A stretch of 64,000 nt of DNA, from positions 33 to 64,032 of the forward strand of contig CAZEAE010000015.1 in the NCBI GenBank assembly GCA_964510095.1, read 5' to 3'. This stretch comes from an uncultured Elusimicrobia bacterium. GTDB lineage: Bacteria > Elusimicrobiota > Elusimicrobia > UBA1565 > UBA9628. The notes beneath the pieces were generated by a model. The model was not told the DNA's origin. It worked only from the letters and a program-made list of their open reading frames with translations, and did not search any database. Shown in pieces: positions 1-64,000 of the stretch (position 1 is the stretch's first letter; each line of letters starts with the position of its first letter). Position numbers and translations under genes: made by a program.

Positions 1-2
1 AG

Positions 3-3000
3 CGGGCGGCTCTTTTCCCGGGAACTATCATCGACAATCCGACGATCAGCATTTTGGATCAGGGCGGGGCTGCGGTGGCCTGCGGAGCAGCCACGAATAC
101 TCAGTCGGTCCAAGTCAAGGTCGAGGATTTTATTTCTGGCCCAGGACGGCTCGAAATTTTCCAAAACAACGCCTTCCAGACGGCAAACGGCGGTTTCGTG
201 GGGGGAGATTACTTCGACGGAACGTCGCGGAACTTCACGGCGGCCGATCCAGGACTTTCCATCCTTGGCGGCGCTTCCGCGCCGATGGCAGAAGGCAGCT
301 ACACCGTGCGGGCTTTCGACCAGTCCGGAAATCGGGGTCCGGACTGTGGTTTCAGCATTTCGCCGCCTACCCCACCCCGCCTGACCTTCAGCAACGGTCG
401 GGTCAACTACAAGAACATCGTCGGCACCACCTCCCTCAACACCTCCACACTAGCCGATCCTCAATCCTACATCCTCGTCGAATCTGATCGCGGCGACCTC
501 GCCTCCGTGCAAATCGATGGTGGCGCCCTCCTTCCTGGCTTCCCGCCAGGAATCAACGCCGATAGCCTTCCCGCCGGTACATCGCGGGTGGAAAAACTGG
601 ATCTTCAAGCGGGGTCTCCGATCGGCCCGGGTGAACACACCATCACCGCGCTCAACACCGCCGGTCAAAAAACCGAGGCCAAATGGCGCGTCACCTCGAT
701 GGCTGCCACTCTTTCGCCCGGCTCGAATTCGACCTATAGCGAGAGCGCCGGCTTCAACGCCGCCGTCAGATTCAACATCAACAGCGGGATCAGTCTGCAG
801 CCGACTGGGCAGATCGTCAGACTAAGCGATCCTTTGACTGTATTTAGGACGATCCCCGTAGGCGGGGACCCTCCCAGCGCGTTGCTTCAGGTCGACGTAG
901 GAACTTCTTCCACCCTTGCCGACCAATATATCACGAGGGTGCGCGATATCGAGGGGAACAGCATTGATATCATCACCGACCTCAGCCTTGGCGACGTTAG
1001 TTTCAATCCCTTTCCGTTGGATACGATCCCCAAGTCCCACTCATCTACAGAGCCCTGGACCTCGGCCCCCGTCGATCTCCTCGCCCAACGGATACTTCCC
1101 GGTGCGATCTTGCGTACCGGTCTCACCAGAAATCCCCGTACGGGAGCGCCGGACTACGCCAATCCAGGCACCGCAGGCGCGGCGCTTTCGGGCAATACGC
1201 TCTACTTGCCCATCGGCGACGTTCAGGAGGTCGGGGAAATCGAAGGGAGGCTAGACGCCGGGACGGTCTTTCCGACCGCCGTCAGATTCGAGTCTGGCCC
1301 GTCGGGCATCGGCCTTTCGGTCACTACGACCACGCCAAACATCTTCTACCCCCTGCCACCGTCCTTCACTCTTCAACTGAGCCTGTTCAAGACCCCGCCG
1401 ACGCAGGCCCTCATACAGCATTGCACCACACCTGTCGATGGGAACAATAGCTGCCAGGCGCTGGATTTCCAACCCTCCGGCAGCTTCCAGCCCGAGATGG
1501 TCGGCGTGAGCCTGTCGACGGTATCGAGACCGGCCACGTTCCCGGGGTTCTTTTTCGCCGGCGCCCAAACGGTGCCCATCGCTGGAGGCATCACGGTCGA
1601 CCTCACCGCCACCGCTCCTGGCGTCGTCAGCGTGTCCCAGGGCTCCAGCCAACCCGAGCCCGGCTATCATACCGTCAGCCCGATCAACACTTACCAACTC
1701 TTATTCCCCGAGAACGCCATCGTCGGTCCCGTCACGGTCCACGTCCCCATCAGTGAGGTCTCTGCCGAAACCCTTGCCAAGCTGAAGGTCGCCTTGGTGC
1801 GAGACTGCGAGCTTCAACTCGTGCCCTCCGGCGCCGCAGGTAATGCGGTCACTTTCACCGCGAGCCTGAGCGGCGACTACATATTCGTCGTCGATGACTT
1901 CAGCAACCGCGCCATCGTCAGGAGCCCGGACGGACTGTTCAGCTTCGTTTCCGAGGCTCCCGGCGCCGAGCTCACCGTCAATCCCGTCGTGAGCAACCAG
2001 AGCCAGCTTGATAATCTCTTCGCCTCTATCGGCCTTAGCCGCACGGGCCAGGTCTATCAGCTAGGGCCCACCGGCCGCTCGTTTGCGACGCCCGGCGTCG
2101 TCAAGGTCTGCGGCGTTTCAGGAACCTCCCTGGAGCTTTACCAATACACCGCCGAAGGCGTCCGCGAACGGCTGCCCGGCCTGCGCAATGACACCGAGAG
2201 GGGCTACGTCGCGGCCCGTGTCGGCGGCTTCAGCTCCCTCTTCGGCTCTTTCATGCAGGCGCAGCCGGTGGCCGCCCAGGACCTCGCCGCCCCAGTCAGC
2301 CAGATCTTCTTTAGCCCCGCGGCCGCCATCGACGCTGAGGGCCGCTTCTTGCTTTCCTCCGCGACCCTCGTCAGCCTCACGGCGGTCGATCCCTTCTTCC
2401 CTGGCGCTCCCCAATCAGGCGTCGCCGCCACCCACTATCAAGTGGACCAGGAACCCCCTTCCGTATACGCCACGCCATTCTCGGTCGCGTCAGGCTCCCA
2501 TACGATCGTATTCTACAGTATCGACGCGGCGGGAAACACCGAGTCCAACAAGCAGGTCTCGACGACGGACGCTCCTCCCGCAGCGCAAGCCAGTGCCAGT
2601 TCCGGCCTGGCCTTGAGCGCGGATGCCGCCGGCAACCTCTGGGAGGTCGTCTCAGACACCGTCGGCGTCTCTTTGCTTAAATTCGGCGCCAGCGGCCAGT
2701 TCCTGGCCGGCATCAGCCTGCCCGAGGCTGGTGATCAAGGTGCTTGGTCCATCCGCTTCGACGCCGCAGGCAACGCATTGGCCGTCGGCACCGCATCGGG
2801 CCCCGCCACCGTCGGTATTGATGTCGCGGTCTACAAGGTCGCAGGCTCCGGCGATCTCCTGCTGTCGCGGCGCCTCTTCGACGGCGGCTTCAACGGCCAC
2901 GATTTCGCCTTGGACGCATCGGACAACCTCTGGCTCACCGGCGCGATCTCCGGGGAGCAAGGATTTGCCTTGGGTCTTTGGAAGTACACGATGGCCGAGG

Positions 3001-6000
3001 ATACGCTTGTCCTTAAAAGCACCTACTCGGCCGGCACGGGCTTTGACGGAGGCTTTGGCATCACCTTGGACGTCGCCCAGAACATCTGGGTGGTCGGCTT
3101 CTCTTCGAACGATTACACGGCCAACCCCAACAAGCTCGACTTGGCCCTTTGGAAGTTCGACGCCACCGGCACGCAGTTGCTGGACGGCCCCATGCTCCAG
3201 CCGGGCTATGCCCAGGGGGACGACGCTGGGCTCACCGCCAAAATACTGGCGACGCCCGACCACCTGATCGTGGCCTCATCCAGGCTCAACACGCTCGGCA
3301 ACAACGACCTAGCCTTACTGCGCTTCGACCTTGACGGAGGACTCCTCAGCCAAAAACTTTGGCATGGGGCGCCGGGAGCCTCGGACGTCCCCTATGCCAT
3401 GGCCTTGGACGGCAACGGCAACTTCCTCATCGCCGGCGAATCGACGACCGACCCCGAAAGCCCCGCTTTGGCTTTCTGGTCCATCGAGGCGGTCAACGGC
3501 TACTTCTCGAGCGCCCAGACCGTTCTCGGCGTAGGCGCCGCCCGTGGCCTCGCGCTGCAATCTCAACAAGTCTGGCTGGCCGTGGGCTCCAGCGCCCCGT
3601 ATCACTTCACGGGCGGAACCACGCTTGAAGGCGACGCCGGGGCCGAAGGCCCATCGGATTTTACGCCACCCACCACGCAACTCGTCGTCCTGGGCACGGC
3701 GTCGGTCTCGGGCGGCATCATCACGGCCGTGGAAGGCTCCAGCTTCGCGCTTATCGCCCAGGACCCGCTTGAAGGCGGCTACTCCTCGGGCGTTTCGGAT
3801 ACGATCTACGTGATCGACGACGATCCTATGTGCGATAATCCCGGCCCGAACACGGGGCCGGGCACTTGCCGCAATCCCATCTACGCGGGCCCCTTCTCGT
3901 TGGCCGTCGGCACCCATACGGTCTATTTCCTGTCGAGCGACCAGGCCGGCAACGAGGAAGACCTTAGGGTTTCCTCGATCACCGTCGTCTCGGGTGACGT
4001 TCAAGACAGCACCCCGCCCGTCACCGCCTTCGTCATCGGCGAGCCCCAGTTCAGTTCGGGGACGGTCTTCATCGCCAGCACGACGCCGCTCAATTTCACG
4101 GTGTCAGAGACGGCGCAGACGTTTTTCTCTATAGACGGAGGTTCATTCACCGTCTACGCTGGCACCTTCACCCTGCCTTTGGGGGGTTCCCGCTTGGTCT
4201 CTTTCTACAGCACGGACCCGGCCGGCAACGTGGAAGCGGTCCGGGCCAGCAGCGTCACCGTGGACGCTGCCGCGCCCGTCACGATCTTGTCGCTCACCGG
4301 TTCCACGGTCGCGCTCGTGGCCCAAGATACGGCCTCGGGCGTCGCTTCTATCTTATACTCAGTCGATGACGCCGGGTCCTACCTCCTGACCTATACCGCC
4401 CCCTTCCTGCTGGCGTCAGGCACGCATACGGTCTACTACGCCTCCACCGACCAAGTCGGCAATGCAGAGATCTTGAATTCGAGCGCCGTCCTCGTGGCTG
4501 TCGCGGCGACGCCGCCCTTGGCCTTGCTCAACCCCTCCACCGGCCCCATCGGCATCCCCTTCACCCTGACCGGTACGCCTTTCGGCACTTATAGCGGCGC
4601 CAACACCCGCGTGAAGTTCGGCACGCTCTCTGCTCCCATCAGCGTCTGGAACAACACGACCATCACGGGCACCATCCCCGGCCTGCTCACCGGGACCTAC
4701 CCGGTCGTCATCGAGCGCCAGACCGGCGCCGTCGTCGTTTCCACCTCCGCCGGTACCTTCACCGTGACTCGGCCCTCGGCCTTCCTCATCAATCCTTCCA
4801 CCGGCCCCATCGGCATCCCCGTCACCTTGACGGGCACGAGCTTCGGGCCCTACGCAGGCACCCTGACTCGCCTGCGCGTCGGCGGCTCCACCTCGCCGGT
4901 CAGCGTCTGGAACGACACCACGATCTTGATCACCCTGCCCAAGCTGAGCACCGGCACAAAGACCCTCTTCATAGAGCGCGCCTCCTCAGACGGCGGCCTG
5001 CTTGCCAGCGTCACCTACTACTTCACCGTCACCGCCCCACAGGTCAATACGATGACGCCGTCCTCTGGCCCCATCGGCATCCCCATCACCTTGACCGGCA
5101 CGAGCTTCGGGCCATTCTCGGGGGCCAACACGCGCCTGCGCATCGGCGGCTCCACGGCTGCGGTCAGCGTCTGGAATGACACTACCATCTCGGCCACCAT
5201 CCCCGGCGTGATGCCCGGCGCCCAGCCGCTCATCATCGAACGCGCCACCTCAGACGGCGGCCTGATGACCTCAGAAGTCCTCACCTTCAACGTTAACTTG
5301 CCCACGCCTTCCTCCATCACCCCTTCCTCGGGCCCTATCGGCATCGCGGTCACCGTCAACGGCGTCGGCTTCGGGCCCTTCAGCGGCGCGAACACCCGCT
5401 TGCTCATAGGAGGCGCGACATCTTCCATCAGCGTCTGGAACGACACCAAGATCGTCGCCACGGTACCAGGAATTCTCACGCCGGGGCCTAAAAGCGTTGT
5501 CGTTTCGCGCTTGACGGCCGGCGGCGGCGTCGCCGAAAGCGCGCCTTTATCGTTCCAGGTCGCAGGCCTCTTCATCGCCGCCTTCAGCCCTTCCACCGGC
5601 CCCATCGGCATCCCATTTACGCTGACCGGGACGGACTTCGGCACTTATAACGGAACTAACACGCGGGTCAAGTTCGGCACGGCGCTAGCGCCCATCAGTG
5701 TCTGGAACGATACGACGATCCAGGGGACCGTGCCGGGCGTGGTGCCCGGCACCTATACCGTCAGTGTCGAGCGCCAGAGCGGCGCGAACGTCTCGGCGGT
5801 GACTACGGACTTCACCGTGCTCCTGCCGCAGGCCCAGGCCATCGCCCCTTCCACCGGCCCCATCGGCATCGCCCTGACCGTCACGGGCACGGCCTTCGGA
5901 CCTTTCAACGGGACCAACACGAACCTCTTGATCGGCGGGACCACCGCGCCCATCAGCGTTTGGAACGATTCCACCATCATCGCCACGGTGCCGGGAGCCC

Positions 6001-8261
6001 TGACGCCCGGTGTTAAGGAGGTCATCGTCCGCCGCCAGACCGCCGATGGCGGGATTGCTGACAGCGTTGCTCTGTCCTTCGAGGCTACGGCCTTGGCCAT
6101 CGGCATGCTTAATCCATCTACCGGGCCCATCGGCATCCCCTTCTCGATCACCGGCACGGGCTTCGGTCCCTACAACGGCGTCAACACGCGGGTGAAGTTC
6201 GGCCCGGCCTCGGCTCCGATCAGCGTCTGGAACGACAGTATCATCTCGGGCACCGTGCCGGGCTTAGCTCCTGGCGACTATGCGGTCGTCATCGAGCGTG
6301 AGCAAGCGGGATTGGTCACGGCCAGCCCGGCGTCTAATTTCACCGTGCAGCTGCCGCAAGTCTTTACGCTGTCGCCGTCCTCCGCCCCGATCGGCGCGCT
6401 GCTGACTTTGACCGGGACGGGCTTCGGGCCTTTTAGCGGCGTCAACACCAGCCTGTTGATCGGAGGAACCACCGCGCCCATCAGCGTCTGGAACGACGGC
6501 ACTATCAGCGTCACGGTGCCAGGAACCCTGACGCCCGGTCTCAAGGAGGTCATCGTCCGCCGCCAGACCGCCGACGGCGGCATCGCCGACAGCGCTTCCC
6601 AGCCCGTTGAGGTCACGGCTTTGGCCATCGGCGCTCTGAGCCCTTCCACCGGCCCCATCGGCATTCCCTTCTCGATCACGGGCACGGGCTTCGGGCCTTA
6701 CAACGGGGCTAACACCCGGGTCAAGTTCGGGGCGACCTCAGCGCCGGTCAGCGTTTGGAACGACAGTACCATCTCGGGCACGGTGCCGGGCCTAACTCCT
6801 GGCGGCTATGCGGTCATCATCGAACGCGAACAGGCAGGCGTGGTCTCGGCCAGCCCGGCGTCTAATTTCACCGTGCAGCTGCCGCAGGTCTTTACGCTGT
6901 CGCCCTCCTCGGCACCCATCGGCGCGCCCTTTACCCTGACCGGCACGGGCTTCGGACCTTACGCGGCAGCGGCCACAAAGCTCCTTGTCGGCGGCTTGGC
7001 CGCGCCGGTCAGCGTCTGGAATGACACGACCATCTCAGCAACCGTTCCAGGGGCCGCCGTGGCGGGGCCGCAGGCGATCATCGTGGAGCGCACGACGGCT
7101 GACGGCGGCAGTGCCGACAGCGAGCCCCAAGCTTTTGATGTCGTCGTGCCCGTCATCGACTTGCTGTCGCCGACTCTTGGCCAAGCGGGCACGGCGTTCG
7201 AGTTGACGGGCGTCGGCTTCGGGCCCTACGCCGGCAGCCAGACCCAGGCCTTGGTCGGCGGCATCGCCGCTTCACTTTCTGTTTGGAACGACGTCCTGAT
7301 CCGCGGCATCATCCCCGATTCCCTAGCCAACGGCACCTACACGATCGTCGCCGTGCGCTCGCCGGCCGGTGGGAGCGTTCAGAGCAATGAAATCGCCTTC
7401 ACGGTCGGCTCGCCGCCCAACCAAGGGGTCCTGGCCGCAAGCAGTCTGTCACCCGCTTCACGCGTAGTGGTTCATCCGGCTTGGTACTACGAAGCCGGGC
7501 TTAAGCTGCCGGCCGATGAGGGCGGGCGCGTCGAGGCGCCTAGCCGGGCTTCCGTGATCGTCCCAGCCCGCGCTCTCGATCAAGACGTCGATGTGAGCAT
7601 CTTCCGGGGCAAGAAGGGGACGGCCGACCAGCAGGCCCGTGACGGGGCTCAGACAGCCGGTCGCCTGGGCAGCGCGGGCGAGGCCGTCGAGTTCGGGCCC
7701 GAGGGTACCCGGTTCACTGCGCCTGCCACCATAGAACTGCCTTACGACCCCGGCACAGTGCCTCCTGGGCGGGAGCGCGATGTGGCGGTCCACTACTGGG
7801 ATCCAACGGCCAAGGCTTGGTTCGCCTTGCGCAGCGAGTTGGACCTGGTCCGAAAGCGCGTCCGCGCCAAGACCGATCACTTCTCTTTGTATCAGCCCTT
7901 AGTGCCGGGCGTCGTCGGGGTGACGCCGGCCGCCGGCGGCGCGGGCTTCGGCTACGTCGACATGTATGCCTTCCCGAACCCGGCTAGAGGCAGTCAACAG
8001 CCGGTCGTGCGGGTTCAGGTGGGGCTTGCTGATGTCGTCGAGGTGAGGTATTACGATGTGACCGGAAGGCTGGTGAGGAGTGCCAGCTTGAGCAATCCTA
8101 AGGCCGTCGATGACGGCAACGGCAAGGGCAACCAGTGGACCTACGATGATGTTTGGGATACCGGGGGCGTGGCGTCCGGGGTGTATGTTTATACGGTCAC
8201 GGCGAAGAAGGGTGGGAGCGGGGATATTAGAAGGACCGGAAAGATAGCGGTGATCAAGTGA
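3..8261 (+). CDS. Giant surface/secreted protein, probably 5'-truncated: beta-propeller, four Ig-like (OmpL47-type) domains, 11 IPT/TIG repeats, ZU5-like domain, C-terminal T9SS type A sorting-like domain
   Basis: The frame is open from position 3 (RAALFPGTIIDN...) with no stop before the TTG at 54. It contains repeated D.xPPxT...Y(S)xDxAGNxE Ig modules, LDxxxNxWxxG propeller blades, 11 PSxGPIG...SVWND repeats, the ZU5-like FGPEGTRFTAPATIELPY, and the tail YAFPNPARG...SGVYVY...TGKIAVIK. Confidence 0.85.
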   Translation, partial: RAALFPGTIIDNPTISILDQGGAAVACGAATNTQSVQVKVEDFISGPGRLEIFQNNAFQTANGGFVGGDYFDGTSRNFTAADPGLSILGGASAPMAEGSYTVRAFDQSGNRGPDCGFSISPPTPPRLTFSNGRVNYKNIVGTTSLNTSTLADPQSYILVESDRGDLASVQIDGGALLPGFPPGINADSLPAGTSRVEKLDLQAGSPIGPGEHTITALNTAGQKTEAKWRVTSMAATLSPGSNSTYSESAGFNAAVRFNINSGISLQPTGQIVRLSDPLTVFRTIPVGGDPPSALLQVDVGTSSTLADQYITRVRDIEGNSIDIITDLSLGDVSFNPFPLDTIPKSHSSTEPWTSAPVDLLAQRILPGAILRTGLTRNPRTGAPDYANPGTAGAALSGNTLYLPIGDVQEVGEIEGRLDAGTVFPTAVRFESGPSGIGLSVTTTTPNIFYPLPPSFTLQLSLFKTPPTQALIQHCTTPVDGNNSCQALDFQPSGSFQPEMVGVSLSTVSRPATFPGFFFAGAQTVPIAGGITVDLTATAPGVVSVSQGSSQPEPGYHTVSPINTYQLLFPENAIVGPVTVHVPISEVSAETLAKLKVALVRDCELQLVPSGAAGNAVTFTASLSGDYIFVVDDFSNRAIVRSPDGLFSFVSEAPGAELTVNPVVSNQSQLDNLFASIGLSRTGQVYQLGPTGRSFATPGVVKVCGVSGTSLELYQYTAEGVRERLPGLRNDTERGYVAARVGGFSSLFGSFMQAQPVAAQDLAAPVSQIFFSPAAAIDAEGRFLLSSATLVSLTAVDPFFPGAPQSGVAATHYQVDQEPPSVYATPFSVASGSHTIVFYSIDAAGNTESNKQVSTTDAPPAAQASASSGLALSADAAGNLWEVVSDTVGVSLLKFGASGQFLAGISLPEAGDQGAWSIRFDAAGNALAVGTASGPATVGIDVAVYKVAGSGDLLLSRRLFDGGFNGHDFALDASDNLWLTGAISGEQGFALGLWKYTMAEDTLVLKSTYSAGTGFDGGFGITLDVAQNIWVVGFSSNDYTANPNKLDLALWKFDATGTQLLDGPMLQPGYAQGDDAGLTAKILATPDHLIVASSRLNTLGNNDLALLRFDLDGGLLSQKLWHGAPGASDVPYAMALDGNGNFLIAGESTTDPESPALAFWSIEAVNGYFSSAQTVLGVGAARGLALQSQQVWLAVGSSAPYHFTGGTTLEGDAGAEGPSDFTPPTTQLVVLGTASVSGGIITAVEGSSFALIAQDPLEGGYSSGVSDTIYVIDDDPMCDNPGPNTGPGTCRNPIYAGPFSLAVGTHTVYFLSSDQAGNEEDLRVSSITVVSGDVQDSTPPVTAFVIGEPQFSSGTVFIASTTPLNFTVSETAQTFFSIDGGSFTVYAGTFTLPLGGSRLVSFYSTDPAGNVEAVRASSVTVDAAAPVTILSLTGSTVALVAQDTASGVASILYSVDDAGSYLLTYTAPFLLASGTHTVYYASTDQVGNAEILNSSAVLVAVAATPPLALLNPSTGPIGIPFTLTGTPFGTYSGANTRVKFGTLSAPISVWNNTTITGTIPGLLTGTYPVVIERQTGAVVVSTSAGTFTVTRPSAFLINPSTGPIGIPVTLTGTSFGPYAGTLTRLRVGGSTSPVSVWNDTTILITLPKLSTGTKTLFIERASSDGGLLASVTYYFTVTAPQVNTMTPSSGPIGIPITLTGTSFGPFSGANTRLRIGGSTAAVSVWNDTTISATIPGVMPGAQPLIIERATSDGGLMTSEVLTFNVNLPTPSSITPSSGPIGIAVTVNGVGFGPFSGANTRLLIGGATSSISVWNDTKIVATVPGILTPGPKSVVVSRLTAGGGVAESAPLSFQVAGLFIAAFSPSTGPIGIPFTLTGTDFGTYNGTNTRVKFGTALAPISVWNDTTIQGTVPGVVPGTYTVSVERQSGANVSAVTTDFTVLLPQAQAIAPSTGPIGIALTVTGTAFGPFNGTNTNLLIGGTTAPISVWNDSTIIATVPGALTPGVKEVIVRRQTADGGIADSVALSFEATALAIGMLNPSTGPIGIPFSITGTGFGPYNGVNTRVKFGPASAPISVWNDSIISGTVPGLAPGDYAVVIEREQAGLVTASPASNFTVQLPQVFTLSPSSAPIGALLTLTGTGFGPFSGVNTSLLIGGTTAPISVWNDGTISVTVPGTLTPGLKEVIVRRQTADGGIADSASQPVEVTALAIGALSPSTGPIGIPFSITGTGFGPYNGANTRVKFGATSAPVSVWNDSTISGTVPGLTPGGYAVIIEREQAGVVSASPASNFTVQLPQVFTLSPSSAPIGAPFTLTGTGFGPYAAAATKLLVGGLAAPVSVWNDTTISATVPGAAVAGPQAIIVERTTADGGSADSEPQAFDVVVPVIDLLSPTLGQAGTAFELTGVGFGPYAGSQTQALVGGIAASLSVWNDVLIRGIIPDSLANGTYTIVAVRSPAGGSVQSNEIAFTVGSPPNQGVLAASSLSPASRVVVHPAWYYEAGLKLPADEGGRVEAPSRASVIVPARALDQDVDVSIFRGKKGTADQQARDGAQTAGRLGSAGEAVEFGPEGTRFTAPATIELPYDPGTVPPGRERDVAVHYWDPTAKAWFALRSELDLVRKRVRAKTDHFSLYQPLVPGVVGVTPAAGGAGFGYVDMYAFPNPARGSQQPVVRVQVGLADVVEVRYYDVTGRLVRSASLSNPKAVDDGNGKGNQWTYDDVWDTGGVASGVYVYTVTAKKGGSGDIRRTGKIAVIK
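4511..7407 (+). repeat. Intragenic array of 11 IPT/TIG-like repeats (about 85-90 aa each)
   Basis: The SVWN motif occurs 11 times in the translation. Near-identical DNA blocks recur 528 bp apart (gccagcccggcgtctaatttcaccgtgcagctgccgca at 6321 and 6849). Confidence 0.9.
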
Positions 8262-9241
8262 ACTGCTTTATAAACGGCAAAGGCGCTGTAACGGATCGGC
8301 GCCGCGAGGCGCCGGAGTTCGCGGCTTCGCCGCGAACTTTCATTTTCGGGTTCATCTTCCTTTTCGGGCTCATTTCCGCGGCTACGGCGCAGGAGAGCGC
8401 GGCGTTCCTTAAACTCGGCGTCGGGGCCCGGGCGGTCGGCATGGGCGGAGCTTATACGGCCCTGGCTGACGACGTCAATGCGCTTTTCTGGAACCCGGCG
8501 GGGTTGTCGCGGCTTTCTAAGCGCGAGCTTGGCTTCACGCATGCGGAGCTGGTGGCCGGCATGCGCTACGACGTCGTGGGCTACGCTCACCCGCTTGGCT
8601 TCGGAACATTGGCGGGCGGGGCGGCTTACCTGACCCAGGGTACCATAGAAGGGCGAGACGCGGCCGGCAAGCCCACGGGCGGCTTCTCGGCCCATGACTC
8701 GGCGCTGACCTTGGGCTACGCGGCCAAGGTCCAGGAGATGCGCCTGGGCGCGACCATGAAGGTCGTGCAGAGCCAAATAGCCAACGTGTCGGCGCAGACG
8801 GCGGCCTTGGACTTGGGCGCGCAATACGAACTGGCCGACCTTGGCGTCGGCCGGCCGCTGCTGGGGTTATCGGTCTTGAACGTCGGCCCCGGCCTCAAGT
8901 TCCAGGATCAGCGCAGCCCGTTGCCGCTGACCGTGGGCGTCGGCCTTGGCTACCGCTTGCCGCCGGCGCTGCTCTTCGCTCTCGATGTCAAGAATCACCC
9001 TAACGCCAAGAACTCAGACGTAAGCATCGGCGCCGAGTACGCACTGGTCTCGGGCTTTACCATGCGCGCAGGCTACGGCTCGGCGCGGGCGGCTTCAGCG
9101 TCCCAAGGCGCGCAGACCGCGCTCAACGGATTTGCCGTCGGCTTCGGCCTCAAGGCCAGCGGCTATAACCTCGACTATGCAATCACACCCTTCGGCGAGC
9201 TGGGTAACGTCCAGCGCTTCTCCCTCGGAGCCCGGTTCTAG
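8258..9241 (+). CDS. PorV/PorQ-family (UPF0164-like) outer-membrane beta-barrel protein
   Basis: Family signature AAFLKLGVGARAVGMGGAYTALADDVNALFWNPAGL, alternating beta-strands and a terminal Phe (FSLGARF). The GTG start overlaps the upstream TGA. Confidence 0.85.
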   Translation: MNCFINGKGAVTDRRREAPEFAASPRTFIFGFIFLFGLISAATAQESAAFLKLGVGARAVGMGGAYTALADDVNALFWNPAGLSRLSKRELGFTHAELVAGMRYDVVGYAHPLGFGTLAGGAAYLTQGTIEGRDAAGKPTGGFSAHDSALTLGYAAKVQEMRLGATMKVVQSQIANVSAQTAALDLGAQYELADLGVGRPLLGLSVLNVGPGLKFQDQRSPLPLTVGVGLGYRLPPALLFALDVKNHPNAKNSDVSIGAEYALVSGFTMRAGYGSARAASASQGAQTALNGFAVGFGLKASGYNLDYAITPFGELGNVQRFSLGARF

Positions 9242-9243
9242 CC

Positions 9244-9921
9244 ATGCACCGACGGGGAGCTTTCTGCCTTCCGGTGCTGGCCTTCCTCGCATTGTCCTGC
9301 GCTCCCGCGCCCCAAGACCTCGTCTCCAAAGGCAAGGCTTATTACCAGGCCAGCAACTGCCGCGCCTGCCACCGGATCGGCGCGGAAGGCGCCGCGGGCG
9401 GGCCCGACCTGACCCTCGTGGGCATGCGCCAGGGCCAGGCCTGGCTCGACCTTTGGCTGAAGGACCCCGCCGCCTGGCGGCCCCAGACGACGATGGCCAA
9501 CCCCGGCTTGTCCGCGCCGGCCCGCCAAGCCATCGTCGCCTATCTGGCTTCCCTAAAAGGGCAGGATTGGAGCAAGAAACCGTGGGAGGACGCTCCTGCG
9601 AGCGCCGCCCGAGGCAAGCTCATCTATCAGCACGCCGGCTGCGCCTCCTGCCATGGCCCTAATGGGGCCGGGGGCAACCCTAACAACAATGTGCCCGGCG
9701 GCAAGATCCCGGCCCTGGACTCCGTCTCGCAGACCTTCACTAAGGAAGAGCTCAAGAACAAGGTACGCCTAGGGGCGCGCCCCCAGAAAGCCGATCCCGC
9801 CGGCCCCGAGCCGCTGGTGGCCATGCCCGCTTGGAAGGCCCTGCTGACCGAAGACGAGCTTGGAGACGTCGTCGAATATCTCTTCACCCTCCGCTCCGCC
9901 AAACCCGACGCCGGCTGGTAG
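9244..9921 (+). CDS. Diheme c-type cytochrome, probable lipoprotein
   Basis: CRACH and CASCH heme motifs, distal Met in TTMAN and AMPAW, and LALSC lipobox-like signal. Confidence 0.85.
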   Translation: MHRRGAFCLPVLAFLALSCAPAPQDLVSKGKAYYQASNCRACHRIGAEGAAGGPDLTLVGMRQGQAWLDLWLKDPAAWRPQTTMANPGLSAPARQAIVAYLASLKGQDWSKKPWEDAPASAARGKLIYQHAGCASCHGPNGAGGNPNNNVPGGKIPALDSVSQTFTKEELKNKVRLGARPQKADPAGPEPLVAMPAWKALLTEDELGDVVEYLFTLRSAKPDAGW

Positions 9922-9940
9922 CACCCGCCAAGACTCATTT

Positions 9941-9968
9941 TTGACAAAGCTTGTCCGGATTTGATAAT
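9941..9968 (+). promoter_or_regulatory. Sigma70-like promoter of the cox operon
   Basis: TTGACA-N16-GATAAT, 9 nt upstream of ATG 9978. A GACAA-agc-TTGTC inverted repeat overlaps the -35 box. Confidence 0.55.
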
Positions 9969-9977
9969 CTGCTAATA

Positions 9978-10742
9978 ATGAACTGGGGCTTGCCCGCCGC
10001 CGCCTCCACCTACGCCGGAGAGATCGACTTCGGCATCAAGCTGATCCATTGGGCGATGCTCTTCATCTTCGTCCTCTGGGGCGTCTTCTTCGCCTACCTG
10101 CTGGTCCGCTACCGCCGCCGGCCCGGAGTCCCCGCCGAACGCGAGCATGAACACAGCGTCCTCAAGAGCCTGGCGCCCGACATCGCCGTCATGGTCTTCG
10201 AGATCGGCCTCATCGCGCTCTACGCCTTGCCGGTCTGGAGCCGGATCAAGGTCTCGTTCCCCGACCCCGCTTCCGCCCATCAGGTCGACGTCATCGCCGA
10301 GCAGTTCGCCTGGAACGCCCATTACCCGGGCCCCGACGGCAAGTTCGGCCGCCGTGACCCCAAGCTCCTCCACTTCACCAACCCCATCGGCCTCGACCTG
10401 ACCGACCCCGCCGCCGAGGACGACCTCGTGTCGGCCAACGACATCCACATGCCCCTGGGCAAGCAGACCTTGATCCGGCTGAGCTCCAAGGACGTCATCC
10501 ACAGCTTCTTCGTGCCGGAGTTCCGCATCAAGCAGGACGCCGTGCCCGGCATGGTGATCCCGGTCTGGGTCGAGCCCTCCCGCGCGGGCGTCTTCGTGAT
10601 CAGCTGCGCCCAGCTCTGCGGCTTCGCCCACAGCATCATGCGCGGCGACGTCATCGTCCACACCCCCGAGGATTACGCGGCCTGGGTCAAGGCGCAAGCC
10701 GGGCAGGCGGTCAAGAAGGAGAAAGCGGCAGAGTCATGGTAA
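9978..10742 (+). CDS. coxB: Cytochrome c oxidase subunit II
   Basis: Two TM helices, AEQFAW, KDVIHSF and the CuA motif CAQLCGFAHSIM. ATG 9978 is preferred over TTG 9951. Confidence 0.95.
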   Translation: MNWGLPAAASTYAGEIDFGIKLIHWAMLFIFVLWGVFFAYLLVRYRRRPGVPAEREHEHSVLKSLAPDIAVMVFEIGLIALYALPVWSRIKVSFPDPASAHQVDVIAEQFAWNAHYPGPDGKFGRRDPKLLHFTNPIGLDLTDPAAEDDLVSANDIHMPLGKQTLIRLSSKDVIHSFFVPEFRIKQDAVPGMVIPVWVEPSRAGVFVISCAQLCGFAHSIMRGDVIVHTPEDYAAWVKAQAGQAVKKEKAAESW

Positions 10743-12478
10743 CCCACGCCCCCGACGCGCACCACGGACACGAGCCCCAGCATTGGGTGTGGAAATACGT
10801 CTTCTCCCTCGACCACAAGGTCATCGGCCTGCAGTATCTGATCACCTCCTTCGTCTTCCTGATGATCGGCTTCATGCTCATGATGCTGATGCGCTGGCAG
10901 CTGGCCTACCCCGGCGTGGCGATCCCCTTCTTCGGCAAGCTCTTCTCGCCTGAGCTGGCGCCCAACGGCGTCATGTCCGGGGAGTTCTACAACTCGCTCG
11001 GCGCCATGCACGGCACCATCATGGTCTTCTTGGGCGTGGTCCCCCTCGGCGTCGGCGCCTTCGGCAACTACGTCCTGCCGCTGCAGATCGGCGCGCCCGA
11101 CATGGCCTTCCCGCGATTGAACCTGGCTTCTTATTGGGTCTATCTGCCCGGCGGCCTGCTGATGCTGGCCTCCTTCCTCATGCCCGGCGGCGCCGCCCAA
11201 TCGGGCTGGACCTCTTACCCGCCGCTGTCGATCATCAACCCCGGCCAGACCGTCTGGCTGCTCTCGATGGTCCTCTTGATCACCTCCTCGCTCCTTGGCT
11301 CGATCAATTTCCTGGTGACCGCTTTGAACCTGCGCGCTCCCGGGCTGAGCCTCTGGCGCCTGCCCGTCTTCACCTGGTCCCAGATCGTGACCGCCGTGCT
11401 GCTGCTGCTGGCCTTCCCGCCGCTGGAGGCCGCCGCGGTCCTGCAGCTGATGGACCGGGTCTTCCACACCAGCTTCTACATCCCCACCGGCATGGTCGTC
11501 CTCGGCAAGGAGAGCAACTTCTCCGGCGGCGGCCAGCCGCTGCTCTGGCAGCACCTGTTCTGGTTCCTGGCCCACCCCGAGGTCTACGTCCTCGTCCTGC
11601 CCCCGATGGGCATCTGCGCCGAGATCTTCGCCAACAACACGCGCAAGCCCCTGCACGGCTACAAGACCATCGTCATCTCGATGATCTCCATCGGCGTCTT
11701 GTCCTTCACCGTCTGGGCCCACCACATGTTCCAGAGCGGCATGAGCCCGGCCCTCGGGAATTTCTTCCTGGTCACGACCATGCTCATCTCCGTGCCCTCG
11801 GTGGCCATCCTGACCAGCTTCATCTACAGCCTCAAAGGCGGGTCCATAAGGTTCAACGTGCCCATGCTCTTCGCCCTGGCCTTCCTCCCGATGTTCGGCA
11901 TCGGCGGGCTCACGGGCCTGCCGCTGGGCCTGACGGTGACCGACATCTATCTGCACGACACCTACTACGTGATCGGCCACTTCCACTACGTCGTCGTCAC
12001 GGGCTCCATCATCGCGCTCTTCGCCGGCGTATATTTCTGGTTCCCGAAGTGGTTCGGCCGGAAGATGGACGATACCCTCGGGAAGATCCATTTCTGGGGG
12101 ACGCTGGCCAGCATGAACGGCATCTTCTTCCCGATGTTCATCATGGGCATGGCCGGGGCCAACCGCCGCTACTACGACATGACGGCGCATACCCACACCC
12201 TGGGCATCCAGCACTGGAACGTCGTGGCCACCTGGTCGGCCTACGCCTTGTTCGCCTTCCAATTCCCATTCATCTACAACTTCTTCAACAGCATGTTCCG
12301 CGGAGAGAAGACCGTCGAGAATCCATGGCAGGCGACCACGCTGGAATGGGCCTGCCCCTCGCCTCCCCCGCACGGCAACTTCACCGAGACCCCGCGCGTC
12401 TACCGCGGCCCTTACGAGTACACGCCCGAAGGCGGCAAGACCGACTGGCACCCCCAGCACGTCAAGGACCCCGCATGA
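10736..12478 (+). CDS. coxA: Cytochrome c oxidase subunit I (A-type heme-copper oxidase)
   Basis: [26 protein letters not shown] and [12 protein letters not shown] motifs. Confidence 0.97.
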
Positions 12479-13065
12479 GCGCGCACGCCGCCGTCTTGGA
12501 GCAGAACGACACGCACAGCGGCATCACCAACGCCAAGCTGGGCATCTGGCTCTTCCTGGCCTCCGAGGTGATGCTCTTCTCGACCCTCTTCACCAGCTAC
12601 ATCGTCCTGCGGATGGCGGCCCCCAGCTGGCCCCGCGGCTGGGACGAGCTCAACGTCCCCTTGGCCATGATTAACACCTTCGTGCTGATCACCTCCTCGG
12701 TGACGATGGTGCTGGCCTATGCCAAGGCCTACGACAAGGACCTCACGGGCTTCCGGCGCTACATGGCGCTGACCATCGCCCTGGGCGGGCTCTTCCTCGT
12801 GTTCAAGGGCTTCGAGTACGGCGCGCATTTCAAGCACCACCAGTTCCCCTCAACGAGCATCTTCAACGCCGTTTATTTCACGCTGACGGGCCTGCACTGC
12901 GTCCACATCATCGGCGGCCTGATCGTCAACGCCGCGCTGCTGTGGCTGGCCGGAGAGGACTTCCTGCACCCGCTCTTCCTAGGGCGCATCGAGGGCGCCG
13001 GGCTTTACTGGCATTTCGTCGACCTCGTCTGGATATTCCTCTTCCCCGCCCTTTACCTGTTATGA
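12475..13065 (+). CDS. coxC: Cytochrome c oxidase subunit III (short form)
   Basis: ATG 12475 overlaps the coxA TGA. Motifs [21 protein letters not shown] and YWHFVDLVW. Confidence 0.95.
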
Positions 13066-13421
13066 GCGCCAGCAAAGAAGCCTCCCTCGACGCGCACCGG
13101 CCGAACGTCAAAGTCTACCTGATCGTCTTCGCCGTCCTGATGGTGATGACCGTCGTCACGGTGCTGGTCTCCTACTGGCACCTGCCGCCATTGCAAGCCG
13201 TCGCGCTGGGCCTGGCCATCGCCACCTTCAAGGCCGGCCTGGTCGCCTTCTATTTCATGCACCTCAAGGACGAGCGTCCCCTGATCTACGGCCTTCTCGC
13301 CATCACCGCTTTCCTGCTCCTGTTCTTGTATATCCTCCCGGTCACCGACAGCCGCCTCATCAGCGACAAGGCGGCGCCCGCCGCGCCCGTCAGCGCCGCG
13401 CCGCAGGCGCACGAGCACTGA
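13062..13421 (+). CDS. coxD: Cytochrome c oxidase subunit IV family protein
   Basis: ATGA overlap with coxC; [12 protein letters not shown]...[13 protein letters not shown] motif. Confidence 0.9.
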
Positions 13422-13600
13422 TGTCGCTCAAAGCCTTCCACGTCGTGTTCATCTTCGCCTCCCTCTCGCTGATGGGCTTCTCCAGCTACTGGTCGCTGGC
13501 CCAGGCGCAATGGGGTCTGCTGGCCTCCGCCGGCGCCGGGTTCGCGGCCGGCTTGGGCTACCTGGGCTGGTTCCTGCGCGCCCATCGGGCCTTGCGATGA
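13421..13600 (+). CDS. 59-aa two-TM membrane microprotein ([17 protein letters not shown]...), absent from the ORF track
   Basis: ATG at 13421 overlaps the coxD TGA, and its TGA at 13598-13600 overlaps the next ATG. It has two hydrophobic segments. Confidence 0.75.
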   Translation: MSLKAFHVVFIFASLSLMGFSSYWSLAQAQWGLLASAGAGFAAGLGYLGWFLRAHRALR

Positions 13601-13794
13601 GCGGCCTGCTGTGGGCGCTGCTCTCCCCCCGGACGGCCGCGGCCTGCGCCGTCTGCTTCAACCCGAACGACAAGAGCGGCCTGGCGGCGGGCTTCAAGTG
13701 GGGCTTGATCGCCCTGCTAGGCACGACCTTCTTCGCCTTGGGCGGCATCATCCTGGCCATCGCCAAGATCGAGCGCGCCCGCAAGCCCCTATGA
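13597..13794 (+). CDS. 65-aa membrane microprotein with CxxC (ACAVCF) motif
   Basis: ATGA coupling on both sides; signal-like N-terminus, AAACAVCF, then one TM helix. Confidence 0.75.
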   Translation: MSGLLWALLSPRTAAACAVCFNPNDKSGLAAGFKWGLIALLGTTFFALGGIILAIAKIERARKPL

Positions 13795-14618
13795 CCCCCA
13801 CGCTGCGCCTCTACGCTCGCCTGACGGCCGGCAGCGCCTTCTTCCTGCTCATCGCCGGCGGCATGGTGACCTCGACGGGTGCCGGGCTCTCCGTGCCGGA
13901 CTGGCCCTTGGCTTTCGGCATGGTCTTCCCGCCGATGATCGGCGGGGTGTTCTACGAGCACGGCCACCGGCTGACGGCCGGCGTCGTCAGCCTGCTGACC
14001 TTCGGCCTGGCCTTCTGGGTGCACCGCACGGAGGAGCGCCTCTGGGTGCGCCGCTTGGCGCTGGCCGCCGCGGGCGGGATCCTGGGCCAAGCCCTGCTGG
14101 GCGGCCTGACGGTGATCCTCAAGCTTCCGGCCGTGGTCTCGGTCTCTCATGCCTGCCTCGGCCAGGCGATCTTCTGCCTCCTCCTGCTGCTGGCGCAGGC
14201 GACTACGGACCTGCCGCAAGGCCGCGCTCCGGCGCACGTGTGGAAGGCCGCCGCCGGCGCCTCCGCGGCGGTCTTCCTGCAGCTTTTCTTAGGCGCGCTC
14301 GTGCGCCACACCGGCCATGGGCTGACGGTCCACATCATTTGGGCTGCCGGCGCGACGATCGCCGTGCTCGCGGCCGCGGGCCTGGCGCTAAAGGCCTCCG
14401 GAGAACAAACGGCGCTCAAGGGGCCGGCCATCGCCTTGGGCCTCTTGATCCCGCTCCAGCTGGCGCTAGGGTTCATGGCTCTGATCATCCGGCACTCGGC
14501 GCTGTCTCCTCTAGGCTTCCGGGCCTCGGCGCTGATGATCACCGCTCATCTGGCCGCAGGCGCCTTGATCCTGGGCGCAAGCGTAGTCCTGGCGGCGCGA
14601 GCCTATCAGACCCGATGA
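13791..14618 (+). CDS. ctaA: Heme A synthase (COX15/CtaA family)
   Basis: GGMVTSTGAGLSVPDWP, EHGHRL, QALLGGLTV and HACLGQ motifs; cox operon context. Confidence 0.9.
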   Translation: MTPTLRLYARLTAGSAFFLLIAGGMVTSTGAGLSVPDWPLAFGMVFPPMIGGVFYEHGHRLTAGVVSLLTFGLAFWVHRTEERLWVRRLALAAAGGILGQALLGGLTVILKLPAVVSVSHACLGQAIFCLLLLLAQATTDLPQGRAPAHVWKAAAGASAAVFLQLFLGALVRHTGHGLTVHIIWAAGATIAVLAAAGLALKASGEQTALKGPAIALGLLIPLQLALGFMALIIRHSALSPLGFRASALMITAHLAAGALILGASVVLAARAYQTR

Positions 14619-15454
14619 GACCCTACGCCGCGCTCTGCAAGCCGCGCATCGCCCTGATGGTCGCCTTGACGACCTGGCTGGGCTTCGCCGTGGCCGGCGG
14701 ACATTTCGGAGCGAGACTGCTCTGGACGCTCCTGGGCACGACGCTGGCGGCTTGCGCCTGCGGATGTCTGAACCAGTGGCTCGAGGTGGCTCAGGATTCA
14801 AGGATGACGCGCACCGCCAAGCGCCCCCTTCCGGCCGGCGACCTGACCTCCCCGCAGGCCCTGGCCTTCGGCCTTTCGCTGGCCGCGCTGGGGCTGGCCG
14901 TCCTGGCCTGGAAATCGAACGCACTGGCCCTGGGGATCACCGGCGCCACCCTGATCCTCTATCTTCTAGCCTACACGCCCCTCAAGCAGGTGACGCCGCA
15001 GACGACCTGGATCGGCGCGGTGGCGGGCGCGACGCCGCCTCTGGTGGGCTGGGCGGCGGCGCGCGGCAATCTGGCGGCGCAAGCCTGGGTGCTCTTCGCC
15101 ATCCAGTTCCTCTGGCAGATCCCCCATTTTTTGGCCATGTTCCACATGCACCGAGACGACTACGAGAAGGCCGGCTTCAAGGTGATGCCGGTCGTAGACG
15201 ACCGCGGCGACGTGACGGCGGCCCAGATCGCGCTGCACTCCTTCACGGTCCTGCCGGCCAGCCTGGCTCCCAGCTTCTGCGGCATGGCCGGTCCCGCTTA
15301 CGGCCTAGGCGCGCTGGTGCTGGGCACCGCCTACCTGGGCCTGGGCATGCGTGCCAGCTGGACCTTGGCCCGCGTCGACACCCGCCGTCTTTTCTTGGCC
15401 TCATTGCTCTATCTGCCGGCCATCTTCGGCATGCTTCTTCTGGGAGGCGTTTGA
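14615..15454 (+). CDS. ctaB: Protoheme IX farnesyltransferase (heme O synthase)
   Basis: LCKPRI, NQWLE..QDSRMTRTAKRPLP, YTPLK, WQIPHF and RDDYEKAG motifs. Confidence 0.95.
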   Translation: MRPYAALCKPRIALMVALTTWLGFAVAGGHFGARLLWTLLGTTLAACACGCLNQWLEVAQDSRMTRTAKRPLPAGDLTSPQALAFGLSLAALGLAVLAWKSNALALGITGATLILYLLAYTPLKQVTPQTTWIGAVAGATPPLVGWAAARGNLAAQAWVLFAIQFLWQIPHFLAMFHMHRDDYEKAGFKVMPVVDDRGDVTAAQIALHSFTVLPASLAPSFCGMAGPAYGLGALVLGTAYLGLGMRASWTLARVDTRRLFLASLLYLPAIFGMLLLGGV

Positions 15455-15455
15455 T

Positions 15456-16160
15456 ATGGTTCGCTTGCGACGATTCTTAGTCCTGGCCTTGCTCCCCGCT
15501 CTGGCCGCCTGCGGCAATCAGGGACCGGTGGCGAAATCCAAGGGCGAGGCCTATTTCCGCGGCTACGGCTGCGTGAAGTGCCATCGGATCGGCGAAGAAG
15601 GCGGCGACTGGGGCCCGGACCTGACGATGGTGGGCTTCCGCAAGACCCCGCAATGGCTGGCGCTTTGGATCGAGAACCCCCACGCCTGGCGGGCGAAGAC
15701 GATCATGCCGAACTTCCATCTTCCCGAAGACATCCGAACGGACCTGGTTGCGTATCTCTCCGAGCAGAAGGGCCAGGCCTGGGCCAAGAGCGGGCGCCCC
15801 TGGCAGCACGCCGACCTGAAAGGCGATGAGCTCAAGCGGGGCGAGACGCTCTTCAACAACGCCGGCTGCGTGTCTTGCCACGGAGCCAAGGGCACGGGCG
15901 GCTACCCGAACAACAACGTCATCGGGGGCGCCATCCCGACGCTGACGAAGGTGTCGGAAGGCTATACCAAAGAAGAGCTCATGGAAAAGATAAGGGGCGG
16001 CGTAACCCCGGCCGCGGAAGACCCCTCCCTGCCGGCGCCGATGATCTCCATGCCCAAGTGGGGCGAGGTCCTGGACCACGAAGAGCTGGAGGCGGTCGCC
16101 AGCTACCTGATCTCGCTAGCGCCCAAGAAGTCGGGCCAAGCCTCCAAAGACAGCTGGTAG
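15456..16160 (+). CDS. Diheme c-type cytochrome lipoprotein, paralog of 9244-9921
   Basis: LAAC lipobox; CVKCH and CVSCH; shares GPDLT.VG, PNNNV.GG.IP.L and TKEEL with 9244-9921. Confidence 0.88.
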   Translation: MVRLRRFLVLALLPALAACGNQGPVAKSKGEAYFRGYGCVKCHRIGEEGGDWGPDLTMVGFRKTPQWLALWIENPHAWRAKTIMPNFHLPEDIRTDLVAYLSEQKGQAWAKSGRPWQHADLKGDELKRGETLFNNAGCVSCHGAKGTGGYPNNNVIGGAIPTLTKVSEGYTKEELMEKIRGGVTPAAEDPSLPAPMISMPKWGEVLDHEELEAVASYLISLAPKKSGQASKDSW

Positions 16161-16208
16161 CCGGGGTGCCAGGCCCTCGGTTATTCGGTTATTTCCAGCT
16201 TGACCCCA

Positions 16209-16631
16209 TCATTTGGGCTCGACGCCCATGCCGTGGGTGAAGACCAGTTCGCCGCCCTTATAGGCGGTGGCGACAAGCACGCCGATGCAGAGGACCCAGG
16301 CTCCTAAGAAAACCAGAGGCCACTTCTCGCGCCAGCGCCAGCGCCACAAAGACAACCCGGTGAACAAGCCGGCCGCCCAGAAGGCCAGGGTCTCATGGGC
16401 TTCCAGGACTTCCCAAGCCGATGGCACGTGGGGCGCCGTATTCTCGGCCAGGAGCCCCAAGCCCAGCGCCGCCCATGCGCCCAAAGTCCCGCCCCAAAGC
16501 AGCAGCGAAGCAGCCTGTGCCAGCCCTTTGCCCGGCCAACGGCGGTCAGCCGAAGCCGCGGCCAGACCCGCCGTCAGCAGGGCGATCGGGAAGTGGACCG
16601 CGATCGGGTGGAGAAGGTAAGGCTTGAGCAA
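16209..16631 (-). CDS. DUF2231-family membrane protein
   Basis: HPIAVHFPIALL N-terminus, a conserved His in LEAHE, and a C-terminal TAYKGGELVF..G.GV. Confidence 0.8.
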   Translation of the reverse strand: MLKPYLLHPIAVHFPIALLTAGLAAASADRRWPGKGLAQAASLLLWGGTLGAWAALGLGLLAENTAPHVPSAWEVLEAHETLAFWAAGLFTGLSLWRWRWREKWPLVFLGAWVLCIGVLVATAYKGGELVFTHGMGVEPK

Positions 16632-16635
16632 TCGC

Positions 16636-17028
16636 CTACTTGCCCGCCTTCTCGACGTCGTCGACGATGAAAGCCTGCATGCCGCCGCGGGTGACCAGCT
16701 TGCCGGTCAGCTTCACCTGCTCGGCCGCCAATTCCCTGACCTTGGCGAAGCCTTTGCTCTTGTCATGGTTCTCGAGCAGCAGCACGGCGCTGCCGTCGGC
16801 TTTGAGCAGCCCCAGCGCCGCGCCGCCCACCGCGCAGCTCTTGGCGCATTTAGCATGCTTGGCGCCTGAGCCCGCGTGCTCCATGTAGCAATTCATATCG
16901 AGGACTTCGCCCTGAAGGGCGGTCACCGACGCAGCCTCCTTGGACCCGGCATGTTTATGGGCTTCACCGGCGAACACGGGACAAGCCAGCAGCGACGTCA
17001 CGGCAAGACTCAGTAGAATTTTTTTCAT
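16636..17028 (-). CDS. Small secreted Cys/His-rich protein (possible metal-binding OB-fold)
   Basis: AAGGGGG-type SD before ATG 17028; signal peptide MKKILLSLAV...VFA; GEVLDMNCY...HAKCAKSC. Confidence 0.75.
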   Translation of the reverse strand: MKKILLSLAVTSLLACPVFAGEAHKHAGSKEAASVTALQGEVLDMNCYMEHAGSGAKHAKCAKSCAVGGAALGLLKADGSAVLLLENHDKSKGFAKVRELAAEQVKLTGKLVTRGGMQAFIVDDVEKAGK

Positions 17029-17061
17029 AGGTTCCCCCTTTTGAGCATGATAGCAAAGAAC

Positions 17062-17090
17062 AATTGCAATAATTGAAGGCCTGACCCCGA
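17062..17090. repeat. 29-bp dispersed intergenic repeat, copy 1
   Basis: aattgcaataattgaaggcctgaccccga is identical to 45298-45326. Confidence 0.85.
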
Positions 17091-17093
17091 TCA

Positions 17094-18725
17094 TCAGGGA
17101 AGCAGGAAGGCCGCCCACTCGACCGGGTCCAACCGGTCGCTGTGCCCCGCCAGCCAGGAGCCCAGGCCCTCGGGGTCAGGGGCGCACGGCCTGCCGCGAT
17201 CATCACGCGAGCGGACCAGGCGCCGGAAGAAGCGGGCCGCCGCCGCGTTCAAAGCCGGCGCCTGCAGCTGGTCCAAGCCTTCCGGCAGCTCCGATCGCCG
17301 CGGACGGTCGTTCAAGGCCTCGCCCTGCACGCTCAGCCTCAACAGCCCGCAGCCGACGCTCCAAGCCCGGTCCAGCTGGCGTTTCTCATGCGTGGCCAGA
17401 TAAGCCGTAAGGAAAGCCTCGCCCATAGCCGTCTGATCGGCCAAGAACCCGCGTAAGCCCGCCTGCCCCAGCTCTCGGCTGACCTGGCCGTTTTTGACCC
17501 CGCTCGCCCACCAGCGCTCCAGCGTCTTGAGCGCATGCGCTCTTTCGGTGGGGCTGGCCTGCCCGCCCGCCTCGAGGACGGCGCGCGCCATCAAGGCGTT
17601 AGGCGCCGCGAACAGCCGCCGGTCCACCGCCGGAAGGCCGCGCTTGCGCCGCTCGAAGTCGGTGTAGCTGAAATAGCGCCAGCCCTCCAGCACCAAGCCG
17701 CCCTCCTGCTGGAGCTCCGAGGCCTGGCTGGCTCCGTATCCCCCCGCCGGGTCGGCCAAGAACGCATGGACGAAAGCCAGCGTGCGGCGCTGGGCTTCCG
17801 GGGGCAAGCCCGCCAGGAGCGACTCGGCCTGGTCGACCAGCCGCTTCTCGTAAGCCACGTCCGACCAGCCCTTGCCGGCGTATCGAAAGAAGCCGCCCCA
17901 AACCGGATCCTCGAGCTTCAGCGCCGCCTGCACCGCCTTGCCGGCCAAGCCATCGGCCCAAGGCTGACCTAAGCGGCGCAGGAATCCGATCCGCGCAAAA
18001 TGCGGGAAGTACGGCGGCCCGAAGCCCTGGCCATCCCAGGCCTTCTCCAACGATCGCCGCGCCGCTTCGGCCGCTTCAAGGGCGTTCTGCTTGCGGCGCA
18101 TGGGCTTTTGTCTTCCCGCTAGCCGCCGATCCGCGGCGTCCGCCGCCGCGTCCATCACCCCGGCGCGCCGTTTGCGGAAGGCCGATTCCAGGGCCCCGCC
18201 CCAGGCCAGGAAGCGCGCCGAGGACATGCTTGTGGCGGCGTCTAGGACCTCGCCGGTGGGCAGCAGCAGCGCCGTGGTCGGCCACCCCCCGCCCATATAG
18301 CGCAGTTCCAAATCCGGGCGGGCATCCGCGTCGACGCGGACGGCGATGGCGTGTTTCTCGAGCCAAGCGGCCACGGCCGGATCGGCATAGGTGGTCTCAT
18401 CCATGACACGGGAGGACCTCGGCCAGAAGGCCGTCAGATCGAGCAGGATGAGGCGGTCATGCTTTTGCGCCTCTCGCAGCAGGCCAGCGCTCCAGGGCCG
18501 CCAGGCAACCAAGGGCTTGCCGCCCCGCCGGACCGGGGAGGCCATCGCCGCCCGCGCGCGCAGGCGGCCATACATCCAGGACGGCAGGTCCCCTGCCCCG
18601 CTGAAGGCTATATACGCCGCGAAGAGCCCCGCGGCCACCGTGATCCCGCCCATGCCGATCATCACGCGGTGATGGATCTCCTTGCTGCGGGCCTTTTGAG
18701 CTTCCGTCCGCAGATCCTCTTTCAT
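17094..18725 (-). CDS. Membrane-anchored, degenerate DUF255/thioredoxin-domain (YyaL-like) protein
   Basis: ATG 18725 overlaps the upstream TGA. One N-terminal TM; [36 protein letters not shown] and YEKRLVDQ align with YyaL. Confidence 0.8.
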
Positions 18726-20812
18726 GAGCGATCCAAAAGCCCCGCCAACGCCGCGGCGTCTGCGGTCGGCTCGGAGCAGGCACGGTCCCGGCAGACATAA
18801 GCGGTGGGCCGGCCGACGACGGTCTTGAGCTCGGCTAAGAACGGCTGCACGGCCTCGAGCGCCGGCCGCGAGCCCTCGTCGAGCAGCAGCAGGGCCTTGA
18901 ACGGCAGGAAGCGCGAACGGATGACGGACAAAAGCTCGCTTCCCGCCTCCGAGCGCCAATCCCCGGCCAAGACGATCTCGCTGGGCTTGCCCAAGGCAAA
19001 AAGGACGGCGGAGAGCATCATAGGCAACGACAGCGGCCGCTCCCCCAGCTTCGGGCCGAAGCGCAGCAGAGTATCCTCGGCCGGCCTGCGCCAAGCGGGG
19101 TCTCCGGTCAGCATCGACAGCCGCAGCAGGTTGAGCGCGGCCACCGAGCTGGCGCAAGGCTCCACGTTGTCGGTGTCCTCCATCACGCGCATCAGCAAAG
19201 CCGCGTCATGCCCCTGAGCCGTCATGTAGAGGCCGCCTTCGACGTCCGCGAAGCGCCTCTGCTGTTCTTGCGTCAGCTCGATGGCCCAGCTCAGCCAGGC
19301 CGCATCGCCCGAGGCTTCGTAGAGATCCAGCAGGCCTTGAGCCAGGAAAGCGTAATCGTCCGAGAAGCCGTCCACCGCCTTCTCCCCGGCGCGCCAGCGA
19401 TGGCTCAGCGTCCGAGTCTTGGCGTCATAAAGGTTTTGACGCAGGAACCCTGCCGCCTTGCTCGCCGCCTCCAGATAACGCGTCTCGCCTAAGACCTCGA
19501 AGCCCCGCGCCAGCGCCGAGAGCATCAAGCCGTTCCAAGAGACAAGGACCTTGTCATCGAGGCCCGGCCGCGGCCGGCGCGCGCGACGCTCGAGCAGCAG
19601 GGTCCTTTGCCGGTCATCGAGGGCGAGGTCCGCGACCGGCCGCGCCGCGTAGAGGATGTTGCGTCCCGTGAACTCGCCGTGCGGGTCGACGGGAGCGTTG
19701 CCGCTCTCTTCGACCCCGTAGCGCTGCAGGAACGCTTCGGCGTCACCCCCCAGAGCTTCCTTGAGCTCGGCCTGCGTCCACAAGTAGAAGGCGCCCTCGG
19801 CCTTCTCGCCGCCCTCCGGGGGCTCGCTGTCGGCGTCTTCGGCGGAGGCGAAAGCCCCCTCCGGCAGGGCCAGATCCCGCAGAACGTAGTCCAGCGTCCG
19901 GCGCGCCGTCTCTTTGAGCCCGGGCTCTTGCGGCGCGGCTTGTGCCGCTTCCAGATAGACCGAGGCCAGCTGGGCGTTATCGTAGAGCATCTTCTCGAAA
20001 TGAGGGACACGCCAAGCCGCATCGGTGGAATAGCGGTGGAAGCCGCCGCCCACCTGGTCGAAGATGCCTCCGGCGGCCATCGCCCGGAGCGTCGCCGTCA
20101 CCAGCCGCAGGGCCTCGGGGTCCTTGGTCCGCGCATGATAGCGCAGGAGGAAGTGGCAATTGGCCGGCATCGGGAACTTCGGGGCGCCGCCGAAGCCGGC
20201 GTCATGGGGATCGAAGCTTCCGCGCAGGCCCTCGAAGCCGCGCTTGAGCCACCTTTCGTCGAGGGATTCGGCCTTCACGGATTCGCCGGCCGCGTAGCGC
20301 TTCAAGGTCTCGGTCAGCGTGTCCGCGTCGGATTCCAATTCCTTGCGGCCGGACTTCCAGAATCCGGCGATCCTCCCGAGGAGGGACACGAAGCCGGGCT
20401 GGCCCCAGCGCGCCTGCGGCGGGAAATACGTGCCGCCGTAGAAAGGCTTGAGCTCCGGCGTCAGAAAGACGTTCAGCGGCCAGCCTCCCTGCCCGGTCAT
20501 GGCCTGCACCGCGCTCATGTAGATCCTGTCGACGTCGGGCCGTTCCTCGCGGTCGAGCTTTACGCAGACGAAGTGCCGGTTCATGACCTCGGCGACGGAA
20601 GGCTCGCAGAAGCTCTCGCGCTCCATGACATGGCACCAGTGGCAGGTGGAGTAGCCGATGGAGAGCAGCAAGGGCTTATCCTCGCGGCGCGCCTTCTCGA
20701 AGGCCTCCGGACCCCAAGGGTACCAATCGACGGGATTATGGGCATGCTGGAGGAGATACGGGCTCTTCTCCGCCGCCAGACGGTTGGTCTTGCCGGTCCT
20801 CTGCCCGCTCAT
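18722..20812 (-). CDS. Thioredoxin-domain protein, YyaL/SPATA20 family (DUF255 + alpha/alpha barrel)
   Basis: [50 protein letters not shown] and [13 protein letters not shown] motifs. Confidence 0.93.
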
Positions 20813-20862
20813 CGTCTCATCGTTCTATCAATAAGGGCGCCGAAGCGTCAATGAGGACGGCT

Positions 20863-20923
20863 TAGGCCTTTGGGCCTATTTTCATCTAGGCCTAATGCCC
20901 GCCCTGAAGTAGGCCCTCGGACC
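20863..20923. promoter_or_regulatory. GG(N)CC-pair motif cluster A
   Basis: taggcctttgggccta (20863-20878), taggccta, aggccc and ggacc within 60 bp of a divergent intergenic region. Confidence 0.5.
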
Positions 20924-20992
20924 TTACCGAAATGCCCGCCCAACTGTTTTACTGCTTCTTACCGGTGCCATCATAGGCACCAGAGAGGCCCC

Positions 20993-22231
20993 ATGACAAA
21001 GCTCATCGCCGCCGCACTGGCTTTACTGATCCCCGCAGCGCCCGTTTTTGCGCAGCACAATCGCGAGGGGCGTCAGCCAGGGCATCAACAGCCCGGCCGC
21101 CAGCAACCGCCGCGAAAAGAACCGCCCCGCCGAGAACCCCCGCGCCAAGAGCCGCCTCGCCGTGAACCGCCTCGCCGGGAGCCCCCGCGCCATGAGCCGC
21201 CTCGCCGTGAACCACCCCGCCGAGAACCCCCGCGACAACAACCCCCGCGCCGCACCCCTCCGCAGCGACGACCACCGGTCATCATCCCCGGAAACCCCGG
21301 CCAGCGACCGGGGCAGGGCGGACGCGTTCTTCCCCGCCGGCCGAACCCGCTCGAAGACCACCGCCGCGTGGACAGCGACCACGGGCGGTCTCAGATCGGA
21401 CGCCCGACCCACGGCTGGGACGGACGCCAGATCTCTCATCAGCCCCATCGCGGCACACCGAACCGCGACCACATCACCATCATCAACAACACGACGGTGA
21501 TCAACAACATCCATAACCACAATCGCTACGAGACCGTCCGCGGCCAGTACTACTGGCATGAATACAACGGCTCGCGTTACTGCCACCAATACGACCAGTG
21601 GGGCTTCCACTGGTACGGGTGGTACCTGGGCAGCTCGTATTTCTGGGCGCGCTACCACGCCGACAACTGGTGGTGGTACGACACCTCCTACCAGCGCTGG
21701 CTATACCTCCACGAGGGCCGCTGGTGGTATCAGTCCCCGACGCGGGTGGTCTACATCTACGTCAACGAGGAGAACCGCTACTACCGATACGATGAGTCCC
21801 GGGGCGGAGTCGTCACGCGCCCGGACACGACGCCTCCGGTGACGCCGCCTCCCGCCGACCCGACCCAGCCGACGCCGCCCGCGGAGCCGGCCGAACAGTC
21901 GACCTTCTACAGCGAAGACGGGTCTCGGATGGTCCAGATCTTCGGAGACAACGACGACGGCTTCCTGTACGACACCGCCGAGACCCCGTCTTTCGAGCCG
22001 AAGTTCCTGGCCGCGGGGGTCAAGGAGGTCCAGTTCTCCACCGACAACCAGACGGGTCTGCAGATCCTCGTGATCACGGAGAAGAAAGACGAGGCAGGCA
22101 GCGTATCCAAGGGCTTCAAGCTCTTCGATGCGCAAGGCCAGCCCTACGGCGTGGAAGAGCCGGAGGAACCTAAGGCTCCGGACCCCACGCCGGCCATGGA
22201 CCAGCTCAAGGCGCTCGACGAAGGGTTCTAA
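20993..22231 (+). CDS. Secreted protein with PPRxE pentapeptide repeats and a His/Trp/Tyr-rich domain
   Basis: GAGAGG SD before ATG 20993; signal peptide MTKLIAAALALLIPAAPVFA; repeats followed by YWHEY...WGFHWYGWY...WWWYD. Confidence 0.8.
   Translation: MTKLIAAALALLIPAAPVFAQHNREGRQPGHQQPGRQQPPRKEPPRREPPRQEPPRREPPRREPPRHEPPRREPPRREPPRQQPPRRTPPQRRPPVIIPGNPGQRPGQGGRVLPRRPNPLEDHRRVDSDHGRSQIGRPTHGWDGRQISHQPHRGTPNRDHITIINNTTVINNIHNHNRYETVRGQYYWHEYNGSRYCHQYDQWGFHWYGWYLGSSYFWARYHADNWWWYDTSYQRWLYLHEGRWWYQSPTRVVYIYVNEENRYYRYDESRGGVVTRPDTTPPVTPPPADPTQPTPPAEPAEQSTFYSEDGSRMVQIFGDNDDGFLYDTAETPSFEPKFLAAGVKEVQFSTDNQTGLQILVITEKKDEAGSVSKGFKLFDAQGQPYGVEEPEEPKAPDPTPAMDQLKALDEGF
21107..21271 (+). repeat. 11 tandem 15-bp coding repeats (PPRKE/PPRRE/PPRQE/PPRHE...)
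   Basis: Units such as ccgcctcgccgtgaa vary mainly at synonymous positions. Confidence 0.9.
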
Positions 22232-22258
22232 GACGCAATATGGTAAAATAGCCGCCTG

Positions 22259-23263
22259 ATGGCGGTAGACCTTCGTTTCATCTTGACGGGCGCCAAGCGG
22301 GTCTTCGACTCGCGGCCGATGTACGCCCAAGTCGTGGTCACCGACGACTGCAACCTGACCTGCTCCTATTGCGACGAGTACACCCCGGGCGCTCCCGTCA
22401 TCCCGCTTGCCGAGATGAAGAAGCGCATCGACAAGCTCGATGAGCTGGGCGTCCAGGTCTACGACTTCCTGGGCGGCGAGACGATGATCCACCCGGAGAT
22501 CGCGGAGCTGGTGCGCTATACCAAGAGCAAACGCGGCGGCTCGAACCTGGCCACCATCATCACCAACGGCTTCCTCCTGACCGCAGACAGCATCCGGGCG
22601 CTCAACGAAGCCGGGCTCGATTTCATGCAGGTCTCGGTGGACTCCCTGCACCCCACCGAACACTCCGACAAGTGCCTCAAGGCCATCCTGCCCCGCCTGC
22701 GCGTGCTGGCCAAGGAAGCCAAGTTCCAAGTCGAGATCCAGACCGTCCTCAACGACGACACCCTGTCCACTTACGCCGAGTTCCGGGAGACCGTCAAGGA
22801 GTTCCCCTTCGCCTTCGGCTTCTCCGTCATGCACGGCAAAGGGGGCCAGATCGTCATAAAAGGAGAGAAGTTCCTGGGCATGCTCGAGAAATACGGCGTC
22901 TTCGAAGGCGTCAACTTCTACGGCGAGCATCTCAAGGAGATGCTGCGCGGAGACTTCTCGCGGCCCTGGAAGTGCCTTGCCGGCTTCAAGTTCCTCTATA
23001 TCAACTCCAAAGGCGGCGTGCAGTGGTGCTCCCAACAGCGCGACTTCATGTACCCTTTGGACCAGATGACCCTGGCGCAACTGCGCCAGAACGACAGGCA
23101 TAAGCCCTGCGAGCCCGGCTGCTCCCTGGGCTGCGTGCGGATGGTCTCGCACACCTTGGGCGAGCCCCTCAAGACGATGGGCGCCAGCCTGTCGCTGGCC
23201 ATCGGGATGAGCTCGCAGAAGAAAGCCGCCGCTCCCGCGTCCGAGCCCTCCCTGCGCTCCTGA
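22259..23263 (+). CDS. Radical SAM protein with C-terminal Cys-rich (SPASM/twitch-like) extension
   Basis: CNLTCSYC, GGE motif, IITNG, and C-terminal C...C...CEPGCSLGC. Confidence 0.9.
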   Translation: MAVDLRFILTGAKRVFDSRPMYAQVVVTDDCNLTCSYCDEYTPGAPVIPLAEMKKRIDKLDELGVQVYDFLGGETMIHPEIAELVRYTKSKRGGSNLATIITNGFLLTADSIRALNEAGLDFMQVSVDSLHPTEHSDKCLKAILPRLRVLAKEAKFQVEIQTVLNDDTLSTYAEFRETVKEFPFAFGFSVMHGKGGQIVIKGEKFLGMLEKYGVFEGVNFYGEHLKEMLRGDFSRPWKCLAGFKFLYINSKGGVQWCSQQRDFMYPLDQMTLAQLRQNDRHKPCEPGCSLGCVRMVSHTLGEPLKTMGASLSLAIGMSSQKKAAAPASEPSLRS

Positions 23264-23290
23264 ACCGGAAAATGATAGAATGACCCCACT

Positions 23291-23854
23291 ATGAAAAACA
23301 TCCTAGCCATCCTCGTCCTAGCCCTAGCCGCCGCCCCCCTGCGCGCGACCACCTTCACCATCGACAAGGGGCATTCCAGCATCGGCTTCAAGATCCGGCA
23401 CTTCGCGGGCCGCGTGCCCGGAAGCTTCTCGGACTTCTCAGGCACCATCGTCTTCGACGACAAGAACCCGGCCAAATCCTCGGTCGAAGCGACGATCCAG
23501 ACGGCCTCGGTCAGCACCAACCACGAGAAGCGCGACGCGCATCTGAGGACCGCCGACTATTTCGACGTCGCGAAATTCCCGGTCATGACCTATAAAAGCA
23601 CCAAGGTGACGGCCGCCGGCAAAGGGAGATACAAGGTCGACGGGCTCCTCTCCCTGCACGGGGTGGAGAAGCCGGTCACGCTCTCCGTCGAATACGCGGG
23701 CACCGAGAAGGATCCCAAGGGCAACGCCCACGCCGGCTTCTCGGCCGAAGCCAAGATCAGCCGCAAGGACTTCGGCGTCGGCGGCATGGGGCTCGGAGAC
23801 GAGATCACCATCTCCATCGACGTCGAAGCCTCTCCCGCCGAATCGGCCAAGTAG
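23291..23854 (+). CDS. yceI: YceI-family secreted lipid/isoprenoid-binding protein
   Basis: Signal peptide; IDKGHSSIGFKIRH, RDAHLRTADYFDVAKFP and LSLHGVEKPV motifs. Confidence 0.92.
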   Translation: MKNILAILVLALAAAPLRATTFTIDKGHSSIGFKIRHFAGRVPGSFSDFSGTIVFDDKNPAKSSVEATIQTASVSTNHEKRDAHLRTADYFDVAKFPVMTYKSTKVTAAGKGRYKVDGLLSLHGVEKPVTLSVEYAGTEKDPKGNAHAGFSAEAKISRKDFGVGGMGLGDEITISIDVEASPAESAK

Positions 23855-23855
23855 C

Positions 23856-25133
23856 CTAGCGCAGGGCCGCGCGCAGCGCAAATCCCAGCGCCAGCGCCAA
23901 GCCGGCCCAGCCGACCTGCGCCCAGCCCCCCTGCGCCCCCAGCCAAAGGGTGGCCAGGACGCCGGCCGCCGGGACGGCCCAGACGCCCGGCAGCCGGAAG
24001 GCCCCGCTGGCGGTCCCATACCGCCTCCGCAAGATCGGCACGGCGGCGCAGGTGGCCGCATATTGGGCGCAGATGACGACGTTGGCGATGTCGACGAGCT
24101 TGCCGAAGTCCAGCAGCAGCGCCGCCGTCAAAGCAAGCCCCGCCGTCAGCGCGATGCAGCGCGAGGGCGTGCCGAAACGCGGGTGGGCCGCCGCCCAGGA
24201 CGAGGGAAGATGGCCGGCCTCGGCCAGCGCGACCAGGAAACGCGGCCCGCCTAAAGCGATGCCGGCGTTGAAGCCCACGGTAGAGAGCACGGCGCCCAGG
24301 ACGATGATCCCGGCACCCAACGGCCCCCACAGGATCTCCGCCGTGTCCGCCAGCGGACGCTGCGAAGCCGCCAAGCCCGGATTGACGCCTACGGCCACGG
24401 TCTGGACGAGCATGTAGACCACGGAGGCCATCGAGATCGACAAGAGCACCGCCCGCGGGATGTTCTTCCGGGGCTCGCGGACCTCCCCGGCGGGCACAGG
24501 CACGTTCTCGAATCCTTGGAAGGCGAAGTAGGCCAGGAAGCAGGCGGCGCCCATGGGCCGCCAGCCATGCGGCGCCAGGGGCGTGAAGGCGGAGAGCTCA
24601 AGGCGCGGCAGGCCGGCCAGGATGAGCAGGACCAACGGCACCAGCTTGGCGGCCGTGAAGAAGTTCGACGTCCAAGCGCCGAGCTTGACGCCTCGATAAT
24701 TGATCGCCGCCATGAAGACGATCACGAAGGCCGCGACGGCCTTGCCCAGGCCGGGGCCGGCGAAGGATGGGCCGAAGTAGCCCAGGTAGGAGCATATGGC
24801 GTTGGCCACCGCGGCCCAGCTGAAGATCATCGCCATCCAGCAGAGCCAGCCGATGGCGAACCCGGCCTGCCGGCCGAATGCGTCCGTGGCGTAAAGGATG
24901 GGGCCGCCGGCCCGCTCATAGTGGGTGGACGCCTCGGCGAAGCAGAGCGCCACCGCGCTCAACAGCAGGCCGGTGAAGCCGAAGGAGAGGATGGAGGCCG
25001 GCCCCAGGTGTCCCGCCAAAAGACCGGGAAACAAGAAGATGCTCGAGCCCACGATGGAGTTCACCCCCAAGCTGGTCACGTCCAGAAGACCTAGCGGCCG
25101 CGGGGCTCCGGCGCCGCCATGGGGGCTGTCCAC
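23856..25133 (-). CDS. APC-family amino acid permease
   Basis: GVNSIVGSSIFLFPG, AFQGFE and about 12 TM segments. Confidence 0.9.
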   Translation of the reverse strand: MDSPHGGAGAPRPLGLLDVTSLGVNSIVGSSIFLFPGLLAGHLGPASILSFGFTGLLLSAVALCFAEASTHYERAGGPILYATDAFGRQAGFAIGWLCWMAMIFSWAAVANAICSYLGYFGPSFAGPGLGKAVAAFVIVFMAAINYRGVKLGAWTSNFFTAAKLVPLVLLILAGLPRLELSAFTPLAPHGWRPMGAACFLAYFAFQGFENVPVPAGEVREPRKNIPRAVLLSISMASVVYMLVQTVAVGVNPGLAASQRPLADTAEILWGPLGAGIIVLGAVLSTVGFNAGIALGGPRFLVALAEAGHLPSSWAAAHPRFGTPSRCIALTAGLALTAALLLDFGKLVDIANVVICAQYAATCAAVPILRRRYGTASGAFRLPGVWAVPAAGVLATLWLGAQGGWAQVGWAGLALALGFALRAALR

Positions 25134-25171
25134 CCAGCGATTATATCAGGTAACATATGGCTTGAGTGGCG

Positions 25172-25861
25172 ATGATGAACCCTTCAGAGCGCGACCTGTC
25201 CCTCCGGCGCAAGCTCATCGAGACCTGCCGCGATCTGGAGAAACGCGGCCTCAATCAAGGCACCGCGGGAAACCTCAGCGCGCGCCTTGGCGCGGGCCCC
25301 TCGGACGGCTTCCTGATCACGCCGACCGCTCTGGCTTATGACGTGATGCAGCCGTCGGACATCGTGCACATGCGCCTCGACGGCAGCCATGCCGGCCGGC
25401 GCTCCCCCTCCAGCGAATGGCGATTCCACCGCGACATCTTCAAGGCCCGCCCCGAGGTGGGCGCCGTCGTCCATACCCACAGCGGCTTTTCGACCGCATT
25501 GGCCTGCCAGCATCGCGGCATACCGGCGTTCCATTACATGGTCGCCCTCTTCGGGGGCAGCGACATCCGCTGCGCGGAATATGCGACTTACGGGACGCAG
25601 GAGCTCTCCGACCGGGTGCTCAAGGCGCTGGAAGGCCGCCTAGCCGCGCTCCTGGGCAACCATGGGCTCGTCGTCGTCGGGCCGAGCCTCGAGCGGGCCT
25701 TGGCGCTGACCGTCGAGGCCGAGACCCTCGCCATGATGTATACGCGCGCCCTGCAGACCGGCGCGCCGGTGCTGCTTCCCGAGGCGGAGATCCTGCGGGT
25801 CAAAGAGAAGTTCTCCACGTACGGCGCCGGCGCGCTGCCCCCCAAGCGCGTCTGGGATTGA
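25172..25861 (+). CDS. Class II aldolase/adducin family (FucA-like)
   Basis: GTAGNLSAR, LITPT, PSSEWRFH, VVHTHS and LLGNHG motifs. Confidence 0.9.
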   Translation: MMNPSERDLSLRRKLIETCRDLEKRGLNQGTAGNLSARLGAGPSDGFLITPTALAYDVMQPSDIVHMRLDGSHAGRRSPSSEWRFHRDIFKARPEVGAVVHTHSGFSTALACQHRGIPAFHYMVALFGGSDIRCAEYATYGTQELSDRVLKALEGRLAALLGNHGLVVVGPSLERALALTVEAETLAMMYTRALQTGAPVLLPEAEILRVKEKFSTYGAGALPPKRVWD

Positions 25862-25872
25862 CGGCGCCGGCG

Positions 25873-26580
25873 ATGCCACCCCTGAGCGTCACCGTCGTCA
25901 TCCCGTCCTACAACGAACGCGACAACATGGCGCCGCTGCTGACGCGGGTCGCCCGCGCGCTGGCCGGCAGGACGCATGAGCTCCTGGTCGTCGACGACCG
26001 CTCGCCCGACGGCACCGGAGCCGAAGTGACCCGGCTGGCCAAGACCATCCCGTGGGTCCGGCTGGTCACCAAGACCCGCCGTGAAGGGATCGGCGCCGCC
26101 TTACGGATGGGCTACGACCTGGCGCGCCATGACGTCATCGTCTCGCTCGACGCCGACCTGAGCTTCTCGCCTGAAGACATCCCGCGCCTGCTCGAGCGCA
26201 TCGACGCCGGCTGCGCGCTGGCGCTGGGCTGCCGTCACGGCGGCCAAGGCGGCTACGAGACGCCCAACGGGCGCATCTGGCTGAAGTTCCTCGTCAGCCG
26301 GGTCGGCAACCGCATCGTGCGCTGGGCCACGGGCCTGACGGTGCGCGACTACTCCGCCAATTTCCGCGCCATCCGCCGCGACGTTTGGGAATCCATCAAG
26401 ACCCGGGAGAACGACAACTCGCTTCTGCTCGAGATGATCCTCAAAGTCCACCGGGGCGGCTTCCGTCTCGAAGAGGTGCCGGTGACTTTCTCGGACCGCG
26501 TGGCGGGCCGCTCCAAGCTCAATCTGGCCGTCGAAGCGCCTAAGTTCCTGTTCAAGCTCATCCGCCTGGCGCGGGGCTAG
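25873..26580 (+). CDS. GT2 glycosyltransferase (polyprenol-phosphate sugar transferase-like)
   Basis: VVIPSYNE, VVDDRSPDGT, DADLS and F.DR..G.SKL motifs. Confidence 0.88.
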   Translation: MPPLSVTVVIPSYNERDNMAPLLTRVARALAGRTHELLVVDDRSPDGTGAEVTRLAKTIPWVRLVTKTRREGIGAALRMGYDLARHDVIVSLDADLSFSPEDIPRLLERIDAGCALALGCRHGGQGGYETPNGRIWLKFLVSRVGNRIVRWATGLTVRDYSANFRAIRRDVWESIKTRENDNSLLLEMILKVHRGGFRLEEVPVTFSDRVAGRSKLNLAVEAPKFLFKLIRLARG

Positions 26581-26585
26581 CCGGC

Positions 26586-27608
26586 TCAGTTCGCCGCGCC
26601 TAAGCGAGCCAGCGCGTCCTTGCAGGGCGCCAGCAGGCCGTCAGGCACGAGCGCGAGGCAGGCCGCCGCGCCTTTATCGGCGCGGCCTTCACAGAACATG
26701 GCCAGCTCCGCCTTGCAGGCCTCCGGGTAGTCGAGCGCCGGCGCGGCGGCCGGGACCGGCGCCGAAGGGGCCGGCGCTTCGGCCGCCAGCGGGGCGACGA
26801 TCTCGGGCGGCGGCGCCGGCGGCGGGGCGAAACGCTCCAAGTAGGAAGGTATCTCCATCTTCTGGCGGCGCATCTCGGACAAGACCAGCGGCGTGCCCGC
26901 GGCCACGGCCGCCGCTGAGCCGACGCAGCCGACCAGCGCGAACATCCCGAAAAAGAGCTTGCTGGAAAACGTCGTCTCGACCGGCGGGCCTTCGAGCTTG
27001 AGACAACGATAGAGCTTGAGGGCGAACAGGAACAGGAAGGAATACGCAAGCGAGCCTAACAGCCACCCCGCCCAGGGGATCTTCCCAAGGAGCATCGAAG
27101 GCACCATGGCAAAGAAGAGCAGGGTGGCCACGCTCCACCAGCGCCCGGCGACGAGCTCGTGGCTGCGGTCCAGAGCGTCGAAGCCGGTCAGGCCTTCCTC
27201 GATCACGGCAAAGGGCGCAAAGGTCAGCGAGAGCCCTAGATAGACCCCCGGCACGATGAGCAGGAAGAGCCCGCCGATGGCCGCGGCCGCCTCCAGGATC
27301 TCGACCCAGACGAGCGTATGCGCCTTGGCGGCGGCTTCCAGGATGACGTCACCCAGGTCGATTTGCTCCCGCGATGCCATGATCTGCGCGGCCAGCGTCC
27401 AGCCGCTGACCCATAGCCCCGCAAGGATCGGGATGATGACCAGCGGCGCGAAGACTTTCAAAGCCAACGCGCCCAAGGCCCCTGAGACGGCATAAGCCAC
27501 GCCGGAGATGAGCCAGAGGACCAGGAAGATCCAGAAGCGTTCCTTGAACGCGGCGAAGCTCTGGTCGAAGATGGCGGAGAAGCTGGGCAAAGAGGCGCGC
27601 GTGGTCAC
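26586..27608 (-). CDS. Multi-pass membrane protein with Pro-rich linker and C-terminal Cys-rich module
   Basis: Six to seven TM segments including the A..RS..LV.GRWW pattern, then PPPAPPP and C-x7-C-x10-C-x11-C. Confidence 0.7.
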   Translation of the reverse strand: MTTRASLPSFSAIFDQSFAAFKERFWIFLVLWLISGVAYAVSGALGALALKVFAPLVIIPILAGLWVSGWTLAAQIMASREQIDLGDVILEAAAKAHTLVWVEILEAAAAIGGLFLLIVPGVYLGLSLTFAPFAVIEEGLTGFDALDRSHELVAGRWWSVATLLFFAMVPSMLLGKIPWAGWLLGSLAYSFLFLFALKLYRCLKLEGPPVETTFSSKLFFGMFALVGCVGSAAAVAAGTPLVLSEMRRQKMEIPSYLERFAPPPAPPPEIVAPLAAEAPAPSAPVPAAAPALDYPEACKAELAMFCEGRADKGAAACLALVPDGLLAPCKDALARLGAAN

Positions 27609-27610
27609 GC

Positions 27611-29620
27611 CTAAGGCCAGAAGTGGACGGCGGCGGCTCCGGCGGCGGCGCCGACGGCCAGAGCCACGATGAAGCCGACGGGGCCCAGGCCGATGGCCAC
27701 GGCCAGCAGGCCGAAAAGCCCCAGCCCAAGGGAGGCGCCGGCGACGCGGTCCATCTTATCGTTGAAGCTAAGGGGGGCGGGCGCTTGCGGGCCGGTGATA
27801 TTGGGCGTCCCCGGGACCGGGGTGCTGGGCGGAGCGGGCGGCCCCGGCGGGGTCGGCGGCCTGGGACCGGGCGGCGGCAGCGGCGGGTTAGGATCGATCG
27901 GCCCCTGGCCGCGGCAGAGCTCGGCGGAACGCGACGCCTTCTCGAGCGCCGCGCCGGCCCGGACGTCCTCGGCCCGCGACTGATTGGCGGCGGCGGAGCT
28001 CTTCGCCTCCATCGTCACGAGCTGATCATAAGCCTTAGGCGTCTCGGGACTGGCGATCCGCACGCCCGAGGCCGCATGCGGGCAGTAGTATTTGAGCAGG
28101 TCCGCCTCGATGAGGTTCTTCTTAGCCAGCATCGCCGCGACGCCGGCGTCAGGAGCGTCGAGCTGGGCTTTCACCGCGGCCAGGATCCGAGGCTTCCAGC
28201 GGGCCGCGACGACGGCGGCCTGGTTCGGGTCGCCCGCGGCCTTGATGAGCTCGGCCTCCTTGGCGGCGCGGTCCGGGGCGGAGCTCAGGAGGTGCTCGAC
28301 GAAGGCCCGCTCCACAGGCTCGGAGAAGACCTTGGCGATGGCCTCGGCGATGGTCGGCGCCTTCGGGGGGATGGGCGGCTCCGGCGGCTTGGGCGCGGGG
28401 AAAAGAGTCTCGAAGGTCTGGCCGGGCTTGAGCGAGGCCGCCGCCCATTCGGGCAGCGCCGTGTCGGGCTTGCCCCCCACGTAGCTCCTGAGGTCCTTGC
28501 GGACCAGCTTGCGCAGGTGGCTCGTCATGCGCGCGCCTGCGCCCTTGTCTCCGGCCTTCTCAGCCGCGTCGGCTTCGCCCGCGATGCGCACGAGGTGCTC
28601 CCAAAGGCTGGGTTCGATCCGCTTGAGCCGCCACTGTATATAAGTCGCTTCGAAAGGGGTGAAGCGGTCGAGCGTGCGCTCGCCGGGCCCGTCCTTGGCC
28701 GGCGTCTTGAGATAGGCCTTGGCTTGCACCATGACCTTGCCCTGCCATTTCTTGACGAGGCCGTCCATCTTGGAAGGCTCGCTGTCGGCGGTCTTCTGGT
28801 CGGCCTTGAAGGCCGCCCTTTCCCGGTCGCCGGAGATGAGGTAGGTCAGGACGGCATGCTCCTGGTCGCTGAAGCGGTGGATGAAGGGCTTGCCGGCGGG
28901 CGGCGCCGGCATGTCGATATAGGTCATCTCCGCCTCGTGATAGAAGGGCATGAGACGGTTCTTATCCATGCTGACCAAGGCTTCGGCGCGGAAGGCGACC
29001 TGCGCGAACTCTTTCTTAGGATCGATCGTGCCCCAACGGACGCGGCTGCGGTAGTCGCGGGAGGCCGCCCTGATGATAGCCCGGCAATGGCGCACCTTCT
29101 GCTGAAGCAGGTAGTGCTCCTCGGGGCTGCGCGGCACGGTGATCTCGATCCATTCCCGCTTGAACCTCTCGAAAACCGGCTCCGGCGCCCAGCGCAGGTA
29201 GCTGACGATCAGGTCGGACTCGTAATCGCTGAGCTTTTCCTTGTCGCCGGCGCCGCCGGCGGAGGCGCGCCAATACTCGTCGACCGCCGGCTTGTAGGTG
29301 CGGCGCATCTCGAAGCCGAAGAACTCGCCGGCGCCGTACTGCCACCAAGGCAGCTTCTTGATCATCAGCTGCGTCCAGTTGTATTCCTTCCAGGCCTTAT
29401 CGTGCTTGGCCTTGCGTTCGAAAGGGTAGCCGGTCCTGGGCTTCGGGTCGGAGCCTTTGACCATGATCAGGTCGAGCAGGGAATGCTCGAAGAGGTTTTG
29501 ATGCCGATTGAGTTTCTGAGCGGAGTTGGGCTTGTCCGTGCCGTAGAGGAAATCGTTGTCGGCCGCCCTCAGCGGGGAGGTGGAGCAGGCCAGCAGGAGC
29601 AAGGCAAGCAGGTATCTGAT
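27611..29620 (-). CDS. Large secreted hypothetical protein with Pro-rich linker and C-terminal hydrophobic hairpin
   Basis: Long ORF with high-GC codon bias. The signal peptide (I)RYLLALLLLACSTSPLRA is complete only if translation starts at ATC 29620; otherwise the start is TTG 29602. Confidence 0.75.
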   Translation of the reverse strand: MRYLLALLLLACSTSPLRAADNDFLYGTDKPNSAQKLNRHQNLFEHSLLDLIMVKGSDPKPRTGYPFERKAKHDKAWKEYNWTQLMIKKLPWWQYGAGEFFGFEMRRTYKPAVDEYWRASAGGAGDKEKLSDYESDLIVSYLRWAPEPVFERFKREWIEITVPRSPEEHYLLQQKVRHCRAIIRAASRDYRSRVRWGTIDPKKEFAQVAFRAEALVSMDKNRLMPFYHEAEMTYIDMPAPPAGKPFIHRFSDQEHAVLTYLISGDRERAAFKADQKTADSEPSKMDGLVKKWQGKVMVQAKAYLKTPAKDGPGERTLDRFTPFEATYIQWRLKRIEPSLWEHLVRIAGEADAAEKAGDKGAGARMTSHLRKLVRKDLRSYVGGKPDTALPEWAAASLKPGQTFETLFPAPKPPEPPIPPKAPTIAEAIAKVFSEPVERAFVEHLLSSAPDRAAKEAELIKAAGDPNQAAVVAARWKPRILAAVKAQLDAPDAGVAAMLAKKNLIEADLLKYYCPHAASGVRIASPETPKAYDQLVTMEAKSSAAANQSRAEDVRAGAALEKASRSAELCRGQGPIDPNPPLPPPGPRPPTPPGPPAPPSTPVPGTPNITGPQAPAPLSFNDKMDRVAGASLGLGLFGLLAVAIGLGPVGFIVALAVGAAAGAAAVHFWP

Positions 29621-29636
29621 GTCCCTATTATAACCC

Positions 29637-29694
29637 GGGGCCGATCATTGCGCCTGGGCCAAAGGCCCCCGCCGCGAATAGGCCCAAAGGCCTA
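29637..29694. promoter_or_regulatory. GG(N)CC-pair motif cluster B
   Basis: gggccaaaggccc and taggcccaaaggccta; the latter is the exact reverse complement of 20863-20878. Confidence 0.5.
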
Positions 29695-30195
29695 CGGCGC
29701 CGCGGCCAGCTTTCTCCACGCCGAGCGGAGCTCCTCGGGCCGCAGCGCCGACAGATGGTGCTTGAAGCGTATCGTCCCGGCCCCATCGACGATATAGAGG
29801 TTGCGCAGCGGGCAGGTCCCCGGCGGGTGCTTCTGCCCAAGACGCAGCGCGACGACGTCGTCGGGATCGAGAAGGATCGGGAAGCCGCACTCGCGCGCGA
29901 CCTGCCCAGGCAGCGGGTCGTCGACAGCCAAGATGCTTACCGCCAGCACGCGCAGGAGCCCGGGGGACTCGCCCAGGAGCTCCCCCAGCAAAGGGATCTT
30001 CGCCCGGCAGTCCGAACAGAGGTTCGTCAGCCAAAGCACCGTATACGCCCCGGACTTCCCTTGATAAAGCGAATGCTCTTTGCCGGCCGTGTCGCGCAGG
30101 GTGAAATCAGGGAAGCACCCGCCCAGTTCCGTTCCAGGATGGAACAGCGCGCGCAAGGGCCAGAGCAGCCGCCACAACCGGATCGAGGCACTCAT
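29692..30195 (-). CDS. Redoxin/AhpC-TSA-type thioredoxin-fold protein
   Basis: PDFTLRDTAG, CSDC motif, FPILLDPD and IVDGAGTIRF. Confidence 0.82.
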   Translation of the reverse strand: MSASIRLWRLLWPLRALFHPGTELGGCFPDFTLRDTAGKEHSLYQGKSGAYTVLWLTNLCSDCRAKIPLLGELLGESPGLLRVLAVSILAVDDPLPGQVARECGFPILLDPDDVVALRLGQKHPPGTCPLRNLYIVDGAGTIRFKHHLSALRPEELRSAWRKLAAAP

Positions 30196-30228
30196 GAGGT
30201 AATTGAACTAGATTTTTGCGAACCGCGC

Positions 30229-30254
30229 TTGCCAAGCCTGGCAACTCCGTTGCG
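30229..30254 (+). promoter_or_regulatory. TTGCCA-N4-TGGCAA palindrome overlapping a sigma54-like -24/-12 element
   Basis: 30229-30244 is a perfect 6-4-6 inverted repeat. 30239-30254 (TGGCAActccgTTGCg) has correct GG/GC spacing and lies 14 nt before ATG 30268. Confidence 0.45.
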
Positions 30255-30267
30255 TCACTTAAACACC

Positions 30268-31293
30268 ATGCCAAAACTCCCCCTGAAGCTGAGAGTCCCC
30301 CCGCCCATCGACCCGCTGAACGTCTTCCCGATCTCCTGGCCGAAAAGCCCGCAGATCACCTACGACCTCTTCGAGCTGGCCAAGGCCCAGCAATGGGACC
30401 CGGAGCAGCTCGATTGGCAGACCCTGACCGACGCCAGGATCACGGCCGAAGAGCGTCTGGCCATCGGCTACTGGTTCTCGATCCTGGGCATCTTCGACGC
30501 CGCCGCGCCCCCCGTGTTCGCCCATGCCCTCATCGAGATGTTCAAGAACAAGGAAGAAGACGGCGTGCGCAAATGCTTCTCGACGATCCTGCGAGACGAG
30601 CTCAATCATGAGGAGGTCTGCCGAAAAGCCACGGTGGCCTGCCTGCCCGGGAACCCTTACGGCCCTCTGCTCTGGACGCCGAGAACGGCTCTGGAGAAAG
30701 GGGCCTACAACAACATCCAGTGGGCCTATCATAACGGCGCCCGCTACTGGGACGGCTACGTCCGCGCCTTCGACAAATACCCTTTCGCCGTGATGTTCAC
30801 CTCCTTCCTCATGGGCGAGGTCGCCGCGACGACGCTCTTCTCCGAGATGGGCAAGGCCGCCAAGATCCCGGTGTTCCAGGACGTCTTCAAGCGCGTCAGC
30901 CGCGACGAGGCCCGCCACGCGCGCATGGCGCTCTACCTCACGAAGCGCACCTTCCCCACCCTCCCCCAAGAGCAGAAGGAATTCATCACCAAGCAGCTCA
31001 GGGCGGGCTTCATCTTCCTTTCGCTCATCCTCTTCAAACCCTTCCCCGGCAAGTTCTGGGAGCTGCCCGACACCTTCCTGGACTACCACGACGTCCTCCA
31101 GGACGCGGCCCAGTCCGCGGGTCTCGGCATCCTCCCCATGAAGGCGCGCGAGGAGGCCTGGCGCAACGCCATGCTCAAGGTGAAGAAGACGGTGGAAGCC
31201 TACGGCATCGCCTTCCCCGCCATGCCCGAGGTCGGACTCATGGGCCAGGAGGTCGCCGAGGAAGATCTGGAGACGATCGTCCCGGTGTTTTGA
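30268..31293 (+). CDS. Ferritin-like diiron-carboxylate protein
   Basis: Two D/ExxH motifs, RDELNHEE and RDEARH, with Glu-bearing helices in between. Confidence 0.8.
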   Translation: MPKLPLKLRVPPPIDPLNVFPISWPKSPQITYDLFELAKAQQWDPEQLDWQTLTDARITAEERLAIGYWFSILGIFDAAAPPVFAHALIEMFKNKEEDGVRKCFSTILRDELNHEEVCRKATVACLPGNPYGPLLWTPRTALEKGAYNNIQWAYHNGARYWDGYVRAFDKYPFAVMFTSFLMGEVAATTLFSEMGKAAKIPVFQDVFKRVSRDEARHARMALYLTKRTFPTLPQEQKEFITKQLRAGFIFLSLILFKPFPGKFWELPDTFLDYHDVLQDAAQSAGLGILPMKAREEAWRNAMLKVKKTVEAYGIAFPAMPEVGLMGQEVAEEDLETIVPVF

Positions 31294-31297
31294 GCCG

Positions 31298-32116
31298 ATG
31301 AGCGACCTAAGGCGCGGCTCGCGCGAGCATAAGGAGCTGATGTGCCGGTTCTTCACCGACAGCTTCAAGCGTCTCGACCCGGCCTCCGTCGACTGGCCGG
31401 ATCTGGCGCCGGCCGATTTGGAGCGCCTGAAGGCGCTGCCGGTCTGGGAAGAGGCCGTCAAGACCGAGGCCACGACGGCGCTCCTGGTCCAGGCTTTCGG
31501 GAAGAAGACCAAGGACGTCGACCTCAAAGAAGCCATCGCCATGAACGGCTTCGAGGAGGGGCGCCATGCGGCGCTGCTGGCGGGGCTGACGAAGCGCTAC
31601 GGCATCCCTGTCGGCGAGTTCGACCCGACGCCCGACGTCGACGCCGAGTGGGGATTCCTGAAGGTCGGCTACGGGGAGTGCTTCGACTCCTTCTTCGGCT
31701 TCGGGCTCTTCGCCTTGGCGAAGGAATCCGGGTATTTCTCCCCGGAGCTGGTCCGCATCTTCGACCCCATCATGCAGGAAGAGGCGCGCCATATCATCTT
31801 CCACGCCAATTGGACGGCATACACGAAAGCCCAGCAGCCGTCCTTCGAGCAGCTGTCGTTCTCCTTCAAAGAGGCCTTGGCGCTGTCGCATCAGACCCTC
31901 AGCCGCGTCAAGACCGCCCTGCGGATGAGCAGCTCCAGCCCGCAGGACAACTTCACTATGAACGCCCATGAATCCTTCGGGGATTTCTCGATGAAGCAGT
32001 TCATCGAGACCTGCCTCCGGGAGAACGCCCGGCGCCTGGCGCCCTATGACGAGAGGCTGCTGCGGCCGACCTTCATGCCGAAGCTCGCCAAGGGCGTGCT
32101 GGCGCTGCTGCCTTAG
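31298..32116 (+). CDS. Ferritin-like diiron protein (second, distinct family)
   Basis: FEEGRH and QEEARH motifs; WEEAVKTE; YGECFDSFFGFGLF. Confidence 0.8.
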   Translation: MSDLRRGSREHKELMCRFFTDSFKRLDPASVDWPDLAPADLERLKALPVWEEAVKTEATTALLVQAFGKKTKDVDLKEAIAMNGFEEGRHAALLAGLTKRYGIPVGEFDPTPDVDAEWGFLKVGYGECFDSFFGFGLFALAKESGYFSPELVRIFDPIMQEEARHIIFHANWTAYTKAQQPSFEQLSFSFKEALALSHQTLSRVKTALRMSSSSPQDNFTMNAHESFGDFSMKQFIETCLRENARRLAPYDERLLRPTFMPKLAKGVLALLP

Positions 32117-33036
32117 CGCGCGGGCCTGGAGAGGCCGCGCGCCGCGCTCACGAGGGCCAGGGCCAGCGCGCCGGCGACGACGCCGGCCAGAGCGTCCAAT
32201 AAAGACGGAGCGAAGACAGCGAGCGCGCCGCCGATGGCCGGGACGCGCGCGGCCGCCTCGGCGGCAAGACGCCCCGCGTCCTGCGCGCCGGGCAAGGCGT
32301 GCGTCAGGATGCCGCCGCCGACCATGAACATGGCCGCGGTCCCGAGCACGGAGAGGCACCTCATCAGGACGGGCGCGGCGCGGAGCAGCAGACGCCCAAG
32401 GGGGGCGGAGAGCTCCCTGCGGCTCAGGATGAGGCCGACGTCGTCCATTTTGACGATGGCGGCCACGAAGCCGTAGACGAGGACGGTGATAAGCAGGGCA
32501 ACAGCCGTCAGGACGCCGGCCCTCACGAAGAAAGACGCGCCTGCGGCCACGCCCAGAGTGATGGCGATGATCTCGGCTGAGAGGATGAAGTCCGTGCGGA
32601 TGGCGCCGGCTATCTTGGCCTTTTCAAAGGCGACCAGGTCCACGGCGGGATCGGCCAAGGCCTTCACCAAGGCCGCATGCTCCTTCTTGTCCAGCGCCGG
32701 CGAGTGGATAAGCCTGTGGGCCAGCTTCTCGAACCCCTCGTAGCACAGGTAGAGCCCGCCGCATAGGAGCAGCGGCGTCACGGCCCAAGGCGCCGCGGCG
32801 CTGAGGGTGAGCGCGGAAGGCACGAGGATCGCCTTATTCTTTAAGGAGCCCTTAGCCACGGCCCAGACGACGGGCAGCTCGCGCTCGGCCCTGACGCCCG
32901 CGACCTGGTCGGCGTTGAGCGCCAGGTCGTCGCCCAGCACGCCCGAGGTCTTCTTGGCCGCGGCCTGGGCCAGGATGGCCACGTCGTCTAGGACCGTGGC
33001 GATGTCGTCGAGGAGGGCGAGGAGGCTGGTGGCCAT
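32113..33036 (-). CDS. DUF808-family inner membrane protein (YedI-like)
   Basis: MATSLLALLDDIA...KKTSGVLGDDLALNADQV, RELPVVWAVAKGS and IRTDFILSAEI motifs. Confidence 0.92.
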   Translation of the reverse strand: MATSLLALLDDIATVLDDVAILAQAAAKKTSGVLGDDLALNADQVAGVRAERELPVVWAVAKGSLKNKAILVPSALTLSAAAPWAVTPLLLCGGLYLCYEGFEKLAHRLIHSPALDKKEHAALVKALADPAVDLVAFEKAKIAGAIRTDFILSAEIIAITLGVAAGASFFVRAGVLTAVALLITVLVYGFVAAIVKMDDVGLILSRRELSAPLGRLLLRAAPVLMRCLSVLGTAAMFMVGGGILTHALPGAQDAGRLAAEAAARVPAIGGALAVFAPSLLDALAGVVAGALALALVSAARGLSRPAR

Positions 33037-33137
33037 GAGGGCAATAGACGCGTCATCGTCGCCGCATCCTGAGTGTACTGATTTTAAAGACTGCGGTGTA
33101 GTGCTATAGCGCCAAAATGGTACCAAATAATAGATAC

Positions 33138-33167
33138 TTGACATATACACTAATTGTCTGTTATATA
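33138..33167 (+). promoter_or_regulatory. Strong sigma70-like promoter of the AbiE module
   Basis: TTGACA-N18-TATATA with an extended -10 TG, in an AT-rich spacer. Confidence 0.65.
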
Positions 33168-33201
33168 TATAAGCAGCTGCCCGGATGGCAGCCCCCGGCT
33201 T

Positions 33202-33969
33202 ATGGCAACCAAGTCCTTCGAACTTCGGGAACTCTTCCACCTGGCGCTTCTGCGCCAGCTCGGCACTCGCCTCTCCGGCCGCTCCTACGCCGTGAAGGGA
33301 GGAATATGCCTACGATTCTTCCATCGCTCCCCCCGCCTCTCCGAAGATATGGACTTGGATATCGTCTCGCAGGTAAGAGCTGCGACCCTGGAGAAAGCAG
33401 TCGACTCAGTCATCGACGGCCGGGCCATGCTAGCCACGCTCATACCGCTCGGAGTCACGGCGATAAAGGCGACGAAGCCTAAGCAGACTGACACGACGCA
33501 GCGTTGGAAAGTGATGCTCCAAATGAGCGCCGGCGAAGAGCTGCGCACGAAAGTTGAATTCAGTCGTCGCCGAGACAAGATCCGATACTCCACAGGGGTC
33601 CCGGACTCGAATCTCCTGAAGCGATATAAGGCCACTCCCTTCGCCGCTCAGTATTACGATGCCACGTTCATGTCTGCGCAAAAGATCGCGGCCCTCGCAG
33701 CCGATGGAAGGAATGCCCTGCGCGATTTATTCGATCTTCACCATCTGTTCTACACGATAGGCAGCAAACCCGAAGAAGTGAGCGCCCTTCTTGAGCCGGA
33801 GATGGTGAAGGCCGCTGCCGAGAAGGTGCTCTCTTTTACTTTTGAAGATTTTAAGGAACAAGTCGTGCCCTATCTCAGCGCAGACCTAATGGATCTCTAT
33901 CGGGATTCCGTCGTGTTCGACGCGCAAAAGGATGGATCGATCTCGATACTGCTTGGGATGCTGAAATGA
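33202..33969 (+). CDS. abiEii: AbiEii/AbiGii-family nucleotidyltransferase toxin (type IV TA)
   Basis: KGGICLRFFHRSPRLSEDMDLD signature, KVEFS, QKIAAL..R...RDLFDL. Confidence 0.9.
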   Translation: MATKSFELRELFHLALLRQLGTRLSGRSYAVKGGICLRFFHRSPRLSEDMDLDIVSQVRAATLEKAVDSVIDGRAMLATLIPLGVTAIKATKPKQTDTTQRWKVMLQMSAGEELRTKVEFSRRRDKIRYSTGVPDSNLLKRYKATPFAAQYYDATFMSAQKIAALAADGRNALRDLFDLHHLFYTIGSKPEEVSALLEPEMVKAAAEKVLSFTFEDFKEQVVPYLSADLMDLYRDSVVFDAQKDGSISILLGMLK

Positions 33970-34601
33970 CCGCCGCGAAAATCATCAGTCTCCTTCGAAA
34001 GCACGATCTGCGAGTCTTCACGACCGCGGATTTAATCACGCTCACCGGGCTGACCGATGTCGCGGCAAGCCAGGCTCTCCTGCGCCTGGCTTGCCAAAAT
34101 CTAGTCGTCAGGATCAAACGCGGCGTCTGGGTGAGCGGATTAGTCTCTGATCTCAATGCCTACGAAGCTGTCCCCTTCCTCAGGGCTCCATGGCCAGCCT
34201 ATGTCTCCCTTCACACCGCTCTCGCCGATTATGGGGTAATCGAAGAGATCCCCCACGTGATCTATGCTGTGACATCCACGATGCCCAGGAAATACCCCAC
34301 TCCTATCGGCGAATTCAGGTTCCATCACCTGCCGGAGCGCCTCATGTGGGGATTCGAGGTTCGCCAGACGGGCTCGGGAAGCTATCCCGTGGCAGATCGC
34401 GAGAAGGCATTCCTTGATCTCCTCTACCTGGCGCTGACGCCGCGCTCCCCCCTCCAGGCGCCGCACAAGAGGGGGCGTACGTGGGAGTTGGACAAAGCCA
34501 AACTCACTGTTTACGCCAAACGGTTCCGCTACGCTCCCTTGGAATCCTGGCTTAAAGCCAATAACCTTTGGATTTCGGCCGCGGCTAGGCGGCCACCGTA
34601 G
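33966..34601 (+). CDS. abiEi: AbiEi-family antitoxin / wHTH transcriptional regulator (type IV TA)
   Basis: N-terminal wHTH (VFTTADL...LLRL...RIKRGVW), YVSLHTALADYG.IEEIP and ADREKAFLDLLY. ATGA-coupled to the toxin gene. Confidence 0.85.
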   Translation: MTAAKIISLLRKHDLRVFTTADLITLTGLTDVAASQALLRLACQNLVVRIKRGVWVSGLVSDLNAYEAVPFLRAPWPAYVSLHTALADYGVIEEIPHVIYAVTSTMPRKYPTPIGEFRFHHLPERLMWGFEVRQTGSGSYPVADREKAFLDLLYLALTPRSPLQAPHKRGRTWELDKAKLTVYAKRFRYAPLESWLKANNLWISAAARRPP

Positions 34602-34995
34602 GAGGAGCGGCGGGTTTTTCTCCTCGGAGAACGAAGGGCGTCTTCACTTCTTCAGGCAGCAGATCGACCTTCTCGAACACCGCATGCTCGCGGTTAGGCT
34701 GGCTGTCCAAGGAGGTCTGGTGCCCCGCCAGCGTCGCGGTCGGCACCATCTTGATGGTCTCCCACGGGCAGTCCTTGGCGCAGAGCTGGCAGCCGATGCA
34801 GATGTCGTAGTTGACGTACACGCCGAAGGTGGACGGGTCCTCGCCGAACTTCTCGATGCAGCTGGGCACCGGACAGACGGCGATGCACACCTCGCAGCCG
34901 GTGCAGGCGCCCAGGTTGACCAGAGCCTTGATCTTCGCCTTGGACGCGCCCTTGACCAGCGCGGCGCGGCGGGCGTCGTTCTGGATCGAAGCCAT
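34585..34995 (-). CDS. 2x[4Fe-4S] ferredoxin-like protein
   Basis: CTGCEVCIAVCP and CIGCQLCAKDCP; ATG 34995 overlaps the bcp TAA. Confidence 0.9.
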   Translation of the reverse strand: MASIQNDARRAALVKGASKAKIKALVNLGACTGCEVCIAVCPVPSCIEKFGEDPSTFGVYVNYDICIGCQLCAKDCPWETIKMVPTATLAGHQTSLDSQPNREHAVFEKVDLLPEEVKTPFVLRGEKPAAPPTVAA

Positions 34996-35435
34996 TACAG
35001 CGCCTCCAGGACGCCCTTCACGTGGCCCGCGACCGAGACCTTGCGGATCACGTCCTTGAGCCGGCCGTCCGGGCCGATGACGAAGGTGGAGCGCACCACG
35101 CCCATGAATTTCCGGCCGTAAAGCGTCTTCTCCTGCCAGACGCCGTAAGCCTTGCAAAGGGCCTTATCCTCATCGGCGATCAGCGGGAAAGGGAGAGCCT
35201 GCTTGGCCCTGAAGCCTTCATGCGACTTCTCGGAGTCGGGGCTGACCCCCAGGATCACGGCGCCCTTCTTTAAAAAAGCCTTATAGTTATCGCGAAAATC
35301 GCAGGCTTCCGTCGTGCAGCCCGGCGTGTTGTCCCTAGGGTAAAAGTAAAGGACGACGGTCTTTCCTTTGTGCTCCTTGAGCGCGGCGAACGCCGGGGCC
35401 GCGTCTCCCGCCTGGAGCTCCGTGAGCGTCTTCAT
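34995..35435 (-). CDS. bcp: Peroxiredoxin BCP/PrxQ
   Basis: FYPRDNTPGCTTEACDFRD, GVSPDS and RSTFVI motifs. Confidence 0.95.
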   Translation of the reverse strand: MKTLTELQAGDAAPAFAALKEHKGKTVVLYFYPRDNTPGCTTEACDFRDNYKAFLKKGAVILGVSPDSEKSHEGFRAKQALPFPLIADEDKALCKAYGVWQEKTLYGRKFMGVVRSTFVIGPDGRLKDVIRKVSVAGHVKGVLEAL

Positions 35436-35459
35436 CGAGCGCTAGTATAACACTTGGCT

Positions 35460-36575
35460 TCAAAGGCCGTCAATCCAGGCCGCGATCTCCGCGACGATGC
35501 GCCGCGCGGAATCCGGATGCCCCAAAGCCCGCGCGCCGCGGCTCAGGGCCTCCAGGCGCGGGCGGTCCTCCAGGAGGGATTTGACCTGTCTTCCCAGCGA
35601 GGCGCCGCCGGCGGCCCTAAGCGCCGCTCCGTGCTTGACCAGGAAACGCGCGTTGCGCTCCTCCTGGCCCGGGATCGGGTCGAGCGCCAAGAGCGGCACG
35701 CCCATGGCCGCCGCTTCAGCCGAGCTCAAGCCCCCCGGTTTGCCGATGAGAAGGTCGCAGGCCGCCAGCAGCGCGGCCATCCGGGCCGGTTCCTGATAGC
35801 CCAGCGCCCGCAGCCTGCGGTCGCCGGCATGAGCCTCCTGGAGCGTCCTGAGCACCCTCGCGTTGCGCCCGCAGACGGCCAAGATCAGCACGGAGCCGAG
35901 CTTCTCCAGCAGCAGCCCCGCCGCCCTGGCGATCCCCCCCAAGCCCCGCGTGCCGCCCGACAAGATTATCACGCGCGTCTCCAGCGATACGCCGAGGGCG
36001 CGGCGCGCCTGCGCGCGAGTTGGAGGCGAGGCGAAAGCCTCGTGGATCGGGATGCCGAAGGGCCGGATGTCGGCCGCCCGGATGCCGTGCTCGCGCAAGA
36101 CGCCGGCGGACTGTTCGCCGGCCGTGAAGTAGAGGTCCGCGCGGGGGCTGGCCCAATACCTGTGTATGCCGAAGTCGGTGACGACTGCGACCAGCGGGCA
36201 GGAAAGGCCGCCCCGCCGCTTTTCCTCGATGAGGAACCCCAGCGGCGCCGCATGGGTGCAAACGATGGCATCCGGACGGGCCTTGCGTACAGCCTCTTCG
36301 ACGCGCGCCGCCCCGAAGAAGAGATACACCCGCCGCACGCCCCGCACCAGCTTTATCACGGCCGGGTTATCGTACAGGTAATCCCAGAATCCGGGAAAGA
36401 CGCCGATGACCCCCAGGTAGACCTTCGCCAACGCCTTGCCCAGGACGGGATGAAAATCCGAAGAGACGGCGATGCGTTGGGTCTGGTGCCCCATCGCTCG
36501 CGCCCTCTCCTCCAAAGCCTCAGCCGCGCTGGCGTGCCCGGAGGGCTCGTGACCGTAGACGAACAGCAAGCGCAT
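35460..36575 (-). CDS. GT28 MGDG-synthase/UgtP-like glycosyltransferase
   Basis: GHASAAEAL, PDAIVCTH, VVTDF..H..W, LLIGKPGGLS and PIPGQEERNA motifs. Confidence 0.88.
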   Translation of the reverse strand: MRLLFVYGHEPSGHASAAEALEERARAMGHQTQRIAVSSDFHPVLGKALAKVYLGVIGVFPGFWDYLYDNPAVIKLVRGVRRVYLFFGAARVEEAVRKARPDAIVCTHAAPLGFLIEEKRRGGLSCPLVAVVTDFGIHRYWASPRADLYFTAGEQSAGVLREHGIRAADIRPFGIPIHEAFASPPTRAQARRALGVSLETRVIILSGGTRGLGGIARAAGLLLEKLGSVLILAVCGRNARVLRTLQEAHAGDRRLRALGYQEPARMAALLAACDLLIGKPGGLSSAEAAAMGVPLLALDPIPGQEERNARFLVKHGAALRAAGGASLGRQVKSLLEDRPRLEALSRGARALGHPDSARRIVAEIAAWIDGL

Positions 36576-36589
36576 GGTGGGATTAGACC

Positions 36590-36620
36590 AAAAAAGAAGC
36601 CCGTCGCGTGAGCGACGAGC
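36590..36620 (-). terminator. Intrinsic terminator of the Rieske/cytochrome b operon
   Basis: On the minus strand: gctcgtcgc-tcac-gcgacgggc followed by ttctttttt, 22 nt after the stop at 36643. Confidence 0.8.
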
Positions 36621-36642
36621 TGCCTTTTCAGCTTGCGCGGGA

Positions 36643-37254
36643 CTAGAGGTCTTTAGCGGCGGCCAGCTCCTTGTATCGCTCGGGGAACTTGCCCTTGAAC
36701 TCCTCGATGAGCTTGGTCCGGTGCGCCTTCCACTTATCGGCGTTGGCGCCGATCTTGCGGTGCTCGCCGTCATAGACCAGGAACTCCCAGATCTTCTTGC
36801 CCTCGGGGCCGGCGATGTTGCAGCCCGGCTTGGCCATCATCCGCTTGACGTAGCGGTTCCAGACCGCGCCTTCGATCTGCCAGATCGCCGGGTCCTTGAA
36901 GAGCTCCGGGTTGGATTTCTTCAAGGCCGCCACGGCGGCATCCTTGCCGGACAGCTCGACGAAGCGGCTGTTGAGCGGGCGGGCGCCGCTATGGCAGGCC
37001 TGGCAGCGCTTCTCCTTCGCCGTGCCCATCATGGCCTTATAGCCCTCTTGCGCGTTCTTGGGATAGCTCTTGAGGGTCTCCTCATCGAGCGTTTCGGGGC
37101 CCAGGTCGTTGGGATAAGGATTGGCCATGGCCTTCTCCTTCTCCAACTCGGCGGCGGATTTCTTAGGGGCGTCGCCGGCGCGGGCCGGCAGCACGGCGGA
37201 CGTCAAAAAGGCGATGCCCAGAAGGGCGGCGGCGAGAGCGAGGGGGCGTTTCAT
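36643..37254 (-). CDS. Secreted monoheme c-type cytochrome
   Basis: Signal peptide, CQACH, and WNRYVKRMMAKPG (likely distal Met). Confidence 0.75.
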   Translation of the reverse strand: MKRPLALAAALLGIAFLTSAVLPARAGDAPKKSAAELEKEKAMANPYPNDLGPETLDEETLKSYPKNAQEGYKAMMGTAKEKRCQACHSGARPLNSRFVELSGKDAAVAALKKSNPELFKDPAIWQIEGAVWNRYVKRMMAKPGCNIAGPEGKKIWEFLVYDGEHRKIGANADKWKAHRTKLIEEFKGKFPERYKELAAAKDL

Positions 37255-37264
37255 GTGATTTCTC

Positions 37265-38602
37265 CTAGAAGCCACTGGTGTCTTTCTTGGCGATGCTGAG
37301 CAGCCAGGAGGCCAAGTCCTCCATATCCTTATCACTGATCTTATCTTTCCAAGGCGGCATGTACAAGGGCGGCACGGGGCCGTCCGGGTTGAACTTGTTG
37401 ACGGCCGAGCTGGGCACGCCGATGGCGATCTTGGCCATCAGCTCCTCCTTCGTGTAGGTGCCCACGACGTCGACGAGGGTGGGCTCTCGGCCCTTGTCCA
37501 TGTCCTTGTCCGGGTCCTGCTGGCCGGGCCCCATGGCGTTATAGTTGCGGCGGCCCTGGGCGCCGTTGAGGCCGTGGCAGCCGGCGCAGCCGTATTTCTC
37601 GAAGATGTGCTTGCCGCGGGACAGGCTGTCGGCGAACTTAGGCTCCGGCGGAGGCGAGGCGTGGACGTAGAAGTTGTTGGGCACGTGCTCGTCGGTCATG
37701 GACATCAGGTAGGCCGTGATCGCCTCGGCGCCTTCCTTGCCCAGCTCTTCGCGGAAGTCCGGCATGCCCGAGGGCGCGATAGGCTCGGTGTTGAACTTCT
37801 TGTGCGGGTCGTTGGGCGTGACCTCGATCGGGTCGTTGGTCAGATGGCCGCGGATCCAGTTCTGGATGTTCCAATCCTCGTGATGCAGGGGTTTGCCGTC
37901 GCGCATCACGCGGGAGAAGTTGAAGCCGGCGATGCGCTCCAGCGGCTTGTCGGCGATGTTGCCCAGGTCGACGCTGATGATGCCGCCCACGCCGCGGATG
38001 GCATGGCAGCCTTGGCAGCCGTGCTGCTGGAAGAGCTTCGCCCCCTTGGCCGCGAACTCCGCGCCCTTGAGCGTGGCGAAGCCGGCGTGGCAGCGGATGC
38101 AGGAGCCCTGCACGAGCTTGCCCTCGAGGATCGGCCGCTCCCAGTTATGGATGCGGCCGTGGCCGTCCTTCGTGGTCAGCGCCAGGCCTTGGCCTTCGTG
38201 GCAGACGGTGCAGCCGAACTTGGTGAAAGGATGGTTCTTGACCAGAAGGTCGAGCTTCGGGTGGGACTTGTACGGGTTCTCCTTGAAGTCGTTGACCATG
38301 GTCGGGTTGGCGTACTCGTCCATGCCCACGTGGCAGGTGATGCAGCGGTCGGCGCGGTCCAAGCCCTTGGGCAGGATCTGCTTGATCTCCATGCCCGCCC
38401 GGCCCAGGCTGACGGCCTGCTCCGTGAGGATCTTCGCTTTCGCCGGATCCTTCTCGGCAGCGCCGGCCTTCGCGGCCGCCTCGGAGGCCATCTTGAAGTA
38501 AGTCCGCTGATACCCCTTCCACTCCGGCGTGAAGTCCAAGTAGTAGGCGTAGACGAAGGCCGCCAGCAGCGCGAAGTTCAAGCCATAGAACCATTTCCGC
38601 AT
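37265..38602 (-). CDS. Membrane-anchored pentaheme c-type cytochrome (cytochrome c subunit of the Rieske/b complex)
   Basis: N-terminal TM; CITCH, CTVCH, CIRCH, CQGCH and CAGCH. Confidence 0.9.
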   Translation of the reverse strand: MRKWFYGLNFALLAAFVYAYYLDFTPEWKGYQRTYFKMASEAAAKAGAAEKDPAKAKILTEQAVSLGRAGMEIKQILPKGLDRADRCITCHVGMDEYANPTMVNDFKENPYKSHPKLDLLVKNHPFTKFGCTVCHEGQGLALTTKDGHGRIHNWERPILEGKLVQGSCIRCHAGFATLKGAEFAAKGAKLFQQHGCQGCHAIRGVGGIISVDLGNIADKPLERIAGFNFSRVMRDGKPLHHEDWNIQNWIRGHLTNDPIEVTPNDPHKKFNTEPIAPSGMPDFREELGKEGAEAITAYLMSMTDEHVPNNFYVHASPPPEPKFADSLSRGKHIFEKYGCAGCHGLNGAQGRRNYNAMGPGQQDPDKDMDKGREPTLVDVVGTYTKEELMAKIAIGVPSSAVNKFNPDGPVPPLYMPPWKDKISDKDMEDLASWLLSIAKKDTSGF

Positions 38603-38615
38603 AGTCAGCTCATCC

Positions 38616-40271
38616 CTAGATGTTCATGCTGAACGCCGGCCACGTCAGGATATACTTGATGTCGAAGGCCAGATGCGCGCCCATCTTGAGCAGCACGCCC
38701 ATGGTCGAGACCACCAGGAACATCGTCACCAGGTAGCGGATCCAATCCACGTTGCGGATGTGCCGCTGAGGCAGCAGCAGCCCGAAGTAGAAGTACATCC
38801 AGCCGAAGAAGAGCAGCCACAGGCCTTGGCTGAACGGCAGCTTCCAGCCGAAGTGCCCCACGAGGACCGTCACGGCGACCACGCCGAAGAAAGCCAGGTG
38901 GGCCTTCAGGCTGTCGATCTCGGTTTGAATGAGCTTCGGCAGCAGCATCGAAGCGGCGAACCAGCCTCCGACCACGGGGATGCCGAGCAGCAAGGGCAGC
39001 TTGGCGACCTCCGGAGGGCCGAAGACGCTCCAGGTCGGCGGCGGAGCGGGCTTGGGCAGCAGCCAGGATTCCCACGGCCAATACCAGAAGTAGTTCGGCC
39101 CGCGGCAGAAGTAGCCGATGAAGATCAGGACGAACCACATCGTCACGCCGAGCATGAACATGGCGTTGGCGAAAGGCCGCTGCTTCCAGTCGTAGACGCC
39201 CACGCCCTTGGGGCTGGGGTCGATATAGGGGATGGCCATGAGCCCCACGATGATCAGGTTGGGGATGGCGACTCCGGCCAGCCACGGGTCGAAATAGACT
39301 AGAAGTTCTTGCAGTCCAACGAAATACCAGGGCGCCTTGGACGGGTTGGTCGTGACGTTGGGGTTGGCGATGGCCTCCAGCGGAGCGTTCATCACGATGC
39401 TCCAAACCATGATGAAGAGCAGGCAGGCGGCGGCCGCGATGTACTCGCGCTTGACGAGGTGCGGCCAGACCTCGATCTTCTCCTCGTCGGCGGCGTAGGG
39501 GGCGGCCGAGAAGGAGTCCTTGCGGATGCGCCAGAAGTGCAGGATGAGCAGGATGCCCACGATCAGCGGCACGGCCACGCAGTGCATGACGTAGAAGCGC
39601 AGCAGCGTGTTCTCGCCGACCATCGTGCCGCCCAAGAGCATGAAGCGCACGTCGTTGTTGATGCGCATGCCCATCATGGCCCCGAAGGGGCCCTCGTTGC
39701 CGAGACCGGGAGTGGCGCCGGCCATGTTCGTGCCGACGGTGACGGCCCAGATGGCCAGCTGGTCCCAAGGCAGCAGGTAGCCGGTGAAGGAAAGGAACAG
39801 CGTCAAGGCCAGGAGCAGGACGCCGACGCCCCAGTTGAACTCTCGAGGCTTCTTATAGGAGCCCGTCAGGAAGACGCGCACCATATGGGCGATGACGGCG
39901 ACGACCATGGCCTGCGCCGCCCAGCGGTGCATGTTGCGCATCAGCTTGCCGAGCGTGATGGCGAACTCCAGGTCCTTCATGTCGCGGTACGCCAGCGCGA
40001 TGGTCGGCCGGTAATAGAACATCAGCAGCACGCCGGTGACGGTGAGGATGAGGAACAGGGCGAAAGAGATGCCGCCCAGGCCCCAGGTGAACGTCCACTC
40101 GGCCGCCCGCTTGCGGATGCGCACCGGGTGCAGGTGCAGCCAGACGTTGCCGATGATGTGGGCGGCGCGGTCGCGCGGGGTGTCCTTCCAGACGCCGCCC
40201 CGGAAGACGGAGCGCCAGAGCTGAGAGTCGATGACCTGCTTCTTGAGCGATTCGAGGTCGAGCTCGGGCAT
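38616..40271 (-). CDS. petB: Cytochrome b (b6-like N-terminus fused to subunit IV and extra TMs)
   Basis: RNMHRWAA...AHMVRVF, GYLLPWDQ, MHCVAVPLIVGILLILH and PSKAPWYF motifs. Confidence 0.93.
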   Translation of the reverse strand: MPELDLESLKKQVIDSQLWRSVFRGGVWKDTPRDRAAHIIGNVWLHLHPVRIRKRAAEWTFTWGLGGISFALFLILTVTGVLLMFYYRPTIALAYRDMKDLEFAITLGKLMRNMHRWAAQAMVVAVIAHMVRVFLTGSYKKPREFNWGVGVLLLALTLFLSFTGYLLPWDQLAIWAVTVGTNMAGATPGLGNEGPFGAMMGMRINNDVRFMLLGGTMVGENTLLRFYVMHCVAVPLIVGILLILHFWRIRKDSFSAAPYAADEEKIEVWPHLVKREYIAAAACLLFIMVWSIVMNAPLEAIANPNVTTNPSKAPWYFVGLQELLVYFDPWLAGVAIPNLIIVGLMAIPYIDPSPKGVGVYDWKQRPFANAMFMLGVTMWFVLIFIGYFCRGPNYFWYWPWESWLLPKPAPPPTWSVFGPPEVAKLPLLLGIPVVGGWFAASMLLPKLIQTEIDSLKAHLAFFGVVAVTVLVGHFGWKLPFSQGLWLLFFGWMYFYFGLLLPQRHIRNVDWIRYLVTMFLVVSTMGVLLKMGAHLAFDIKYILTWPAFSMNI

Positions 40272-40277
40272 AGGGGT

Positions 40278-40877
40278 TTAGGCCATCTCCAGGAAGAACG
40301 GGCTGGCGTCGCGCTTGCCCGGCTTGTTCTCCAGGATCGCCTTGTCGACGATGAGGTCGCCGGTGGCCGCCAATTCCACCTTGGCGCGCCAGAGCGGCAT
40401 GGGCGCGGGGCCGGCGATGACGTCGCCGCCGGGGTTGAAATTCGACCCGTGGCAAGGGCACTTGAAGCGGTTCTGGTCGTCGAACCAGTTCGGCGTGCAG
40501 CCCAGATGCGTGCAGCGCGCCCAAAGCGCGTAGAGTCCGGTCTCGTTGCGGATGATCCAGACGCGCTGCTCGTTGAGCCATTTGGTCGACACGCCTTGAT
40601 CGTAGCCCTTGGCCGGGCCGGCGTTGAACTTCTGGGAGGGCTCGTAGATCACGTTGGGGAAGAAGAACCGGGCGGACGCCGCGGAGAACGCGCCGAAGAA
40701 GCCGGCCAGCGTGGCCCAGCCCAGCCAGAGGAAGTCGCCGCGCGAGACATCCCCGGGCTTGGCGGCGGGCTTGACGGCCGCGGCCGCGGGCTTAGCGGCC
40801 GGCGGCGGAGCCTTGAGCGCGGCCTCTTTGTCGGCTTGCGCCTGCTCCTTGGCTTTGCTGTTCTCGGGTTCTGTCAT
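40278..40877 (-). CDS. Rieske [2Fe-2S] subunit
   Basis: CTHLGC and CPCHGS boxes; SRGDFL Tat-like motif followed by a TM helix. Confidence 0.95.
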   Translation of the reverse strand: MTEPENSKAKEQAQADKEAALKAPPPAAKPAAAAVKPAAKPGDVSRGDFLWLGWATLAGFFGAFSAASARFFFPNVIYEPSQKFNAGPAKGYDQGVSTKWLNEQRVWIIRNETGLYALWARCTHLGCTPNWFDDQNRFKCPCHGSNFNPGGDVIAGPAPMPLWRAKVELAATGDLIVDKAILENKPGKRDASPFFLEMA

Positions 40878-40933
40878 AAAGCGGTCATCACCTTATCAAA
40901 GGATGGCAATACCTGTCAAATCTTACGACGAGC

Positions 40934-41449
40934 CTATGGCGCGGTCACCAGGATCGCGCCGCAGCCGATGCGTCCGCCGGCGTTGCCGGCGGGCTGCCCG
41001 AAGTCGTCCGCTTTCTCATGGACGACGACGGCCCGTCCGCCTACGGAGAGCTTGTCGCCGCTGAGGCTGAGCTTGGGCAGCACGACCTCGAGCTTGGCCT
41101 TGCCGTCGATGCCGACCAGGATGTTGCCGAGGTCTCCCGCATGCGCGCCCTTGATGCCGTCCTTCAGGGCATGGCCGTGCTTGACAGCCTTAGGGTTATA
41201 ATGACCACCGGCGGCCTTGCCGAGGTCTTCACAGGCGCCGAACTCGTGGATATGGAAGCCGTGCTCGCCCTCAGGCAGGCCCGAGAGGTCCGCGGAGACC
41301 TTCAGCCCCTCCTTGGTGTCCTCGAAAAGGACGATGCCCGCCACCTTGGAACCCTCGGCGGTGCCCTTGAGCTTCGCCGCGCCCTTTTCTGCCGAGGCCC
41401 CCGTCGCCGCCGCCAGCAGCGCCGCGGTCAATATCGCTTTGAGCTTCAT
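40934..41449 (-). CDS. sodC: Periplasmic Cu/Zn superoxide dismutase
   Basis: AGGAG SD, signal peptide, HGFHIHE, GGHYNP, HAGDLGN and GNAGGRIGCG. Confidence 0.95.
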   Translation of the reverse strand: MKLKAILTAALLAAATGASAEKGAAKLKGTAEGSKVAGIVLFEDTKEGLKVSADLSGLPEGEHGFHIHEFGACEDLGKAAGGHYNPKAVKHGHALKDGIKGAHAGDLGNILVGIDGKAKLEVVLPKLSLSGDKLSVGGRAVVVHEKADDFGQPAGNAGGRIGCGAILVTAP

Positions 41450-41460
41450 ATGGGTCTCCT

Positions 41461-42399
41461 TTACTCGAACCGTCGCATGTCCTTGCCGCGGGAACCTTCC
41501 GCCGCGGCCTCGCTGAGCCACCGGGCGATATTGTCGTGCGGCATGATGGTCTTGGCGTCCCAATCATACTTCAAGCCTTCGAGCGCCGCCACGATCTTCT
41601 GCTCGATGCCGCCCTGCGCGATGAGATAGGGGATGACCAGGACGCGCCCGCCCTTGCGGCCGGCTTCCTCCACGATGGCGCGCAGGCGGCCGACGGCAAG
41701 GCCGCGCACGGGCTCCGGCGCATCGTCGCGCAGCGTGGCGGAGCGCACCGAAGAGAACCCCCCGTCCTTGCGGATGGTCCGGGCCAGCCGGGCCATCGTG
41801 GCGCGCCAGACGACGTCGGCCGCGTCGTCGACCGGGCCATGCCCGATGAGGACGACGGTCTCGGCCGCGGGCTCCCGGCTCAGGCCGCGCGCGCGGTCGA
41901 GCAGGACCCGCGCGACCAAGGGATGGGCGTCCAAGGCGGACGTCAGCGTCAGCGGCACGGCCAGCTTGACGCGCCGCGTGGAGAACATGGCGTGGGGCCC
42001 GGCCGGATGGCCGCCGTGGCCGCCATGGCCGCCGTGGGCCGACGCCATGAGCGCCGCCATCTTGCGCATGACCTCGGAAGGCTCCTTTTTGAGGCCCAGC
42101 ACGTAACGGGTCTGCTCGAGGACCTCGGAGGACGAATTGACGAAGAGCGGCACGGCGACGATCTTGACGCTGCCCCGGGCTTCGAGAGAGGAGATCGCCC
42201 GCTGGAGTTCGGCCGGGTCGGCCATCCCGAAGGCGACCTCGGTCGGCACCCGGGAGTCCAGGCCGTCGCGCAGGCTGTCGACCTGCGCGTTCCAGCGCGG
42301 GTCGCCGCCATGAGCCATCAACAGCACGCCGTAAGGCGCGGCGGGAGCGGCTCCCGCCAGGGAGCACGATAGAGCGAGCGCGCCGGCCAGGAGGCTCAA
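41461..42399 (-). CDS. CbiX/SirB-family chelatase-like protein with signal peptide and His-rich loop
   Basis: LLMAHGG, VAVPLFV, HGGHGGHGGH, LIGHGP and VIPYLIAQGG; hydrophobic N-terminus. Confidence 0.8.
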   Translation of the reverse strand: MSLLAGALALSCSLAGAAPAAPYGVLLMAHGGDPRWNAQVDSLRDGLDSRVPTEVAFGMADPAELQRAISSLEARGSVKIVAVPLFVNSSSEVLEQTRYVLGLKKEPSEVMRKMAALMASAHGGHGGHGGHPAGPHAMFSTRRVKLAVPLTLTSALDAHPLVARVLLDRARGLSREPAAETVVLIGHGPVDDAADVVWRATMARLARTIRKDGGFSSVRSATLRDDAPEPVRGLAVGRLRAIVEEAGRKGGRVLVIPYLIAQGGIEQKIVAALEGLKYDWDAKTIMPHDNIARWLSEAAAEGSRGKDMRRFE

Positions 42400-43430
42400 G
42401 CTCGCGCGTCCGAGTGCTTCAGGCTGATCTCGCGGCCGGAGGCGATCGACGCCGCCCAGCCGGAGAACTCGCCGGCTTTCTGGGCGGCCAAGACGCGGGC
42501 CCGTTCGACCTCCCCCCCGCGGTGCTTCAGGTTATCGGCGACGATCGCCTCTAGGTCGCCCAAGCGGTAGACGTAGACGTGCTCGAGGCCGTGCACGGAC
42601 TCCTCGACGTCGCGCGGCATGGCGATGTCGATGATGAACAAGGACCGCCCGCCGCGCCGGCGCACGGCGGCCTGGACCATGTCCCGCGTCAGCACCGGCA
42701 GGTCCGAGCCGGTGGAGGAGATGACGACGTCGGCGGTGCCGAGGTGGGCCGGGAAGGCGTCCCAGGCCAAGGACCGTCCCTTGAAGCGCGCGGCAAGCGC
42801 CTCGGCGCGCGCCCCAGTGCGGTTGGCGATGCTGAGCCCGGCGACCTTCTTGCTGAGCAGATGGCGGGCCGTGATCTCGGCCATGTTGCCGGCGCCCAGT
42901 ATCAAGACCTCGCAGGCCTTGAGGTCGCCGAAGATGCTCTCGGCCAGCTGCACGGCGACGGAGGCCACCGAGGTCTGCCCGACGGCGATGCCGGTGTCGT
43001 TGCGGACCTTTTTGCCGATGTAGAGCGCCCGCTGGAACAAGACGTTCGACCGCTTGCCGGTCATGCCGGCGGCGGCCGCCGCCTCGTAGGCATTCTTGAC
43101 CTGGCCGAGGATCTCGGTCTCGCCGATGACGAGGGAGTCCAGGCCGGCGGAGACCTCGAAGAGGTGGAGGACGGCGGCGGCGCCCGATAAGACGACGCCA
43201 TGTCGCCCGACGTCGGTCCGGGCCAAGCGGTCGATGACTTCCGGCAGCGCCGCGGCGGCGCCGCCGCAGACGTAGACCTCGAAGCGGTTGCAGGTGGAGA
43301 GCACGACGGCTTCGAGGAACCCCTCCTTGCGCAGGCCCTCGAGCACGGGGGCGGCGCCGATGACGGCCAAAGCCTCGCGCACGGCCAGCGGGGCGCTCTT
43401 GCAGCCGAAGGCGATGCAGGTCAGGCCCAT
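42396..43430 (-). CDS. hemA: Glutamyl-tRNA reductase (short C-terminus)
   Basis: LSTCNRFEVY, LDSLVIGETEILGQVK, LILGAGNMA and IDIAMPRDVE. The start could alternatively be 43442. Confidence 0.93.
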   Translation of the reverse strand: MGLTCIAFGCKSAPLAVREALAVIGAAPVLEGLRKEGFLEAVVLSTCNRFEVYVCGGAAAALPEVIDRLARTDVGRHGVVLSGAAAVLHLFEVSAGLDSLVIGETEILGQVKNAYEAAAAAGMTGKRSNVLFQRALYIGKKVRNDTGIAVGQTSVASVAVQLAESIFGDLKACEVLILGAGNMAEITARHLLSKKVAGLSIANRTGARAEALAARFKGRSLAWDAFPAHLGTADVVISSTGSDLPVLTRDMVQAAVRRRGGRSLFIIDIAMPRDVEESVHGLEHVYVYRLGDLEAIVADNLKHRGGEVERARVLAAQKAGEFSGWAASIASGREISLKHSDARA

Positions 43431-43434
43431 CGCT

Positions 43435-44280
43435 TCATCCATTGGAAAGGTAGCCGTGCAGCCCGCTCAGGAAATTGACGGCGACGAAGGTGAAGACGAC
43501 CGAAGCGAAGCCGACCATCGACAGGTAGACGGCTTTGCGCCCGCGCAGGCCGCGGAAGTGGCGCAGGCTGAGATAGGCCCCATAGATGGCGGCGGTGACC
43601 AAGGACCAGATGACCTTGGGATCAGCGCCCCAGGCGGACTCCCAGGCCCGGCTGGCCCAGACGCCCCCCATCAGGATGCCGATGAGGAGCACGGGGAAGG
43701 CCACGGCGATGAGCCGGTACTCCAGGGTGTCGAGCTCCTCCAAGGAAGGCAGCCGATAGCAGAGCGCCGAGGGCTTCCGCGATTTGACCTGGTACTCCTG
43801 CAGGAGCAGCGCCAGGCCGACGCCGAAGGCGTTGCCCAAGGCGGCGTAGGCGGTCATGAGGAGCATGGGATGCAGGTTCATCCAATAGCTTCGCAGATCC
43901 GGCGCGAGGACGCTGACGGACGCATCGGCGGAGAAGACCGCCAGCCCCGTGCCGATGACGGTCGGGGGCAGCACGAAGGCCCCAAGGATCCCGAGATGGT
44001 GCTCCCGTTCCACATAGAAGAAGAAGAAGGCGGCGGCCAGCGAGAGATAAGACAGGGCTCCGAAGAAGCTGTTGATGGGCAGGAAGAAGCGGTTCTCGGG
44101 CATCGCCCAGAAAGCGGTCAGGCGCAGGGCGAAGCCGATCAGGTGGAGGCAAAGGCCGGCGGAGAGCAGGCGCAGCATCCAGAGGCTCCAGGCCTCGTCC
44201 TTGGAGGACAGGTAGACGAAGGCCAGGGCGGTGGCGGCGGCGTAGAAAGCGAGCGCGGCCTTGAGGGAAAGCAGCTCCAT
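43435..44280 (-). CDS. ccsA: Cytochrome c biogenesis CcsA / HemX-like membrane protein
   Basis: About 8 TMs, MNLHP, LPSLEELD, WASRAW..AWGADPK (WWD variant) and a terminal LHGY. Confidence 0.85.
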   Translation of the reverse strand: MELLSLKAALAFYAAATALAFVYLSSKDEAWSLWMLRLLSAGLCLHLIGFALRLTAFWAMPENRFFLPINSFFGALSYLSLAAAFFFFYVEREHHLGILGAFVLPPTVIGTGLAVFSADASVSVLAPDLRSYWMNLHPMLLMTAYAALGNAFGVGLALLLQEYQVKSRKPSALCYRLPSLEELDTLEYRLIAVAFPVLLIGILMGGVWASRAWESAWGADPKVIWSLVTAAIYGAYLSLRHFRGLRGRKAVYLSMVGFASVVFTFVAVNFLSGLHGYLSNG

Positions 44281-44306
44281 GCGAGCGCTATTCTAGCTTT
44301 TTTTGC

Positions 44307-45212
44307 TTAGCGGCTGTAGTGCCACTGGCCGAAGTCGTCTTTCCAGGCCACGCGGCCGTCGGCTTCGATCATGAACTCGCGCACGCTGGTGCCCAGGCGG
44401 TCGCCGTTCTTGTAAAGCTCGCGGGAATCGCTGAGCCAGAAGACGTCTCCGGTGTAGCGGGCGACCTCGAAGCGCGTGACGCCGCGACCGAGGCGGTCGC
44501 CGTCGCGGTAGATCTCGCGTGAGTCGTTGGTCCAGACGACGCTGCCGGTGTAGGAGTTGACGGCGAAGTCGCGGGCGGAAGAGCCCAGGCGGTCGTCGTT
44601 CTTGTAGATGGTGCGGCTGCTGTCGATCCAGGCCACGTCGTCGGTGTAGAGGCCGAGGGCGTAACGGGACGCGGAGGATCCCAAGCGCCGGTCGTCTTTG
44701 TACATGGTGCCGGAGCTGTCGATCCAAGCCACGGAGCCGGTCCAGCCGTTGACGTCGAACTGCCGGGCGGAAGAGCCGAGGCGGGTCTGGTCCTTATAAA
44801 GCGTGCGATAGGAGTCTTCCCAGATGACATTGCCCGAGTTCCAGGCCATCTCGTAGCGAGACACGGAGGAGCCGAGGCGCGTCTGGTCCTTGTAGATCTC
44901 GCGGTAGTCGTTGGTCCAAGACACGCTGCCGTCGCAGGAGGTCTTGAAATCCTTGGCCGAGGTGCCCATCTGAGCGCCGTTCTTGAAGATGGCGCGCCAA
45001 GAGTCGAGGTAGACGAGCGGGCGGTTGCAGCGGTACTCGGGGTTGGGGACGGTCTCGGAAGGGTCCCTTTGGGGCGGCGCGTAAGCGGGCCGCGGCGCGG
45101 GCGTGAACTTGAGGGCCTTGATGTCGACGGATTCGAGGGTCAAGGCGGGGAGAGCGGCGGCGGAAAGGAAGGCGGGCGAGAGCATGACGAGGCCGAGGAG
45201 TAGGTTTTTCAT
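44307..45212 (-). CDS. Secreted protein with seven 31-32-aa repeats (probable beta-propeller)
   Basis: Signal peptide; repeat consensus YKxxxRLGSSxxxFxxxxxTGxVxWxxxSRxI. Confidence 0.8.
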   Translation of the reverse strand: MKNLLLGLVMLSPAFLSAAALPALTLESVDIKALKFTPAPRPAYAPPQRDPSETVPNPEYRCNRPLVYLDSWRAIFKNGAQMGTSAKDFKTSCDGSVSWTNDYREIYKDQTRLGSSVSRYEMAWNSGNVIWEDSYRTLYKDQTRLGSSARQFDVNGWTGSVAWIDSSGTMYKDDRRLGSSASRYALGLYTDDVAWIDSSRTIYKNDDRLGSSARDFAVNSYTGSVVWTNDSREIYRDGDRLGRGVTRFEVARYTGDVFWLSDSRELYKNGDRLGTSVREFMIEADGRVAWKDDFGQWHYSR

Positions 45213-45251
45213 TTGTGCCCCTATTTTACAGCGAAGTGCCCAGCAAGAACA

Positions 45252-45290
45252 GGGTCCTAGGACCTAGGGGCGGCTAGGCCCTTTGGCCCA
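45252..45290. promoter_or_regulatory. GG(N)CC-pair motif cluster C
   Basis: Perfect palindrome ggtcctaggacc (45253-45264) plus taggccctttggccca. Confidence 0.5.
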
Positions 45291-45297
45291 CGGCAAT

Positions 45298-45326
45298 AAT
45301 TGCAATAATTGAAGGCCTGACCCCGA
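45298..45326. repeat. 29-bp dispersed intergenic repeat, copy 2
   Basis: Identical to 17062-17090. Confidence 0.85.
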
Positions 45327-45327
45327 A

Positions 45328-48300
45328 TCAGTCGCCGGACCAGGGGTTGAAGCGGCCGCCCTTGACCGGAGCGGCGTCGCAGAGCGCCTTGTAGCGCTCG
45401 ATCTGATCGTCCGCGGCGCCGTCCTTGACCAGGCTGGAGAGCGTCATCGAGTAGCTCATGTTGTACTCGGTGGAGGACCAGATGCCGCCCTTGGAGGCGG
45501 CCACCGACTTGGCGGCGGCTTCGATGCGGCTGTCGGCCACGGGGCGGCCTTGGGAGGAGAGGCGCGTCGAGATCTGATAGTTCCGGCCCGAGGCGCTGGG
45601 CAGGGGCGGCAGGTTCTTGCCGTATTCCCCGTCGGCGGCCTTCATCTGCTCGACCGAGGAGAAGACCATGTCGATCCAAGGCCAGGAGCCTTCGTGGCTG
45701 AAGGAGACGGAGATCACGCCGGAGATCTCCTTCAAACGCGTGGCATGCTCGGCTTCGAAAGCCTTGTTCTCGGCGGCCACGGCCTCAATCGACATCTGCT
45801 TGGCCACGTAGTAAGCCTTGCCGTCCAACCCGCTGATCTGAGACGGCGCCGCCTTCATCGCGGCGCGGTCGCTGAAGGTCACCGTCACGCGCCGGGAGGC
45901 CACGACGACCGACTCAGCCCCCATGATCGCCTCGCCTTTCGCTTTGGCGTCGGCGTCCAGCTGCTCCGGGGAATACTTCGCCGCCTTGGCTTTGGCGGGC
46001 TTGCGCACCATGCTGGACATCCCGCCGAGCCTCAGGGCTTTCTTCACCTTCTCCATGAGGGTCTGGCCCTGATCCTGGGCCGGGACCTTCAGGGCCTGCG
46101 CCTCTCCGGTGCGGGCATTGACCTCGACCGCGCCGCCGTTATCATCATAGAAGCGGAACCACAGGTCGTCGCCCTCGGTCTTCTTGACCATCTCCAAAGA
46201 GACGCTGACGCGGGAAGACAGCCACGGGAAGGCTTTCTGCGCGATGGTCAGCGCGGGCTCCGGCAGCATCACCGCGCCGCGGCTGAACAGATAGGGAGAC
46301 ATCGGGAAGAGCATCAGGTCGCTACGGACCGGGGCGCTTCGGTAGACCTGGGTCCTGGCGTTGAACTTGCCCGTGCCGGTGACGGGGCCGCGCGAGAAGT
46401 CCACGGAGATGATGTCGGCCGAGGCGGCTTTAGGGGAATCCATCACGTAAAAGGAGAACTTCCAATGGTCGCCATCGCGCAGCGGCATGGAGGCGGTGGC
46501 CTGGGCGTACATGAGCTTGGCGCCCGGCTTGCCCATCGCCTCGGCGGCGGCAACGGCCTCGTAATAGGCCCGCTCGAAGAGCTGACCAGCGGGGGCCAGC
46601 GTCTCGCGCGGGCGCATCATCCCAGCCATGCCGACCATGCCCGCCATGCCCATCATCTGGAAAAGGTCCTCGATGCCGTGCGGGCCGAAGTACGGCATGC
46701 CCTCGGGGAGCACCGGCCCGGTGACATTGCCGGTGGCGACGTCGGTGAGGACCCGGAAGAGCGTGTAGTAGCCGACCGCGCCGCCGGCGAGCAGGGCGAC
46801 GAAAGCCAGCGCCGACTCCAGCTTGCTCGGTTCCTTATATACGTCAGCTTTGACGGAGTAGGCGGCCATCGCGTCCAAGATGATCTTGGAGGCCGCGGCG
46901 CCTTTGCCCGGCATCACATACCCGTTCTTCATCCTCGGGTCGGCCGTGCCGCCCACGCTCAGGGAAAGCATCCCGGGCAGGCCCTTCTCCATGTTGCGGT
47001 CGGTCTCATTGCCGGTCAGAGGCATCGGATTGCCGCTGAGGCGCTCGCCCACCCTCTTGGCCTTGGCCTCGACTTTCGACAGCTCCCCCTCTTTATGCCG
47101 GGGCATGTACATGCTGTCGCCGATGGCGACCGCCTCGTCGGCAGTCATGCCCAGGGCCTTGGCGATGTAGGCCACCGAGACCGACTTGTCGAGCTTCGAG
47201 AACATGATGTACGGCGGCTTCTTCAGGTCCTTGGCCATGCGCGGGATGACTTCGGCCTCGTAGTGAAGGGCGTCGAGTTCTTTCTGGAGCAGTCCGGCCG
47301 CTTCCTTGACCTTGGCTTCCGGCGTCCCGGGGACGAACATCATCGCGTAGCCGTAGGGGTTGTAGCTCTCGGCGGGGTCCTTCGGAGTCTCGGTGTTCTG
47401 CGTGACGCCGATGGAGGGCAGCAGGGCCTTGGTGGCCTCGGCGGCCGACCTGATGATCGCGACCTGGTCCTCGGGCAGCGCCGGCGCCTCCCAGACCTTC
47501 TGCGGTTCACCCTGGGCGTCATAGCGGTAGACGCGTCCGCCGGAATTGGCGGCCACGTACATGCCGGCGCGGTCCGCCGCGGGGATCGACGCCAGCGACT
47601 CGAACACCGTCAGCGTCTCGGAGTTCGGACGCTTGACGTCGGGACGGTCGGTGATGACGACGACTTCCTTGCCGTTCTTGCGCACGGCGGCGACGGCGGC
47701 GGCCATCTCGGGGGTGAGCACGGAGTTGTGCGGACCGATCGTGTCGTCGAAGTCGGAGAAGATCACCTTCTTGGCGGCCGCCTGGGCGACGACCTTGGCC
47801 GCCAGCTTCGGACCGACGACCGGCATGCTGATGACCAGGCCGTAGACGGCGGCGATGCCCGCCAGCGCGCGGCGGCGGAATCCGTAAGAGCCGGCGCCGT
47901 CGACCGGCTTGGGGCCGTTCTGCTGCGAAGCGGCGGGCGCGGCGGGAGTCTCCGCCGTCTTTTCCGACGTGGCCGCAGCGGCGGCTTTGGAGAGTCCCGA
48001 GCCGCTGGGCTCGGCGGAAGGGGCGCTGACCGAGACTTCCCCGGCGGCCGCGGCGGCGGCTTTCCCCGTGATGAGGTCTTCGATGCGGCGGCCGGAGGCC
48101 GCGGAATCAGCAGCGCCGGCTTGAGGCTGGGCGATGGCCGAGATCTCAGGCGCGATGGCTTGAGAAAGGCCCTCGATGGCAAGAGGGCCGCCCAGGGCGG
48201 CGGGACTGACGGCCGGGGCAGCGGGTGCGGCGGTGGGGATAAGAGACGGAAGAGCGAGGGTCGGAGCCAGCGACATGCCGGGGACCAGGCCGGCGATGGG

Positions 48301-48465
48301 CGCGATCCGGACGGCGGGCGCGGCGGATATGGGGGCCTGGATGATCGGCGCGGCTTTGAAGGCGGCGGCGACGGCTTCGTGGCAAAGAGGTCCGGGCGAA
48401 AGCCAAACGAGCAGGGCGGCGAGGGCGGCGGCGACTCGGCGGCGCATCGATGAGGCCTGGATCAT
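45328..48465 (-). CDS. Large signal-peptide protein with Ala/Pro-rich spacer, HAD-IIB hydrolase domain, TM helix and unknown C-terminal domains
   Basis: GGAGG SD before ATG 48465; HAD motifs IFSDFDDT, VITDR, DKSVSV and AIGDS; PepSY-like VEVNARTGE. Confidence 0.8.
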   Translation of the reverse strand: MIQASSMRRRVAAALAALLVWLSPGPLCHEAVAAAFKAAPIIQAPISAAPAVRIAPIAGLVPGMSLAPTLALPSLIPTAAPAAPAVSPAALGGPLAIEGLSQAIAPEISAIAQPQAGAADSAASGRRIEDLITGKAAAAAAGEVSVSAPSAEPSGSGLSKAAAAATSEKTAETPAAPAASQQNGPKPVDGAGSYGFRRRALAGIAAVYGLVISMPVVGPKLAAKVVAQAAAKKVIFSDFDDTIGPHNSVLTPEMAAAVAAVRKNGKEVVVITDRPDVKRPNSETLTVFESLASIPAADRAGMYVAANSGGRVYRYDAQGEPQKVWEAPALPEDQVAIIRSAAEATKALLPSIGVTQNTETPKDPAESYNPYGYAMMFVPGTPEAKVKEAAGLLQKELDALHYEAEVIPRMAKDLKKPPYIMFSKLDKSVSVAYIAKALGMTADEAVAIGDSMYMPRHKEGELSKVEAKAKRVGERLSGNPMPLTGNETDRNMEKGLPGMLSLSVGGTADPRMKNGYVMPGKGAAASKIILDAMAAYSVKADVYKEPSKLESALAFVALLAGGAVGYYTLFRVLTDVATGNVTGPVLPEGMPYFGPHGIEDLFQMMGMAGMVGMAGMMRPRETLAPAGQLFERAYYEAVAAAEAMGKPGAKLMYAQATASMPLRDGDHWKFSFYVMDSPKAASADIISVDFSRGPVTGTGKFNARTQVYRSAPVRSDLMLFPMSPYLFSRGAVMLPEPALTIAQKAFPWLSSRVSVSLEMVKKTEGDDLWFRFYDDNGGAVEVNARTGEAQALKVPAQDQGQTLMEKVKKALRLGGMSSMVRKPAKAKAAKYSPEQLDADAKAKGEAIMGAESVVVASRRVTVTFSDRAAMKAAPSQISGLDGKAYYVAKQMSIEAVAAENKAFEAEHATRLKEISGVISVSFSHEGSWPWIDMVFSSVEQMKAADGEYGKNLPPLPSASGRNYQISTRLSSQGRPVADSRIEAAAKSVAASKGGIWSSTEYNMSYSMTLSSLVKDGAADDQIERYKALCDAAPVKGGRFNPWSGD

Positions 48466-48553
48466 GGATCCTCCCTTTGGGGCGTCTGCAGGTATTATAA
48501 GCCCCGCCGGGGCGTTTGCTCTGGGCCCTTGGGGGAAGCGCGCGAAGTTTTTT

Positions 48554-48640
48554 GGCCTAGGCCTATGGACCCATAGCGTCATAGGCCCTAAGGCCCATGG
48601 CAGGGCCAAAGGGCCCACCTACAATAGGCCTATCGGTCCT
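48554..48640. promoter_or_regulatory. GG(N)CC-pair motif cluster D
   Basis: About nine GGCC/GGACC/GGTCC cores within 87 bp of a divergent intergenic region, including ggcctaggcc and gggccaaagggccc. Confidence 0.55.
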
Positions 48641-48648
48641 GGAGGTCT

Positions 48649-49875
<1,227 letters not shown>

Positions 49876-49881
49876 AGCCGG

Positions 49882-52800
49882 TCAGCGCGGGGAGGCGGAC
49901 GCGGCGGGCGCGGGCGCCGTCTTCAGGATCTTGCCGAGGGCCTCTTCAAGCCGCGCCGCCGTTTCCTTGTATGTCGCCAGGTCGCTGCCGTAAGGGTCTC
50001 CGATGTCCCCGCCTCCCGTCTCGGCGTAGCCGTTGAGGGTATGGACCTTGCCGCGAGCTTGAGGGTAGCGTTCCAGTATCTGCGCGACGTGGCCGCCGGT
50101 CATGCCGAGGATGACGTCCGCGCCCTCGATATCCTGCCGGGTCAGCCCCTGCGCCTGGTGGCCCTGGGCGTCGATGCCGTAGCCCTGCAGCGCCTCCAAG
50201 GCCGGTCCCGGCATGGCCTGCCCCGGATACGCCGATAAGCCTCGCGAGGAGGTCTCGAAGCCCTCCGAGACCATGCCCTTGGCCAGATACTCGGCCATGG
50301 CGCTGCGGCAGGTATTGCCGGTGCAGACGAAAAGCAGCTTCTTCGCCTTCGGTTTGGCGGCGGCGACGGGAGCCGAGGCTTCGGCGTTCTTGGTCACCGG
50401 CCGCGACTGCAGGATATAGAGCTTGTCGCCGACGAACCCCCATTCCAGGTCGAGAGCATAGCCGAAGTGGCGCTCGAGGGCGACGGCCACCGTGTTGAGG
50501 AGCTCGAGCTGCTTGGGCGACAGCGACCGGGCCCGCCTGCGCTCGGGAGCCATGCGCTTCTCGGCGACGCCTTTGCCCGAGACGTCGCGGACGATGGCGA
50601 GCTTCTTGTCCGAGATCATCGCGGGCAGGATCTCGCGGCCGAGCTTCTTGGAGACGACGTACTGGTCCGGGGCCACGCGGCCGGAGACGATGCCCTCCCC
50701 CAGGCCGAAGGCGGCGTTGACGATCAGGCGCGCCGTGTTGCCGGAGACCGGATCCTGCGTGAAGGCCACGCCGGAGACCTCGGAGGGCGCCATCATCTGG
50801 ATGACGACGGCCTGGTTCAGGTTGGACAGGCTCAAGCCCTTGGTCTGCCGGTAGAGCAAGGCGCGCGGGTTCCATAAAGAGGCCCAGACCTCCTTGACAT
50901 GCTCCAGCAGGACGGCGTTGTCCACGTAAAGATGGGTGTCGCCGGCGCCGGCGAACGCCGCGTCGGCGCCGTCCTCATCGACGGCGGAAGAGCGCACGGC
51001 CAAGGCTTCCTTATCCAAGCCTTCCCGGCGCACGGCTTTGAGGATCTCCCGGCCGACGCCCTTGGAAGCGGACAGCTCGGCGCGCAAGACAAGCTGGCGG
51101 ATGCGCGAAGACCTTTCCTCGATGGACAGGCCGCTCTGCGCGCCGATGGCGTCGATCTGGGTCTCGATGCCCGCCTCCTTAAGGAACGAACGGTAAGCGG
51201 AGATGGTCAGGGCCACGCCGGGCGGCACCGAGCCTCCGGCTTTGCGCACGACCTGCATGATCTCGCCGAGCTTGGAAGCCTTGCCCCCCACCCAAGGGAC
51301 GTCCAGGTCGAGGACCTCCGCCAGGGACAAGACGGCGGGGACCTTCGCGCGCCTGGAGGCCAGCCGCATCTGCTCCAAGCGCTCCACCTGCGCCTCCCAT
51401 TCGCGGTAATAGCTGGGGGCCAGCTTGCGCCGCTTGGCCTTGGCGATGAGGGCCTTGATGCGCGGCAGGACCTCCAAGGTCACGGACGGGTGGTCGTGGG
51501 CATGGCGCTCGAGCTCGGCGATATCCTGCTTGATAAGGGTCTCGGCGCGTTCCTTAGCGGCCGCGTTCAGGGATTGATAGGTGTGCGAGGCGGTCTTGAA
51601 CTCGGCGGCGTCGCGCTGGAGGGCCAGCGCCAGCTCCTGCAAACGGTTCTGACGGCCGGCGGCGCCGAGCACGGCGCGTTCGACGGCTTCGATGGAATCG
51701 GTCTCGCGCAAGACCTCCATGGCCTCGCGGTGCTGGGCGTAGGCGGAGCGCGCCTCGGCCGTGAAAAGGTCGGTCTCGGTCTGCGCGATCCAGGCCTGCA
51801 TGCCGCCGACCGAGGAGGCCTGCAAGACCTGACGGGTGCGCTCGAGCTCGAAAGCGGTCTCCGGCCGGCCCGCGGTCCGAGAGACGAGCTCGGAGAGGAC
51901 CTCGCGGGCGAAGGCCAGCTTCTGCAGCGAGCCCAGCGCGGGGCCATCCACGGCCGCCTCCACGGCGCGGCTCACGGCGCCGGGCTTAGGGTCGCCGTCG
52001 TAGCGCTCGAGGAGCTCGCTGACGGCGAGCATGCTCTCCTGCGACGCGGCGGGGAAAGCCTCCAGCTTGCCGGAGACCGGGTCGAGGCGGACGACGGCGC
52101 CTTCCGGCAGGCGGACCCTCCGCGAGGAAGAGACGGCGCGCACCGCCAGCCCCCGGACCCGCCGCGGATCCTTGAACTCAGCCGCCTCGAGGCTCAAAGC
52201 CCCGTCCTCCCAGGCCGCCTGGCTCAAGATCAAGGCGCTGATGCCCATCTCTCGGGTGGTGATGGCGGCATGGCTGAGCAGGCCGCCGGAGGTGGTGACG
52301 ACGGCGCGGGAGTTGCGGATGGGGCCCAAGTCGTCGGGCGTGGTATAAGGGGCGACGAAGATGTAGCCGCCCTTGGCCGCCTTTTCCTTGTCATAGGTGA
52401 TCCGCGCCGTGATCGTCCGGCCGGGGCCGGGGCTGGCGGCCAAGCCGCTGAAGAGCCGGCCCACCGACAAGGAGATCATGGGCTCCGCCTTGAGCTTGCG
52501 CAGCATGAGCCCCCCTCCCGCGGGCGTGTCCGACGGGGAGAAGGCGGCGACGGGATGCCCCTGCTGGGCGAGGCGGTGGAAGAGGGCCTCGGGCGGCAGG
52601 GTCCGAGGCGAAAGCCCCATCTCAAGGGTCCCGATCTCGGCGCGGGCCAGTCCGACCTGGCCGGTCTGGGGGTCGCGCAGGACGTAGAGGTTGAGCCATT
52701 TGTCGGAATCGACGCGACGCTGGGCGCGCTCCAGGGTCAGCGTGCCGATGGAGCCTATCGCTTGGAAGTCGAAGAGCCCGGGGTCCAACGAGCCGACGGC

Positions 52801-55476
52801 TTCGGCCATGCGGCCGGCGGCGACGTGGCTCTCGGTGAAGAATTCGGCCAGGTTGGCGAGCGGATCGTAGTCCCGGTTCCGGGCCAGGCCGCCTTCGGGC
52901 AGGACGCGGACCTCGCCGCGGGCGATGGCGCGCTCGATGGGTCCGTTGAAGTGCTTGTCGACGGCGCGCTGGCCGAGCAGCCCGTCGGGCAAGGGCGGAA
53001 GGCCGAGGTTCGTCAGGGTCTTCGAGAGGCCGGCCTGAAGCCGCGCGCGCTTGGAGGCCTCGCGCTGGTAATCATTGAAGCCCGCGACCATCTTGTCGTG
53101 CTGGTCGTGGACGTAGAAAGGCAGGTTGCCCTCGGCCAAGGCGATGTCGACCCAGGCGTCGATGCGCCGAGCGCTCTCCTCCGAGGTGGTCGAGCCCTCG
53201 AGTATGATGGGCAGGGCGAAGTCGACGCCCACGGTGGAATGCAGGGCCTGGATGACCAGGGAAAAGTTGTCCATCATGCGGTCGACGCTCTGGGATTGAT
53301 GGTCCTTGTCGACGATGGCGGTGAGGAAGCCGTTGTCCTCCTCCACGGCGAAGCCGAGCTTCCTCAGGAAGGAGGCGACGTAGTAGAGGCGCGACTGGTT
53401 GGCGAGGCTGGTGCCCCACTCCTGATAGCGCACGCGCAGCATGCCGCCTTCGTCGGGCGGCAGGAAATTGGAGTAGACCTCGGCGCTGTGGGCGCCGAGC
53501 TGGAAGTGTCCCCAGAATTGGTGGTCCTGCATGATGAGCGAACCGTTAGGGGTGTCATGAGCGTCGCTCAAGGCGTGGACCAGGGCCTTGAGGCCCGGAG
53601 AGACGATGCGGCCGGCCTTGGTCAAAGGGTCGTTGGAAAGGTCGACGAGGGAGATCTCCTTGACGCTGTCTCCTTTCCGGAGCTGAAGGACCATGTTGGC
53701 CGGAGAGCTGTCCTGAGAGCGGCCGACGCTTTCCAGGGCCTTCTGGTGGATGACGTTGATATAGCGGTGCAGGGACTCCTTGTCGATGGGCACGACGAGG
53801 GCGACGGCCTTGGCGGGCAGGAGCTCGGAGTCGGCTAGGCCCTTGGCCAGGGCGTCGATCTTAGCCGAGACGGCGTCGACGCCCTTGGCCAGCTCGGCGG
53901 CGTCGTCTTCGGATTCAGCGAGCGCCTGATAGGCGGCGGCCATGGCTTTGACGTTGGCGGCGATGGCGCGGGCGTTCTTGACGGTCATGTGGGTGGAGTT
54001 CTGCGCGACGAGCTCGAGGGCGGCGAAGTTGGCCTCGATCAAGCGGTTGAAGGTGTCGAAGCGCCGGCGCAAGCCGGCGATGGAGTCCTCGGTCCCGCCG
54101 CGGGCGACCTTGACGGTGACGGCCTGGTCGGAGTCGAGATGGGCGGCGAAGCCTTCCGGCGCGCCGTGGGACAAGCGGTAGCCCAGGGCGCGGCGGACGA
54201 CCTTGCGCGGGGCGCGGACGACGAGGGCGGAAGGATCCTCCTCGACCTGCTTCCTGAGAGAGGCGAGGAGCTTGGGGTCGGCCTCGACGCCGAGGGCGGG
54301 GCTCCGGCGGACGCGCAGGCCGAAGAGCTCCTTCCACCAGTCCTTGCTGGTGGCGGCCTCATAGAACCTTTGCCAGGAGTCGGCGAGGGAGTCGAGCGTG
54401 TTCTGCCAGGACTTCTGCAGAAGGGTCTTGAAGGGTACGGGCGGTAAGGATCGGACGGCCTTGGGGAAAGCGGCCTCGAGGATCCGCTTGCCGGCGGGAT
54501 CGAAGACGGTGCGCAGCTCGACCTTGAAGCCGGAGGCGGCGACAGGGTCGACCTTGGCCTGGGCGTTGATGATGACGAAGGTCTTCTGGACGGCGGAAAG
54601 GTCGGTGAAGGCGGGCTGGCCGCTGTAGAGCAGGCTTTCGTTCCAGAACTTCATGGCCGAGAAGACGGGGGCCTTGGCCTCGGAAGTGAGAAGCCCGAGC
54701 TGGGCCTTTATAAGGGTATGGCGCAGGAGGTCCTGCATCGCATCGGGGCTGCGGGCGGCCAGGCTGGACTTGAGGTCCTTGATGGCGGCGGGCAGCTGGC
54801 GCTTCTCGGCCTCGGCGGCGGCTTGGCGGTAGAGCGCGGGGGCGTCAAGCTCGTCGGCGTCTTCGTAGGCCTCGGAGAGCTTTTGGACGGCGGGGCTGAC
54901 GTAGGGAGCGAGGGCGGATTTCTTGAAAGCGCCGGTCTTGGCGGCGCCGACGAGGTCGTCGCCGGCGGGTTTGAGCTTGGTGACGTCGAAGATGGAGTTG
55001 AGGGCAGCGGCGACTTGGCCGGAGGCGCCTTTCTCTTCGGCTTTTTGAGCGGCGCCGAGGTTATCGACGGCCTGGCCGAGGCCGCTGAACGCGGCGGGCG
55101 CTTTCTCGAGGGGCGCGGGCGTTGCGGCTTGGTCGGCAGGGGCGGCCTTGGCGGCTTCGGCGCTGGGGATGGCGCTGGGAAGCGATTGCGGCTGGACCTG
55201 GGCGGGGCCGGAGAGGCCGGCGGCGCCTTGAGCGGCGGGAGCAAGGTCGAGGGCGGGCGCCCCCTGGATGGGGCTGATCCCTCCTCTAAGATCGAGGGAG
55301 AGCTGACCGCCGGTGGAGAGGTTGGAGCCGGGGGCGGCTTTGATCGTGCCGGCTTGTCCCGCTTGCCCTTGTCCGGCGCCTTCGACCTTGGGGACGCTGA
55401 TGTCGACGGCCTGGGCCGAAGCGGCCCAGGCGGAGACCAGGACCGCGGCTAGGAGCCGCCGTCGATAGAAGGGCAT
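49882..55476 (-). CDS. 1864-aa signal-peptide protein: Ala/Pro spacer, unknown domains, PEP-utilizer phospho-His domain, PPDK-type ATP-grasp domain, C-terminal LMW phosphatase
   Basis: TTSGGLLSHAAITTREMG; VGGKASKLGE, AVRSSAVDEDG..AAFAG, GLGEGIVSG, DLEWG...ILQSRPVT; FVCTGNTCRSAMAE and DPYG. Confidence 0.88.
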   Translation of the reverse strand: MPFYRRRLLAAVLVSAWAASAQAVDISVPKVEGAGQGQAGQAGTIKAAPGSNLSTGGQLSLDLRGGISPIQGAPALDLAPAAQGAAGLSGPAQVQPQSLPSAIPSAEAAKAAPADQAATPAPLEKAPAAFSGLGQAVDNLGAAQKAEEKGASGQVAAALNSIFDVTKLKPAGDDLVGAAKTGAFKKSALAPYVSPAVQKLSEAYEDADELDAPALYRQAAAEAEKRQLPAAIKDLKSSLAARSPDAMQDLLRHTLIKAQLGLLTSEAKAPVFSAMKFWNESLLYSGQPAFTDLSAVQKTFVIINAQAKVDPVAASGFKVELRTVFDPAGKRILEAAFPKAVRSLPPVPFKTLLQKSWQNTLDSLADSWQRFYEAATSKDWWKELFGLRVRRSPALGVEADPKLLASLRKQVEEDPSALVVRAPRKVVRRALGYRLSHGAPEGFAAHLDSDQAVTVKVARGGTEDSIAGLRRRFDTFNRLIEANFAALELVAQNSTHMTVKNARAIAANVKAMAAAYQALAESEDDAAELAKGVDAVSAKIDALAKGLADSELLPAKAVALVVPIDKESLHRYINVIHQKALESVGRSQDSSPANMVLQLRKGDSVKEISLVDLSNDPLTKAGRIVSPGLKALVHALSDAHDTPNGSLIMQDHQFWGHFQLGAHSAEVYSNFLPPDEGGMLRVRYQEWGTSLANQSRLYYVASFLRKLGFAVEEDNGFLTAIVDKDHQSQSVDRMMDNFSLVIQALHSTVGVDFALPIILEGSTTSEESARRIDAWVDIALAEGNLPFYVHDQHDKMVAGFNDYQREASKRARLQAGLSKTLTNLGLPPLPDGLLGQRAVDKHFNGPIERAIARGEVRVLPEGGLARNRDYDPLANLAEFFTESHVAAGRMAEAVGSLDPGLFDFQAIGSIGTLTLERAQRRVDSDKWLNLYVLRDPQTGQVGLARAEIGTLEMGLSPRTLPPEALFHRLAQQGHPVAAFSPSDTPAGGGLMLRKLKAEPMISLSVGRLFSGLAASPGPGRTITARITYDKEKAAKGGYIFVAPYTTPDDLGPIRNSRAVVTTSGGLLSHAAITTREMGISALILSQAAWEDGALSLEAAEFKDPRRVRGLAVRAVSSSRRVRLPEGAVVRLDPVSGKLEAFPAASQESMLAVSELLERYDGDPKPGAVSRAVEAAVDGPALGSLQKLAFAREVLSELVSRTAGRPETAFELERTRQVLQASSVGGMQAWIAQTETDLFTAEARSAYAQHREAMEVLRETDSIEAVERAVLGAAGRQNRLQELALALQRDAAEFKTASHTYQSLNAAAKERAETLIKQDIAELERHAHDHPSVTLEVLPRIKALIAKAKRRKLAPSYYREWEAQVERLEQMRLASRRAKVPAVLSLAEVLDLDVPWVGGKASKLGEIMQVVRKAGGSVPPGVALTISAYRSFLKEAGIETQIDAIGAQSGLSIEERSSRIRQLVLRAELSASKGVGREILKAVRREGLDKEALAVRSSAVDEDGADAAFAGAGDTHLYVDNAVLLEHVKEVWASLWNPRALLYRQTKGLSLSNLNQAVVIQMMAPSEVSGVAFTQDPVSGNTARLIVNAAFGLGEGIVSGRVAPDQYVVSKKLGREILPAMISDKKLAIVRDVSGKGVAEKRMAPERRRARSLSPKQLELLNTVAVALERHFGYALDLEWGFVGDKLYILQSRPVTKNAEASAPVAAAKPKAKKLLFVCTGNTCRSAMAEYLAKGMVSEGFETSSRGLSAYPGQAMPGPALEALQGYGIDAQGHQAQGLTRQDIEGADVILGMTGGHVAQILERYPQARGKVHTLNGYAETGGGDIGDPYGSDLATYKETAARLEEALGKILKTAPAPAASASPR

Positions 55477-55573
55477 GTTCGAAGTATAAGGCCGGAAGCG
55501 TCATCTGTCCAGGGGTTTTTGAGGGTTGAGCAGCCCCCATAAAACGAGCGATAATCAGCGATGAATCGGGGCC

Positions 55574-55602
55574 TTGACATAATCCATTACACATGGTATA
55601 CA
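55574..55602 (+). promoter_or_regulatory. Sigma70-like promoter of the RHH-RelE TA pair
   Basis: TTGACA-N17-TATACA with an extended TG; TACAC direct repeats lie 11 bp apart over the -10 region. Confidence 0.6.
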
Positions 55603-55620
55603 CACTAAGAGGGGCGCCAT

Positions 55621-55854
55621 ATGACAAGGGTCCAGATATTGCTCGATAAGAAAGAGGTTCAGGCCCTCCGCCGTGAGGCCGCACAGAGCGGCAAGAGCTA
55701 TTCCCTGCTCGTGCGCGAGGCCATCGACAATCTCTATGTTTCGCGCTTTTCTGATGGCGAGATCTCAGGGATGGCCAAGGCCGCCAAACAGGGGAAGGGG
55801 ACCCGAAGATTCAAGGATCTGCAAGACGCCCGCCGCCACCTCTGGTCGCTTTAG
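55621..55854 (+). CDS. Ribbon-helix-helix (CopG-like) antitoxin
   Basis: MTRVQILLD...LRREA...SYSLLVREAID pattern; 77 aa; lies upstream of a RelE-like gene. Confidence 0.8.
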   Translation: MTRVQILLDKKEVQALRREAAQSGKSYSLLVREAIDNLYVSRFSDGEISGMAKAAKQGKGTRRFKDLQDARRHLWSL

Positions 55855-55869
55855 CACAGCCCCCCCGGC

Positions 55870-56151
55870 ATGCTCGAATTCGCTTTTGCCCAGAGCTTTC
55901 AGAGGAGCTTGAAGGGCCTGCATCCGCCGGAGAAAGTGGCCATTCAGCGGCGCGTGGACTCATTCATGCTGGCCATGGACGTGCGGAGGATCCCCACCGG
56001 TTTCGGCCTCAAGAAGCTCGGCGACGATCTCTGGGAGTTCCGCACGGATCTCCCTATCCGCGTTTTTTTCCAGTGGAGCAAGAACACAGTCACCTTCTTG
56101 TTTCTCGGCAACCACAACGAGGTTCAACGGTTTTTAAAGCATTACGTGTAG
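55870..56151 (+). CDS. RelE/ParE-superfamily toxin
   Basis: 93 aa; F..SF.RSLK.L, LKKL..DLWEFR...IRVFF and LGNHNEV. Confidence 0.78.
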   Translation: MLEFAFAQSFQRSLKGLHPPEKVAIQRRVDSFMLAMDVRRIPTGFGLKKLGDDLWEFRTDLPIRVFFQWSKNTVTFLFLGNHNEVQRFLKHYV

Positions 56152-56179
56152 GGCTGACATCGGCTGGAGACTCAGCGAT

Positions 56180-57601
56180 ATGAACGGAGAAACAAAGCGG
56201 CTCGACCGCCGGTTCGCCGTCTATCCTCTCGGCCTGCTCCTCTTCGGAGCGGCGCTGTGGCTCATACTCTCGGTCGGCACGGCCGGACAGCCGGACCTGT
56301 CCGCTCCGGCCGCCGCCGCGACCGCGGCTCCAAGCAGCTTGAGCGCGGAGCTGTATAAGAACCCGCGCAGCCCGCTCGGTGTTTTACTGCTTCAGATCCT
56401 GGTCATCATCGCCCTCACCCGCTGCTGCGCGAAAGTCATGCGGAAATTCAGCCAGCCCGAGGTCATCGGCGAAGTCATCGGCGGGATACTCCTAGGCCCC
56501 TCCGTGCTGGGCTATCTCTGGCCCGCCGCCGGGATCTTGCTGTTTCCGCCGGCTTCCCTGGCGAATCTGGGCCTATTGAGCCAGATCGGATTGATCGTCT
56601 TCATGTTCGTCGTCGGGATGGAGCTGGACACCGATGTCCTGGCGAAAAAGGCGCATTCGGCCGTGCTGATATCCCATGCGAGCATCATCCTGCCCTTCCT
56701 GCTCGGCTCGCTGCTGGCGCTCGCCCTTTATAAAAGTCACGCCCCGGCCGGAGTCCCCTTCACGCCGTTCTGCCTTTTCATGGGCATCGCGATGAGCATC
56801 ACGGCGTTCCCCGTCTTGGCCAGGATCCTCCAAGAGCGCGGCATGAGCCGCTCCCCCCTAGGGACCGTCGCGCTCACCTGTGCGGCGGTCGACGACTTGA
56901 CCGCCTGGTGCGCGCTGGCCGTGGTGGCGGCCGTCTCACGGCAGGGCACGCTCGCCGACTCCATGATCGCGGCCGCGCTCTGCGGCCTGCACATCGCGGC
57001 GATGCTCTTCGTGGTCCGGCCCGCGCTGGGCCGATGGCTGGAGGGGCGCGCCGCCGAGGAGTCTCGCGGCAAGGGGGCCGTCGCGGCCGTCTTGTTCACG
57101 GCGTTCTTCTCCGCTTTCATGACGGAGGCCATCGGGATCCACGCGCTCTTCGGAGCCTTTCTGGCGGGCATCGTCATACCCAAGAAGACGGCCTTCCGCG
57201 AGGCTCTCGCGGTGCGCCTCGAGAGCTTCAGCACGATCATCCTGCTGCCGCTCTTCTTCGCCCTCAGCGGCCTTCGCACCCAGATCAGCCTGCTCGACGA
57301 TCGGGCCTCGTGGGTCCTCTGCGGAGTCGTCATCCTCGTGGCGATCACCGGGAAGCTCGTGGGCAGCGCCGCCGCGGCGCGCTGGTCCGGCTCATCGTGG
57401 CGCGAGTCGCTGGCGATCGGAGCGTTGATGAACACGCGAGGGCTCGTCGAGCTCGTCGCCCTCAACATCGGCTACGACCTCGGCATCATCAGCCCGGCGA
57501 TATTCACGATGATGGTCCTCATGGCGCTGGCCACGACGCTGATGACGGGCCCCTTGCTGAGCCTCCTCGTGCCGGACGCGCGTCCCAAGGTTTCCCGCTA
57601 G
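56180..57601 (+). CDS. Cation:proton antiporter (CPA2 family)
   Basis: QPEVIGEVIGGILLGPS, SITAFPVLARIL, AAVDD and MNTRGLVEL motifs. Confidence 0.93.
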   Translation: MNGETKRLDRRFAVYPLGLLLFGAALWLILSVGTAGQPDLSAPAAAATAAPSSLSAELYKNPRSPLGVLLLQILVIIALTRCCAKVMRKFSQPEVIGEVIGGILLGPSVLGYLWPAAGILLFPPASLANLGLLSQIGLIVFMFVVGMELDTDVLAKKAHSAVLISHASIILPFLLGSLLALALYKSHAPAGVPFTPFCLFMGIAMSITAFPVLARILQERGMSRSPLGTVALTCAAVDDLTAWCALAVVAAVSRQGTLADSMIAAALCGLHIAAMLFVVRPALGRWLEGRAAEESRGKGAVAAVLFTAFFSAFMTEAIGIHALFGAFLAGIVIPKKTAFREALAVRLESFSTIILLPLFFALSGLRTQISLLDDRASWVLCGVVILVAITGKLVGSAAAARWSGSSWRESLAIGALMNTRGLVELVALNIGYDLGIISPAIFTMMVLMALATTLMTGPLLSLLVPDARPKVSR

Positions 57602-57657
57602 GCCAGCCCCAGTTGGCCCCCAGGCCCAGGTCCTTCCGCCTCCCTGGACCTAGGTCC
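57601..57657. promoter_or_regulatory. GG(N)CC-pair motif cluster E
   Basis: ggcc, ggcccc, ggcccaggtcc and the perfect palindrome ggacctaggtcc (57646-57657). Confidence 0.45.
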
Positions 57658-57722
57658 TTTAATCACGTCTTTTTTCCCTTTAGACCCTCGGTGCCGCTCC
57701 GCCCGCCTAGTATACTGAGGGC

Positions 57723-58064
57723 ATGAAGAACAAGCTTATGGCCTCCCTCCTCCTCCTTCTGCCCATCACCTCCTCGGCGCAGCCCCTCCCCATGGGCCCC
57801 GCCCTCCGCGCTTTAGCCAAAGCTCCCGTCAAACGCACCACCGTCAAGATCGCCCCCGCGAAGGCCCCCACGCAGGAGTCCCCCGACATCGACGCCGGCT
57901 CCAGCTACAACTATTTTCACATGATGGCCGAGACCAACCCCTCCGAGCCCACCCTCGTCACCATGCGCGACGCCGTCCTCGACCCCAAGCCCCCCAAGAA
58001 AGACGCCAAGAAGCCCGTCAAAAAGGCCGAGACGCCCGCCGCCCCCGTCGTCCCCGCCCCCTAA
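57723..58064 (+). CDS. Small secreted hypothetical protein (Pro/Lys-rich)
   Basis: Signal peptide MKNKLMASLLLLLPITSSA; strong high-GC codon bias; TATACT 6 nt upstream. Confidence 0.7.
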   Translation: MKNKLMASLLLLLPITSSAQPLPMGPALRALAKAPVKRTTVKIAPAKAPTQESPDIDAGSSYNYFHMMAETNPSEPTLVTMRDAVLDPKPPKKDAKKPVKKAETPAAPVVPAP

Positions 58065-58072
58065 AGCGCCTG

Positions 58073-58086
58073 TTGACCTGGGTCAA
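58073..58086 (+). promoter_or_regulatory. TTGAC-N4-GTCAA palindrome (CRP/FNR-family-like box)
   Basis: ttgacctgggtcaa is centred about 42 bp upstream of ATG 58122; TATAAT at 58110-58115. Confidence 0.5.
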
Positions 58087-58121
58087 TAGCGTGGCCCCCT
58101 GTCATTTTGTATAATCCCCCT

Positions 58122-59102
58122 ATGGATAAAAACGCTCCCGGCGCTTTCCGAGATTCCGGTCGATGGGCCGTCATCCTCGGAGGCTCCTCCGGCTTCGGGC
58201 TGGCCACCGCCAAGCGCCTGGCCAAGGCCGGCATGAACATCCTCATCGGCCACAAGGATAAGGAAAGCACCGTCGAGACCGTCATCGCCCCCCACTTCGA
58301 CGAGATCCGCGCCTGCGGCGTCAAGCTCGTCACCCACAACGTCAATCTCTTCGACGAAGACGGCCGCGGAGAGGTCTTCGAAAGCATCGCCGCCAATGCC
58401 GGCAAGGGCAACGTCCACCTCTTCATGCACTCCGTCGCCGCCGGCGCCTGCAAGCTCCTGGCCGAGGACAAGACCCCGGATTTCCGCGGCATGGCCGTCA
58501 AGGGCTTGGCCGAGGTCCTCAAAGCCCAAGGCGTCGCCGTCGAGCCCGCCGCCCTCAAGCAAGCCATCAACACCGCCTTCCACGACAAGGGCTGCGACGC
58601 CCTCTACACCTTGGCCGACAGCAAGATCCCCTACAAGGAGACCTTGCTCGCCGAGGAAGACCTCCAGAAGACCATCTACATGATGGGCTACGACTACCTC
58701 CTCTGGGGCCGCGAGCTTTTGACCGAGGGACTGCTGACCAAGGACCCGCGCATGGTGGCCATGACCTCCGAGGGCAACGAGATCGCCTGGAAGGGCTATG
58801 CCGCCGTCTCCGCCGCCAAGTGCGCGCTGGAAGCCTCCTGCCGCGCCATGGCCGTGGAGCTGGCGCCCTACGGGGTCCGCTCCTATGTGGTGCAAGCCGG
58901 CATCACCGACACCCCCGCCGGCAACGGCATCCCCAACTTCGACCTCATGAAGGCCCAAGCCCGCCTGCGCAACCCCTACCATCGCCTCACCACGCCCGAG
59001 GACGTCGCCGAGGCCATCCATGGGCTCTGCCTGCCCGGCTTCTCCTGGGCCAACGGGACCATCATCCGCGTCGACGGCGGCGAAGCCATCTCCGGCCTCT
59101 GA
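58122..59102 (+). CDS. Enoyl-ACP reductase-like SDR (FabI/FabL type) with internal insertion
   Basis: GGSSGFG, the Yx6K motif YAAVSAAK, and IRVDGGE. Confidence 0.8.
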   Translation: MDKNAPGAFRDSGRWAVILGGSSGFGLATAKRLAKAGMNILIGHKDKESTVETVIAPHFDEIRACGVKLVTHNVNLFDEDGRGEVFESIAANAGKGNVHLFMHSVAAGACKLLAEDKTPDFRGMAVKGLAEVLKAQGVAVEPAALKQAINTAFHDKGCDALYTLADSKIPYKETLLAEEDLQKTIYMMGYDYLLWGRELLTEGLLTKDPRMVAMTSEGNEIAWKGYAAVSAAKCALEASCRAMAVELAPYGVRSYVVQAGITDTPAGNGIPNFDLMKAQARLRNPYHRLTTPEDVAEAIHGLCLPGFSWANGTIIRVDGGEAISGL

Positions 59103-60106
59103 TGGGTCTCGAGATCCTCGGGATGGGCTCGGATCTGCCCACCTTCGAGCTCAGCAACAAGTTCCTGCATGAGCAAGTCGGCCTCGAGCGCGGCCCCGAC
59201 TGGGTCGATTCGCGCCTGGGGATCCAGACGCGCTATTCGGTGCTGAGCCCCGAATATCTGGTCCGGACCAAGAACAAGAACACGGCCCATGCCGTCGCCC
59301 ATGCCCGGTCCAACAACCAGACCCCCGTCACCTTGGGCGTGGGCGCCGCCAAAAAGGCCCTGGCCAGCGCCGGAGTCCGCGCCGACCAGATCGGCTGGGT
59401 GATCGCCAGCAACGATACTCCTTATGAGACCGTCCCCAACACCGCCACCTTGATCGCCCAGCGCTTGGGGATCGGCACGGGGCCCCACTGCGACGTCAAC
59501 TGCGCCTGCTCCAGCTTCGCCCGCCACATGCAGCTCTTGGCTGACAGTAAGGAGGAACGCCTGCCCGAGTTCATCCTCTGCGTGCAGACCAGCACCTACA
59601 CCATCGTCACCGACTACACCGCCAAGAGCATCGACGGCTACATCCTGGGAGACGGCGCCGCCGCCCAGGTCTGCTCCACGCGCCATCAGGGCCGCCTGAA
59701 AGTCGAACCTCTGATCTACGAGAGCCAGCCGGCCAGCGCCGACGACATCACCCTGGACAGCCTCGACCACTTCCGCCAGGACGGCGCCGCCGTGCGCGAG
59801 TTCTCCATCCGCAAGACCTGCGAGATGTACGAGAGCATCGCCGCGCAGAAGGGCCTCTACGCCGAGAAGGTCTACACCGTGGCCCACCAGGCCAACTACG
59901 TCATGCAGGACTCGATCCTGGGGCACCTCAATCTCCCCCAAGACCGCCACCTGCGCAACGTGCAGTCCCAGGGCAACATCGCCGCCGCCGGCTGCCCGTC
60001 GGTCATCAGCCAATCGCTGGAGAAGTTCCACAAAGGCGACCAGCTCGTCTATGCCGTCTTGGGCGCCGGCCTGGCCTGGGGCGGCGGCTACATGGAGGCC
60101 CGCTAG
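59102..60106 (+). CDS. Beta-ketoacyl-ACP synthase III-like protein, copy 1
   Basis: Cys-His-Asn triad: NCACSSF, AHQAN, QGNIAAAG; also GDGAAA and GAGLAWGG. Confidence 0.88.
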   Translation: MGLEILGMGSDLPTFELSNKFLHEQVGLERGPDWVDSRLGIQTRYSVLSPEYLVRTKNKNTAHAVAHARSNNQTPVTLGVGAAKKALASAGVRADQIGWVIASNDTPYETVPNTATLIAQRLGIGTGPHCDVNCACSSFARHMQLLADSKEERLPEFILCVQTSTYTIVTDYTAKSIDGYILGDGAAAQVCSTRHQGRLKVEPLIYESQPASADDITLDSLDHFRQDGAAVREFSIRKTCEMYESIAAQKGLYAEKVYTVAHQANYVMQDSILGHLNLPQDRHLRNVQSQGNIAAAGCPSVISQSLEKFHKGDQLVYAVLGAGLAWGGGYMEAR

Positions 60107-60107
60107 C

Positions 60108-61109
60108 ATGCTCTGCATCCTGGGCATGGGCTGGCAGCTGCCGCAGACCGAGCTCGACAACGACTTCCTGCACAAGGAAGTCGGCCTGGAAAAGGGCCAG
60201 GATTGGGTGGACTCCCGACTGGGCATCCAGCGGCGCTACTCGGTCCTGTCGAAGGAATACATCGTCAAGACCAAGAACAAGAAGCCGTCCGACGCCATGG
60301 CCTTCGCCCGCGCCCGCGGCGAGACCCCGGTCAGCCTCGGGGTCAAAGCCGCCCGCAAGGCGCTCAAGATGGCCGGCGTCCTGCCCGAGCAGGTCGGCTG
60401 GGTCATCGCCAACAACGACACCCCTTTCGAGACGATCCCCTCGACGGCCAGCTTCATCGCCAAGGAGCTGGGCATCGGCACCGGCGCGCACTGCGACATC
60501 AACAGCGCCTGTTCGAGCTTCGCCCGGCACATGAAGACCCTGGGCGACATGAAGGATACGGCCATCCCGGAGTTCGTCCTCTGCGTGCAGTCCAGCGCCT
60601 ACACGGTGCGCACCGATTACTCGGCCAAGTGCATCGACGGCTACATCTGGGGCGACGGCGCCTGCGCCGAGGTCCTGTCGACCCGCCACAAGGGCCTGCT
60701 GTCCGTCGAGCCGCTGGTCTTCGAGAGCAGCCCGTCGGGCGCCGACGACATCTACATCGACTCCTGCGGCCATTTCGTGCAGAACGGCGGCGCCGTCCGC
60801 GAGTTCTCCATCCGCAAGACCTGCGAGATGTATGAGACCATCGCCCACATCAAAGGCCTCTACGCCGAGAAGGTCTACACGGTGGCGCATCAGGCCAATT
60901 TCGTCATGCAGGACTCGATCCTGGGCCATCTCCATCTTCCGAAAGAGCGGCATCTGCGCAACGTCCAGAATCAGGGCAACATCGCGGCGGCGGGCTGCCC
61001 GTCGGCGATCGCGCAGAATCTCGGGCGCTTGAAAAAAGGCGACCAGCTGGTCTATGCGGTGTTGGGGTCCGGGCTGGCTTGGGGCGGCGGGTATATGGAG
61101 GTTCTTTGA
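60108..61109 (+). CDS. Beta-ketoacyl-ACP synthase III-like protein, copy 2
   Basis: NSACSSF, AHQAN, QGNIAAAG and GSGLAWGG; colinear paralog of copy 1. Confidence 0.88.
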   Translation: MLCILGMGWQLPQTELDNDFLHKEVGLEKGQDWVDSRLGIQRRYSVLSKEYIVKTKNKKPSDAMAFARARGETPVSLGVKAARKALKMAGVLPEQVGWVIANNDTPFETIPSTASFIAKELGIGTGAHCDINSACSSFARHMKTLGDMKDTAIPEFVLCVQSSAYTVRTDYSAKCIDGYIWGDGACAEVLSTRHKGLLSVEPLVFESSPSGADDIYIDSCGHFVQNGGAVREFSIRKTCEMYETIAHIKGLYAEKVYTVAHQANFVMQDSILGHLHLPKERHLRNVQNQGNIAAAGCPSAIAQNLGRLKKGDQLVYAVLGSGLAWGGGYMEVL

Positions 61110-61139
61110 TCCCTCGCTGGTTCCGGGACGGACGAAATA

Positions 61140-61191
61140 GCGTTTCCAGGTATTTCACTTCCCACGCTGCAAGTGAAATGCCTGGAAACGC
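61140..61191. repeat. 21-bp inverted repeat (long hairpin) in the intercistronic spacer
   Basis: gcgtttccaggtatttcactt-N10-aagtgaaatgcctggaaacgc, with one G-T pair. Confidence 0.85.
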
Positions 61192-61235
61192 AATCTGGTT
61201 TTGTAGGATGAACGCGATCGAGGAGCCCAGGTAAC

Positions 61236-61964
61236 ATGTCAAAAGACATCGCCGTCGTGACCGGAGCGTCTGGGGGAATAGGGCGCGCCGTCGCGCTCAT
61301 GATCCATGCCAAGAGCGACGGCGCGTTGCGCCTCGGCCTTCACTATAACGGCAACCAGTCAGCGGCCGAGGCGCTTTCAAAAGAAATACCGGGATCATTT
61401 ATCGTTAAAGCGAATCTTTCAACAACGGAAGGGCGGAAAGTTTTATTGGACAATGTCCTCAAAGAGGGCAATCCCTACGTCTTGGTCAACAACGCGGGCG
61501 TCGACAAGCCCCACGAGCCCGCCCTGCTCATCCAGGAAGAGTCCTTTGATGCCTTGATCGACACCAACCTCAAAGGGCCGGCCTTCTTGATGAAGTCCTT
61601 CGGCCGCGAGATGATGCGCAACGAAGCCGGCGTCATCGTCAACGTCAGCTCGGTCCTGGCGCGCAAGACCGTCGTGGGCTCGGCGCTCTACCGCGCCTCC
61701 AAGGCGGCGCTTGAAGCGCTGACCAAGCAGTTCGCCTTCGAACTCGGCGGCGGCGGCGTGCGCGTGAATGCCGTCTCCCCTGGCTTCATCGAGACGTCCA
61801 TGACGGCGGGCATCGAAGGCGGCGTGCGCGACAAGATCATGCCGCAGATCGCCTTGGCCCGCTTCGGCAGCGCCGAAGCCGTGGCCGAGACCGTCTGGCA
61901 CCTCATCGAGAGCGATTACATCAACGGAGCCGTCGTTGCCGTCGACGGAGGCATGAACCTATGA
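61236..61964 (+). CDS. fabG: 3-oxoacyl-ACP reductase-like SDR
   Basis: TGASGGIG, VNNAG, YRASK and VNAVSPGFIET motifs. Confidence 0.85.
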   Translation: MSKDIAVVTGASGGIGRAVALMIHAKSDGALRLGLHYNGNQSAAEALSKEIPGSFIVKANLSTTEGRKVLLDNVLKEGNPYVLVNNAGVDKPHEPALLIQEESFDALIDTNLKGPAFLMKSFGREMMRNEAGVIVNVSSVLARKTVVGSALYRASKAALEALTKQFAFELGGGGVRVNAVSPGFIETSMTAGIEGGVRDKIMPQIALARFGSAEAVAETVWHLIESDYINGAVVAVDGGMNL

Positions 61965-62461
61965 CCGAAAGGAAAGCCCTCACGCCCGAAGAAGTCCTGG
62001 CCCGAGTGCCGCAGCAGCGGCCCATGCGCTTCATCGACGACATCATCGAGCTCGACGAGGAGCACATCGTCGCCACCTACACCTGGAAGGACGAGGACTG
62101 CGCCGGACACTTCCCCGGCAACCCCGTCGTGCCCGGCGTCAAGCTCATCGAGATGGCCGCCCAGGTCGGCAACGTCGCCTGGTGCATCTACCACATGGCG
62201 GCCAAGAACACCGGCGCCGAGATGCTGGCCCTGGTCGGCTTCTTCACCGAGATCGAGAAGGGGTCTTTCAAGAAGATGGTCCGCCCCGGCGACAAGGTCG
62301 CCTGCCTGGCCCAGTTCGGCGCCGAAGGCTTCTACCGCAACAACAAGATCGTCGCCGAAGTCGAGATCCAGTTCGACGGCGGCCCCAAGGACGGCGTCAC
62401 CGTCTTCACGGGGCGCACGTCGGGCATGTGGGTGCCCAAGGGAACGGAGGACAAGCAATGA
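61961..62461 (+). CDS. fabZ: 3-hydroxyacyl-ACP dehydratase (FabZ/FabA hotdog fold)
   Basis: PQQRPMRFID, GHFPGNPVVPGVKLIEMAAQ and F.K.VRPGD motifs. Confidence 0.88.
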   Translation: MTERKALTPEEVLARVPQQRPMRFIDDIIELDEEHIVATYTWKDEDCAGHFPGNPVVPGVKLIEMAAQVGNVAWCIYHMAAKNTGAEMLALVGFFTEIEKGSFKKMVRPGDKVACLAQFGAEGFYRNNKIVAEVEIQFDGGPKDGVTVFTGRTSGMWVPKGTEDKQ

Positions 62462-63771
62462 GCCGTCGAAGAGTCGTCGTCACCGGAGTCGGCGCGATCG
62501 CGCCCAACGGCATCGGCATGGCCGCTTACCGTCAAGCCCTCAAGGCCGGCAAGTCCGGCATCACCTGGCACGAGCCGCTCAAGAAGCTCAACTTCGCCTC
62601 CCAGATCGGAGGCACCCCCCCCATCGAGGTCGACGACATCCTCAAGACCATCCCCGAGACCGATTTCAACAAGCTCAACGAGGCCATGGTCTACTCCACC
62701 CTGGCCGCCGTCGAATGCGCCCGCTCCTCCGGCGTCGAGATCGATCTGCTCAAAGGCTACTCGCAAAGCCCCGTCGACTGGGACTCCGGCGCCTTCATCG
62801 GCTGCGGCATCGGCGGCATGGACACCCTGTTCGAGGAGCTCGGGCCCGTCATGGCCGACGCCGAGTCGCAGGACCCCGGCCGCGGCACCGCCGCCATGGG
62901 CACCGACATCGTCCCCAAGGTCATGGGCAGCTCCGTCAGCGTCGCCGTCGGCAAGTTCTTAGGCCTGGGCGGGCAGACCTGCACCAACAGCTCCGCCTGC
63001 AACACCGGCACCGAGGCCATCTTCGAGGGCTTCAAGAACATCCAGCTCGGCTTCGCGGAATCGATGTACGTCGGGGGCGCCGAAGGCTCCCACTACGGCA
63101 CCTGGGCCGGCTTCGACGCCATGCGAGACGTCCTTTGTTCGAAGTTCAACGACATGCCCGAGAAAGGCTCCCAGCCCATGGGCGCCGGCGCCTGCGGCTT
63201 CGTGCCCGGCTCGGGCGCCGCCGTGCTGCGCATCGAGTCCCTGGAGTCCGCCCAGAAGCGCGGCGCCAAGATCCTCTGCGAGCTCGTCGCCGCCTACTGC
63301 AACTCCGGCGGCCAGCGCGACGGCGGCACGATGACCTTCCCGAACGCCGAAGGCGTGGCCCGCTGCATCCGCAGGGTCATCAAGGACTCCGGCATCTCGC
63401 CCTCCGAGATATCCCTCATAAACGGTCATCTGACCTCCACCACGGCCGACCCCCGGGAAGTGGGAAGCTGGATCAAGGCCCTCGAGCTGCCCTTGGACAA
63501 GTTCCCCAGGATCCAGTCCACCAAGTCCATGATCGGCCACACCCTCGGCGCCGCCGGCGCCCTGGAGTCGGCGGCCGTCGTCGACCAGCTGTCGGCGGGC
63601 TACATCCACCCCTCCATCAACTCGGAGAACGTCCACCCCGAGATCCGCAAAGTGGAGGCCAGCATCCCCCACGCCCTGGAGGAACGCCCTCTCGAATATG
63701 TTATAAAAGCCTCGTTCGGCTTCGGAGACGTCAACGGCTGCCTGCTCTTCAGGCGCTGGAACGGCAAATAA
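62458..63771 (+). CDS. fabF: Beta-ketoacyl-ACP synthase II
   Basis: RRVVVTGVG, SSACNTG, INGHLTST, KSMIGHTLGAAG and SFGFG motifs. Confidence 0.92.
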   Translation: MSRRRVVVTGVGAIAPNGIGMAAYRQALKAGKSGITWHEPLKKLNFASQIGGTPPIEVDDILKTIPETDFNKLNEAMVYSTLAAVECARSSGVEIDLLKGYSQSPVDWDSGAFIGCGIGGMDTLFEELGPVMADAESQDPGRGTAAMGTDIVPKVMGSSVSVAVGKFLGLGGQTCTNSSACNTGTEAIFEGFKNIQLGFAESMYVGGAEGSHYGTWAGFDAMRDVLCSKFNDMPEKGSQPMGAGACGFVPGSGAAVLRIESLESAQKRGAKILCELVAAYCNSGGQRDGGTMTFPNAEGVARCIRRVIKDSGISPSEISLINGHLTSTTADPREVGSWIKALELPLDKFPRIQSTKSMIGHTLGAAGALESAAVVDQLSAGYIHPSINSENVHPEIRKVEASIPHALEERPLEYVIKASFGFGDVNGCLLFRRWNGK

Positions 63772-63784
63772 GGAGGAAGCACCC

Positions 63785-64000
63785 ATGGCATTCAAGCGCA
63801 AAGAGACGGTCATCGAAGCGACGGACTTGAACGTGATCTCCCCGGAAGAAGCCGAGAGCAAGATCATCGCCGGCGTCAAGAAGTACGCCACCCACGAGGC
63901 GAACTTCTCCAAGGCCGACGCCAACACCCCTTATCTGGGCCACATCGTCGGCATGGGCATCGAATCCTCCAACCTCGCCGACATCACCATGTCCATCGAG
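63785..64000 (+). CDS. Acyl carrier protein-like, 3'-truncated at the window edge
   Basis: AGGAGG SD. The translation ...GMGIESSNLADITMSIE aligns with the ACP pattern G.DSLD.VE..M.LE. It follows fabF. Confidence 0.7.
   Translation, partial: MAFKRKETVIEATDLNVISPEEAESKIIAGVKKYATHEANFSKADANTPYLGHIVGMGIESSNLADITMSIE

Follow-up and report, generated by a model that had tools for sequence, protein, structure and literature searches.

An overlapping gene pair for a giant CTD-bearing protein and a PorV/PorQ-family barrel in Elusimicrobiota: a candidate cargo and its proposed dedicated receptor

In a groundwater Elusimicrobiota genome, the gene of a giant protein (ORF A) ending in a T9SS type A-like C-terminal sorting domain (CTD) was found to overlap that of an outer-membrane barrel of the PorV/PorQ family (ORF B), and both the adjacency and the overlap were conserved among related pairs. 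It is probable, in our view, that ORF B acts as a dedicated CTD receptor or anchor which holds or delivers ORF A at the cell surface. T9SS is treated as an invention of Bacteroidota or of the FCB group, with one PorV carrier for all type A cargos. The present phylum, which is not part of FCB, bears many cargo-barrel cassettes made of these same components, in a one-to-one scheme that has so far been described solely for type B CTDs and PorP/SprF. Should the hosts have an SprA-type translocon, T9SS-like secretion would span more bacteria than is stated in reviews, and cognate carriers would exist for type A CTDs as well. Should they lack it, docking of CTDs to barrels would be older than T9SS or exist apart from it, which would bear on the evolution of T9SS and on the display of giant adhesins in poorly known phyla.

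The two genes, their products and their junction

The window, that is the whole 64-kb stretch of DNA that was analysed, carried the following features of the pair:

3..8261, + strand: ORF A, giant putative surface protein/adhesin; one open frame, 2752 aa visible, 5' end cut by the window edge
3909..4520, + strand: OmpL47-type / Big_13 Ig-like barrel domains of ORF A (aa ~1303-1506; NF047446, 135.9 bits, 3 stretches; PF19077 weak)
4518..7436, + strand: 11 IPT/TIG repeats of ORF A, period ~88 aa, two subtypes alternating (PF01833, 276 bits, 11 stretches)
7971..8258, + strand: type A-like CTD of ORF A, predicted beta-sandwich (aa 2657-2752; TIGR04183 above cut-off)
8258..8261, + strand: GTGA, start of ORF B overlapping stop of ORF A (TGA 8259-8261, GTG 8258-8260)
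8258..9241, + strand: ORF B, PorV/PorQ-family outer-membrane barrel, 327 aa (NF033709, 180.9 bits; AF2; Foldseek)
8297..8339, + strand: two adjacent GC-rich RNA hairpins in the 5' end of ORF B, within codons of its N-terminal extension

Profile searches on the 2752 codons of ORF A (GC3 0.79) found TIG, OmpL47-type, Big_13, SBBP and CoaZ domains and a T9SS sorting tail. The TIG array displayed the motif P[ST][ST]GPIG every 86-89 aa, and at the DNA level a period of 264 nt (TRF). The name adhesin is a guess from the 11 IPT/TIG repeats, the OmpL47-type and Big_13 domains and the SBBP repeats. The N-terminus of ORF A lies beyond the window; most complete cargos homologous to it had a typical N-terminal Sec-type signal peptide.

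The original prediction described an Ig-like CTD tail at the end of the giant protein, and the quoted letters were recovered as such (...YAFPNPARGS...VEVRYYDVTGRLV...WDTGGVASGVYVYTVTAKKGGSGDIRRTGKIAVIK, directly before the stop). Comparison with CTD profiles bore out the assignment: TIGR04183, the NCBIfam model for T9SS type A sorting domains, matched aa 2657-2737 with 28.7 bits (cut-off 23, E=9.7e-7), and the tail also matched the C-terminal ends of the PorZ model and of an M6-like T9SS cargo model. The Pfam models Por_Secre_tail (PF18962) and FlgD_ig gave no match to the ORF A tail at E<0.01; both do match tails of homologous cargos, and for the homologue P0249 the PF18962 match was precomputed. 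The motifs PNP...YD..G..V...W...SGVY.Y...GK.AVIK were common to 26 aligned cargo tails, and the sole significant match of a profile of these tails among PDB sequences was the C-terminal domain of PorU (6za2_A residues 1061-1154, E=1e-4). An AF2 model of the CTD displayed 8 strands with a pLDDT of 81.5, and rests on a three-sequence alignment because the 110-aa tail, when searched against proteins at word-based sensitivity, gave 2 matches. With this model, Foldseek returned generic Ig-like folds, the PorU CTD (6za2) being best with TMq 0.60-0.62, identity 24-26% and E ~3e-3. When 74 tails encoded upstream of barrels were compared with profiles, TIGR04183 was found in 52, the PorZ tail in 53 and FlgD models in 11. 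The type B model TIGR04131 matched 2 of the 74, weakly, and gave no match to the tail of ORF A at E<0.01.

ORF B was predicted from the same window to be a PorV-family protein ending in Phe, and this identification stood. A long N-region precedes a hydrophobic signal-peptide core at aa 27-44 (...AATA|QE); the barrel that follows has an N-terminal plug (aa ~46-89, in the lumen of the AF2 model), 14 strands and a C-terminal Phe (...SLGARF). The family model NF033709 'PorV/PorQ family' matched at twice its cut-off (180.9 bits for 90), and PorV was the best match by sequence (profile against PDB, 6h3i_F, E=1.6e-16) as well as by fold (AF2 model, pLDDT 81.6; Foldseek TM 0.70-0.71 for F. johnsoniae PorV 8gl6_F and 6h3i_F, the closest structures, and ~0.56 for FadL/TodX). 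All three equivalog models remained below cut-off: PorV (NF033710, 69 vs 250 bits), PorQ (NF033711, 144 vs 220 bits, the best-scoring of the three) and PorV2 (NF052325, 95 vs 325 bits). Ten barrels of other phyla likewise fell under these cut-offs. In the literature searched, no paper describing a PorV2 protein family was found, and the term occurs once in Lauber 2024. Pfam returned UPF0164 (34 bits) and a weak Toluene_X match, and the PorP/SprF model TIGR03519 gave no match at E<0.01. Among the matches listed, P0002 and P0122 were the closest homologues of ORF B.

The overlap of the ORF A TGA with a GTG start of ORF B, also part of the original prediction, was read at 8258-8261. Upstream of the ORF B signal peptide this GTG is the sole in-frame ATG/GTG/TTG, and the frame between the two was maintained in two relatives despite indels. 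The 4-nt overlap recurred in 40 of 68 metagenome pairs and in 16 of 37 pairs from Elusimicrobiota genomes, and also appeared in independent gene calls on other contigs. No promoter-like site was found between ORF A and ORF B. Judging from the overlap, the two genes are probably translationally coupled. The RNA from 8240 to 8360 was predicted to fold with -49.1 kcal/mol (z=-2.86), and the second hairpin stem in the 5' end of ORF B was invariant in two related loci (L082 and L083). At 8315-8350, a GC-rich hairpin with a T-rich run behind it was considered as an intergenic terminator and rejected; this region was treated as coding because the terminator scan made no call and the frame was kept across the indels of the relatives.

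Distribution of the cargo-barrel pair

Comparative genomics strongly supported the original description of a cargo plus dedicated barrel. Among the matches listed, a CTD gene lay directly upstream in 37 of 41 barrel homologues of Elusimicrobiota genomes, while the same arrangement was found in 2 of 13 loci labelled FCB or Eisenbacteria. The reverse scan, performed on metagenomes with the narrower alignment A5 (an earlier one, A4, being too diverse), found a barrel directly downstream in 68 of 73 CTD homologues among the matches listed. Several pairs were present per genome, as in JACPOW01 (loci L009, L011, L013 and L022), and one locus (L003) carried three barrels. Altogether, ~130 cargo-barrel pairs were collected (loci L002-L161). 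Pair contexts were unrelated from locus to locus, and all-against-all ORF clustering of 80 and then 153 loci found no conserved third gene beside the pairs. An 18-member ORF cluster that was a candidate for such a gene proved to be an antisense shadow ORF within the barrel gene.

Divergence of CTDs and of barrels was correlated over 60 pairs (Mantel r=0.64, p=0.001), which is no proof of specificity since a cassette inherited as a unit would give the same result. One locus (L015) displayed a swapped CTD-barrel pairing. CTD proteins without an adjoining barrel numbered 14 in barrel-centred loci and 5 of 73 in CTD-centred loci, and an S8 peptidase with a CTD (L161) also lacked an adjacent barrel; the rule of one barrel per cargo is thus not strict. 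Other non-FCB lineages with such pairs were Dependentiae, Aerophobetes, Edwardsbacteria and Acidobacteriota MAGs.

Host phylum and possible secretion routes

The original prediction was made for the case of a genome outside the FCB group, and the contig was found to be of this kind. Among the matches listed, every named homologue of ORF B, and likewise of HemA encoded 34 kb away, came from Elusimicrobia/Elusimicrobiota, and NCBI taxonomy places this phylum outside FCB. Such a position speaks against the foremost competing explanation, in which SprA, PorK/L/M/N and PorU are encoded elsewhere in the genome, ORF A is exported like any type A cargo of an ordinary T9SS and ORF B is merely an extra, cargo-specific PorV paralogue docking on SprA. 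We hold this explanation to be possible but clearly less likely than a dedicated receptor. In its favor, the ORF A tail and ORF B are both members of T9SS families, the solved PorV mechanism requires SprA (PMC10994853), and the Bacteroidota too have such a locus, since in Marinifilum (L067) a 2298-aa CTD cargo is followed by a PorV/PorQ-like barrel. Additionally, only ~2% of the genome was within view. However, no T9SS core gene was found among the 44 ORFs of the window, and none recurred near the pairs in 153 pair-centred loci (~1.9 Mb). In Elusimicrobium minutum Pei191 and in the Rs-D17 endosymbiont, TXSScan detected neither T9SS nor any other secretion system (PMC4793230 Table S3), and the literature searched placed T9SS in Bacteroidota/FCB only, with no paper tying T9SS or PorV to Elusimicrobia. 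The scores of ORF B under the PorV, PorQ and PorV2 equivalog cut-offs also argue against this explanation.

Five Elusimicrobiales loci (L041, L047, L048, L050 and L077) carried an ORF of ~2100 aa, a CTD ORF of ~1100 aa and a barrel of 510-530 aa in a row. They were examined as a candidate sprA-porU-porV cluster, which was rejected: the big ORFs were devoid of SprA or C25 sortase domains and corresponded to LTD, fn3 and PQQ-propeller surface proteins.

A further scenario can be put forward, tentatively and as a less likely one, in which Elusimicrobiota and the other pair-bearing non-FCB lineages lack SprA/PorKLMN. In that case, the cassette would form a surface-display module of its own, perhaps an ancestral one, with the cargo crossing the outer membrane by another route and being captured by its own barrel, and PorV/PorQ would have evolved later from such a module.

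Comparison with known barrels and carriers

Structures from F. johnsoniae have shown that extracellular loops of PorV grip type A CTDs (PMC10994853). ORF B is homologous to PorV (LptO; F. johnsoniae 6H3I/8GL6, P. gingivalis) as a 14-strand FadL-fold barrel, and its partner likewise bears a type A-like CTD. The two differ in organization: in Bacteroidota a single PorV serves all type A cargos (PMC12618676) and is docked on SprA (PMC10994853), whereas Elusimicrobiota genomes have several barrels, each adjoining one cargo. ORF B is also ~75 aa shorter (327 vs 402 aa), and its host is outside FCB.

Binding between CTD and barrel is proposed because both partners are homologous to proteins whose mutual binding is established. 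Under the dedicated-receptor model, ORF A would be a Sec-exported giant protein of the cell surface, its last ~95 residues forming the T9SS type A-like CTD. ORF B would be co-transcribed and probably translationally coupled with it, and dedicated to this one cargo. The extracellular loops of the barrel would bind the CTD, probably left uncleaved on ORF A, so that the adhesin may be held or delivered at the cell surface. The two genes would represent a self-contained cassette that has spread by duplication and relocation within Elusimicrobiota genomes, with about one barrel to each cargo.

Precedents for such holding exist within T9SS itself, where PorQ holds PorZ, PorV holds PorU and SprF holds SprB, the CTDs of PorZ and PorU being the two T9SS CTDs that remain attached to the barrel. 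In the pairs PorQ-PorZ and PorV-PorU, the partner of the PorV/PorQ-family barrel keeps its CTD and stays permanently bound to the barrel through it, as is proposed here for ORF A. The resemblance extends to sequence, since among the equivalogs ORF B scored best against PorQ and the cargo tails matched the C-termini of PorZ and PorU. The cargos, by contrast, include neither PorZ nor a C25 sortase and are of adhesin-like or propeller type. In P. gingivalis, porQ is not known to lie next to porZ.

Linkage of cargo genes to cognate barrel genes is established for type B CTDs, with the barrel binding the CTD and anchoring or shuttling the cargo (PMC9143113, PMC12618676). SprB-SprF and PG1035-PorP resemble the present pair in that the gene of a giant adhesin is followed by that of its own barrel, with several pairs per genome (PMC9143113, PMC12618676). 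Only this gene-pair logic is common to both, however, as the tail of ORF A is of type A (TIGR04183) and ORF B is of the PorV/PorQ family. The known type B CTD examples all operate, as far as we know, inside a full T9SS.

The arrangement of two genes, one for a very large adhesin-like protein and the other for a dedicated outer-membrane barrel, also recalls two-partner secretion (TpsA/TpsB, T5bSS), by analogy only: no Omp85/POTRA transporter or N-terminal TPS domain is present in the pair, and gene order and recognition domain differ. This analogy is the basis of another explanation, namely that the pair is a self-sufficient exporter in which ORF B, with BAM, threads the cargo over the outer membrane in the manner of autotransporters or two-partner systems. 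The conservation of cargo and barrel alone as a unit, and a coupled synthesis recalling TpsA/TpsB operons, would fit such a scheme. It is nevertheless very improbable: the ORF B model is of the 14-strand FadL/PorV type with aa 46-89 plugging the lumen and is devoid of POTRA or Omp85 features, PorV acts as a carrier and not as a channel (PMC10994853), and recognition would depend on a folded beta-sandwich predicted at the C-terminus instead of a TPS domain at the N-terminus. A plugged FadL-type barrel of 14 strands is implausible as a channel for >2750 aa, and a separate translocon is therefore needed.

FadL/TodX channels and Treponema UPF0164 share with ORF B the fold superfamily, 14 strands and an N-terminal hatch; ORF B is nearer to PorV than to FadL/TodX, as the TM values indicate, and we know of no FadL genes coupled to genes of CTD-bearing cargos. 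That ORF B is merely a FadL-like channel for hydrophobic compounds, functionally unlinked to a neighbor with an ordinary FlgD-type Ig-like adhesin domain, would agree with the weak Toluene_X match, the FadL/TodX-like fold and the FlgD matches in 11 of 74 tails, and is hardly credible given an adjacency that, seen from both directions, has persisted in varying contexts through divergence over hundreds of millions of years, the clear preference of ORF B for PorV in sequence and fold, and the position of the CTD, which was always at the extreme C-terminus of the cargos.

The giant cargo protein and its PorV-family neighbour

Two genes form the pair analyzed here, in a window of about 65% G+C:

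3..8261 (+), ORF A, a giant putative surface protein, in a single open frame of 2752 codons coming in from beyond the window edge
8258..9241 (+), ORF B, a PorV/PorQ-family barrel gene

Domain profile scans of the ORF A product gave weak matches to SBBP propeller repeats and revealed three OmpL47-type/Big_13 domains as well as choice-of-anchor Z repeats; eleven IPT/TIG repeats, recurring about every 88 aa, form an array. Its C-terminus (...YAFPNPARGS...YYDVTGRLV...WDTGGVASGVYVYTV...TGKIAVIK-stop) had been predicted to be a T9SS-like C-terminal sorting domain (CTD), and this was borne out by NCBIfam TIGR04183 (T9SS type A sorting domain; 28.7 bits, cut-off 23, E about 1e-6) and by a profile of 26 related tails, whose one significant PDB match was to the PorU sortase, in its C-terminal domain (6za2_A, residues 1061-1154, E=1e-4). 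The tail also aligned with the models for PorZ and for T9SS-dependent proteases, at their C-terminal ends; Pfam CTD models and FlgD_ig gave no match at E<0.01. The last 110 residues were modelled by AF2 as an eight-strand beta-sandwich (pLDDT 81.5) whose fold matches were generic Ig-like domains, PorU being top by TM (0.60-0.62) and by identity.

The overlap already noted between the two genes was confirmed as GTGA at 8258-8261, where the TGA of ORF A and the GTG of ORF B share bases. No canonical start codon other than this GTG was found upstream of the ORF B signal peptide, the N-terminal frame was kept through indels in two relatives, and no promoter-like site was found between the genes; we infer that they are translationally coupled. 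The 327-aa ORF B product begins with an exceptionally long N-region and a hydrophobic signal-peptide core (...FIFGFIFLFGLISAATA, followed by QE) and ends, as had been noted, in Phe. Its assignment to the PorV family held: NF033709 (PorV/PorQ family) scored 180.9 bits (cut-off 90), a profile of 23 homologues retrieved F. johnsoniae PorV in a PDB search (E=1.6e-16), and the AF2 model, a 14-strand barrel with an N-terminal plug (pLDDT 81.6), superposed best on PorV (8gl6_F and 6h3i_F, TM 0.70-0.71), with TodX/FadL lower (about 0.56). Scores were under the equivalog cut-offs for PorQ (144 vs 220), PorV2 (95 vs 325) and PorV (69 vs 250), and barrels from ten other lineages matched the generic family model only.

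At the 5' end of ORF B (8297-8339), two neighbouring GC-rich hairpins, with stems GGCGCC-gcga-GGCGCC and AGTTCGCGGC-ttc-GCCGCGAACT, precede a T-rich run (fold z-score of the hairpin region, -2.9). They fall in codons of an unusual N-terminal extension of about 26 aa (GKGAVTDRRREAPEFAASPR), with conservation limited to the closest homologues (P0002-P0004 and those of loci L082 and L083), and may serve as a regulatory RNA element, or as an attenuator, between the cargo and barrel genes.

Host and conservation of the cargo-barrel pair

ORF B occurs in identical form on contigs from Hainich groundwater, well H51 (ENA ERZ1292641). All source-named homologues were from Elusimicrobia/Elusimicrobiota MAGs and, with one genome per GTDB species, nearly all top matches were Elusimicrobiota; many of these came from groundwater and had 59-69% G+C. 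A distant gene was also considered:

42396-43442 (-), hemA, 34 kb from ORF B

Among the best 120 HemA homologues, the organism-named entries were all Elusimicrobia/Elusimicrobiota (9/9). This phylum stands outside the FCB group in the NCBI taxonomy, and the genome is thus not FCB, the premise of the original prediction. Elusimicrobiota-like pairs were also found in MAGs labelled Armatimonadota (L006) and Clostridia (L037, L040, L066). In L006, the barrel shares 49% identity with ORF B, and the cargo of about 340 aa groups with those of L007, L015 and L019. The presence of an outer-membrane barrel on 'Clostridia' contigs suggests mis-binned or mislabelled MAG contigs.

The adjacency of CTD and PorV-family genes was upheld by counts from both sides, based on 80 genome loci (barrel side) and 73 metagenome loci retrieved with a CTD alignment (CTD side). 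The same-strand gene immediately 5' of the barrel nearly always ended in ...W(D/N)...SGVY.Y...GK.AV(I/V)(K/R), and upstream tails matched TIGR04183 (52/74), the PorZ tail (53/74) and the PorU tail (33/74). Among barrels with upstream room, a CTD gene lay immediately 5' in 37 of the 41 Elusimicrobiota-labelled loci, in 18/26 from other or unlabelled phyla, and in only 2/13 from Gemmatimonadota, Eisenbacteria, Zixibacteria and Bacteroidota. Conversely, of the 73 CTD-ending ORFs that had downstream room, 68 had a PorV-family barrel immediately 3'; 40 of these 68 pairs had the 4-nt overlap, which was also present in independent gene calls on other contigs. Several pairs occur per genome (at least four in JACPOW01; three barrels within 20 kb in L003), cargos range from about 340 to >3300 aa, and complete ones carry N-terminal Sec-type signal peptides. 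Flanking genes vary by locus, a cytochrome c and caa3 oxidase operon lying 3' of the pair in the window and unrelated genes in its closest relatives; clustering of all ORFs from 153 loci found no recurrent third partner gene.

Divergence of CTDs and barrels was correlated (r=0.64, p=0.001), as would arise from cassette inheritance alone. One-to-one CTD-barrel specificity is probably not absolute, because orphan CTD proteins lacking an adjacent barrel exist and pairing is swapped between L015 (4974-16199) and L007 (6997-8986): the 364-aa L015 cargo has a CTD 81% identical to that of the L007 cargo, yet the next barrel is divergent, and a barrel 82% identical to that of L007 sits 3' of a 1671-aa cargo with another CTD subtype.

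Several loci showed variant arrangements. In five from Elusimicrobiales/Elusimicrobiaceae MAGs (L041, L047, L048, L050, L077), the barrel has an extra C-terminal extension of about 200 aa (510-530 aa in total) and comes after a PQQ-propeller/fn3 protein of about 1050-1160 aa with a CTD ending ...KKLAIIH, itself preceded by an LTD/fn3/propeller protein of about 2100-2200 aa without CTD. Two Elusimicrobiota pairs that are unrelated to each other have a response-regulator gene (L157-L160, 5410-6111; L161, 3479-4204) immediately 5' of the cargo, which may point to regulation of the cassette at the locus itself. Also in L161 are an orphan S8 peptidase (12315-13937, -) with a FlgD_ig/CTD-like tail and no adjacent barrel and, at the edge of the locus, a T2SS/T4P-type ATPase gene. 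In Marinifilum sp. (Bacteroidota; L067, 2898-10861), a barrel matching the generic PorV/PorQ family model only lies 132 nt 3' of a 2298-aa CTD cargo; cargo-linked PorV-family paralogues may also exist in Bacteroidota with a full T9SS.

Proposed role of the barrel and export of the cargo

In databases, each barrel gene by itself already bears the label 'PorV/PorQ family protein'; the cargos probably bear that of 'T9SS type A sorting domain' proteins. No account was found of the conserved type A-like CTD/PorV-family cassette, of how many copies genomes carry or of how common it is in a phylum outside FCB.

PorQ and PorV keep PorZ and PorU on the surface, holding them via uncleaved CTDs. In Bacteroidota, PorV docked on the SprA translocon grips type A CTDs through its extracellular loops and then takes the cargo away (PMC10994853). 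For type B cargos, SprB among them, the anchor is a PorP/SprF barrel whose gene lies alongside (PMC9143113; PMC12618676). The module resembles PorV/PorQ systems in its type A-like CTD and its PorV/PorQ-type barrel, and type B systems in its genetics of one cargo and one barrel. This combination argues for ORF B as a dedicated CTD receptor, which would quite probably anchor or deliver the giant protein at the cell surface: the barrel would take the cargo CTD and hold or hand over the protein, a separate translocon moving it across the outer membrane. The originally proposed two-gene export or anchoring system was supported in part: the host is non-FCB and the pair is conserved, but the barrel alone is an improbable exporter. 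Judging from the model, a plugged 14-strand barrel is not a plausible conduit for >2750 aa, so that a separate translocon would be needed.

This translocon could be an SprA-like protein encoded elsewhere, i.e. an ordinary T9SS, a rather doubtful possibility. No T9SS core component was found among the 44 window ORFs scanned; by TXSScan, Elusimicrobium minutum Pei191 and the Rs-D17 endosymbiont each came out without a T9SS or any other known secretion system (PMC4793230 Table S3); T9SS is confined to Bacteroidota or FCB according to PMC4793230 and later reviews; and the literature searched gave no link between Elusimicrobia and T9SS or PorV. The one candidate T9SS cluster, in Elusimicrobiales loci, was rejected, its genes being propeller and fn3 surface proteins. 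These data are suggestive, not decisive, of T9SS absence from this lineage. Some other route appears about equally tentative; both are sub-cases within the dedicated-receptor explanation and not additional to it.

Other genes of the window

A diheme cytochrome c gene begins 3 nt past the ORF B stop, followed by coxB, coxA, a caa3 subunit IV-like gene and heme o synthase (9244-15454), with a strong promoter-like site (TTGACA-16-GATAAT, 9941-9968) immediately 5' of coxB. The set is one for aerobic respiration, here in an Elusimicrobiota lineage from groundwater; respiration of this kind has been reported for Elusimicrobiota lineages IV and V (Meheust et al., 10.1101/765248). A respiratory/heme cluster (37265-45212, -) encodes a Rieske protein, a fused cytochrome b (ExtP/b6-like and ExtQ-like), a 445-aa c-type cytochrome, a CfbA-like chelatase, HemA and CcsB cytochrome c biogenesis protein.

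A 1864-aa ORF (49882-55476, -) has PEP synthase/PPDK-like (rifampicin phosphotransferase-like) domains and a fused C-terminal low-molecular-weight phosphotyrosine phosphatase/ArsC-like domain, its first 1000 aa or so giving no domain match. It adjoins a mycosin-like S8 protease (48649-49875), near a 1096-aa ORF (45328-48618) almost without family match. Finally, two tandem FabH-like ketosynthase III genes, FabG and a FabF-like KAS II with an N-terminal extension of about 95 aa (58820-63771), all scoring under equivalog cut-offs, are a possible gene cluster for a specialised lipid or polyketide.

Follow-up and report, generated by a model that had tools for sequence, protein, structure and literature searches.

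Short clusters of paired GG(N)CC cores lie between genes in the window, the term used here for the whole 64-kb stretch of DNA analysed, and they raise the question of what such clusters do in front of genes for proteins with signal peptides. A sequence-only reading of this DNA had placed five intergenic clusters at 20863-20923, 29637-29694, 45252-45290, 48554-48640 and 57601-57657, and all were found at these positions. It described them as GGCC/GGWCC cores with TA or AAA/TTT in between, which catches only the surface of a 16-bp palindrome repeated at 24-bp intervals, and its statement that no standard feature class applies was wrong: the clusters are best classed as transcription-factor binding-site arrays in activator-type promoters. 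They are probably the operator arrays of a dimeric helix-turn-helix (HTH) activator, acting at sigma-70-type promoters of an exoproteome regulon. No published description of these arrays was found.

The repeat unit and its promoters in the window

The unit is a dyad-symmetric site of 16 bp, T-R-G-G-n-C-Y-w-w-n-G-n-C-C-Y-W, recurring every 24 bp; the cross-species consensus of 56 proximal units reads T-R-G-G-n-C-Y-w-w-n-G-n-C-C-C-T, its symmetry being that of the conserved half-site bases. The 16-mer TAGGCCCAAAGGCCTA occurs exactly at 20863-20878 (minus strand) and 29679-29694 (plus strand), and with up to three mismatches it has five matches in the window against 0.38 expected, all within clusters. 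The two 12-bp palindromes reported earlier, ggtcctaggacc at 45253-45264 and ggacctaggtcc at 57646-57657, were confirmed. Bare GGCC is uninformative (974 copies in the window). The IUPAC form of the unit, TRGGNCNNNNGNCCYW, has 15 matches in the window against 1.28 expected, a number reached by none of 100 shuffles, and 14 of the 15 lie inside four clusters. A weight matrix trained solely on other species gave, at a threshold of at least 14 bits, 11 matches in four clusters against 0.42 in dinucleotide shuffles, and three matrix pairs spaced 24±1 nt against none in 100 shuffles. The clusters at 20863, 29655, 45251 and 48558 are thus far beyond chance, whereas the fifth, at 57601-57657, holds half-sites only. 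As had been claimed, the respiratory and fatty-acid-synthesis promoters and the region upstream of 55476 lack units (no matrix match of at least 14 bits), and the same scan found none in the adjoining 8 kb of the contig. The promoter features are as follows.

20863..20878, plus strand: P1 distal unit TAGGCCTTTGGGCCTA, the exact 16-mer (weight matrix, 15.5 bits)
20887..20902, plus strand: P1 middle unit TAGGCCTAATGCCCGC, 24 nt past the distal unit, fitting the consensus except for its last two bases
20910..20925, plus strand: P1 proximal unit TAGGCCCTCGGACCTT (weight matrix, IUPAC scan)
20925..20953, plus strand: P1 core promoter, -35 TACCGA (20925-20930), 17-nt spacer, -10 TTTACT (20948-20953)
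29679..29694, minus strand: P2 distal unit TAGGCCTTTGGGCCTA, the exact 16-mer
29655..29670, minus strand: P2 proximal unit GGGGGCCTTTGGCCCA, 24 nt from the distal unit
29627..29655, minus strand: P2 core promoter, -35 AGGCGC (29655-29650), 17-nt spacer, -10 TATAAT (29632-29627)
45275..45290, minus strand: P3 distal unit TGGGCCAAAGGGCCTA (IUPAC scan)
45251..45266, minus strand: P3 proximal unit TAGGTCCTAGGACCCT (18.6 bits), including a 12-bp palindrome
45223..45251, minus strand: P3 core promoter, -35 TGTTCT (45251-45246), 17-nt spacer, -10 TAAAAT (45228-45223)
48558..48573, plus strand: P4 distal unit TAGGCCTATGGACCCA (IUPAC scan)
48582..48597, plus strand: P4 proximal unit TAGGCCCTAAGGCCCA (IUPAC scan), conserved in L026, L064 and L078 (alignment A1)
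48602..48617, minus strand: P4 third unit TGGGCCCTTTGGCCCT (18.6 bits), within the -35/-10 spacer, conserved in four species
48597..48625, plus strand: P4 core promoter, -35 ATGGCA (48597-48602), 17-nt spacer, -10 TACAAT (48620-48625)
48625..48640, plus strand: further unit TAGGCCTATCGGTCCT (14.8 bits), past the P4 -10 and in the 5' leader of the S8 gene
48494..48537, minus strand: promoter of gene 45328-48465, right-half-only unit TTCCCCCAAGGGCCCA (48537-48522), 22-nt gap, -10 TATAAT (48499-48494)
57646..57716, plus strand: P5 (weak), left half-site TAGGTCC (57651-57657), right half-site GACCCT (57683-57688), -10 TATACT (57711-57716)

In all four strong clusters exactly 22 nt separate the end of the proximal unit from a sigma-70-type -10 hexamer, so that the sites would be centred near -42.5 and -66.5, over -35 hexamers that are weak; at P1 this gap is also the modal gap of other species. 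P1 precedes a gene for a Pro-rich signal-peptide protein (20993-22231), P3 a gene for a 301-aa protein with a signal peptide (44307-45212) and P4 an S8 peptidase gene (48649-49875). The AhpC/TSA gene 29692-30195 has its stop codon, TAG, in the final three bases of the P2 distal unit, and the lipoprotein-like gene served by P2 starts either 6 nt past the -10 at 29620 (ATC) or else at 29602 (TTG). The site in front of gene 45328-48465 is weak because its left half-site has no GG. At P5 the half-sites are near the expected positions with matrix scores of about 9.4-9.7 bits, which is background level; the ATG of its gene (57723-58064) lies 6 nt past the -10, and its transcript is predicted to be leaderless.

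Conservation and promoter register across Elusimicrobiota

The exact 16-mer has 114 matches in 185,579 species genomes. An Elusimicrobia or Elusimicrobiota label was carried by 63 of the 114 blocks, from about 50 genomes of 41-73% GC, and the other blocks are single matches scattered over many phyla. The Elusimicrobia data consist of 8-kb blocks around a motif match. In these blocks the second unit begins 9 nt after the first, and -10-like hexamers concentrate 45-46 nt past the 16-mer, with no such peak in 43 control blocks. The proximal unit's last base is the first base of the -35 hexamer, followed by a spacer of 17-18 nt and a good -10 hexamer; the full layout of two units, -35, spacer and -10 is fitted by 56 of 69 sites. 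For matrix matches outside the seed sites, -10 hexamers peak at +22 and +46. A separate metagenome sample, chosen by the two-unit pattern alone, has a -10-like hexamer at +21 to +23 in 67 of 126 sites (mode 22, 44 sites), over a background of about 2-3 such hexamers per offset. The register of 22 nt from the proximal and 45-46 nt from the distal unit was thus replicated in three independent samples, and this promoter class is common to many Elusimicrobiota lineages. The region upstream of the S8 peptidase gene is alignable in four species (S8 protein identity to that of the window, 52-61%), and the alignment preserves the units and the -10 but not the linkers.

The -35 hexamers of motif promoters in the window (TACCGA, AGGCGC, TGTTCT, ATGGCA) are poor, whereas those of motif-free promoters in the window, a small sample, read TGGACA, TTGACA and TTGACG; across species, the conserved part of the -35 is TTG only. 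Poor -35 hexamers next to good ones at motif-free promoters are the usual sign of activator dependence. Each cluster is an array of two, sometimes three, 16-bp operator sites joined to a sigma-70-type core promoter, with a dimeric HTH factor most likely binding both sites and recruiting RNA polymerase to promoters whose own -35 is poor, in a class II/III-type mode of activation. With a spacing of 24 bp, about 2.3 helical turns, adjacent dimers would not share a face of the helix, an uncommon arrangement among cooperative activators. The elements of a sigma-54 promoter (-24 GG/-12 GC, TGGCAC-N5-TTGC) are absent: the core promoters read TTGnnn-17/18-TAnnnT.

The fixed -35/-10 register, and a layout kept over genomes of 41-73% GC, might also be expected of units read directly by RNA polymerase, through a phylum-specific alpha C-terminal domain (UP-like) or an alternative sigma factor. 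UP subsites are A/T-rich and lie near -42 and -52, and two 16-bp dyad sites 24 bp apart are unlike them. The units are moreover confined to a subset of promoters, with the respiratory, fatty-acid-synthesis and other promoters of the window carrying a TTGACA-like -35 and no units, and the -10 and spacer are of the housekeeping sigma-70 type, so that a polymerase element is quite improbable.

An unlikely alternative, though a less remote one, is that the units are repressor operators, a dimer array over -74 to -35 and sometimes over the spacer silencing exoprotein genes until a signal arrives. The third full unit within the S8 spacer, which may be an auto-limiting or repressing site, and the half-sites at about -26 (-27 to -25) in about 27% of promoters occupy positions typical of repression and count against activation; one unit lies past the -10 (48625-48640), and the proximal unit shares the first base of the -35 hexamer. 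Most promoters, however, have no site over the -10 or spacer, and repressor operators rarely hold a -10 register to within 1 bp over dozens of unrelated promoters and species. The poor -35 hexamers of motif promoters, set against the good ones of their motif-free neighbours in the window, likewise speak for an activator.

Unit variability, methylation targets and hairpins

The earlier reading had offered, besides operators, arrays of GGCC/GGNCC methyltransferase targets acting as an epigenetic switch. Many half-sites do contain GGNCC or GGCC, and methylation-sensitive regulators with clustered targets are known, such as Dam/GATC at pap and agn43. Yet these targets depend on positions 7 and 10, and neither is fixed: among 56 sites position 7 has C 27 times and T 24 times, and position 10 accepts any base. 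The bases T1, R2 and T/A16, which lie outside the target, are conserved. That GGNCC is not invariant argues against a target array. GGCC is, in addition, not avoided in the window, and the site is kept in about 50 genomes, whereas restriction-modification specificities normally differ between strains. No methyltransferase gene was seen in the window, and this explanation is very improbable.

Alternatively, the clusters could be hairpins of a REP-like or terminator-like kind, formed in RNA or DNA, or else a small palindromic repeat that is mobile. Like REP/BIME elements, they are short GC-rich intergenic palindromes, sometimes just past stop codons: those at 29679, 45275 and 57599 each follow closely on the end of a gene read in the same direction. 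Each unit is able to form a hairpin of 5-6 bp, and RNA folding z-scores are -1.3 to -2.9. Complementarity between the arms is nevertheless at chance (19 pairs against 16.8 expected at positions 5/12, 11 against 13.3 at 7/10 and 22 against 26.3 at 2/15), and variable arm positions that do not covary point to protein half-sites rather than hairpins. The predicted folds are inconsistent, pairing different units instead of making unit hairpins, and the register is to the downstream -10, not to the upstream stop codon. Gut species carry a separate canonical terminator immediately upstream of the array, and no Rfam family matched the units, even at E up to 1. REP/BIME elements differ further from the clusters, which have a modest copy number, a fixed register with a downstream promoter and a sequence shared phylum-wide, not just among members of one species. 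Structure as an explanation is largely refuted. The units do not fit intrinsic terminators either, no U-tract (T-run) following any unit of the window. Of the two readings first proposed, multi-site operators of a secretome regulon are backed by the fixed distance to the -10, by dyad symmetry without arm covariation and by the signal-peptide genes that lie downstream.

Exported-protein genes and candidate regulators

All five clusters of the window lie 5' of genes with signal-peptide-like products (20993, 29620/29602, 45212, 48465, 48649 and 57723), in line with the earlier claim, and units precede signal-peptide genes in dozens of other Elusimicrobia as well. About 80-88% of downstream genes encode signal-peptide proteins by heuristic calls, which are not those of SignalP and have a high block background (39% under the generous rule); exported-looking proteins number 45 of 57 under a loose and 39 of 57 under a strict rule. 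In low-GC blocks, 25 of 29 open reading frames preceded by the motif have signal-peptide-like products, compared with 38 of the 97 that lack it (Fisher p = 1.2e-5), and in the metagenome sample the proportion is 46 of 59. The downstream proteins belong to 39 unrelated families, including Peptidase_S8, Peptidase_M14, SLT, Endonuclease_1 and Lactamase_B, and comprise S8 and M14 peptidases, endonuclease I, a lytic transglycosylase, lipoproteins and many orphans. A promoter class that drives genes for signal-peptide proteins suggests an exoproteome regulon, and the occurrence of one layout across many Elusimicrobiota lineages points to a putative master regulator of secretion. An ATG stands 5-9 nt past the -10 in about 24 of 57 promoters, which suggests leaderless mRNAs and, taken together, -10 and ATG would pin the transcription start. 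Regulon size is roughly estimated, from the 8-kb blocks, at about 2.5 extra clusters per 100 kb.

More tentatively, with clearly less than an even chance, a lineage-specific master regulator of the exoproteome, a single dimeric factor, would bind tandem TRGGnC palindromes at -42.5 and -66.5 and co-activate roughly 50-200 promoters per genome. Nearly all of its targets would be signal-peptide proteins, many with leaderless mRNAs, and the extra core-promoter site at S8 protease genes would add negative feedback. Such a factor would fill the exterior role held in other diderms by sigma-54 or extracytoplasmic-function (ECF) systems. Sigma-54 and its enhancer-binding proteins have been termed the 'controller of the bacterial exterior', and Elusimicrobium minutum is listed among the diderms without sigma-54 and its activators (Francke et al. 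2011, PMC3162934). The likeness lies in targets defined largely as envelope or exterior proteins, whereas the promoters described here have a sigma-70-type core and no -24 GG/-12 GC element.

Elusimicrobiota are common in groundwater, guts and termites, and to our knowledge almost nothing is known of their gene regulation, few members being cultured. An easily scanned promoter signature would allow the co-regulated secretome, orphans included, to be predicted from sequence in hundreds of metagenome-assembled genomes, and would help to correct gene starts because many transcripts appear leaderless. Bacterial transcription factors seldom have a site that stays nearly identical over genomes of 41% to 73% GC, and a regulon defined mainly by protein destination, not pathway, is uncommon. 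The motif may also serve as a marker of taxonomy by which mis-binned contigs could be spotted (L091), and the 40-bp tandem site provides a defined bait for the regulator from Elusimicrobium minutum. Deinococcus offers a parallel in RDRM/DdrO, a repressor operator for DNA-damage genes without a fixed -35 register: there too one palindrome is kept over a whole deep lineage with a functionally coherent regulon, although the fixed register and the exported-protein targets set the present sites apart.

The window and the 8 kb beyond it contain no obvious regulator gene besides an RHH/toxin-antitoxin-like pair and AbiEi. With regard to the family of the putative activator, the arrays resemble class II/III promoters of CRP/FNR in having a dyad site with a 16-bp core and key G4 and C13 9 bp apart (compare TGTGA-N6-TCACA), a site over the -35 region centred near -41.5/-42.5, a second upstream site and a weak -35. 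They differ in their distal site, which lies a further 24 bp out at about -66.5 where -61.5 or -71.5 is usual, and we know of no described CRP/FNR member that the half-site TRGGnC matches. When all reading frames of the fetched blocks were searched by phmmer with E. coli CRP and FNR, four family members came up, none consistently beside a site. One CRP/FNR-like reading frame, in L010, has a unit near its own 3' end, which is not evidence of linkage.

LuxR/NarL/FixJ regulators, with a GerE-type HTH, bind boxes such as the lux box at -42.5, the ComA box TTGCGG-N4-CCGCAA and the 7-2-7 sites of NarL; the GerE core is TRGGY, and the family also includes DegU, the regulator of degradative exoenzymes in Bacillus. 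The boxes and the present units are alike palindromes of 16-20 bp, arranged 6-4-6 or 7-2-7, at activating positions of about -42.5 and about -65, and the half-site TRGGY equals the GerE core; a LuxR/NarL-type factor may be proposed by analogy only. In no Elusimicrobia-labelled block does a GerE-domain regulator adjoin the motif. In metagenome loci outside such blocks, the gene of a NarL-type response regulator lies directly upstream of very similar tandem palindromes that precede Flp-pilin genes. Four metagenome loci of two locus types have a NarL-type regulator directly upstream of tandem units, and a highly conserved homologue in a tad/flp locus shows the same arrangement.

Composition and spread of the clusters

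The clusters of GG(N)CC cores in the window, which has a GC content of 65% and matches a contig of the Hainich groundwater metagenome (ENA ERZ1292639), are probably transcription-factor operator arrays in activator-type promoters. A sequence-only reading had proposed five clusters, and all of them (5/5) are intergenic; the first four are real beyond chance, as judged by the counts below, whereas the fifth is weak.

Clusters, intergenic regions and -10 hexamers in the window
20863-20923: intergenic 20813-20992, flanked by a DUF255 thioredoxin-like gene (-) and the gene for a Pro-rich signal-peptide protein (+); TTTACT at 20948
29637-29694: intergenic 29603-29691, with the AhpC/TSA stop codon on one side and a 663-aa lipoprotein-like orphan on the other; TATAAT at 29632-29627
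45252-45290: intergenic 45213-45327, flanked by a 1045-aa signal-peptide protein and a 301-aa signal-peptide orphan; TAAAAT at 45228-45223
48554-48640: intergenic 48466-48648, between the divergent 1045-aa gene and S8 peptidase gene; TACAAT at 48620
57601-57657: intergenic 57602-57722, with a Na/H exchanger gene and a 113-aa signal-peptide orphan on either side

The exact 16-mer TAGGCCCAAAGGCCTA occurs at 20863 (-) and 29679 (+) and, when up to three mismatches are allowed, gives five matches against 0.38 expected, 5/5 within clusters. Its degenerate form, the dyad-symmetric unit TRGGNCNNNNGNCCYW, was matched 15 times against 1.28 expected, a number reached in 0 of 100 shuffles, and 14 of the 15 matches fall at 20863-20925, 29679-29694, 45251-45290 and 48558-48617. 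A weight matrix trained solely on other species and then applied to the window returned 11 matches of at least 14 bits, all in the four strong clusters, as compared with 0.42 in dinucleotide shuffles; matrix pairs spaced 24±1 nt numbered three, against none in 100 shuffles. At 57601-57657 the matrix scores were at background level. Counts of bare GGCC (974 copies in the window) and of GG(N)CC pairs were uninformative at this GC content, by which regex densities are confounded, and in a generic palindrome census the signal was drowned by GC-rich coding palindromes.

A scan for the exact 16-mer in one genome per species (185,579 species) yielded 114 blocks of sequence around matches, 63 of which are labelled Elusimicrobia/Elusimicrobiota and come from about 50 genomes, with GC contents between 41% (gut Elusimicrobium) and 73% (groundwater lineages). 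Seven further blocks, unlabelled or oddly labelled, have surroundings like those of the Elusimicrobia blocks, and the remainder are single matches scattered across many phyla. The window itself is DNA of this phylum: one block from a groundwater Elusimicrobia genome (L026) is syntenic with the window from 45.3 to 61.9 kb at 52-63% protein identity, and the S8 peptidases of two others (L064 and L078) are 59-61% identical to that of the window. At the AhpC locus of block L101, orthologous to that of the window, the exact copy is not at the corresponding place. The 16-mer is not a high-copy repeat, as near-copies with one to three mismatches are rare (13 in 460 kb of Elusimicrobia blocks, selected exact copies excluded); it is the best version of a degenerate site. 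In a block labelled Eggerthellaceae (L091, CAVHDF010000004.1) the exact 16-mer is followed 9 nt later by a proximal unit, an arrangement shared with the Elusimicrobia blocks; this contig probably comes from an Elusimicrobium and was mis-binned. A full-text literature search found no description of the motif or of a corresponding regulon.

Promoter layout and mode of action

GG(N)CC half-sites keep a regular phase around the 16-mer in the Elusimicrobia blocks: a second unit, with the consensus T-R-G-G-n-C-Y-w-w-n-G-n-C-C-C-T, starts 9 nt after the first to give a 24-bp period, and -10-like TAnnnT hexamers peak 45-46 nt past the 16-mer, that is 22 nt past the promoter-proximal unit. No such -10 peak was found in 43 non-Elusimicrobia control blocks. 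The full layout, which fits 56/69 sites, consists of a distal unit, 8 nt, a proximal unit, the -35 position, a 17-18 nt spacer and the -10 hexamer, the last T of the proximal unit being the first base of TTGnnn at the -35 position; with the -10 placed at -12 to -7, the unit centres lie near -42.5 and -66.5. An ATG is located 5-9 nt past the -10 in about 24 of the 57 promoters, which indicates leaderless mRNAs and, since these ATGs fix the transcription start independently, validates the -10 assignment. Paired units are likewise seen at matrix matches remote from the exact copies in the same blocks, where -10 hexamers peak at +22 and +46. A metagenome scan by the two-unit pattern, made without any -10 information, retrieved at least 120 loci; among the matches listed, a -10-like hexamer lies at +21 to +23 in 67/126 sites, and the modal gap is 22 nt (44 sites, over a background of about 2-3 per offset). 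The gap is exactly 22 nt in all four strong promoters of the window (4/4).

Complementarity between variable arm positions of the unit is at chance (positions 5/12, 19 observed against 16.8 expected; 7/10, 11 against 13.3; 2/15, 22 against 26.3), so that the palindrome consists of two conserved half-sites (TRGGnC) rather than a maintained stem, a sequence pattern that would be expected for a symmetric dimer. A hairpin or RNA element was rejected because of these arms without covariation, the weak and inconsistent structures obtained on RNA folding of the clusters, and the lack of any Rfam match, whether at the gathering threshold or at E-values as high as 1. The units lie outside the regulated transcript because they are upstream of the -35, and in gut species a normal terminator is found directly upstream of the array. 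It had also been suggested that the clusters are arrays of methyltransferase targets acting as an epigenetic switch. This is not supported: the unit varies just where a GGNCC or GGCC target would have to be completed (C in 27/56 and T in 24/56 cases at position 7, any base at position 10), whereas the conserved T1, R2 and T16 fall outside the target.

The -35 positions of the motif promoters in the window read TACCGA, AGGCGC, TGTTCT and ATGGCA, as against TGGACA, TTGACA and TTGACG in the motif-free promoters upstream of 55476, 40877 and 20812, respectively; across species, only TTG is conserved at this position. These -35 differences, together with the ±1-bp register, favour an activator that contacts RNA polymerase in a class II/III-like manner. 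The most likely mechanism is activation, in which a putative dimeric factor bound at -42.5 and -66.5 would make this contact. The main rival is that the units mediate repression or dual control, and it is retained on account of features typical of repression: a third full unit lies within the -35/-10 spacer of the S8 peptidase promoter (48602-48617), where it is conserved between the window and blocks L026, L064 and L078 (S8 proteins 52-61% identical to that of the window), and a half-site is present at -27 to -25 in about 27% of promoters. For operator arrays of this kind, activation is favoured over repression, and the spacer unit of the S8 promoter may provide negative feedback by the factor that reads the other units.

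Target genes and candidate regulators

The proteins encoded downstream of the motif belong to 39 unrelated families among 56, with representatives including Peptidase_S8, Peptidase_M14, a metallo-beta-lactamase-fold protein, an SLT lytic transglycosylase, Endonuclease I and several orphans. Signal-peptide calls were heuristic; a first rule proved too lenient, with 56-65% of the control reading frames flagged, and gave way to a stricter one combined with a control inside the blocks. Signal-peptide-like N-termini were assigned to 45/57 proteins by the loose rule and 39/57 by the strict one, the misses being mostly visible signal peptides with a wrongly chosen start codon. In low-GC blocks, whose reading frames can be called reliably, and with a deliberately generous control rule, 25/29 ORFs with an upstream motif were signal-peptide-like, compared with 38/97 without (Fisher p = 1.2e-5); among the metagenome matches listed, the count was 46/59. 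The association with secreted-protein genes, first proposed for the window, thus holds well beyond it and, with the fixed register to the -10, lends support to the secretome regulon that had been suggested. Outside the seeded clusters, sites occur at about 3.4 per 100 kb (background about 0.9), and the window has 4 clusters in 64 kb; as a rough estimate, these densities suggest that the regulon comprises some 50-200 promoters per genome. In L026 (5794-5850), one good unit, a degenerate second unit and TATAAT precede a FabH-like gene, so the regulon may not consist of exported-protein genes alone; the orthologous promoter of the window is without a unit. Notable features of the operator arrays are their conservation across many Elusimicrobiota lineages and a target set defined by export. 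Sigma-54 has been proposed to control the cell exterior in other bacteria, whereas E. minutum is listed among diderms without sigma-54 and its activators (Francke et al., PMC3162934).

In its 16-bp geometry the unit is compatible with helix-turn-helix dimers of both the CRP/FNR type and the GerE (LuxR/NarL) type. The GerE core, TRGGY, equals the TRGGY of the half-site, and the ComA box has a 6-4-6 form like the unit. Pfam searches of the window genes found no transcription factors other than RHH_1 and AbiEi, no regulator was found in the 8 kb past the window, and phmmer searches of all fetched reading frames (CRP, FNR, NarL, GerE, TetR, MarR, LexA, OmpR and Fur) found none consistently adjacent in Elusimicrobia blocks. 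NarL-like matches beside the exact copy in block L020 were discarded as receiver-only proteins without a DNA-binding domain. Among the metagenome matches listed, four loci of two types have tandem units immediately preceded by a NarL-type response regulator; in one type the units precede Flp-pilin genes. A homologue of this regulator, conserved at ≥80% identity in thousands of environmental sequences, belongs to a tad/flp locus (TadA, TadB, TadC, histidine kinase, regulator) in which the regulator is followed by TGGGCCCAGGGGTCCCA, 8 nt, TGGGACCTCCGGCCCC and a Flp-pilin gene. In Elusimicrobia-labelled blocks no NarL-type neighbour was found, such neighbours being confined to Flp-pilus or signalling loci; the lead therefore supports only that GerE-type regulators are plausible readers, by analogy, of this kind of palindrome. 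At metagenome loci of about 70% GC (L198 2100-2790, L129 1-800, L241 4640-4840, L194 and L233), a very highly conserved pair of HisKA_3 kinase and NarL-type regulator in a tad/flp pilus locus is followed by tandem TGGGnCC...GGnCCCA palindromes before Flp-pilin genes. These loci, which are not labelled Elusimicrobia, possibly represent a sister system to the Elusimicrobia motif.

Other features of the window

At 29618-29632 (-), the 663-aa orphan has a canonical lipoprotein signal peptide, MRYLLALLLLAC, only with an ATC start at 29620, 6 nt past the TATAAT -10, the place of leaderless ATGs in related promoters; gene callers choose TTG at 29602, and a second assembly (L003 650-670) is identical to the window at 29618-29632. 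The 20993-22231 protein contains at least 11 copies of a 15-nt tandem repeat at 21060-21282 (5-residue, Pro/Arg/Glu-rich), and its C-terminal part is 37% identical to a metallo-beta-lactamase-fold protein downstream of the motif in block L012. The 301-aa orphan (44307-45212) carries at least five copies of 96-nt (32-residue) tandem repeats at 44383-44907, and a giant open reading frame at 3-8261 (>2,750 aa), which extends beyond the window start, has tandem domain repeats of about 264 and 528 nt in 7-10 copies that are 60-88% identical. At 49882-55511, a 1864-aa fusion of PPDK_N, PEP-utilizers and low-molecular-weight phosphatase domains seems to begin with a signal peptide; the promoter in front of it is strong (TGGACA-17-TATACT) and without the motif, and the ATG lies 6 nt past the -10 (leaderless). 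Two small toxin-antitoxin-like pairs are present, AbiEii then AbiEi_4-like at 33154-34601 and an RHH_1 protein then a 93-aa orphan at 55621-56151. Two tandem FabH-like (ACP_syn_III) paralogues at 59102-61109, about 70% identical in DNA, sit in a fatty-acid or polyketide-like cluster (FabA, KAS, acyltransferase, ACPS and malonyl transferase) that runs past the window end.

Follow-up and report, generated by a model that had tools for sequence, protein, structure and literature searches.

A predicted exported dikinase of reversed domain order, fused to a YwlE-like phosphatase, in an uncultured Elusimicrobia bacterium

The window analysed here is a 64,000-nucleotide stretch of DNA from an uncultured Elusimicrobia bacterium (GCA_964510095.1 CAZEAE010000015.1:33-64032). 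It carries a large gene for a multidomain protein, the features of which are collected in Table 1. The rest of the window encodes ordinary aerobic metabolism, including cytochrome oxidase, cytochrome b, and haem and fatty-acid synthesis, and to judge from these genes the organism looks free-living and metabolically self-sufficient. The frame of the gene was assigned as coding because its GC content at third codon positions (0.89) exceeds that at first (0.69) and second (0.47) positions. An antisense ORF of 979 aa (50899-53838) was rejected as a high-GC artefact.

Table 1. Features of the gene and its upstream region in window coordinates.
Feature	Residues	Coordinates	Strand	Basis or remark
Whole gene, predicted exported reverse-order dikinase + LMW phosphatase	1864 aa	49882..55476	(-)	ATG start; ORF/translation, GC3
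Promoter-like element CCCCTGGAC-N17-TATACT-N6-ATG		55477..55525	(-)	conserved layout in orthologous loci
Putative Sec-type signal peptide (MPFYRRRLLAAVLVSAWAASAQA, followed by VD)	aa 1-23	55408..55476	(-)	n/h/c regions and AxA by inspection
Low-complexity Ala/Gly/Pro/Gln spacer	aa 24-170	54967..55407	(-)	A 23%, G 12%, P 9%, Q 8%
Clade-specific "pre" region	aa 171-400	54277..54966	(-)	no Pfam match
Family-defining N-domain, presumed acceptor-binding/phosphotransfer	aa 401-990	52507..54276	(-)	profile, AF2 model
Phospho-histidine swivel	aa 1000-1100	52177..52479	(-)	PF00391; catalytic His1069 at 52270-52272
Swivel/ATP-grasp linker, helical, Ala/Arg/Leu/Glu-rich	~280 aa	51337..52176	(-)	composition
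ATP-grasp (PPDK_N)	aa 1395-1705	50362..51294	(-)	PF01326, 2.4e-77, 318/328 profile positions
YwlE-like LMW phosphatase (LMWPc)	aa 1715-1850	49927..50334	(-)	PF01451, 4e-27

Besides the PPDK_N and LMWPc matches, Pfam recognized a PEP-utilizers domain (aa 1037-1084, 4.4e-11) in the protein and nothing in aa 1-1000. The sequence GGLLSHAAI begins at aa 1064, within TSGGLLSHAAI, and its T-GG-LSHA pattern is near invariant across 63 family members. The ATP-grasp motifs VRSSAVDED and LDLEWGF were also located, and the best PDB sequence matches of this domain are PEP synthases (8a8e, 9dae) and rifampin phosphotransferase (5hv1). With its PF01326 ATP-grasp and its PF00391 swivel bearing the GG..SHAA histidine, the protein falls into the His-swivel dikinase superfamily, which includes PpsA, PPDK, GWD and RPH. 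In NCBIfam searches, the ATP-grasp matched positions 5-361 in the PpsA model, and the swivel matched positions 386-462 in the PPDK model; the two domains therefore stand in the opposite order from that of PpsA and PPDK. The original prediction had described such a permutation, resembling that of glucan water dikinase, together with roughly 800 aa of unmatched domains, no PEP/pyruvate TIM barrel, and the motifs GGLLSHAAI, CTGNTCRS and DPYG. All of these sequence details were recovered in place: the swivel (aa ~1007-1084) comes before the ATP-grasp (aa ~1380-1721), about 820 aa ahead of the swivel are without a Pfam match, and the PEP-utilizers_C barrel (PF02896) is absent from the protein in Pfam searches at E <= 1.

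The same order, an acceptor domain followed by the swivel and then the ATP-grasp, recurs throughout a family of His-swivel dikinases of reversed order that appears not to have been described before. An exhaustive HMMER search with a profile of the N-domain, seeded by the window protein, recovered about 358 clusters at 50% identity, of which 193 scored below 1e-30, so that the family comprises hundreds of clusters, drawn from at least three phyla. Word-indexed searches for homologues, queried with the whole protein, the N-domain or a diverse alignment, returned close Elusimicrobiota fragments and P0002 only, and the alignment query added nothing. The window protein contains the elements that define the family, namely an N-domain of ~550-590 aa with invariant H577, H663, G678, D723 and G908, then the swivel, a linker and PPDK_N; a linker of comparable length separates the last two domains in all family members. 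The "pre" region was detected in the close relatives P0001, P0031, P0059 and P0064 only.

Several lines of analysis showed the N-domain to be a real, conserved globular module. Residues conserved across the family include N483, H570, H577, Q578, H663, G677, G678, Y684, D723, K724, D752, R934 and D935. An AF2 model built from 63 sequences reached a pLDDT of 92.4 and a pTM of 0.89 and has a mixed alpha/beta fold with about 20 beta-strands, while an earlier model from a 7-sequence alignment had a pLDDT of 73.7 and gave only noise in Foldseek. The unmatched region is thus modelled as something other than the pyruvate-binding barrel that would have made the protein an ordinary PEP synthase. The N-domain had no match in Pfam at E <= 10 and no sequence match in a profile search of the PDB, and Foldseek with the 63-sequence model found no PDB chain at E < 1e-3 and no BFVD match. 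Weak sub-domain likenesses to 2plg and to OspC helical bundles (TM-scores of about 0.45-0.49 when normalised to the target, E > 0.1) lacked significance and were set aside. The domain is presumed to be the acceptor site.

The family divides into two branches. Group a, from Acidobacteriota and others, is a cytoplasmic branch that shares the entire catalytic core with the exported branch and has neither signal peptide nor phosphatase. Its gene lies directly upstream of the gene for the malic enzyme MaeB in all five loci (5/5), with a 4-nt overlap in 4 of them. Group b, the Elusimicrobiota/Omnitrophota branch to which the window protein would belong, carries signal peptides, is Cys-poor and often giant, and lacks the MaeB linkage; paralogues and a malic enzyme were sought in the window and neither was found. 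Malic enzyme is a well-known partner of PpsA when gluconeogenesis starts from C4 acids. The cytoplasmic relatives are translationally coupled to MaeB, a link that points to the pyruvate/malate node, and the ancestral acceptor was therefore probably either pyruvate, which would yield PEP, or MaeB itself. The exported branch lost this linkage and presumably acts on another acceptor.

The C-terminal LMW phosphatase domain has its P-loop, CTGNTCRS, at aa 1718-1725 (C1718, T1722, C1723, R1724, S1725) and the general acid D1827 in DPYG (aa 1827-1830). Its best PDB sequence matches are 4egs and the YwlE structures 4pic and 1zgg (1e-22 to 1e-26, compared to about 4e-11 for Wzb), and with the last two it aligns end to end. 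A Thr at P-loop position 5 is a published phosphoarginine determinant (PMC7772506), and T1722 is kept in all orthologues and in most LMW phosphatase domains of the family. The YwlE-like character claimed for the P-loop is thus borne out by the motif and by the closer match to YwlE than to Wzb. The LMW phosphatase is found at three different positions: at the C-terminus in the window protein, P0001, P0012, P0013 and P0041; in the linker from swivel to ATP-grasp in 11 proteins, a placement that Pfam confirmed for P0034; and between N-domain and swivel in P0094 and P0126. Across these domains, the P-loop CTGNT(C/D)RS and the DP(Y/F)G motif are mostly intact, with degenerate P-loops that lack Cys in P0040 and in the second copy of P0041. 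Some group b members, such as P0014 and a PPDK_N-bearing fragment in L010, are without the phosphatase. Acquisition of a YwlE-like domain at three positions argues that the pairing of dikinase and phosphatase was selected, and this recurrence in different lineages lends indirect support to the proposal of a bifunctional "writer/eraser". In the literature searched for the phosphatase fusion or a MaeB operon, nothing relevant was found.

The N-terminus has the three parts of a Sec-type signal peptide by inspection: an n-region MPFYRRR, an h-region LLAAVLVSAWAAS and a cleavage site between AQA and VD. The h-region is Ala-rich and moderately hydrophobic (Kyte-Doolittle mean 1.66), and the charge distribution around the N-terminus predicts an N-in, C-out topology. 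No second hydrophobic or transmembrane segment that could return the catalytic domains to the cytoplasm was found in the window protein. A Tat signal, considered for the RRR of the n-region, was rejected because the n-regions of orthologues have one Arg only. The N-terminus is conserved at all 8 orthologous loci with an intact 5' end, and the mature N-terminus V(D/E)(I/V)SxP...GQAG at the start of the spacer is kept in orthologues as well. Upstream of the gene, a layout CCCCCTGGCG-N17/18-TA(C/A)ACT-N6-ATG is common to L001, L002 and L004-L010, placing a -10-like hexamer 6 nt ahead of the signal-peptide ATG. This arrangement suggests a leaderless transcript that starts at that ATG, with the element as its putative promoter.

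Cysteine content provided independent support for export. The window protein has 2 Cys in 1864 aa compared to a window background of 0.97% (Poisson P about 3e-6), and both form the P-loop pair of the phosphatase. The median Cys content is 0.23% in group b and 0.94% in the cytoplasmic group a, a four-fold depletion in the former, and N-termini resembling a signal peptide were seen in 24 or more of the 61 Met-starting group b proteins compared to 2 of 72 in group a. Collectively, these results agree with the Sec-type export signal that was originally proposed.

The gene is not an assembly chimera, because its architecture recurs in at least 8 independent Elusimicrobiota assemblies. The full arrangement is present in P0001, P0012 and P0013 and in loci L001, L002, L004, L005 and L007, and orthologues with 50-54% identity occur in 9 Elusimicrobiota MAG loci. 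None of the neighbouring genes of the window recurs at L001-L009, the conserved flanks of which are housekeeping genes (coaD-like, PrcB_C, M14, M3, Lgt) common to closely related genomes. A functional tie to the adjacent S8 subtilase was dropped for this reason, as that neighbour is not conserved. Secretion-system, translocation, immunity or conserved partner genes were not found adjoining the gene in the window or in the orthologous loci.

On this evidence, we consider it somewhat more probable than its negation (about 0.55) that the product of the gene is a soluble phosphotransfer enzyme of several domains, exported by Sec and belonging to the new reverse-order family, in which dikinase and phosphatase together would cycle phosphate. 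In the manner of PpsA and GWD, the ATP-grasp would bind ATP and phosphorylate His1069 (ATP -> AMP + Pi + His~P). The swivel, with a flexible linker on either side, would then carry the phosphate to the N-domain, where an invariant polar cluster (H570, H577/Q578, H663, D723/K724, D752, R934/D935) may bind the acceptor and catalyze the transfer. The YwlE-like domain (C1718, R1724, D1827, T1722) would take the phosphate off again, its likeliest target being the phosphorylated product, so that the whole module could cycle phosphate on and off one target. We infer both the direction of phosphate flow and the dephosphorylation of the product. Some observations count against this explanation. First, there is no obvious ATP source outside the cytoplasm. 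Second, a kinase and a phosphatase that share one product would run a futile cycle in the absence of regulation or spatial separation. Third, the gene has no conserved secretion, translocation or immunity neighbour, the gene content looks free-living, and the family includes phosphatase-less relatives and degenerate P-loops.

Compared to PpsA and PPDK, the predicted exported dikinase has homologues of their ATP-grasp and of their swivel, including the catalytic His in GG..SHAA, but the order of these domains is reversed, the PEP/pyruvate TIM barrel is replaced by a ~590-aa domain without a known fold match, and the protein is twice as large, with a signal peptide and a phosphatase added. RPH and the prodigiosin ligases PigC/RedH/HapC belong to the same superfamily and have swapped the pyruvate barrel for another acceptor domain (NCBIfam; PDB 5hv1, 5fbs), so the ATP-grasp and swivel cassette can be re-targeted. 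These enzymes differ from the window protein in their order of ATP-grasp, acceptor domain and swivel, are about 870 aa long, cytoplasmic and without a phosphatase, and have acceptor domains unrelated to the N-domain.

The closest parallel in layout is with plant GWD1, in which the acceptor-side domains are likewise followed by the His domain and then a C-terminal ATP-binding domain; both proteins are large and have a pivoting His domain (PMC13553574). The central domain of GWD1, however, is all-alpha with 20 helices (PMC13553574), whereas the N-domain is mixed alpha/beta, and the starch-binding CBM45 and CBM20 of GWD and PWD are lacking in the window protein by Pfam. GWD is a plant enzyme, and the window protein is bacterial and has a signal peptide. 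Plant GWD1/PWD cycles with a separate glucan phosphatase (SEX4, LSF2, laforin) acting on the same polymer, and the fusion described here suggests the same logic, although the plant phosphatases are separate proteins of dual specificity and the fused domain is of the LMW-PTP/YwlE type. With YwlE of Bacillus and Geobacillus and with PtpB of S. aureus, this domain aligns end to end (1e-22 to 1e-24) and has exactly the same P-loop sequence, CTGNTCRS, including the Thr at its fifth position, as well as the general-acid loop DP(F/Y)G. YwlE itself occurs on its own in the cytosol as a protein of about 150 aa and counteracts the arginine kinase McsB, while the domain studied here is fused to a His-swivel dikinase and predicted to be exported; no McsB-type kinase was seen to be involved.

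The module also occurs in giant proteins. Signal-peptide-bearing relatives of 2-5 thousand residues from Omnitrophota and Elusimicrobiota (P0069, P0081, P0018, P0074), sometimes with HEAT repeats, carry it and resemble the "Archaeovorin" giants, among whose most frequent domains are PPDK_N and HEAT (10.1101/2023.11.21.568195). That preprint reads the PPDK_N domains as serving pyruvate/PEP interconversion, and the N-domain, the reversed order and the phosphatase fusion are not described in it. Compared to these giants, the window protein is much shorter, and both HEAT repeats and transmembrane segments are absent from it.

The location of the enzyme raises the question of its ATP supply. The periplasm is without ATP, and an exported enzyme must for this reason work where ATP is available; action in or at another cell would be the simplest, purely conjectural reading. 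In its fuller form, the protein might be a secreted effector or toxin that is exported by Sec and delivered into prey or a host, where it would use the target's ATP to phosphorylate protein Arg or His residues or an envelope polymer, with the YwlE-like domain tuning or reversing the modification. We regard this as a rather improbable reading. It would account for the conserved export signals and the Cys depletion, and the ATP dependence makes extracytoplasmic action otherwise hard to explain. The occurrence of the module in multi-thousand-residue signal-peptide proteins also speaks for it, as does the association of PPDK_N and HEAT with Omnitrophota giants that have been tied to predation (10.1101/2023.11.21.568195), and the P-loop Cys pair could conceivably keep the phosphatase in an oxidised, inactive state up to its arrival in a reducing cytoplasm. 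On the other hand, neither a translocation domain nor the accessory genes that such delivery calls for were found, the organism looks self-sufficient in its metabolism, and PADLOC gave no match. Extended to group b as a whole, this reading may suggest, with similarly low likelihood, a new class of secreted ATP-dependent phosphotransfer effectors in which a dikinase whose acceptor domain is structurally novel writes a phosphoramidate or phosphoester on a molecule of another cell or of the envelope and a YwlE-type phosphatase erases it. As a corollary, the cytoplasmic branch would work in complex with MaeB, either as a PEP synthase that has no TIM barrel or as a regulator.

Export itself may be questioned. 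If the N-terminal stretch were non-functional for export or served as a membrane tether, the protein would be a cytoplasmic metabolic or regulatory dikinase with the phosphatase as its built-in regulator. ATP is available in the cytoplasm only, the cytoplasmic relatives have the same catalytic core, and the Ala-rich h-region is of modest hydrophobicity; moreover, some predictions of an extracellular location are met with doubt in the giant-gene preprint as well (10.1101/2023.11.21.568195). We nevertheless consider a cytoplasmic location unlikely, as the n/h/c organization and the AxA site are kept across orthologues that share only half of their residues and are followed by a typical low-complexity spacer, the charge distribution favours export of the C-terminal part, the Cys depletion is specific to the signal-peptide-bearing branch, and this branch is without the MaeB linkage.

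The phosphatase may also have a target within the enzyme. Acting on the enzyme's own phospho-His, it would either reset the swivel (net ATP -> AMP + 2 Pi) or form a phospho-relay through its Cys. The N-P bond of phospho-histidine is like that of phosphoarginine, and a pocket of the phosphoarginine type is suited to phosphoramidates. Thirteen relatives carry the domain right next to the swivel, within the flexible linkers through which the swivel moves, and the retention of degenerate pseudo-phosphatase copies suggests a binding role. These features are outweighed by the conserved general-acid DP motif, typical of true hydrolases with external substrates, and by the C-terminal position of the domain in the window clade, after the ATP-grasp; a YwlE-type activity on phospho-histidine was not found in the literature searched. 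We judge this reading quite improbable. That the protein is a normal PEP synthase or PPDK, or that it results from faulty assembly or annotation, is effectively refuted, for even though the best NCBIfam matches are PEP synthase models and JGI labels some relatives "pyruvate, water dikinase", it reaches 295 bits where the equivalog cut-off of NF005057 is 598, with the ATP-grasp alone aligning, PEP-utilizers_C is absent, the domain order is reversed, the N-domain model has no TIM barrel and no PDB match, and many independent assemblies reproduce the architecture.

In the His-swivel dikinases, a superfamily that is small and has been studied well, each new acceptor domain has meant new chemistry, from PEP to starch phosphate, rifampin inactivation and prodiginine ligation. 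The family described here adds a large, confidently modelled acceptor domain without a relative in Pfam, the PDB or BFVD. The repeated recruitment of YwlE-type phosphatases by its exported branch raises the question of how an enzyme that depends on ATP could work outside the cell, or in what place. Should the phosphatase be specific for phosphoarginine, arginine-type phosphorylation would be linked to a kinase class other than McsB. The family is also of relevance to the giant proteins of Omnitrophota and their unexplained PPDK_N domains, and the tight association of group a with MaeB makes the substrate of the family directly testable.

In a window of 63-69% G+C, the minus-strand frame of the dikinase-phosphatase gene is the true one, since its GC content is 0.89 at the third codon position against 0.69 at the first and 0.47 at the second. 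A plus-strand ORF of 979 aa within the gene was rejected as a high-GC artefact. The motifs GGLLSHAAI, CTGNTCRS and DPYG lie exactly where the original prediction had placed them. Pfam recovered a phospho-histidine swivel, a PPDK_N ATP-grasp and a low-molecular-weight (LMW) phosphatase, with no match in the first 1000 residues and no PEP-utilizers_C barrel. In NCBIfam, the ATP-grasp aligns to the N-terminal 360 positions of PEP synthase models, while the swivel matches the PPDK model over positions 386-462, all scores being far under the equivalog cut-offs. Where these models align bears out the proposed reversal of swivel and ATP-grasp relative to PpsA, PPDK and RPH.

Features of the dikinase-phosphatase gene and loci (L) carrying family members
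Feature	Location	Strand	Remark
Promoter-like element	window 55477-55525	-	layout matched upstream in L001, L002, L004-L010
Dikinase-phosphatase ORF	window 49882-55476	-	1864 aa, ATG start
PEP-utilizers (swivel)	aa 1037-1084		Pfam, 4e-11
PPDK_N (ATP-grasp)	aa 1395-1705		Pfam, 2e-77
LMWPc (phosphatase)	aa 1715-1850		Pfam, 4e-27
GGLLSHAAI	His1069 at window 52270-52272	-	motif
CTGNTCRS	aa 1718-1725		motif
DPYG	aa 1827-1830		motif
Group a dikinase-MaeB loci	L011:1046-7800; L012/L013:8001-15160; L014:6001-13241; L015:6001-13337; L016:6001-13496		dikinase ~1650 aa

HMMER, searching 1.84 billion representative proteins with a profile of the region preceding the swivel (the N-domain, aa 401-990, alignment A1), matched 358 clusters at E <= 1e-3, 193 of them under 1e-30. 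Every family member tested has the layout N-domain, swivel, linker of ~300 aa and PPDK_N. The homologue P0002 (1496 aa), which has neither signal peptide nor phosphatase, lines up collinearly with the window protein over two stretches, aa 474 to the swivel and the ATP-grasp. Two homologues, P0094 and P0139, are circularly permuted, PPDK_N being N-terminal and followed by N-domain and swivel, which implies that the dikinase module has been rearranged more than once. The N-domain positions conserved family-wide (N483, H570, H577, Q578, H663, Y684, D723, K724, D752, R934 and D935) are mostly polar, with several Gly and Pro besides, the pattern expected of a domain that catalyses or binds a ligand, not of a scaffold. 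AlphaFold2 modeled the N-domain (63-sequence alignment; pLDDT 92.4, pTM 0.89) as a three-helix bundle with several beta-sheets and additional helices. The modeled fold is no TIM barrel, in contrast to the pyruvate-binding barrel that would have made the protein an ordinary PEP synthase. No relative of the N-domain was found in a Pfam scan at E <= 10 or a PDB profile search, and Foldseek against PDB or BFVD gave nothing at E < 1e-3 (best query-normalised TM-score 0.17 or less). We regard it as a new domain of wide occurrence.

The phosphatase domain (LMWPc) was found only in group b, the Elusimicrobiota/Omnitrophota branch that includes the window protein, where 18 proteins carry it at three positions: after the ATP-grasp (window protein, P0001, P0012 and P0013, and twice in P0041), between swivel and ATP-grasp (11 proteins, confirmed by Pfam in P0034), and between N-domain and swivel (P0094 and P0126). 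That the domain was placed independently at several sites speaks for a functional partnership and against chance, with the LMW phosphatase as a selected partner of the dikinase module. Its P-loop is nearly always C-T-G-N-T-(C/D)-R-S, and DP(Y/F)G comes some 110 residues later; a few copies are degenerate. A paper citing Fuhrmann et al. 2013 presents Thr at P-loop position 5 as a determinant of phosphoarginine over phosphotyrosine preference, and a Thr to Ile swap there as shifting specificity (PMC7772506). The window domain has this Thr and aligns end to end with the YwlE structures 4pic (Geobacillus) and 1zgg (B. subtilis), at 1e-22 to 1e-24 against about 4e-11 for Wzb, so the predicted resemblance to YwlE is, at the level of sequence, real.

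When one genome was scanned for each species, nine orthologous loci came up, all in Elusimicrobiota MAGs; identity to the window protein is 50-54%, starting at about aa 320-420 and extending to the C-terminus. Five of them hold complete genes (1742-1761 aa) with swivel, ATP-grasp and CTGNTCRS/DP(Y/F)G phosphatase as in the window, and the architecture recurs in P0001, P0012 and P0013; the gene is not an assembly chimera. At L010:9730-14805, on a 3.1-Mb Elusimicrobiota contig (GCA_965283875.1), the orthologue is split into a short signal-peptide ORF ending in a stop, a piece of 999 aa (N-domain and swivel) and one of 602 aa (linker and PPDK_N), with no phosphatase domain recorded; this is either a decaying gene or the product of indel errors in a long-read assembly.

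The predicted signal peptide is conserved as well. Wherever the 5′ end of an orthologue is intact, the protein starts with MAPxPLRGALAFLLxALLAxPAxA|VEVSLP...GQAGT. The n, h and c regions and the AxA site are those of a classical signal peptide, beyond which come a mature N-terminus that is likewise conserved and a spacer rich in Gly, Ala and Pro. The window protein has no second hydrophobic segment and only two cysteines, both within the phosphatase P-loop (0.11% Cys versus 0.97% across 26 other window proteins; Poisson P about 3e-6). Its export is a well-supported prediction. The window and the nine loci also have in common the layout CCCC(C)TGG(C/A)-N17/18-TA(C/T/A)ACT-N6-ATG, which pins the translation start to the ATG opening the signal peptide. 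Because the -10-like hexamer stands 6 nt before this ATG, leaderless mRNAs are suggested in these Elusimicrobiota. Spurious 'RGYT' N-terminal extensions arise where some gene callers read past the element (e.g., P0062, L004 and L009).

Among 156 proteins, 83 fell into group a, the cytoplasmic branch, and 73 into group b. Group a members have a median length of 1670 aa, the N-terminal motif AIExEFxVAxG...RV..AC and a median Cys content of 0.94% (0.23% in group b); one comes from Vicinamibacterales (Acidobacteriota). None has a phosphatase domain, and signal-peptide-like N-termini were seen in 2 of 72, as opposed to at least 24 of 61 Met-initiated members of group b. At all five group a loci examined, the gene directly after the dikinase, on the same strand, encodes a MaeB-type hybrid malic enzyme of about 750 aa (malic, Malic_M and PTA_PTB domains). 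Four of these loci show a 4-nt overlap of the pair, and every other neighbor differs. The pair looks like a conserved, undescribed two-gene operon, and this constancy among varying neighbors is strong evidence for functional coupling of the group a dikinase to the malate/pyruvate node. On one reading, the N-domain would serve as a non-homologous site for pyruvate/PEP, in a route that joins malic enzyme to PEP synthase; on the other, MaeB itself would be the target of the dikinase.

Group b comes from Elusimicrobiota (P0018, P0035, P0074 and P0139) and Omnitrophota (P0069 and P0081); many members have 2-5 thousand residues, some with HEAT repeats. Neither a malic enzyme nor a conserved neighbor of any kind was found at its loci. 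In a preprint on giant genes, PPDK_N and HEAT rank with the domains most often present in Omnitrophota 'Archaeovorins', and PPDK_N is taken as pyruvate/PEP interconversion (bioRxiv 10.1101/2023.11.21.568195); our results suggest that these PPDK_N domains belong instead to the N-domain reverse-order dikinase module. L017:2963-11574 holds a tandem pair of family paralogues: the 1264-aa one has no phosphatase, and in the 1604-aa one LMWPc sits between swivel and ATP-grasp; downstream lie a 417-aa unknown gene and a sugar epimerase/methyltransferase/glycosyltransferase cluster.

Several other genes of the window were noted. The product of 45328-48618 (-), of about 1050-1096 aa, is built similarly to the dikinase protein: a signal-peptide-like likely start (MIQASSMRRRVAAALAALLVW...), a long Ala/Pro-rich spacer, FSDFDDTIG as a HAD-type DxDxT motif, supplemented by a weak Hydrolase_3 match, and an equally poor Cys content (0.18%). 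The window may thus encode another exported protein of phosphatase-like type; its adjacency is not conserved beside the dikinase orthologues. Nor is that of a predicted secreted S8 subtilase at 48649-49875 (+) (signal peptide MKKTLKLSPALALALLLGPAPARA; Peptidase_S8 match 3e-60), which is convergent with the dikinase gene and ends 6 bases from it. Between the dikinase gene and a Na+/H+ exchanger, 55621-56151 (+) encodes a 78-aa protein resembling a ribbon-helix-helix antitoxin (MTRVQILLDKKEVQALRREA...) and a 93-aa protein resembling a RelE/ParE-type toxin, the latter without a Pfam match; they are probably a type II toxin-antitoxin pair. The ORF at 54-8261 (+), of at least 2735 aa and with a 5′ end that may fall outside the window, has about 10 IPT/TIG domains, one Big_13 and a low Cys content (0.29%), and probably encodes a large surface adhesin-like protein.

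The best-supported reading of the window protein is a three-station phosphotransfer machine. The domain identities, the catalytic motifs and their conservation, the membership of the family and the repeated fusion are established from the sequences; beyond them, we infer that the ATP-grasp would load phosphate onto His1069, that the swivel would carry it to the N-domain, where the acceptor would bind, and that the YwlE-like domain would hydrolyse a phospho-species, most simply the product, although it may instead reset the dikinase's own phospho-histidine. The periplasm lacks ATP, which makes the exported location of an ATP-dependent enzyme a puzzle. Delivery into another cell, as originally proposed, is compatible with the taxonomic setting; however, no evidence of secretion or translocation was found, and the window encodes ordinary aerobic metabolism. 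Alternatively, the signal peptide may be non-functional and the protein a cytoplasmic enzyme. For the three-station machine, the closest functional analogy is plant GWD1, which in vivo works in a cycle with glucan phosphatases. GWD1 likewise runs from acceptor-side domains to a pivoting His domain and then an ATP domain (PMC13553574). A GWD identity was rejected, as the central domain of GWD1 is all-alpha (PMC13553574), unlike the N-domain, and the window protein has no CBM45 modules.

Family members carry generic database names such as 'PEP/pyruvate-binding domain-containing protein', 'pyruvate, water dikinase' and 'protein-tyrosine-phosphatase/phosphohistidine swiveling domain-containing protein', and neither the N-domain dikinase family nor the phosphatase fusion nor the MaeB operon turned up in literature searches. 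Collectively, the finding is real and broader than the original prediction had it: within the His-swivel dikinase superfamily, the window protein combines a putative new acceptor domain, a reversed domain order, a predicted export signal and a recurrent YwlE-type fusion. For experiments on the function of the family, the MaeB-linked branch is a direct way in.
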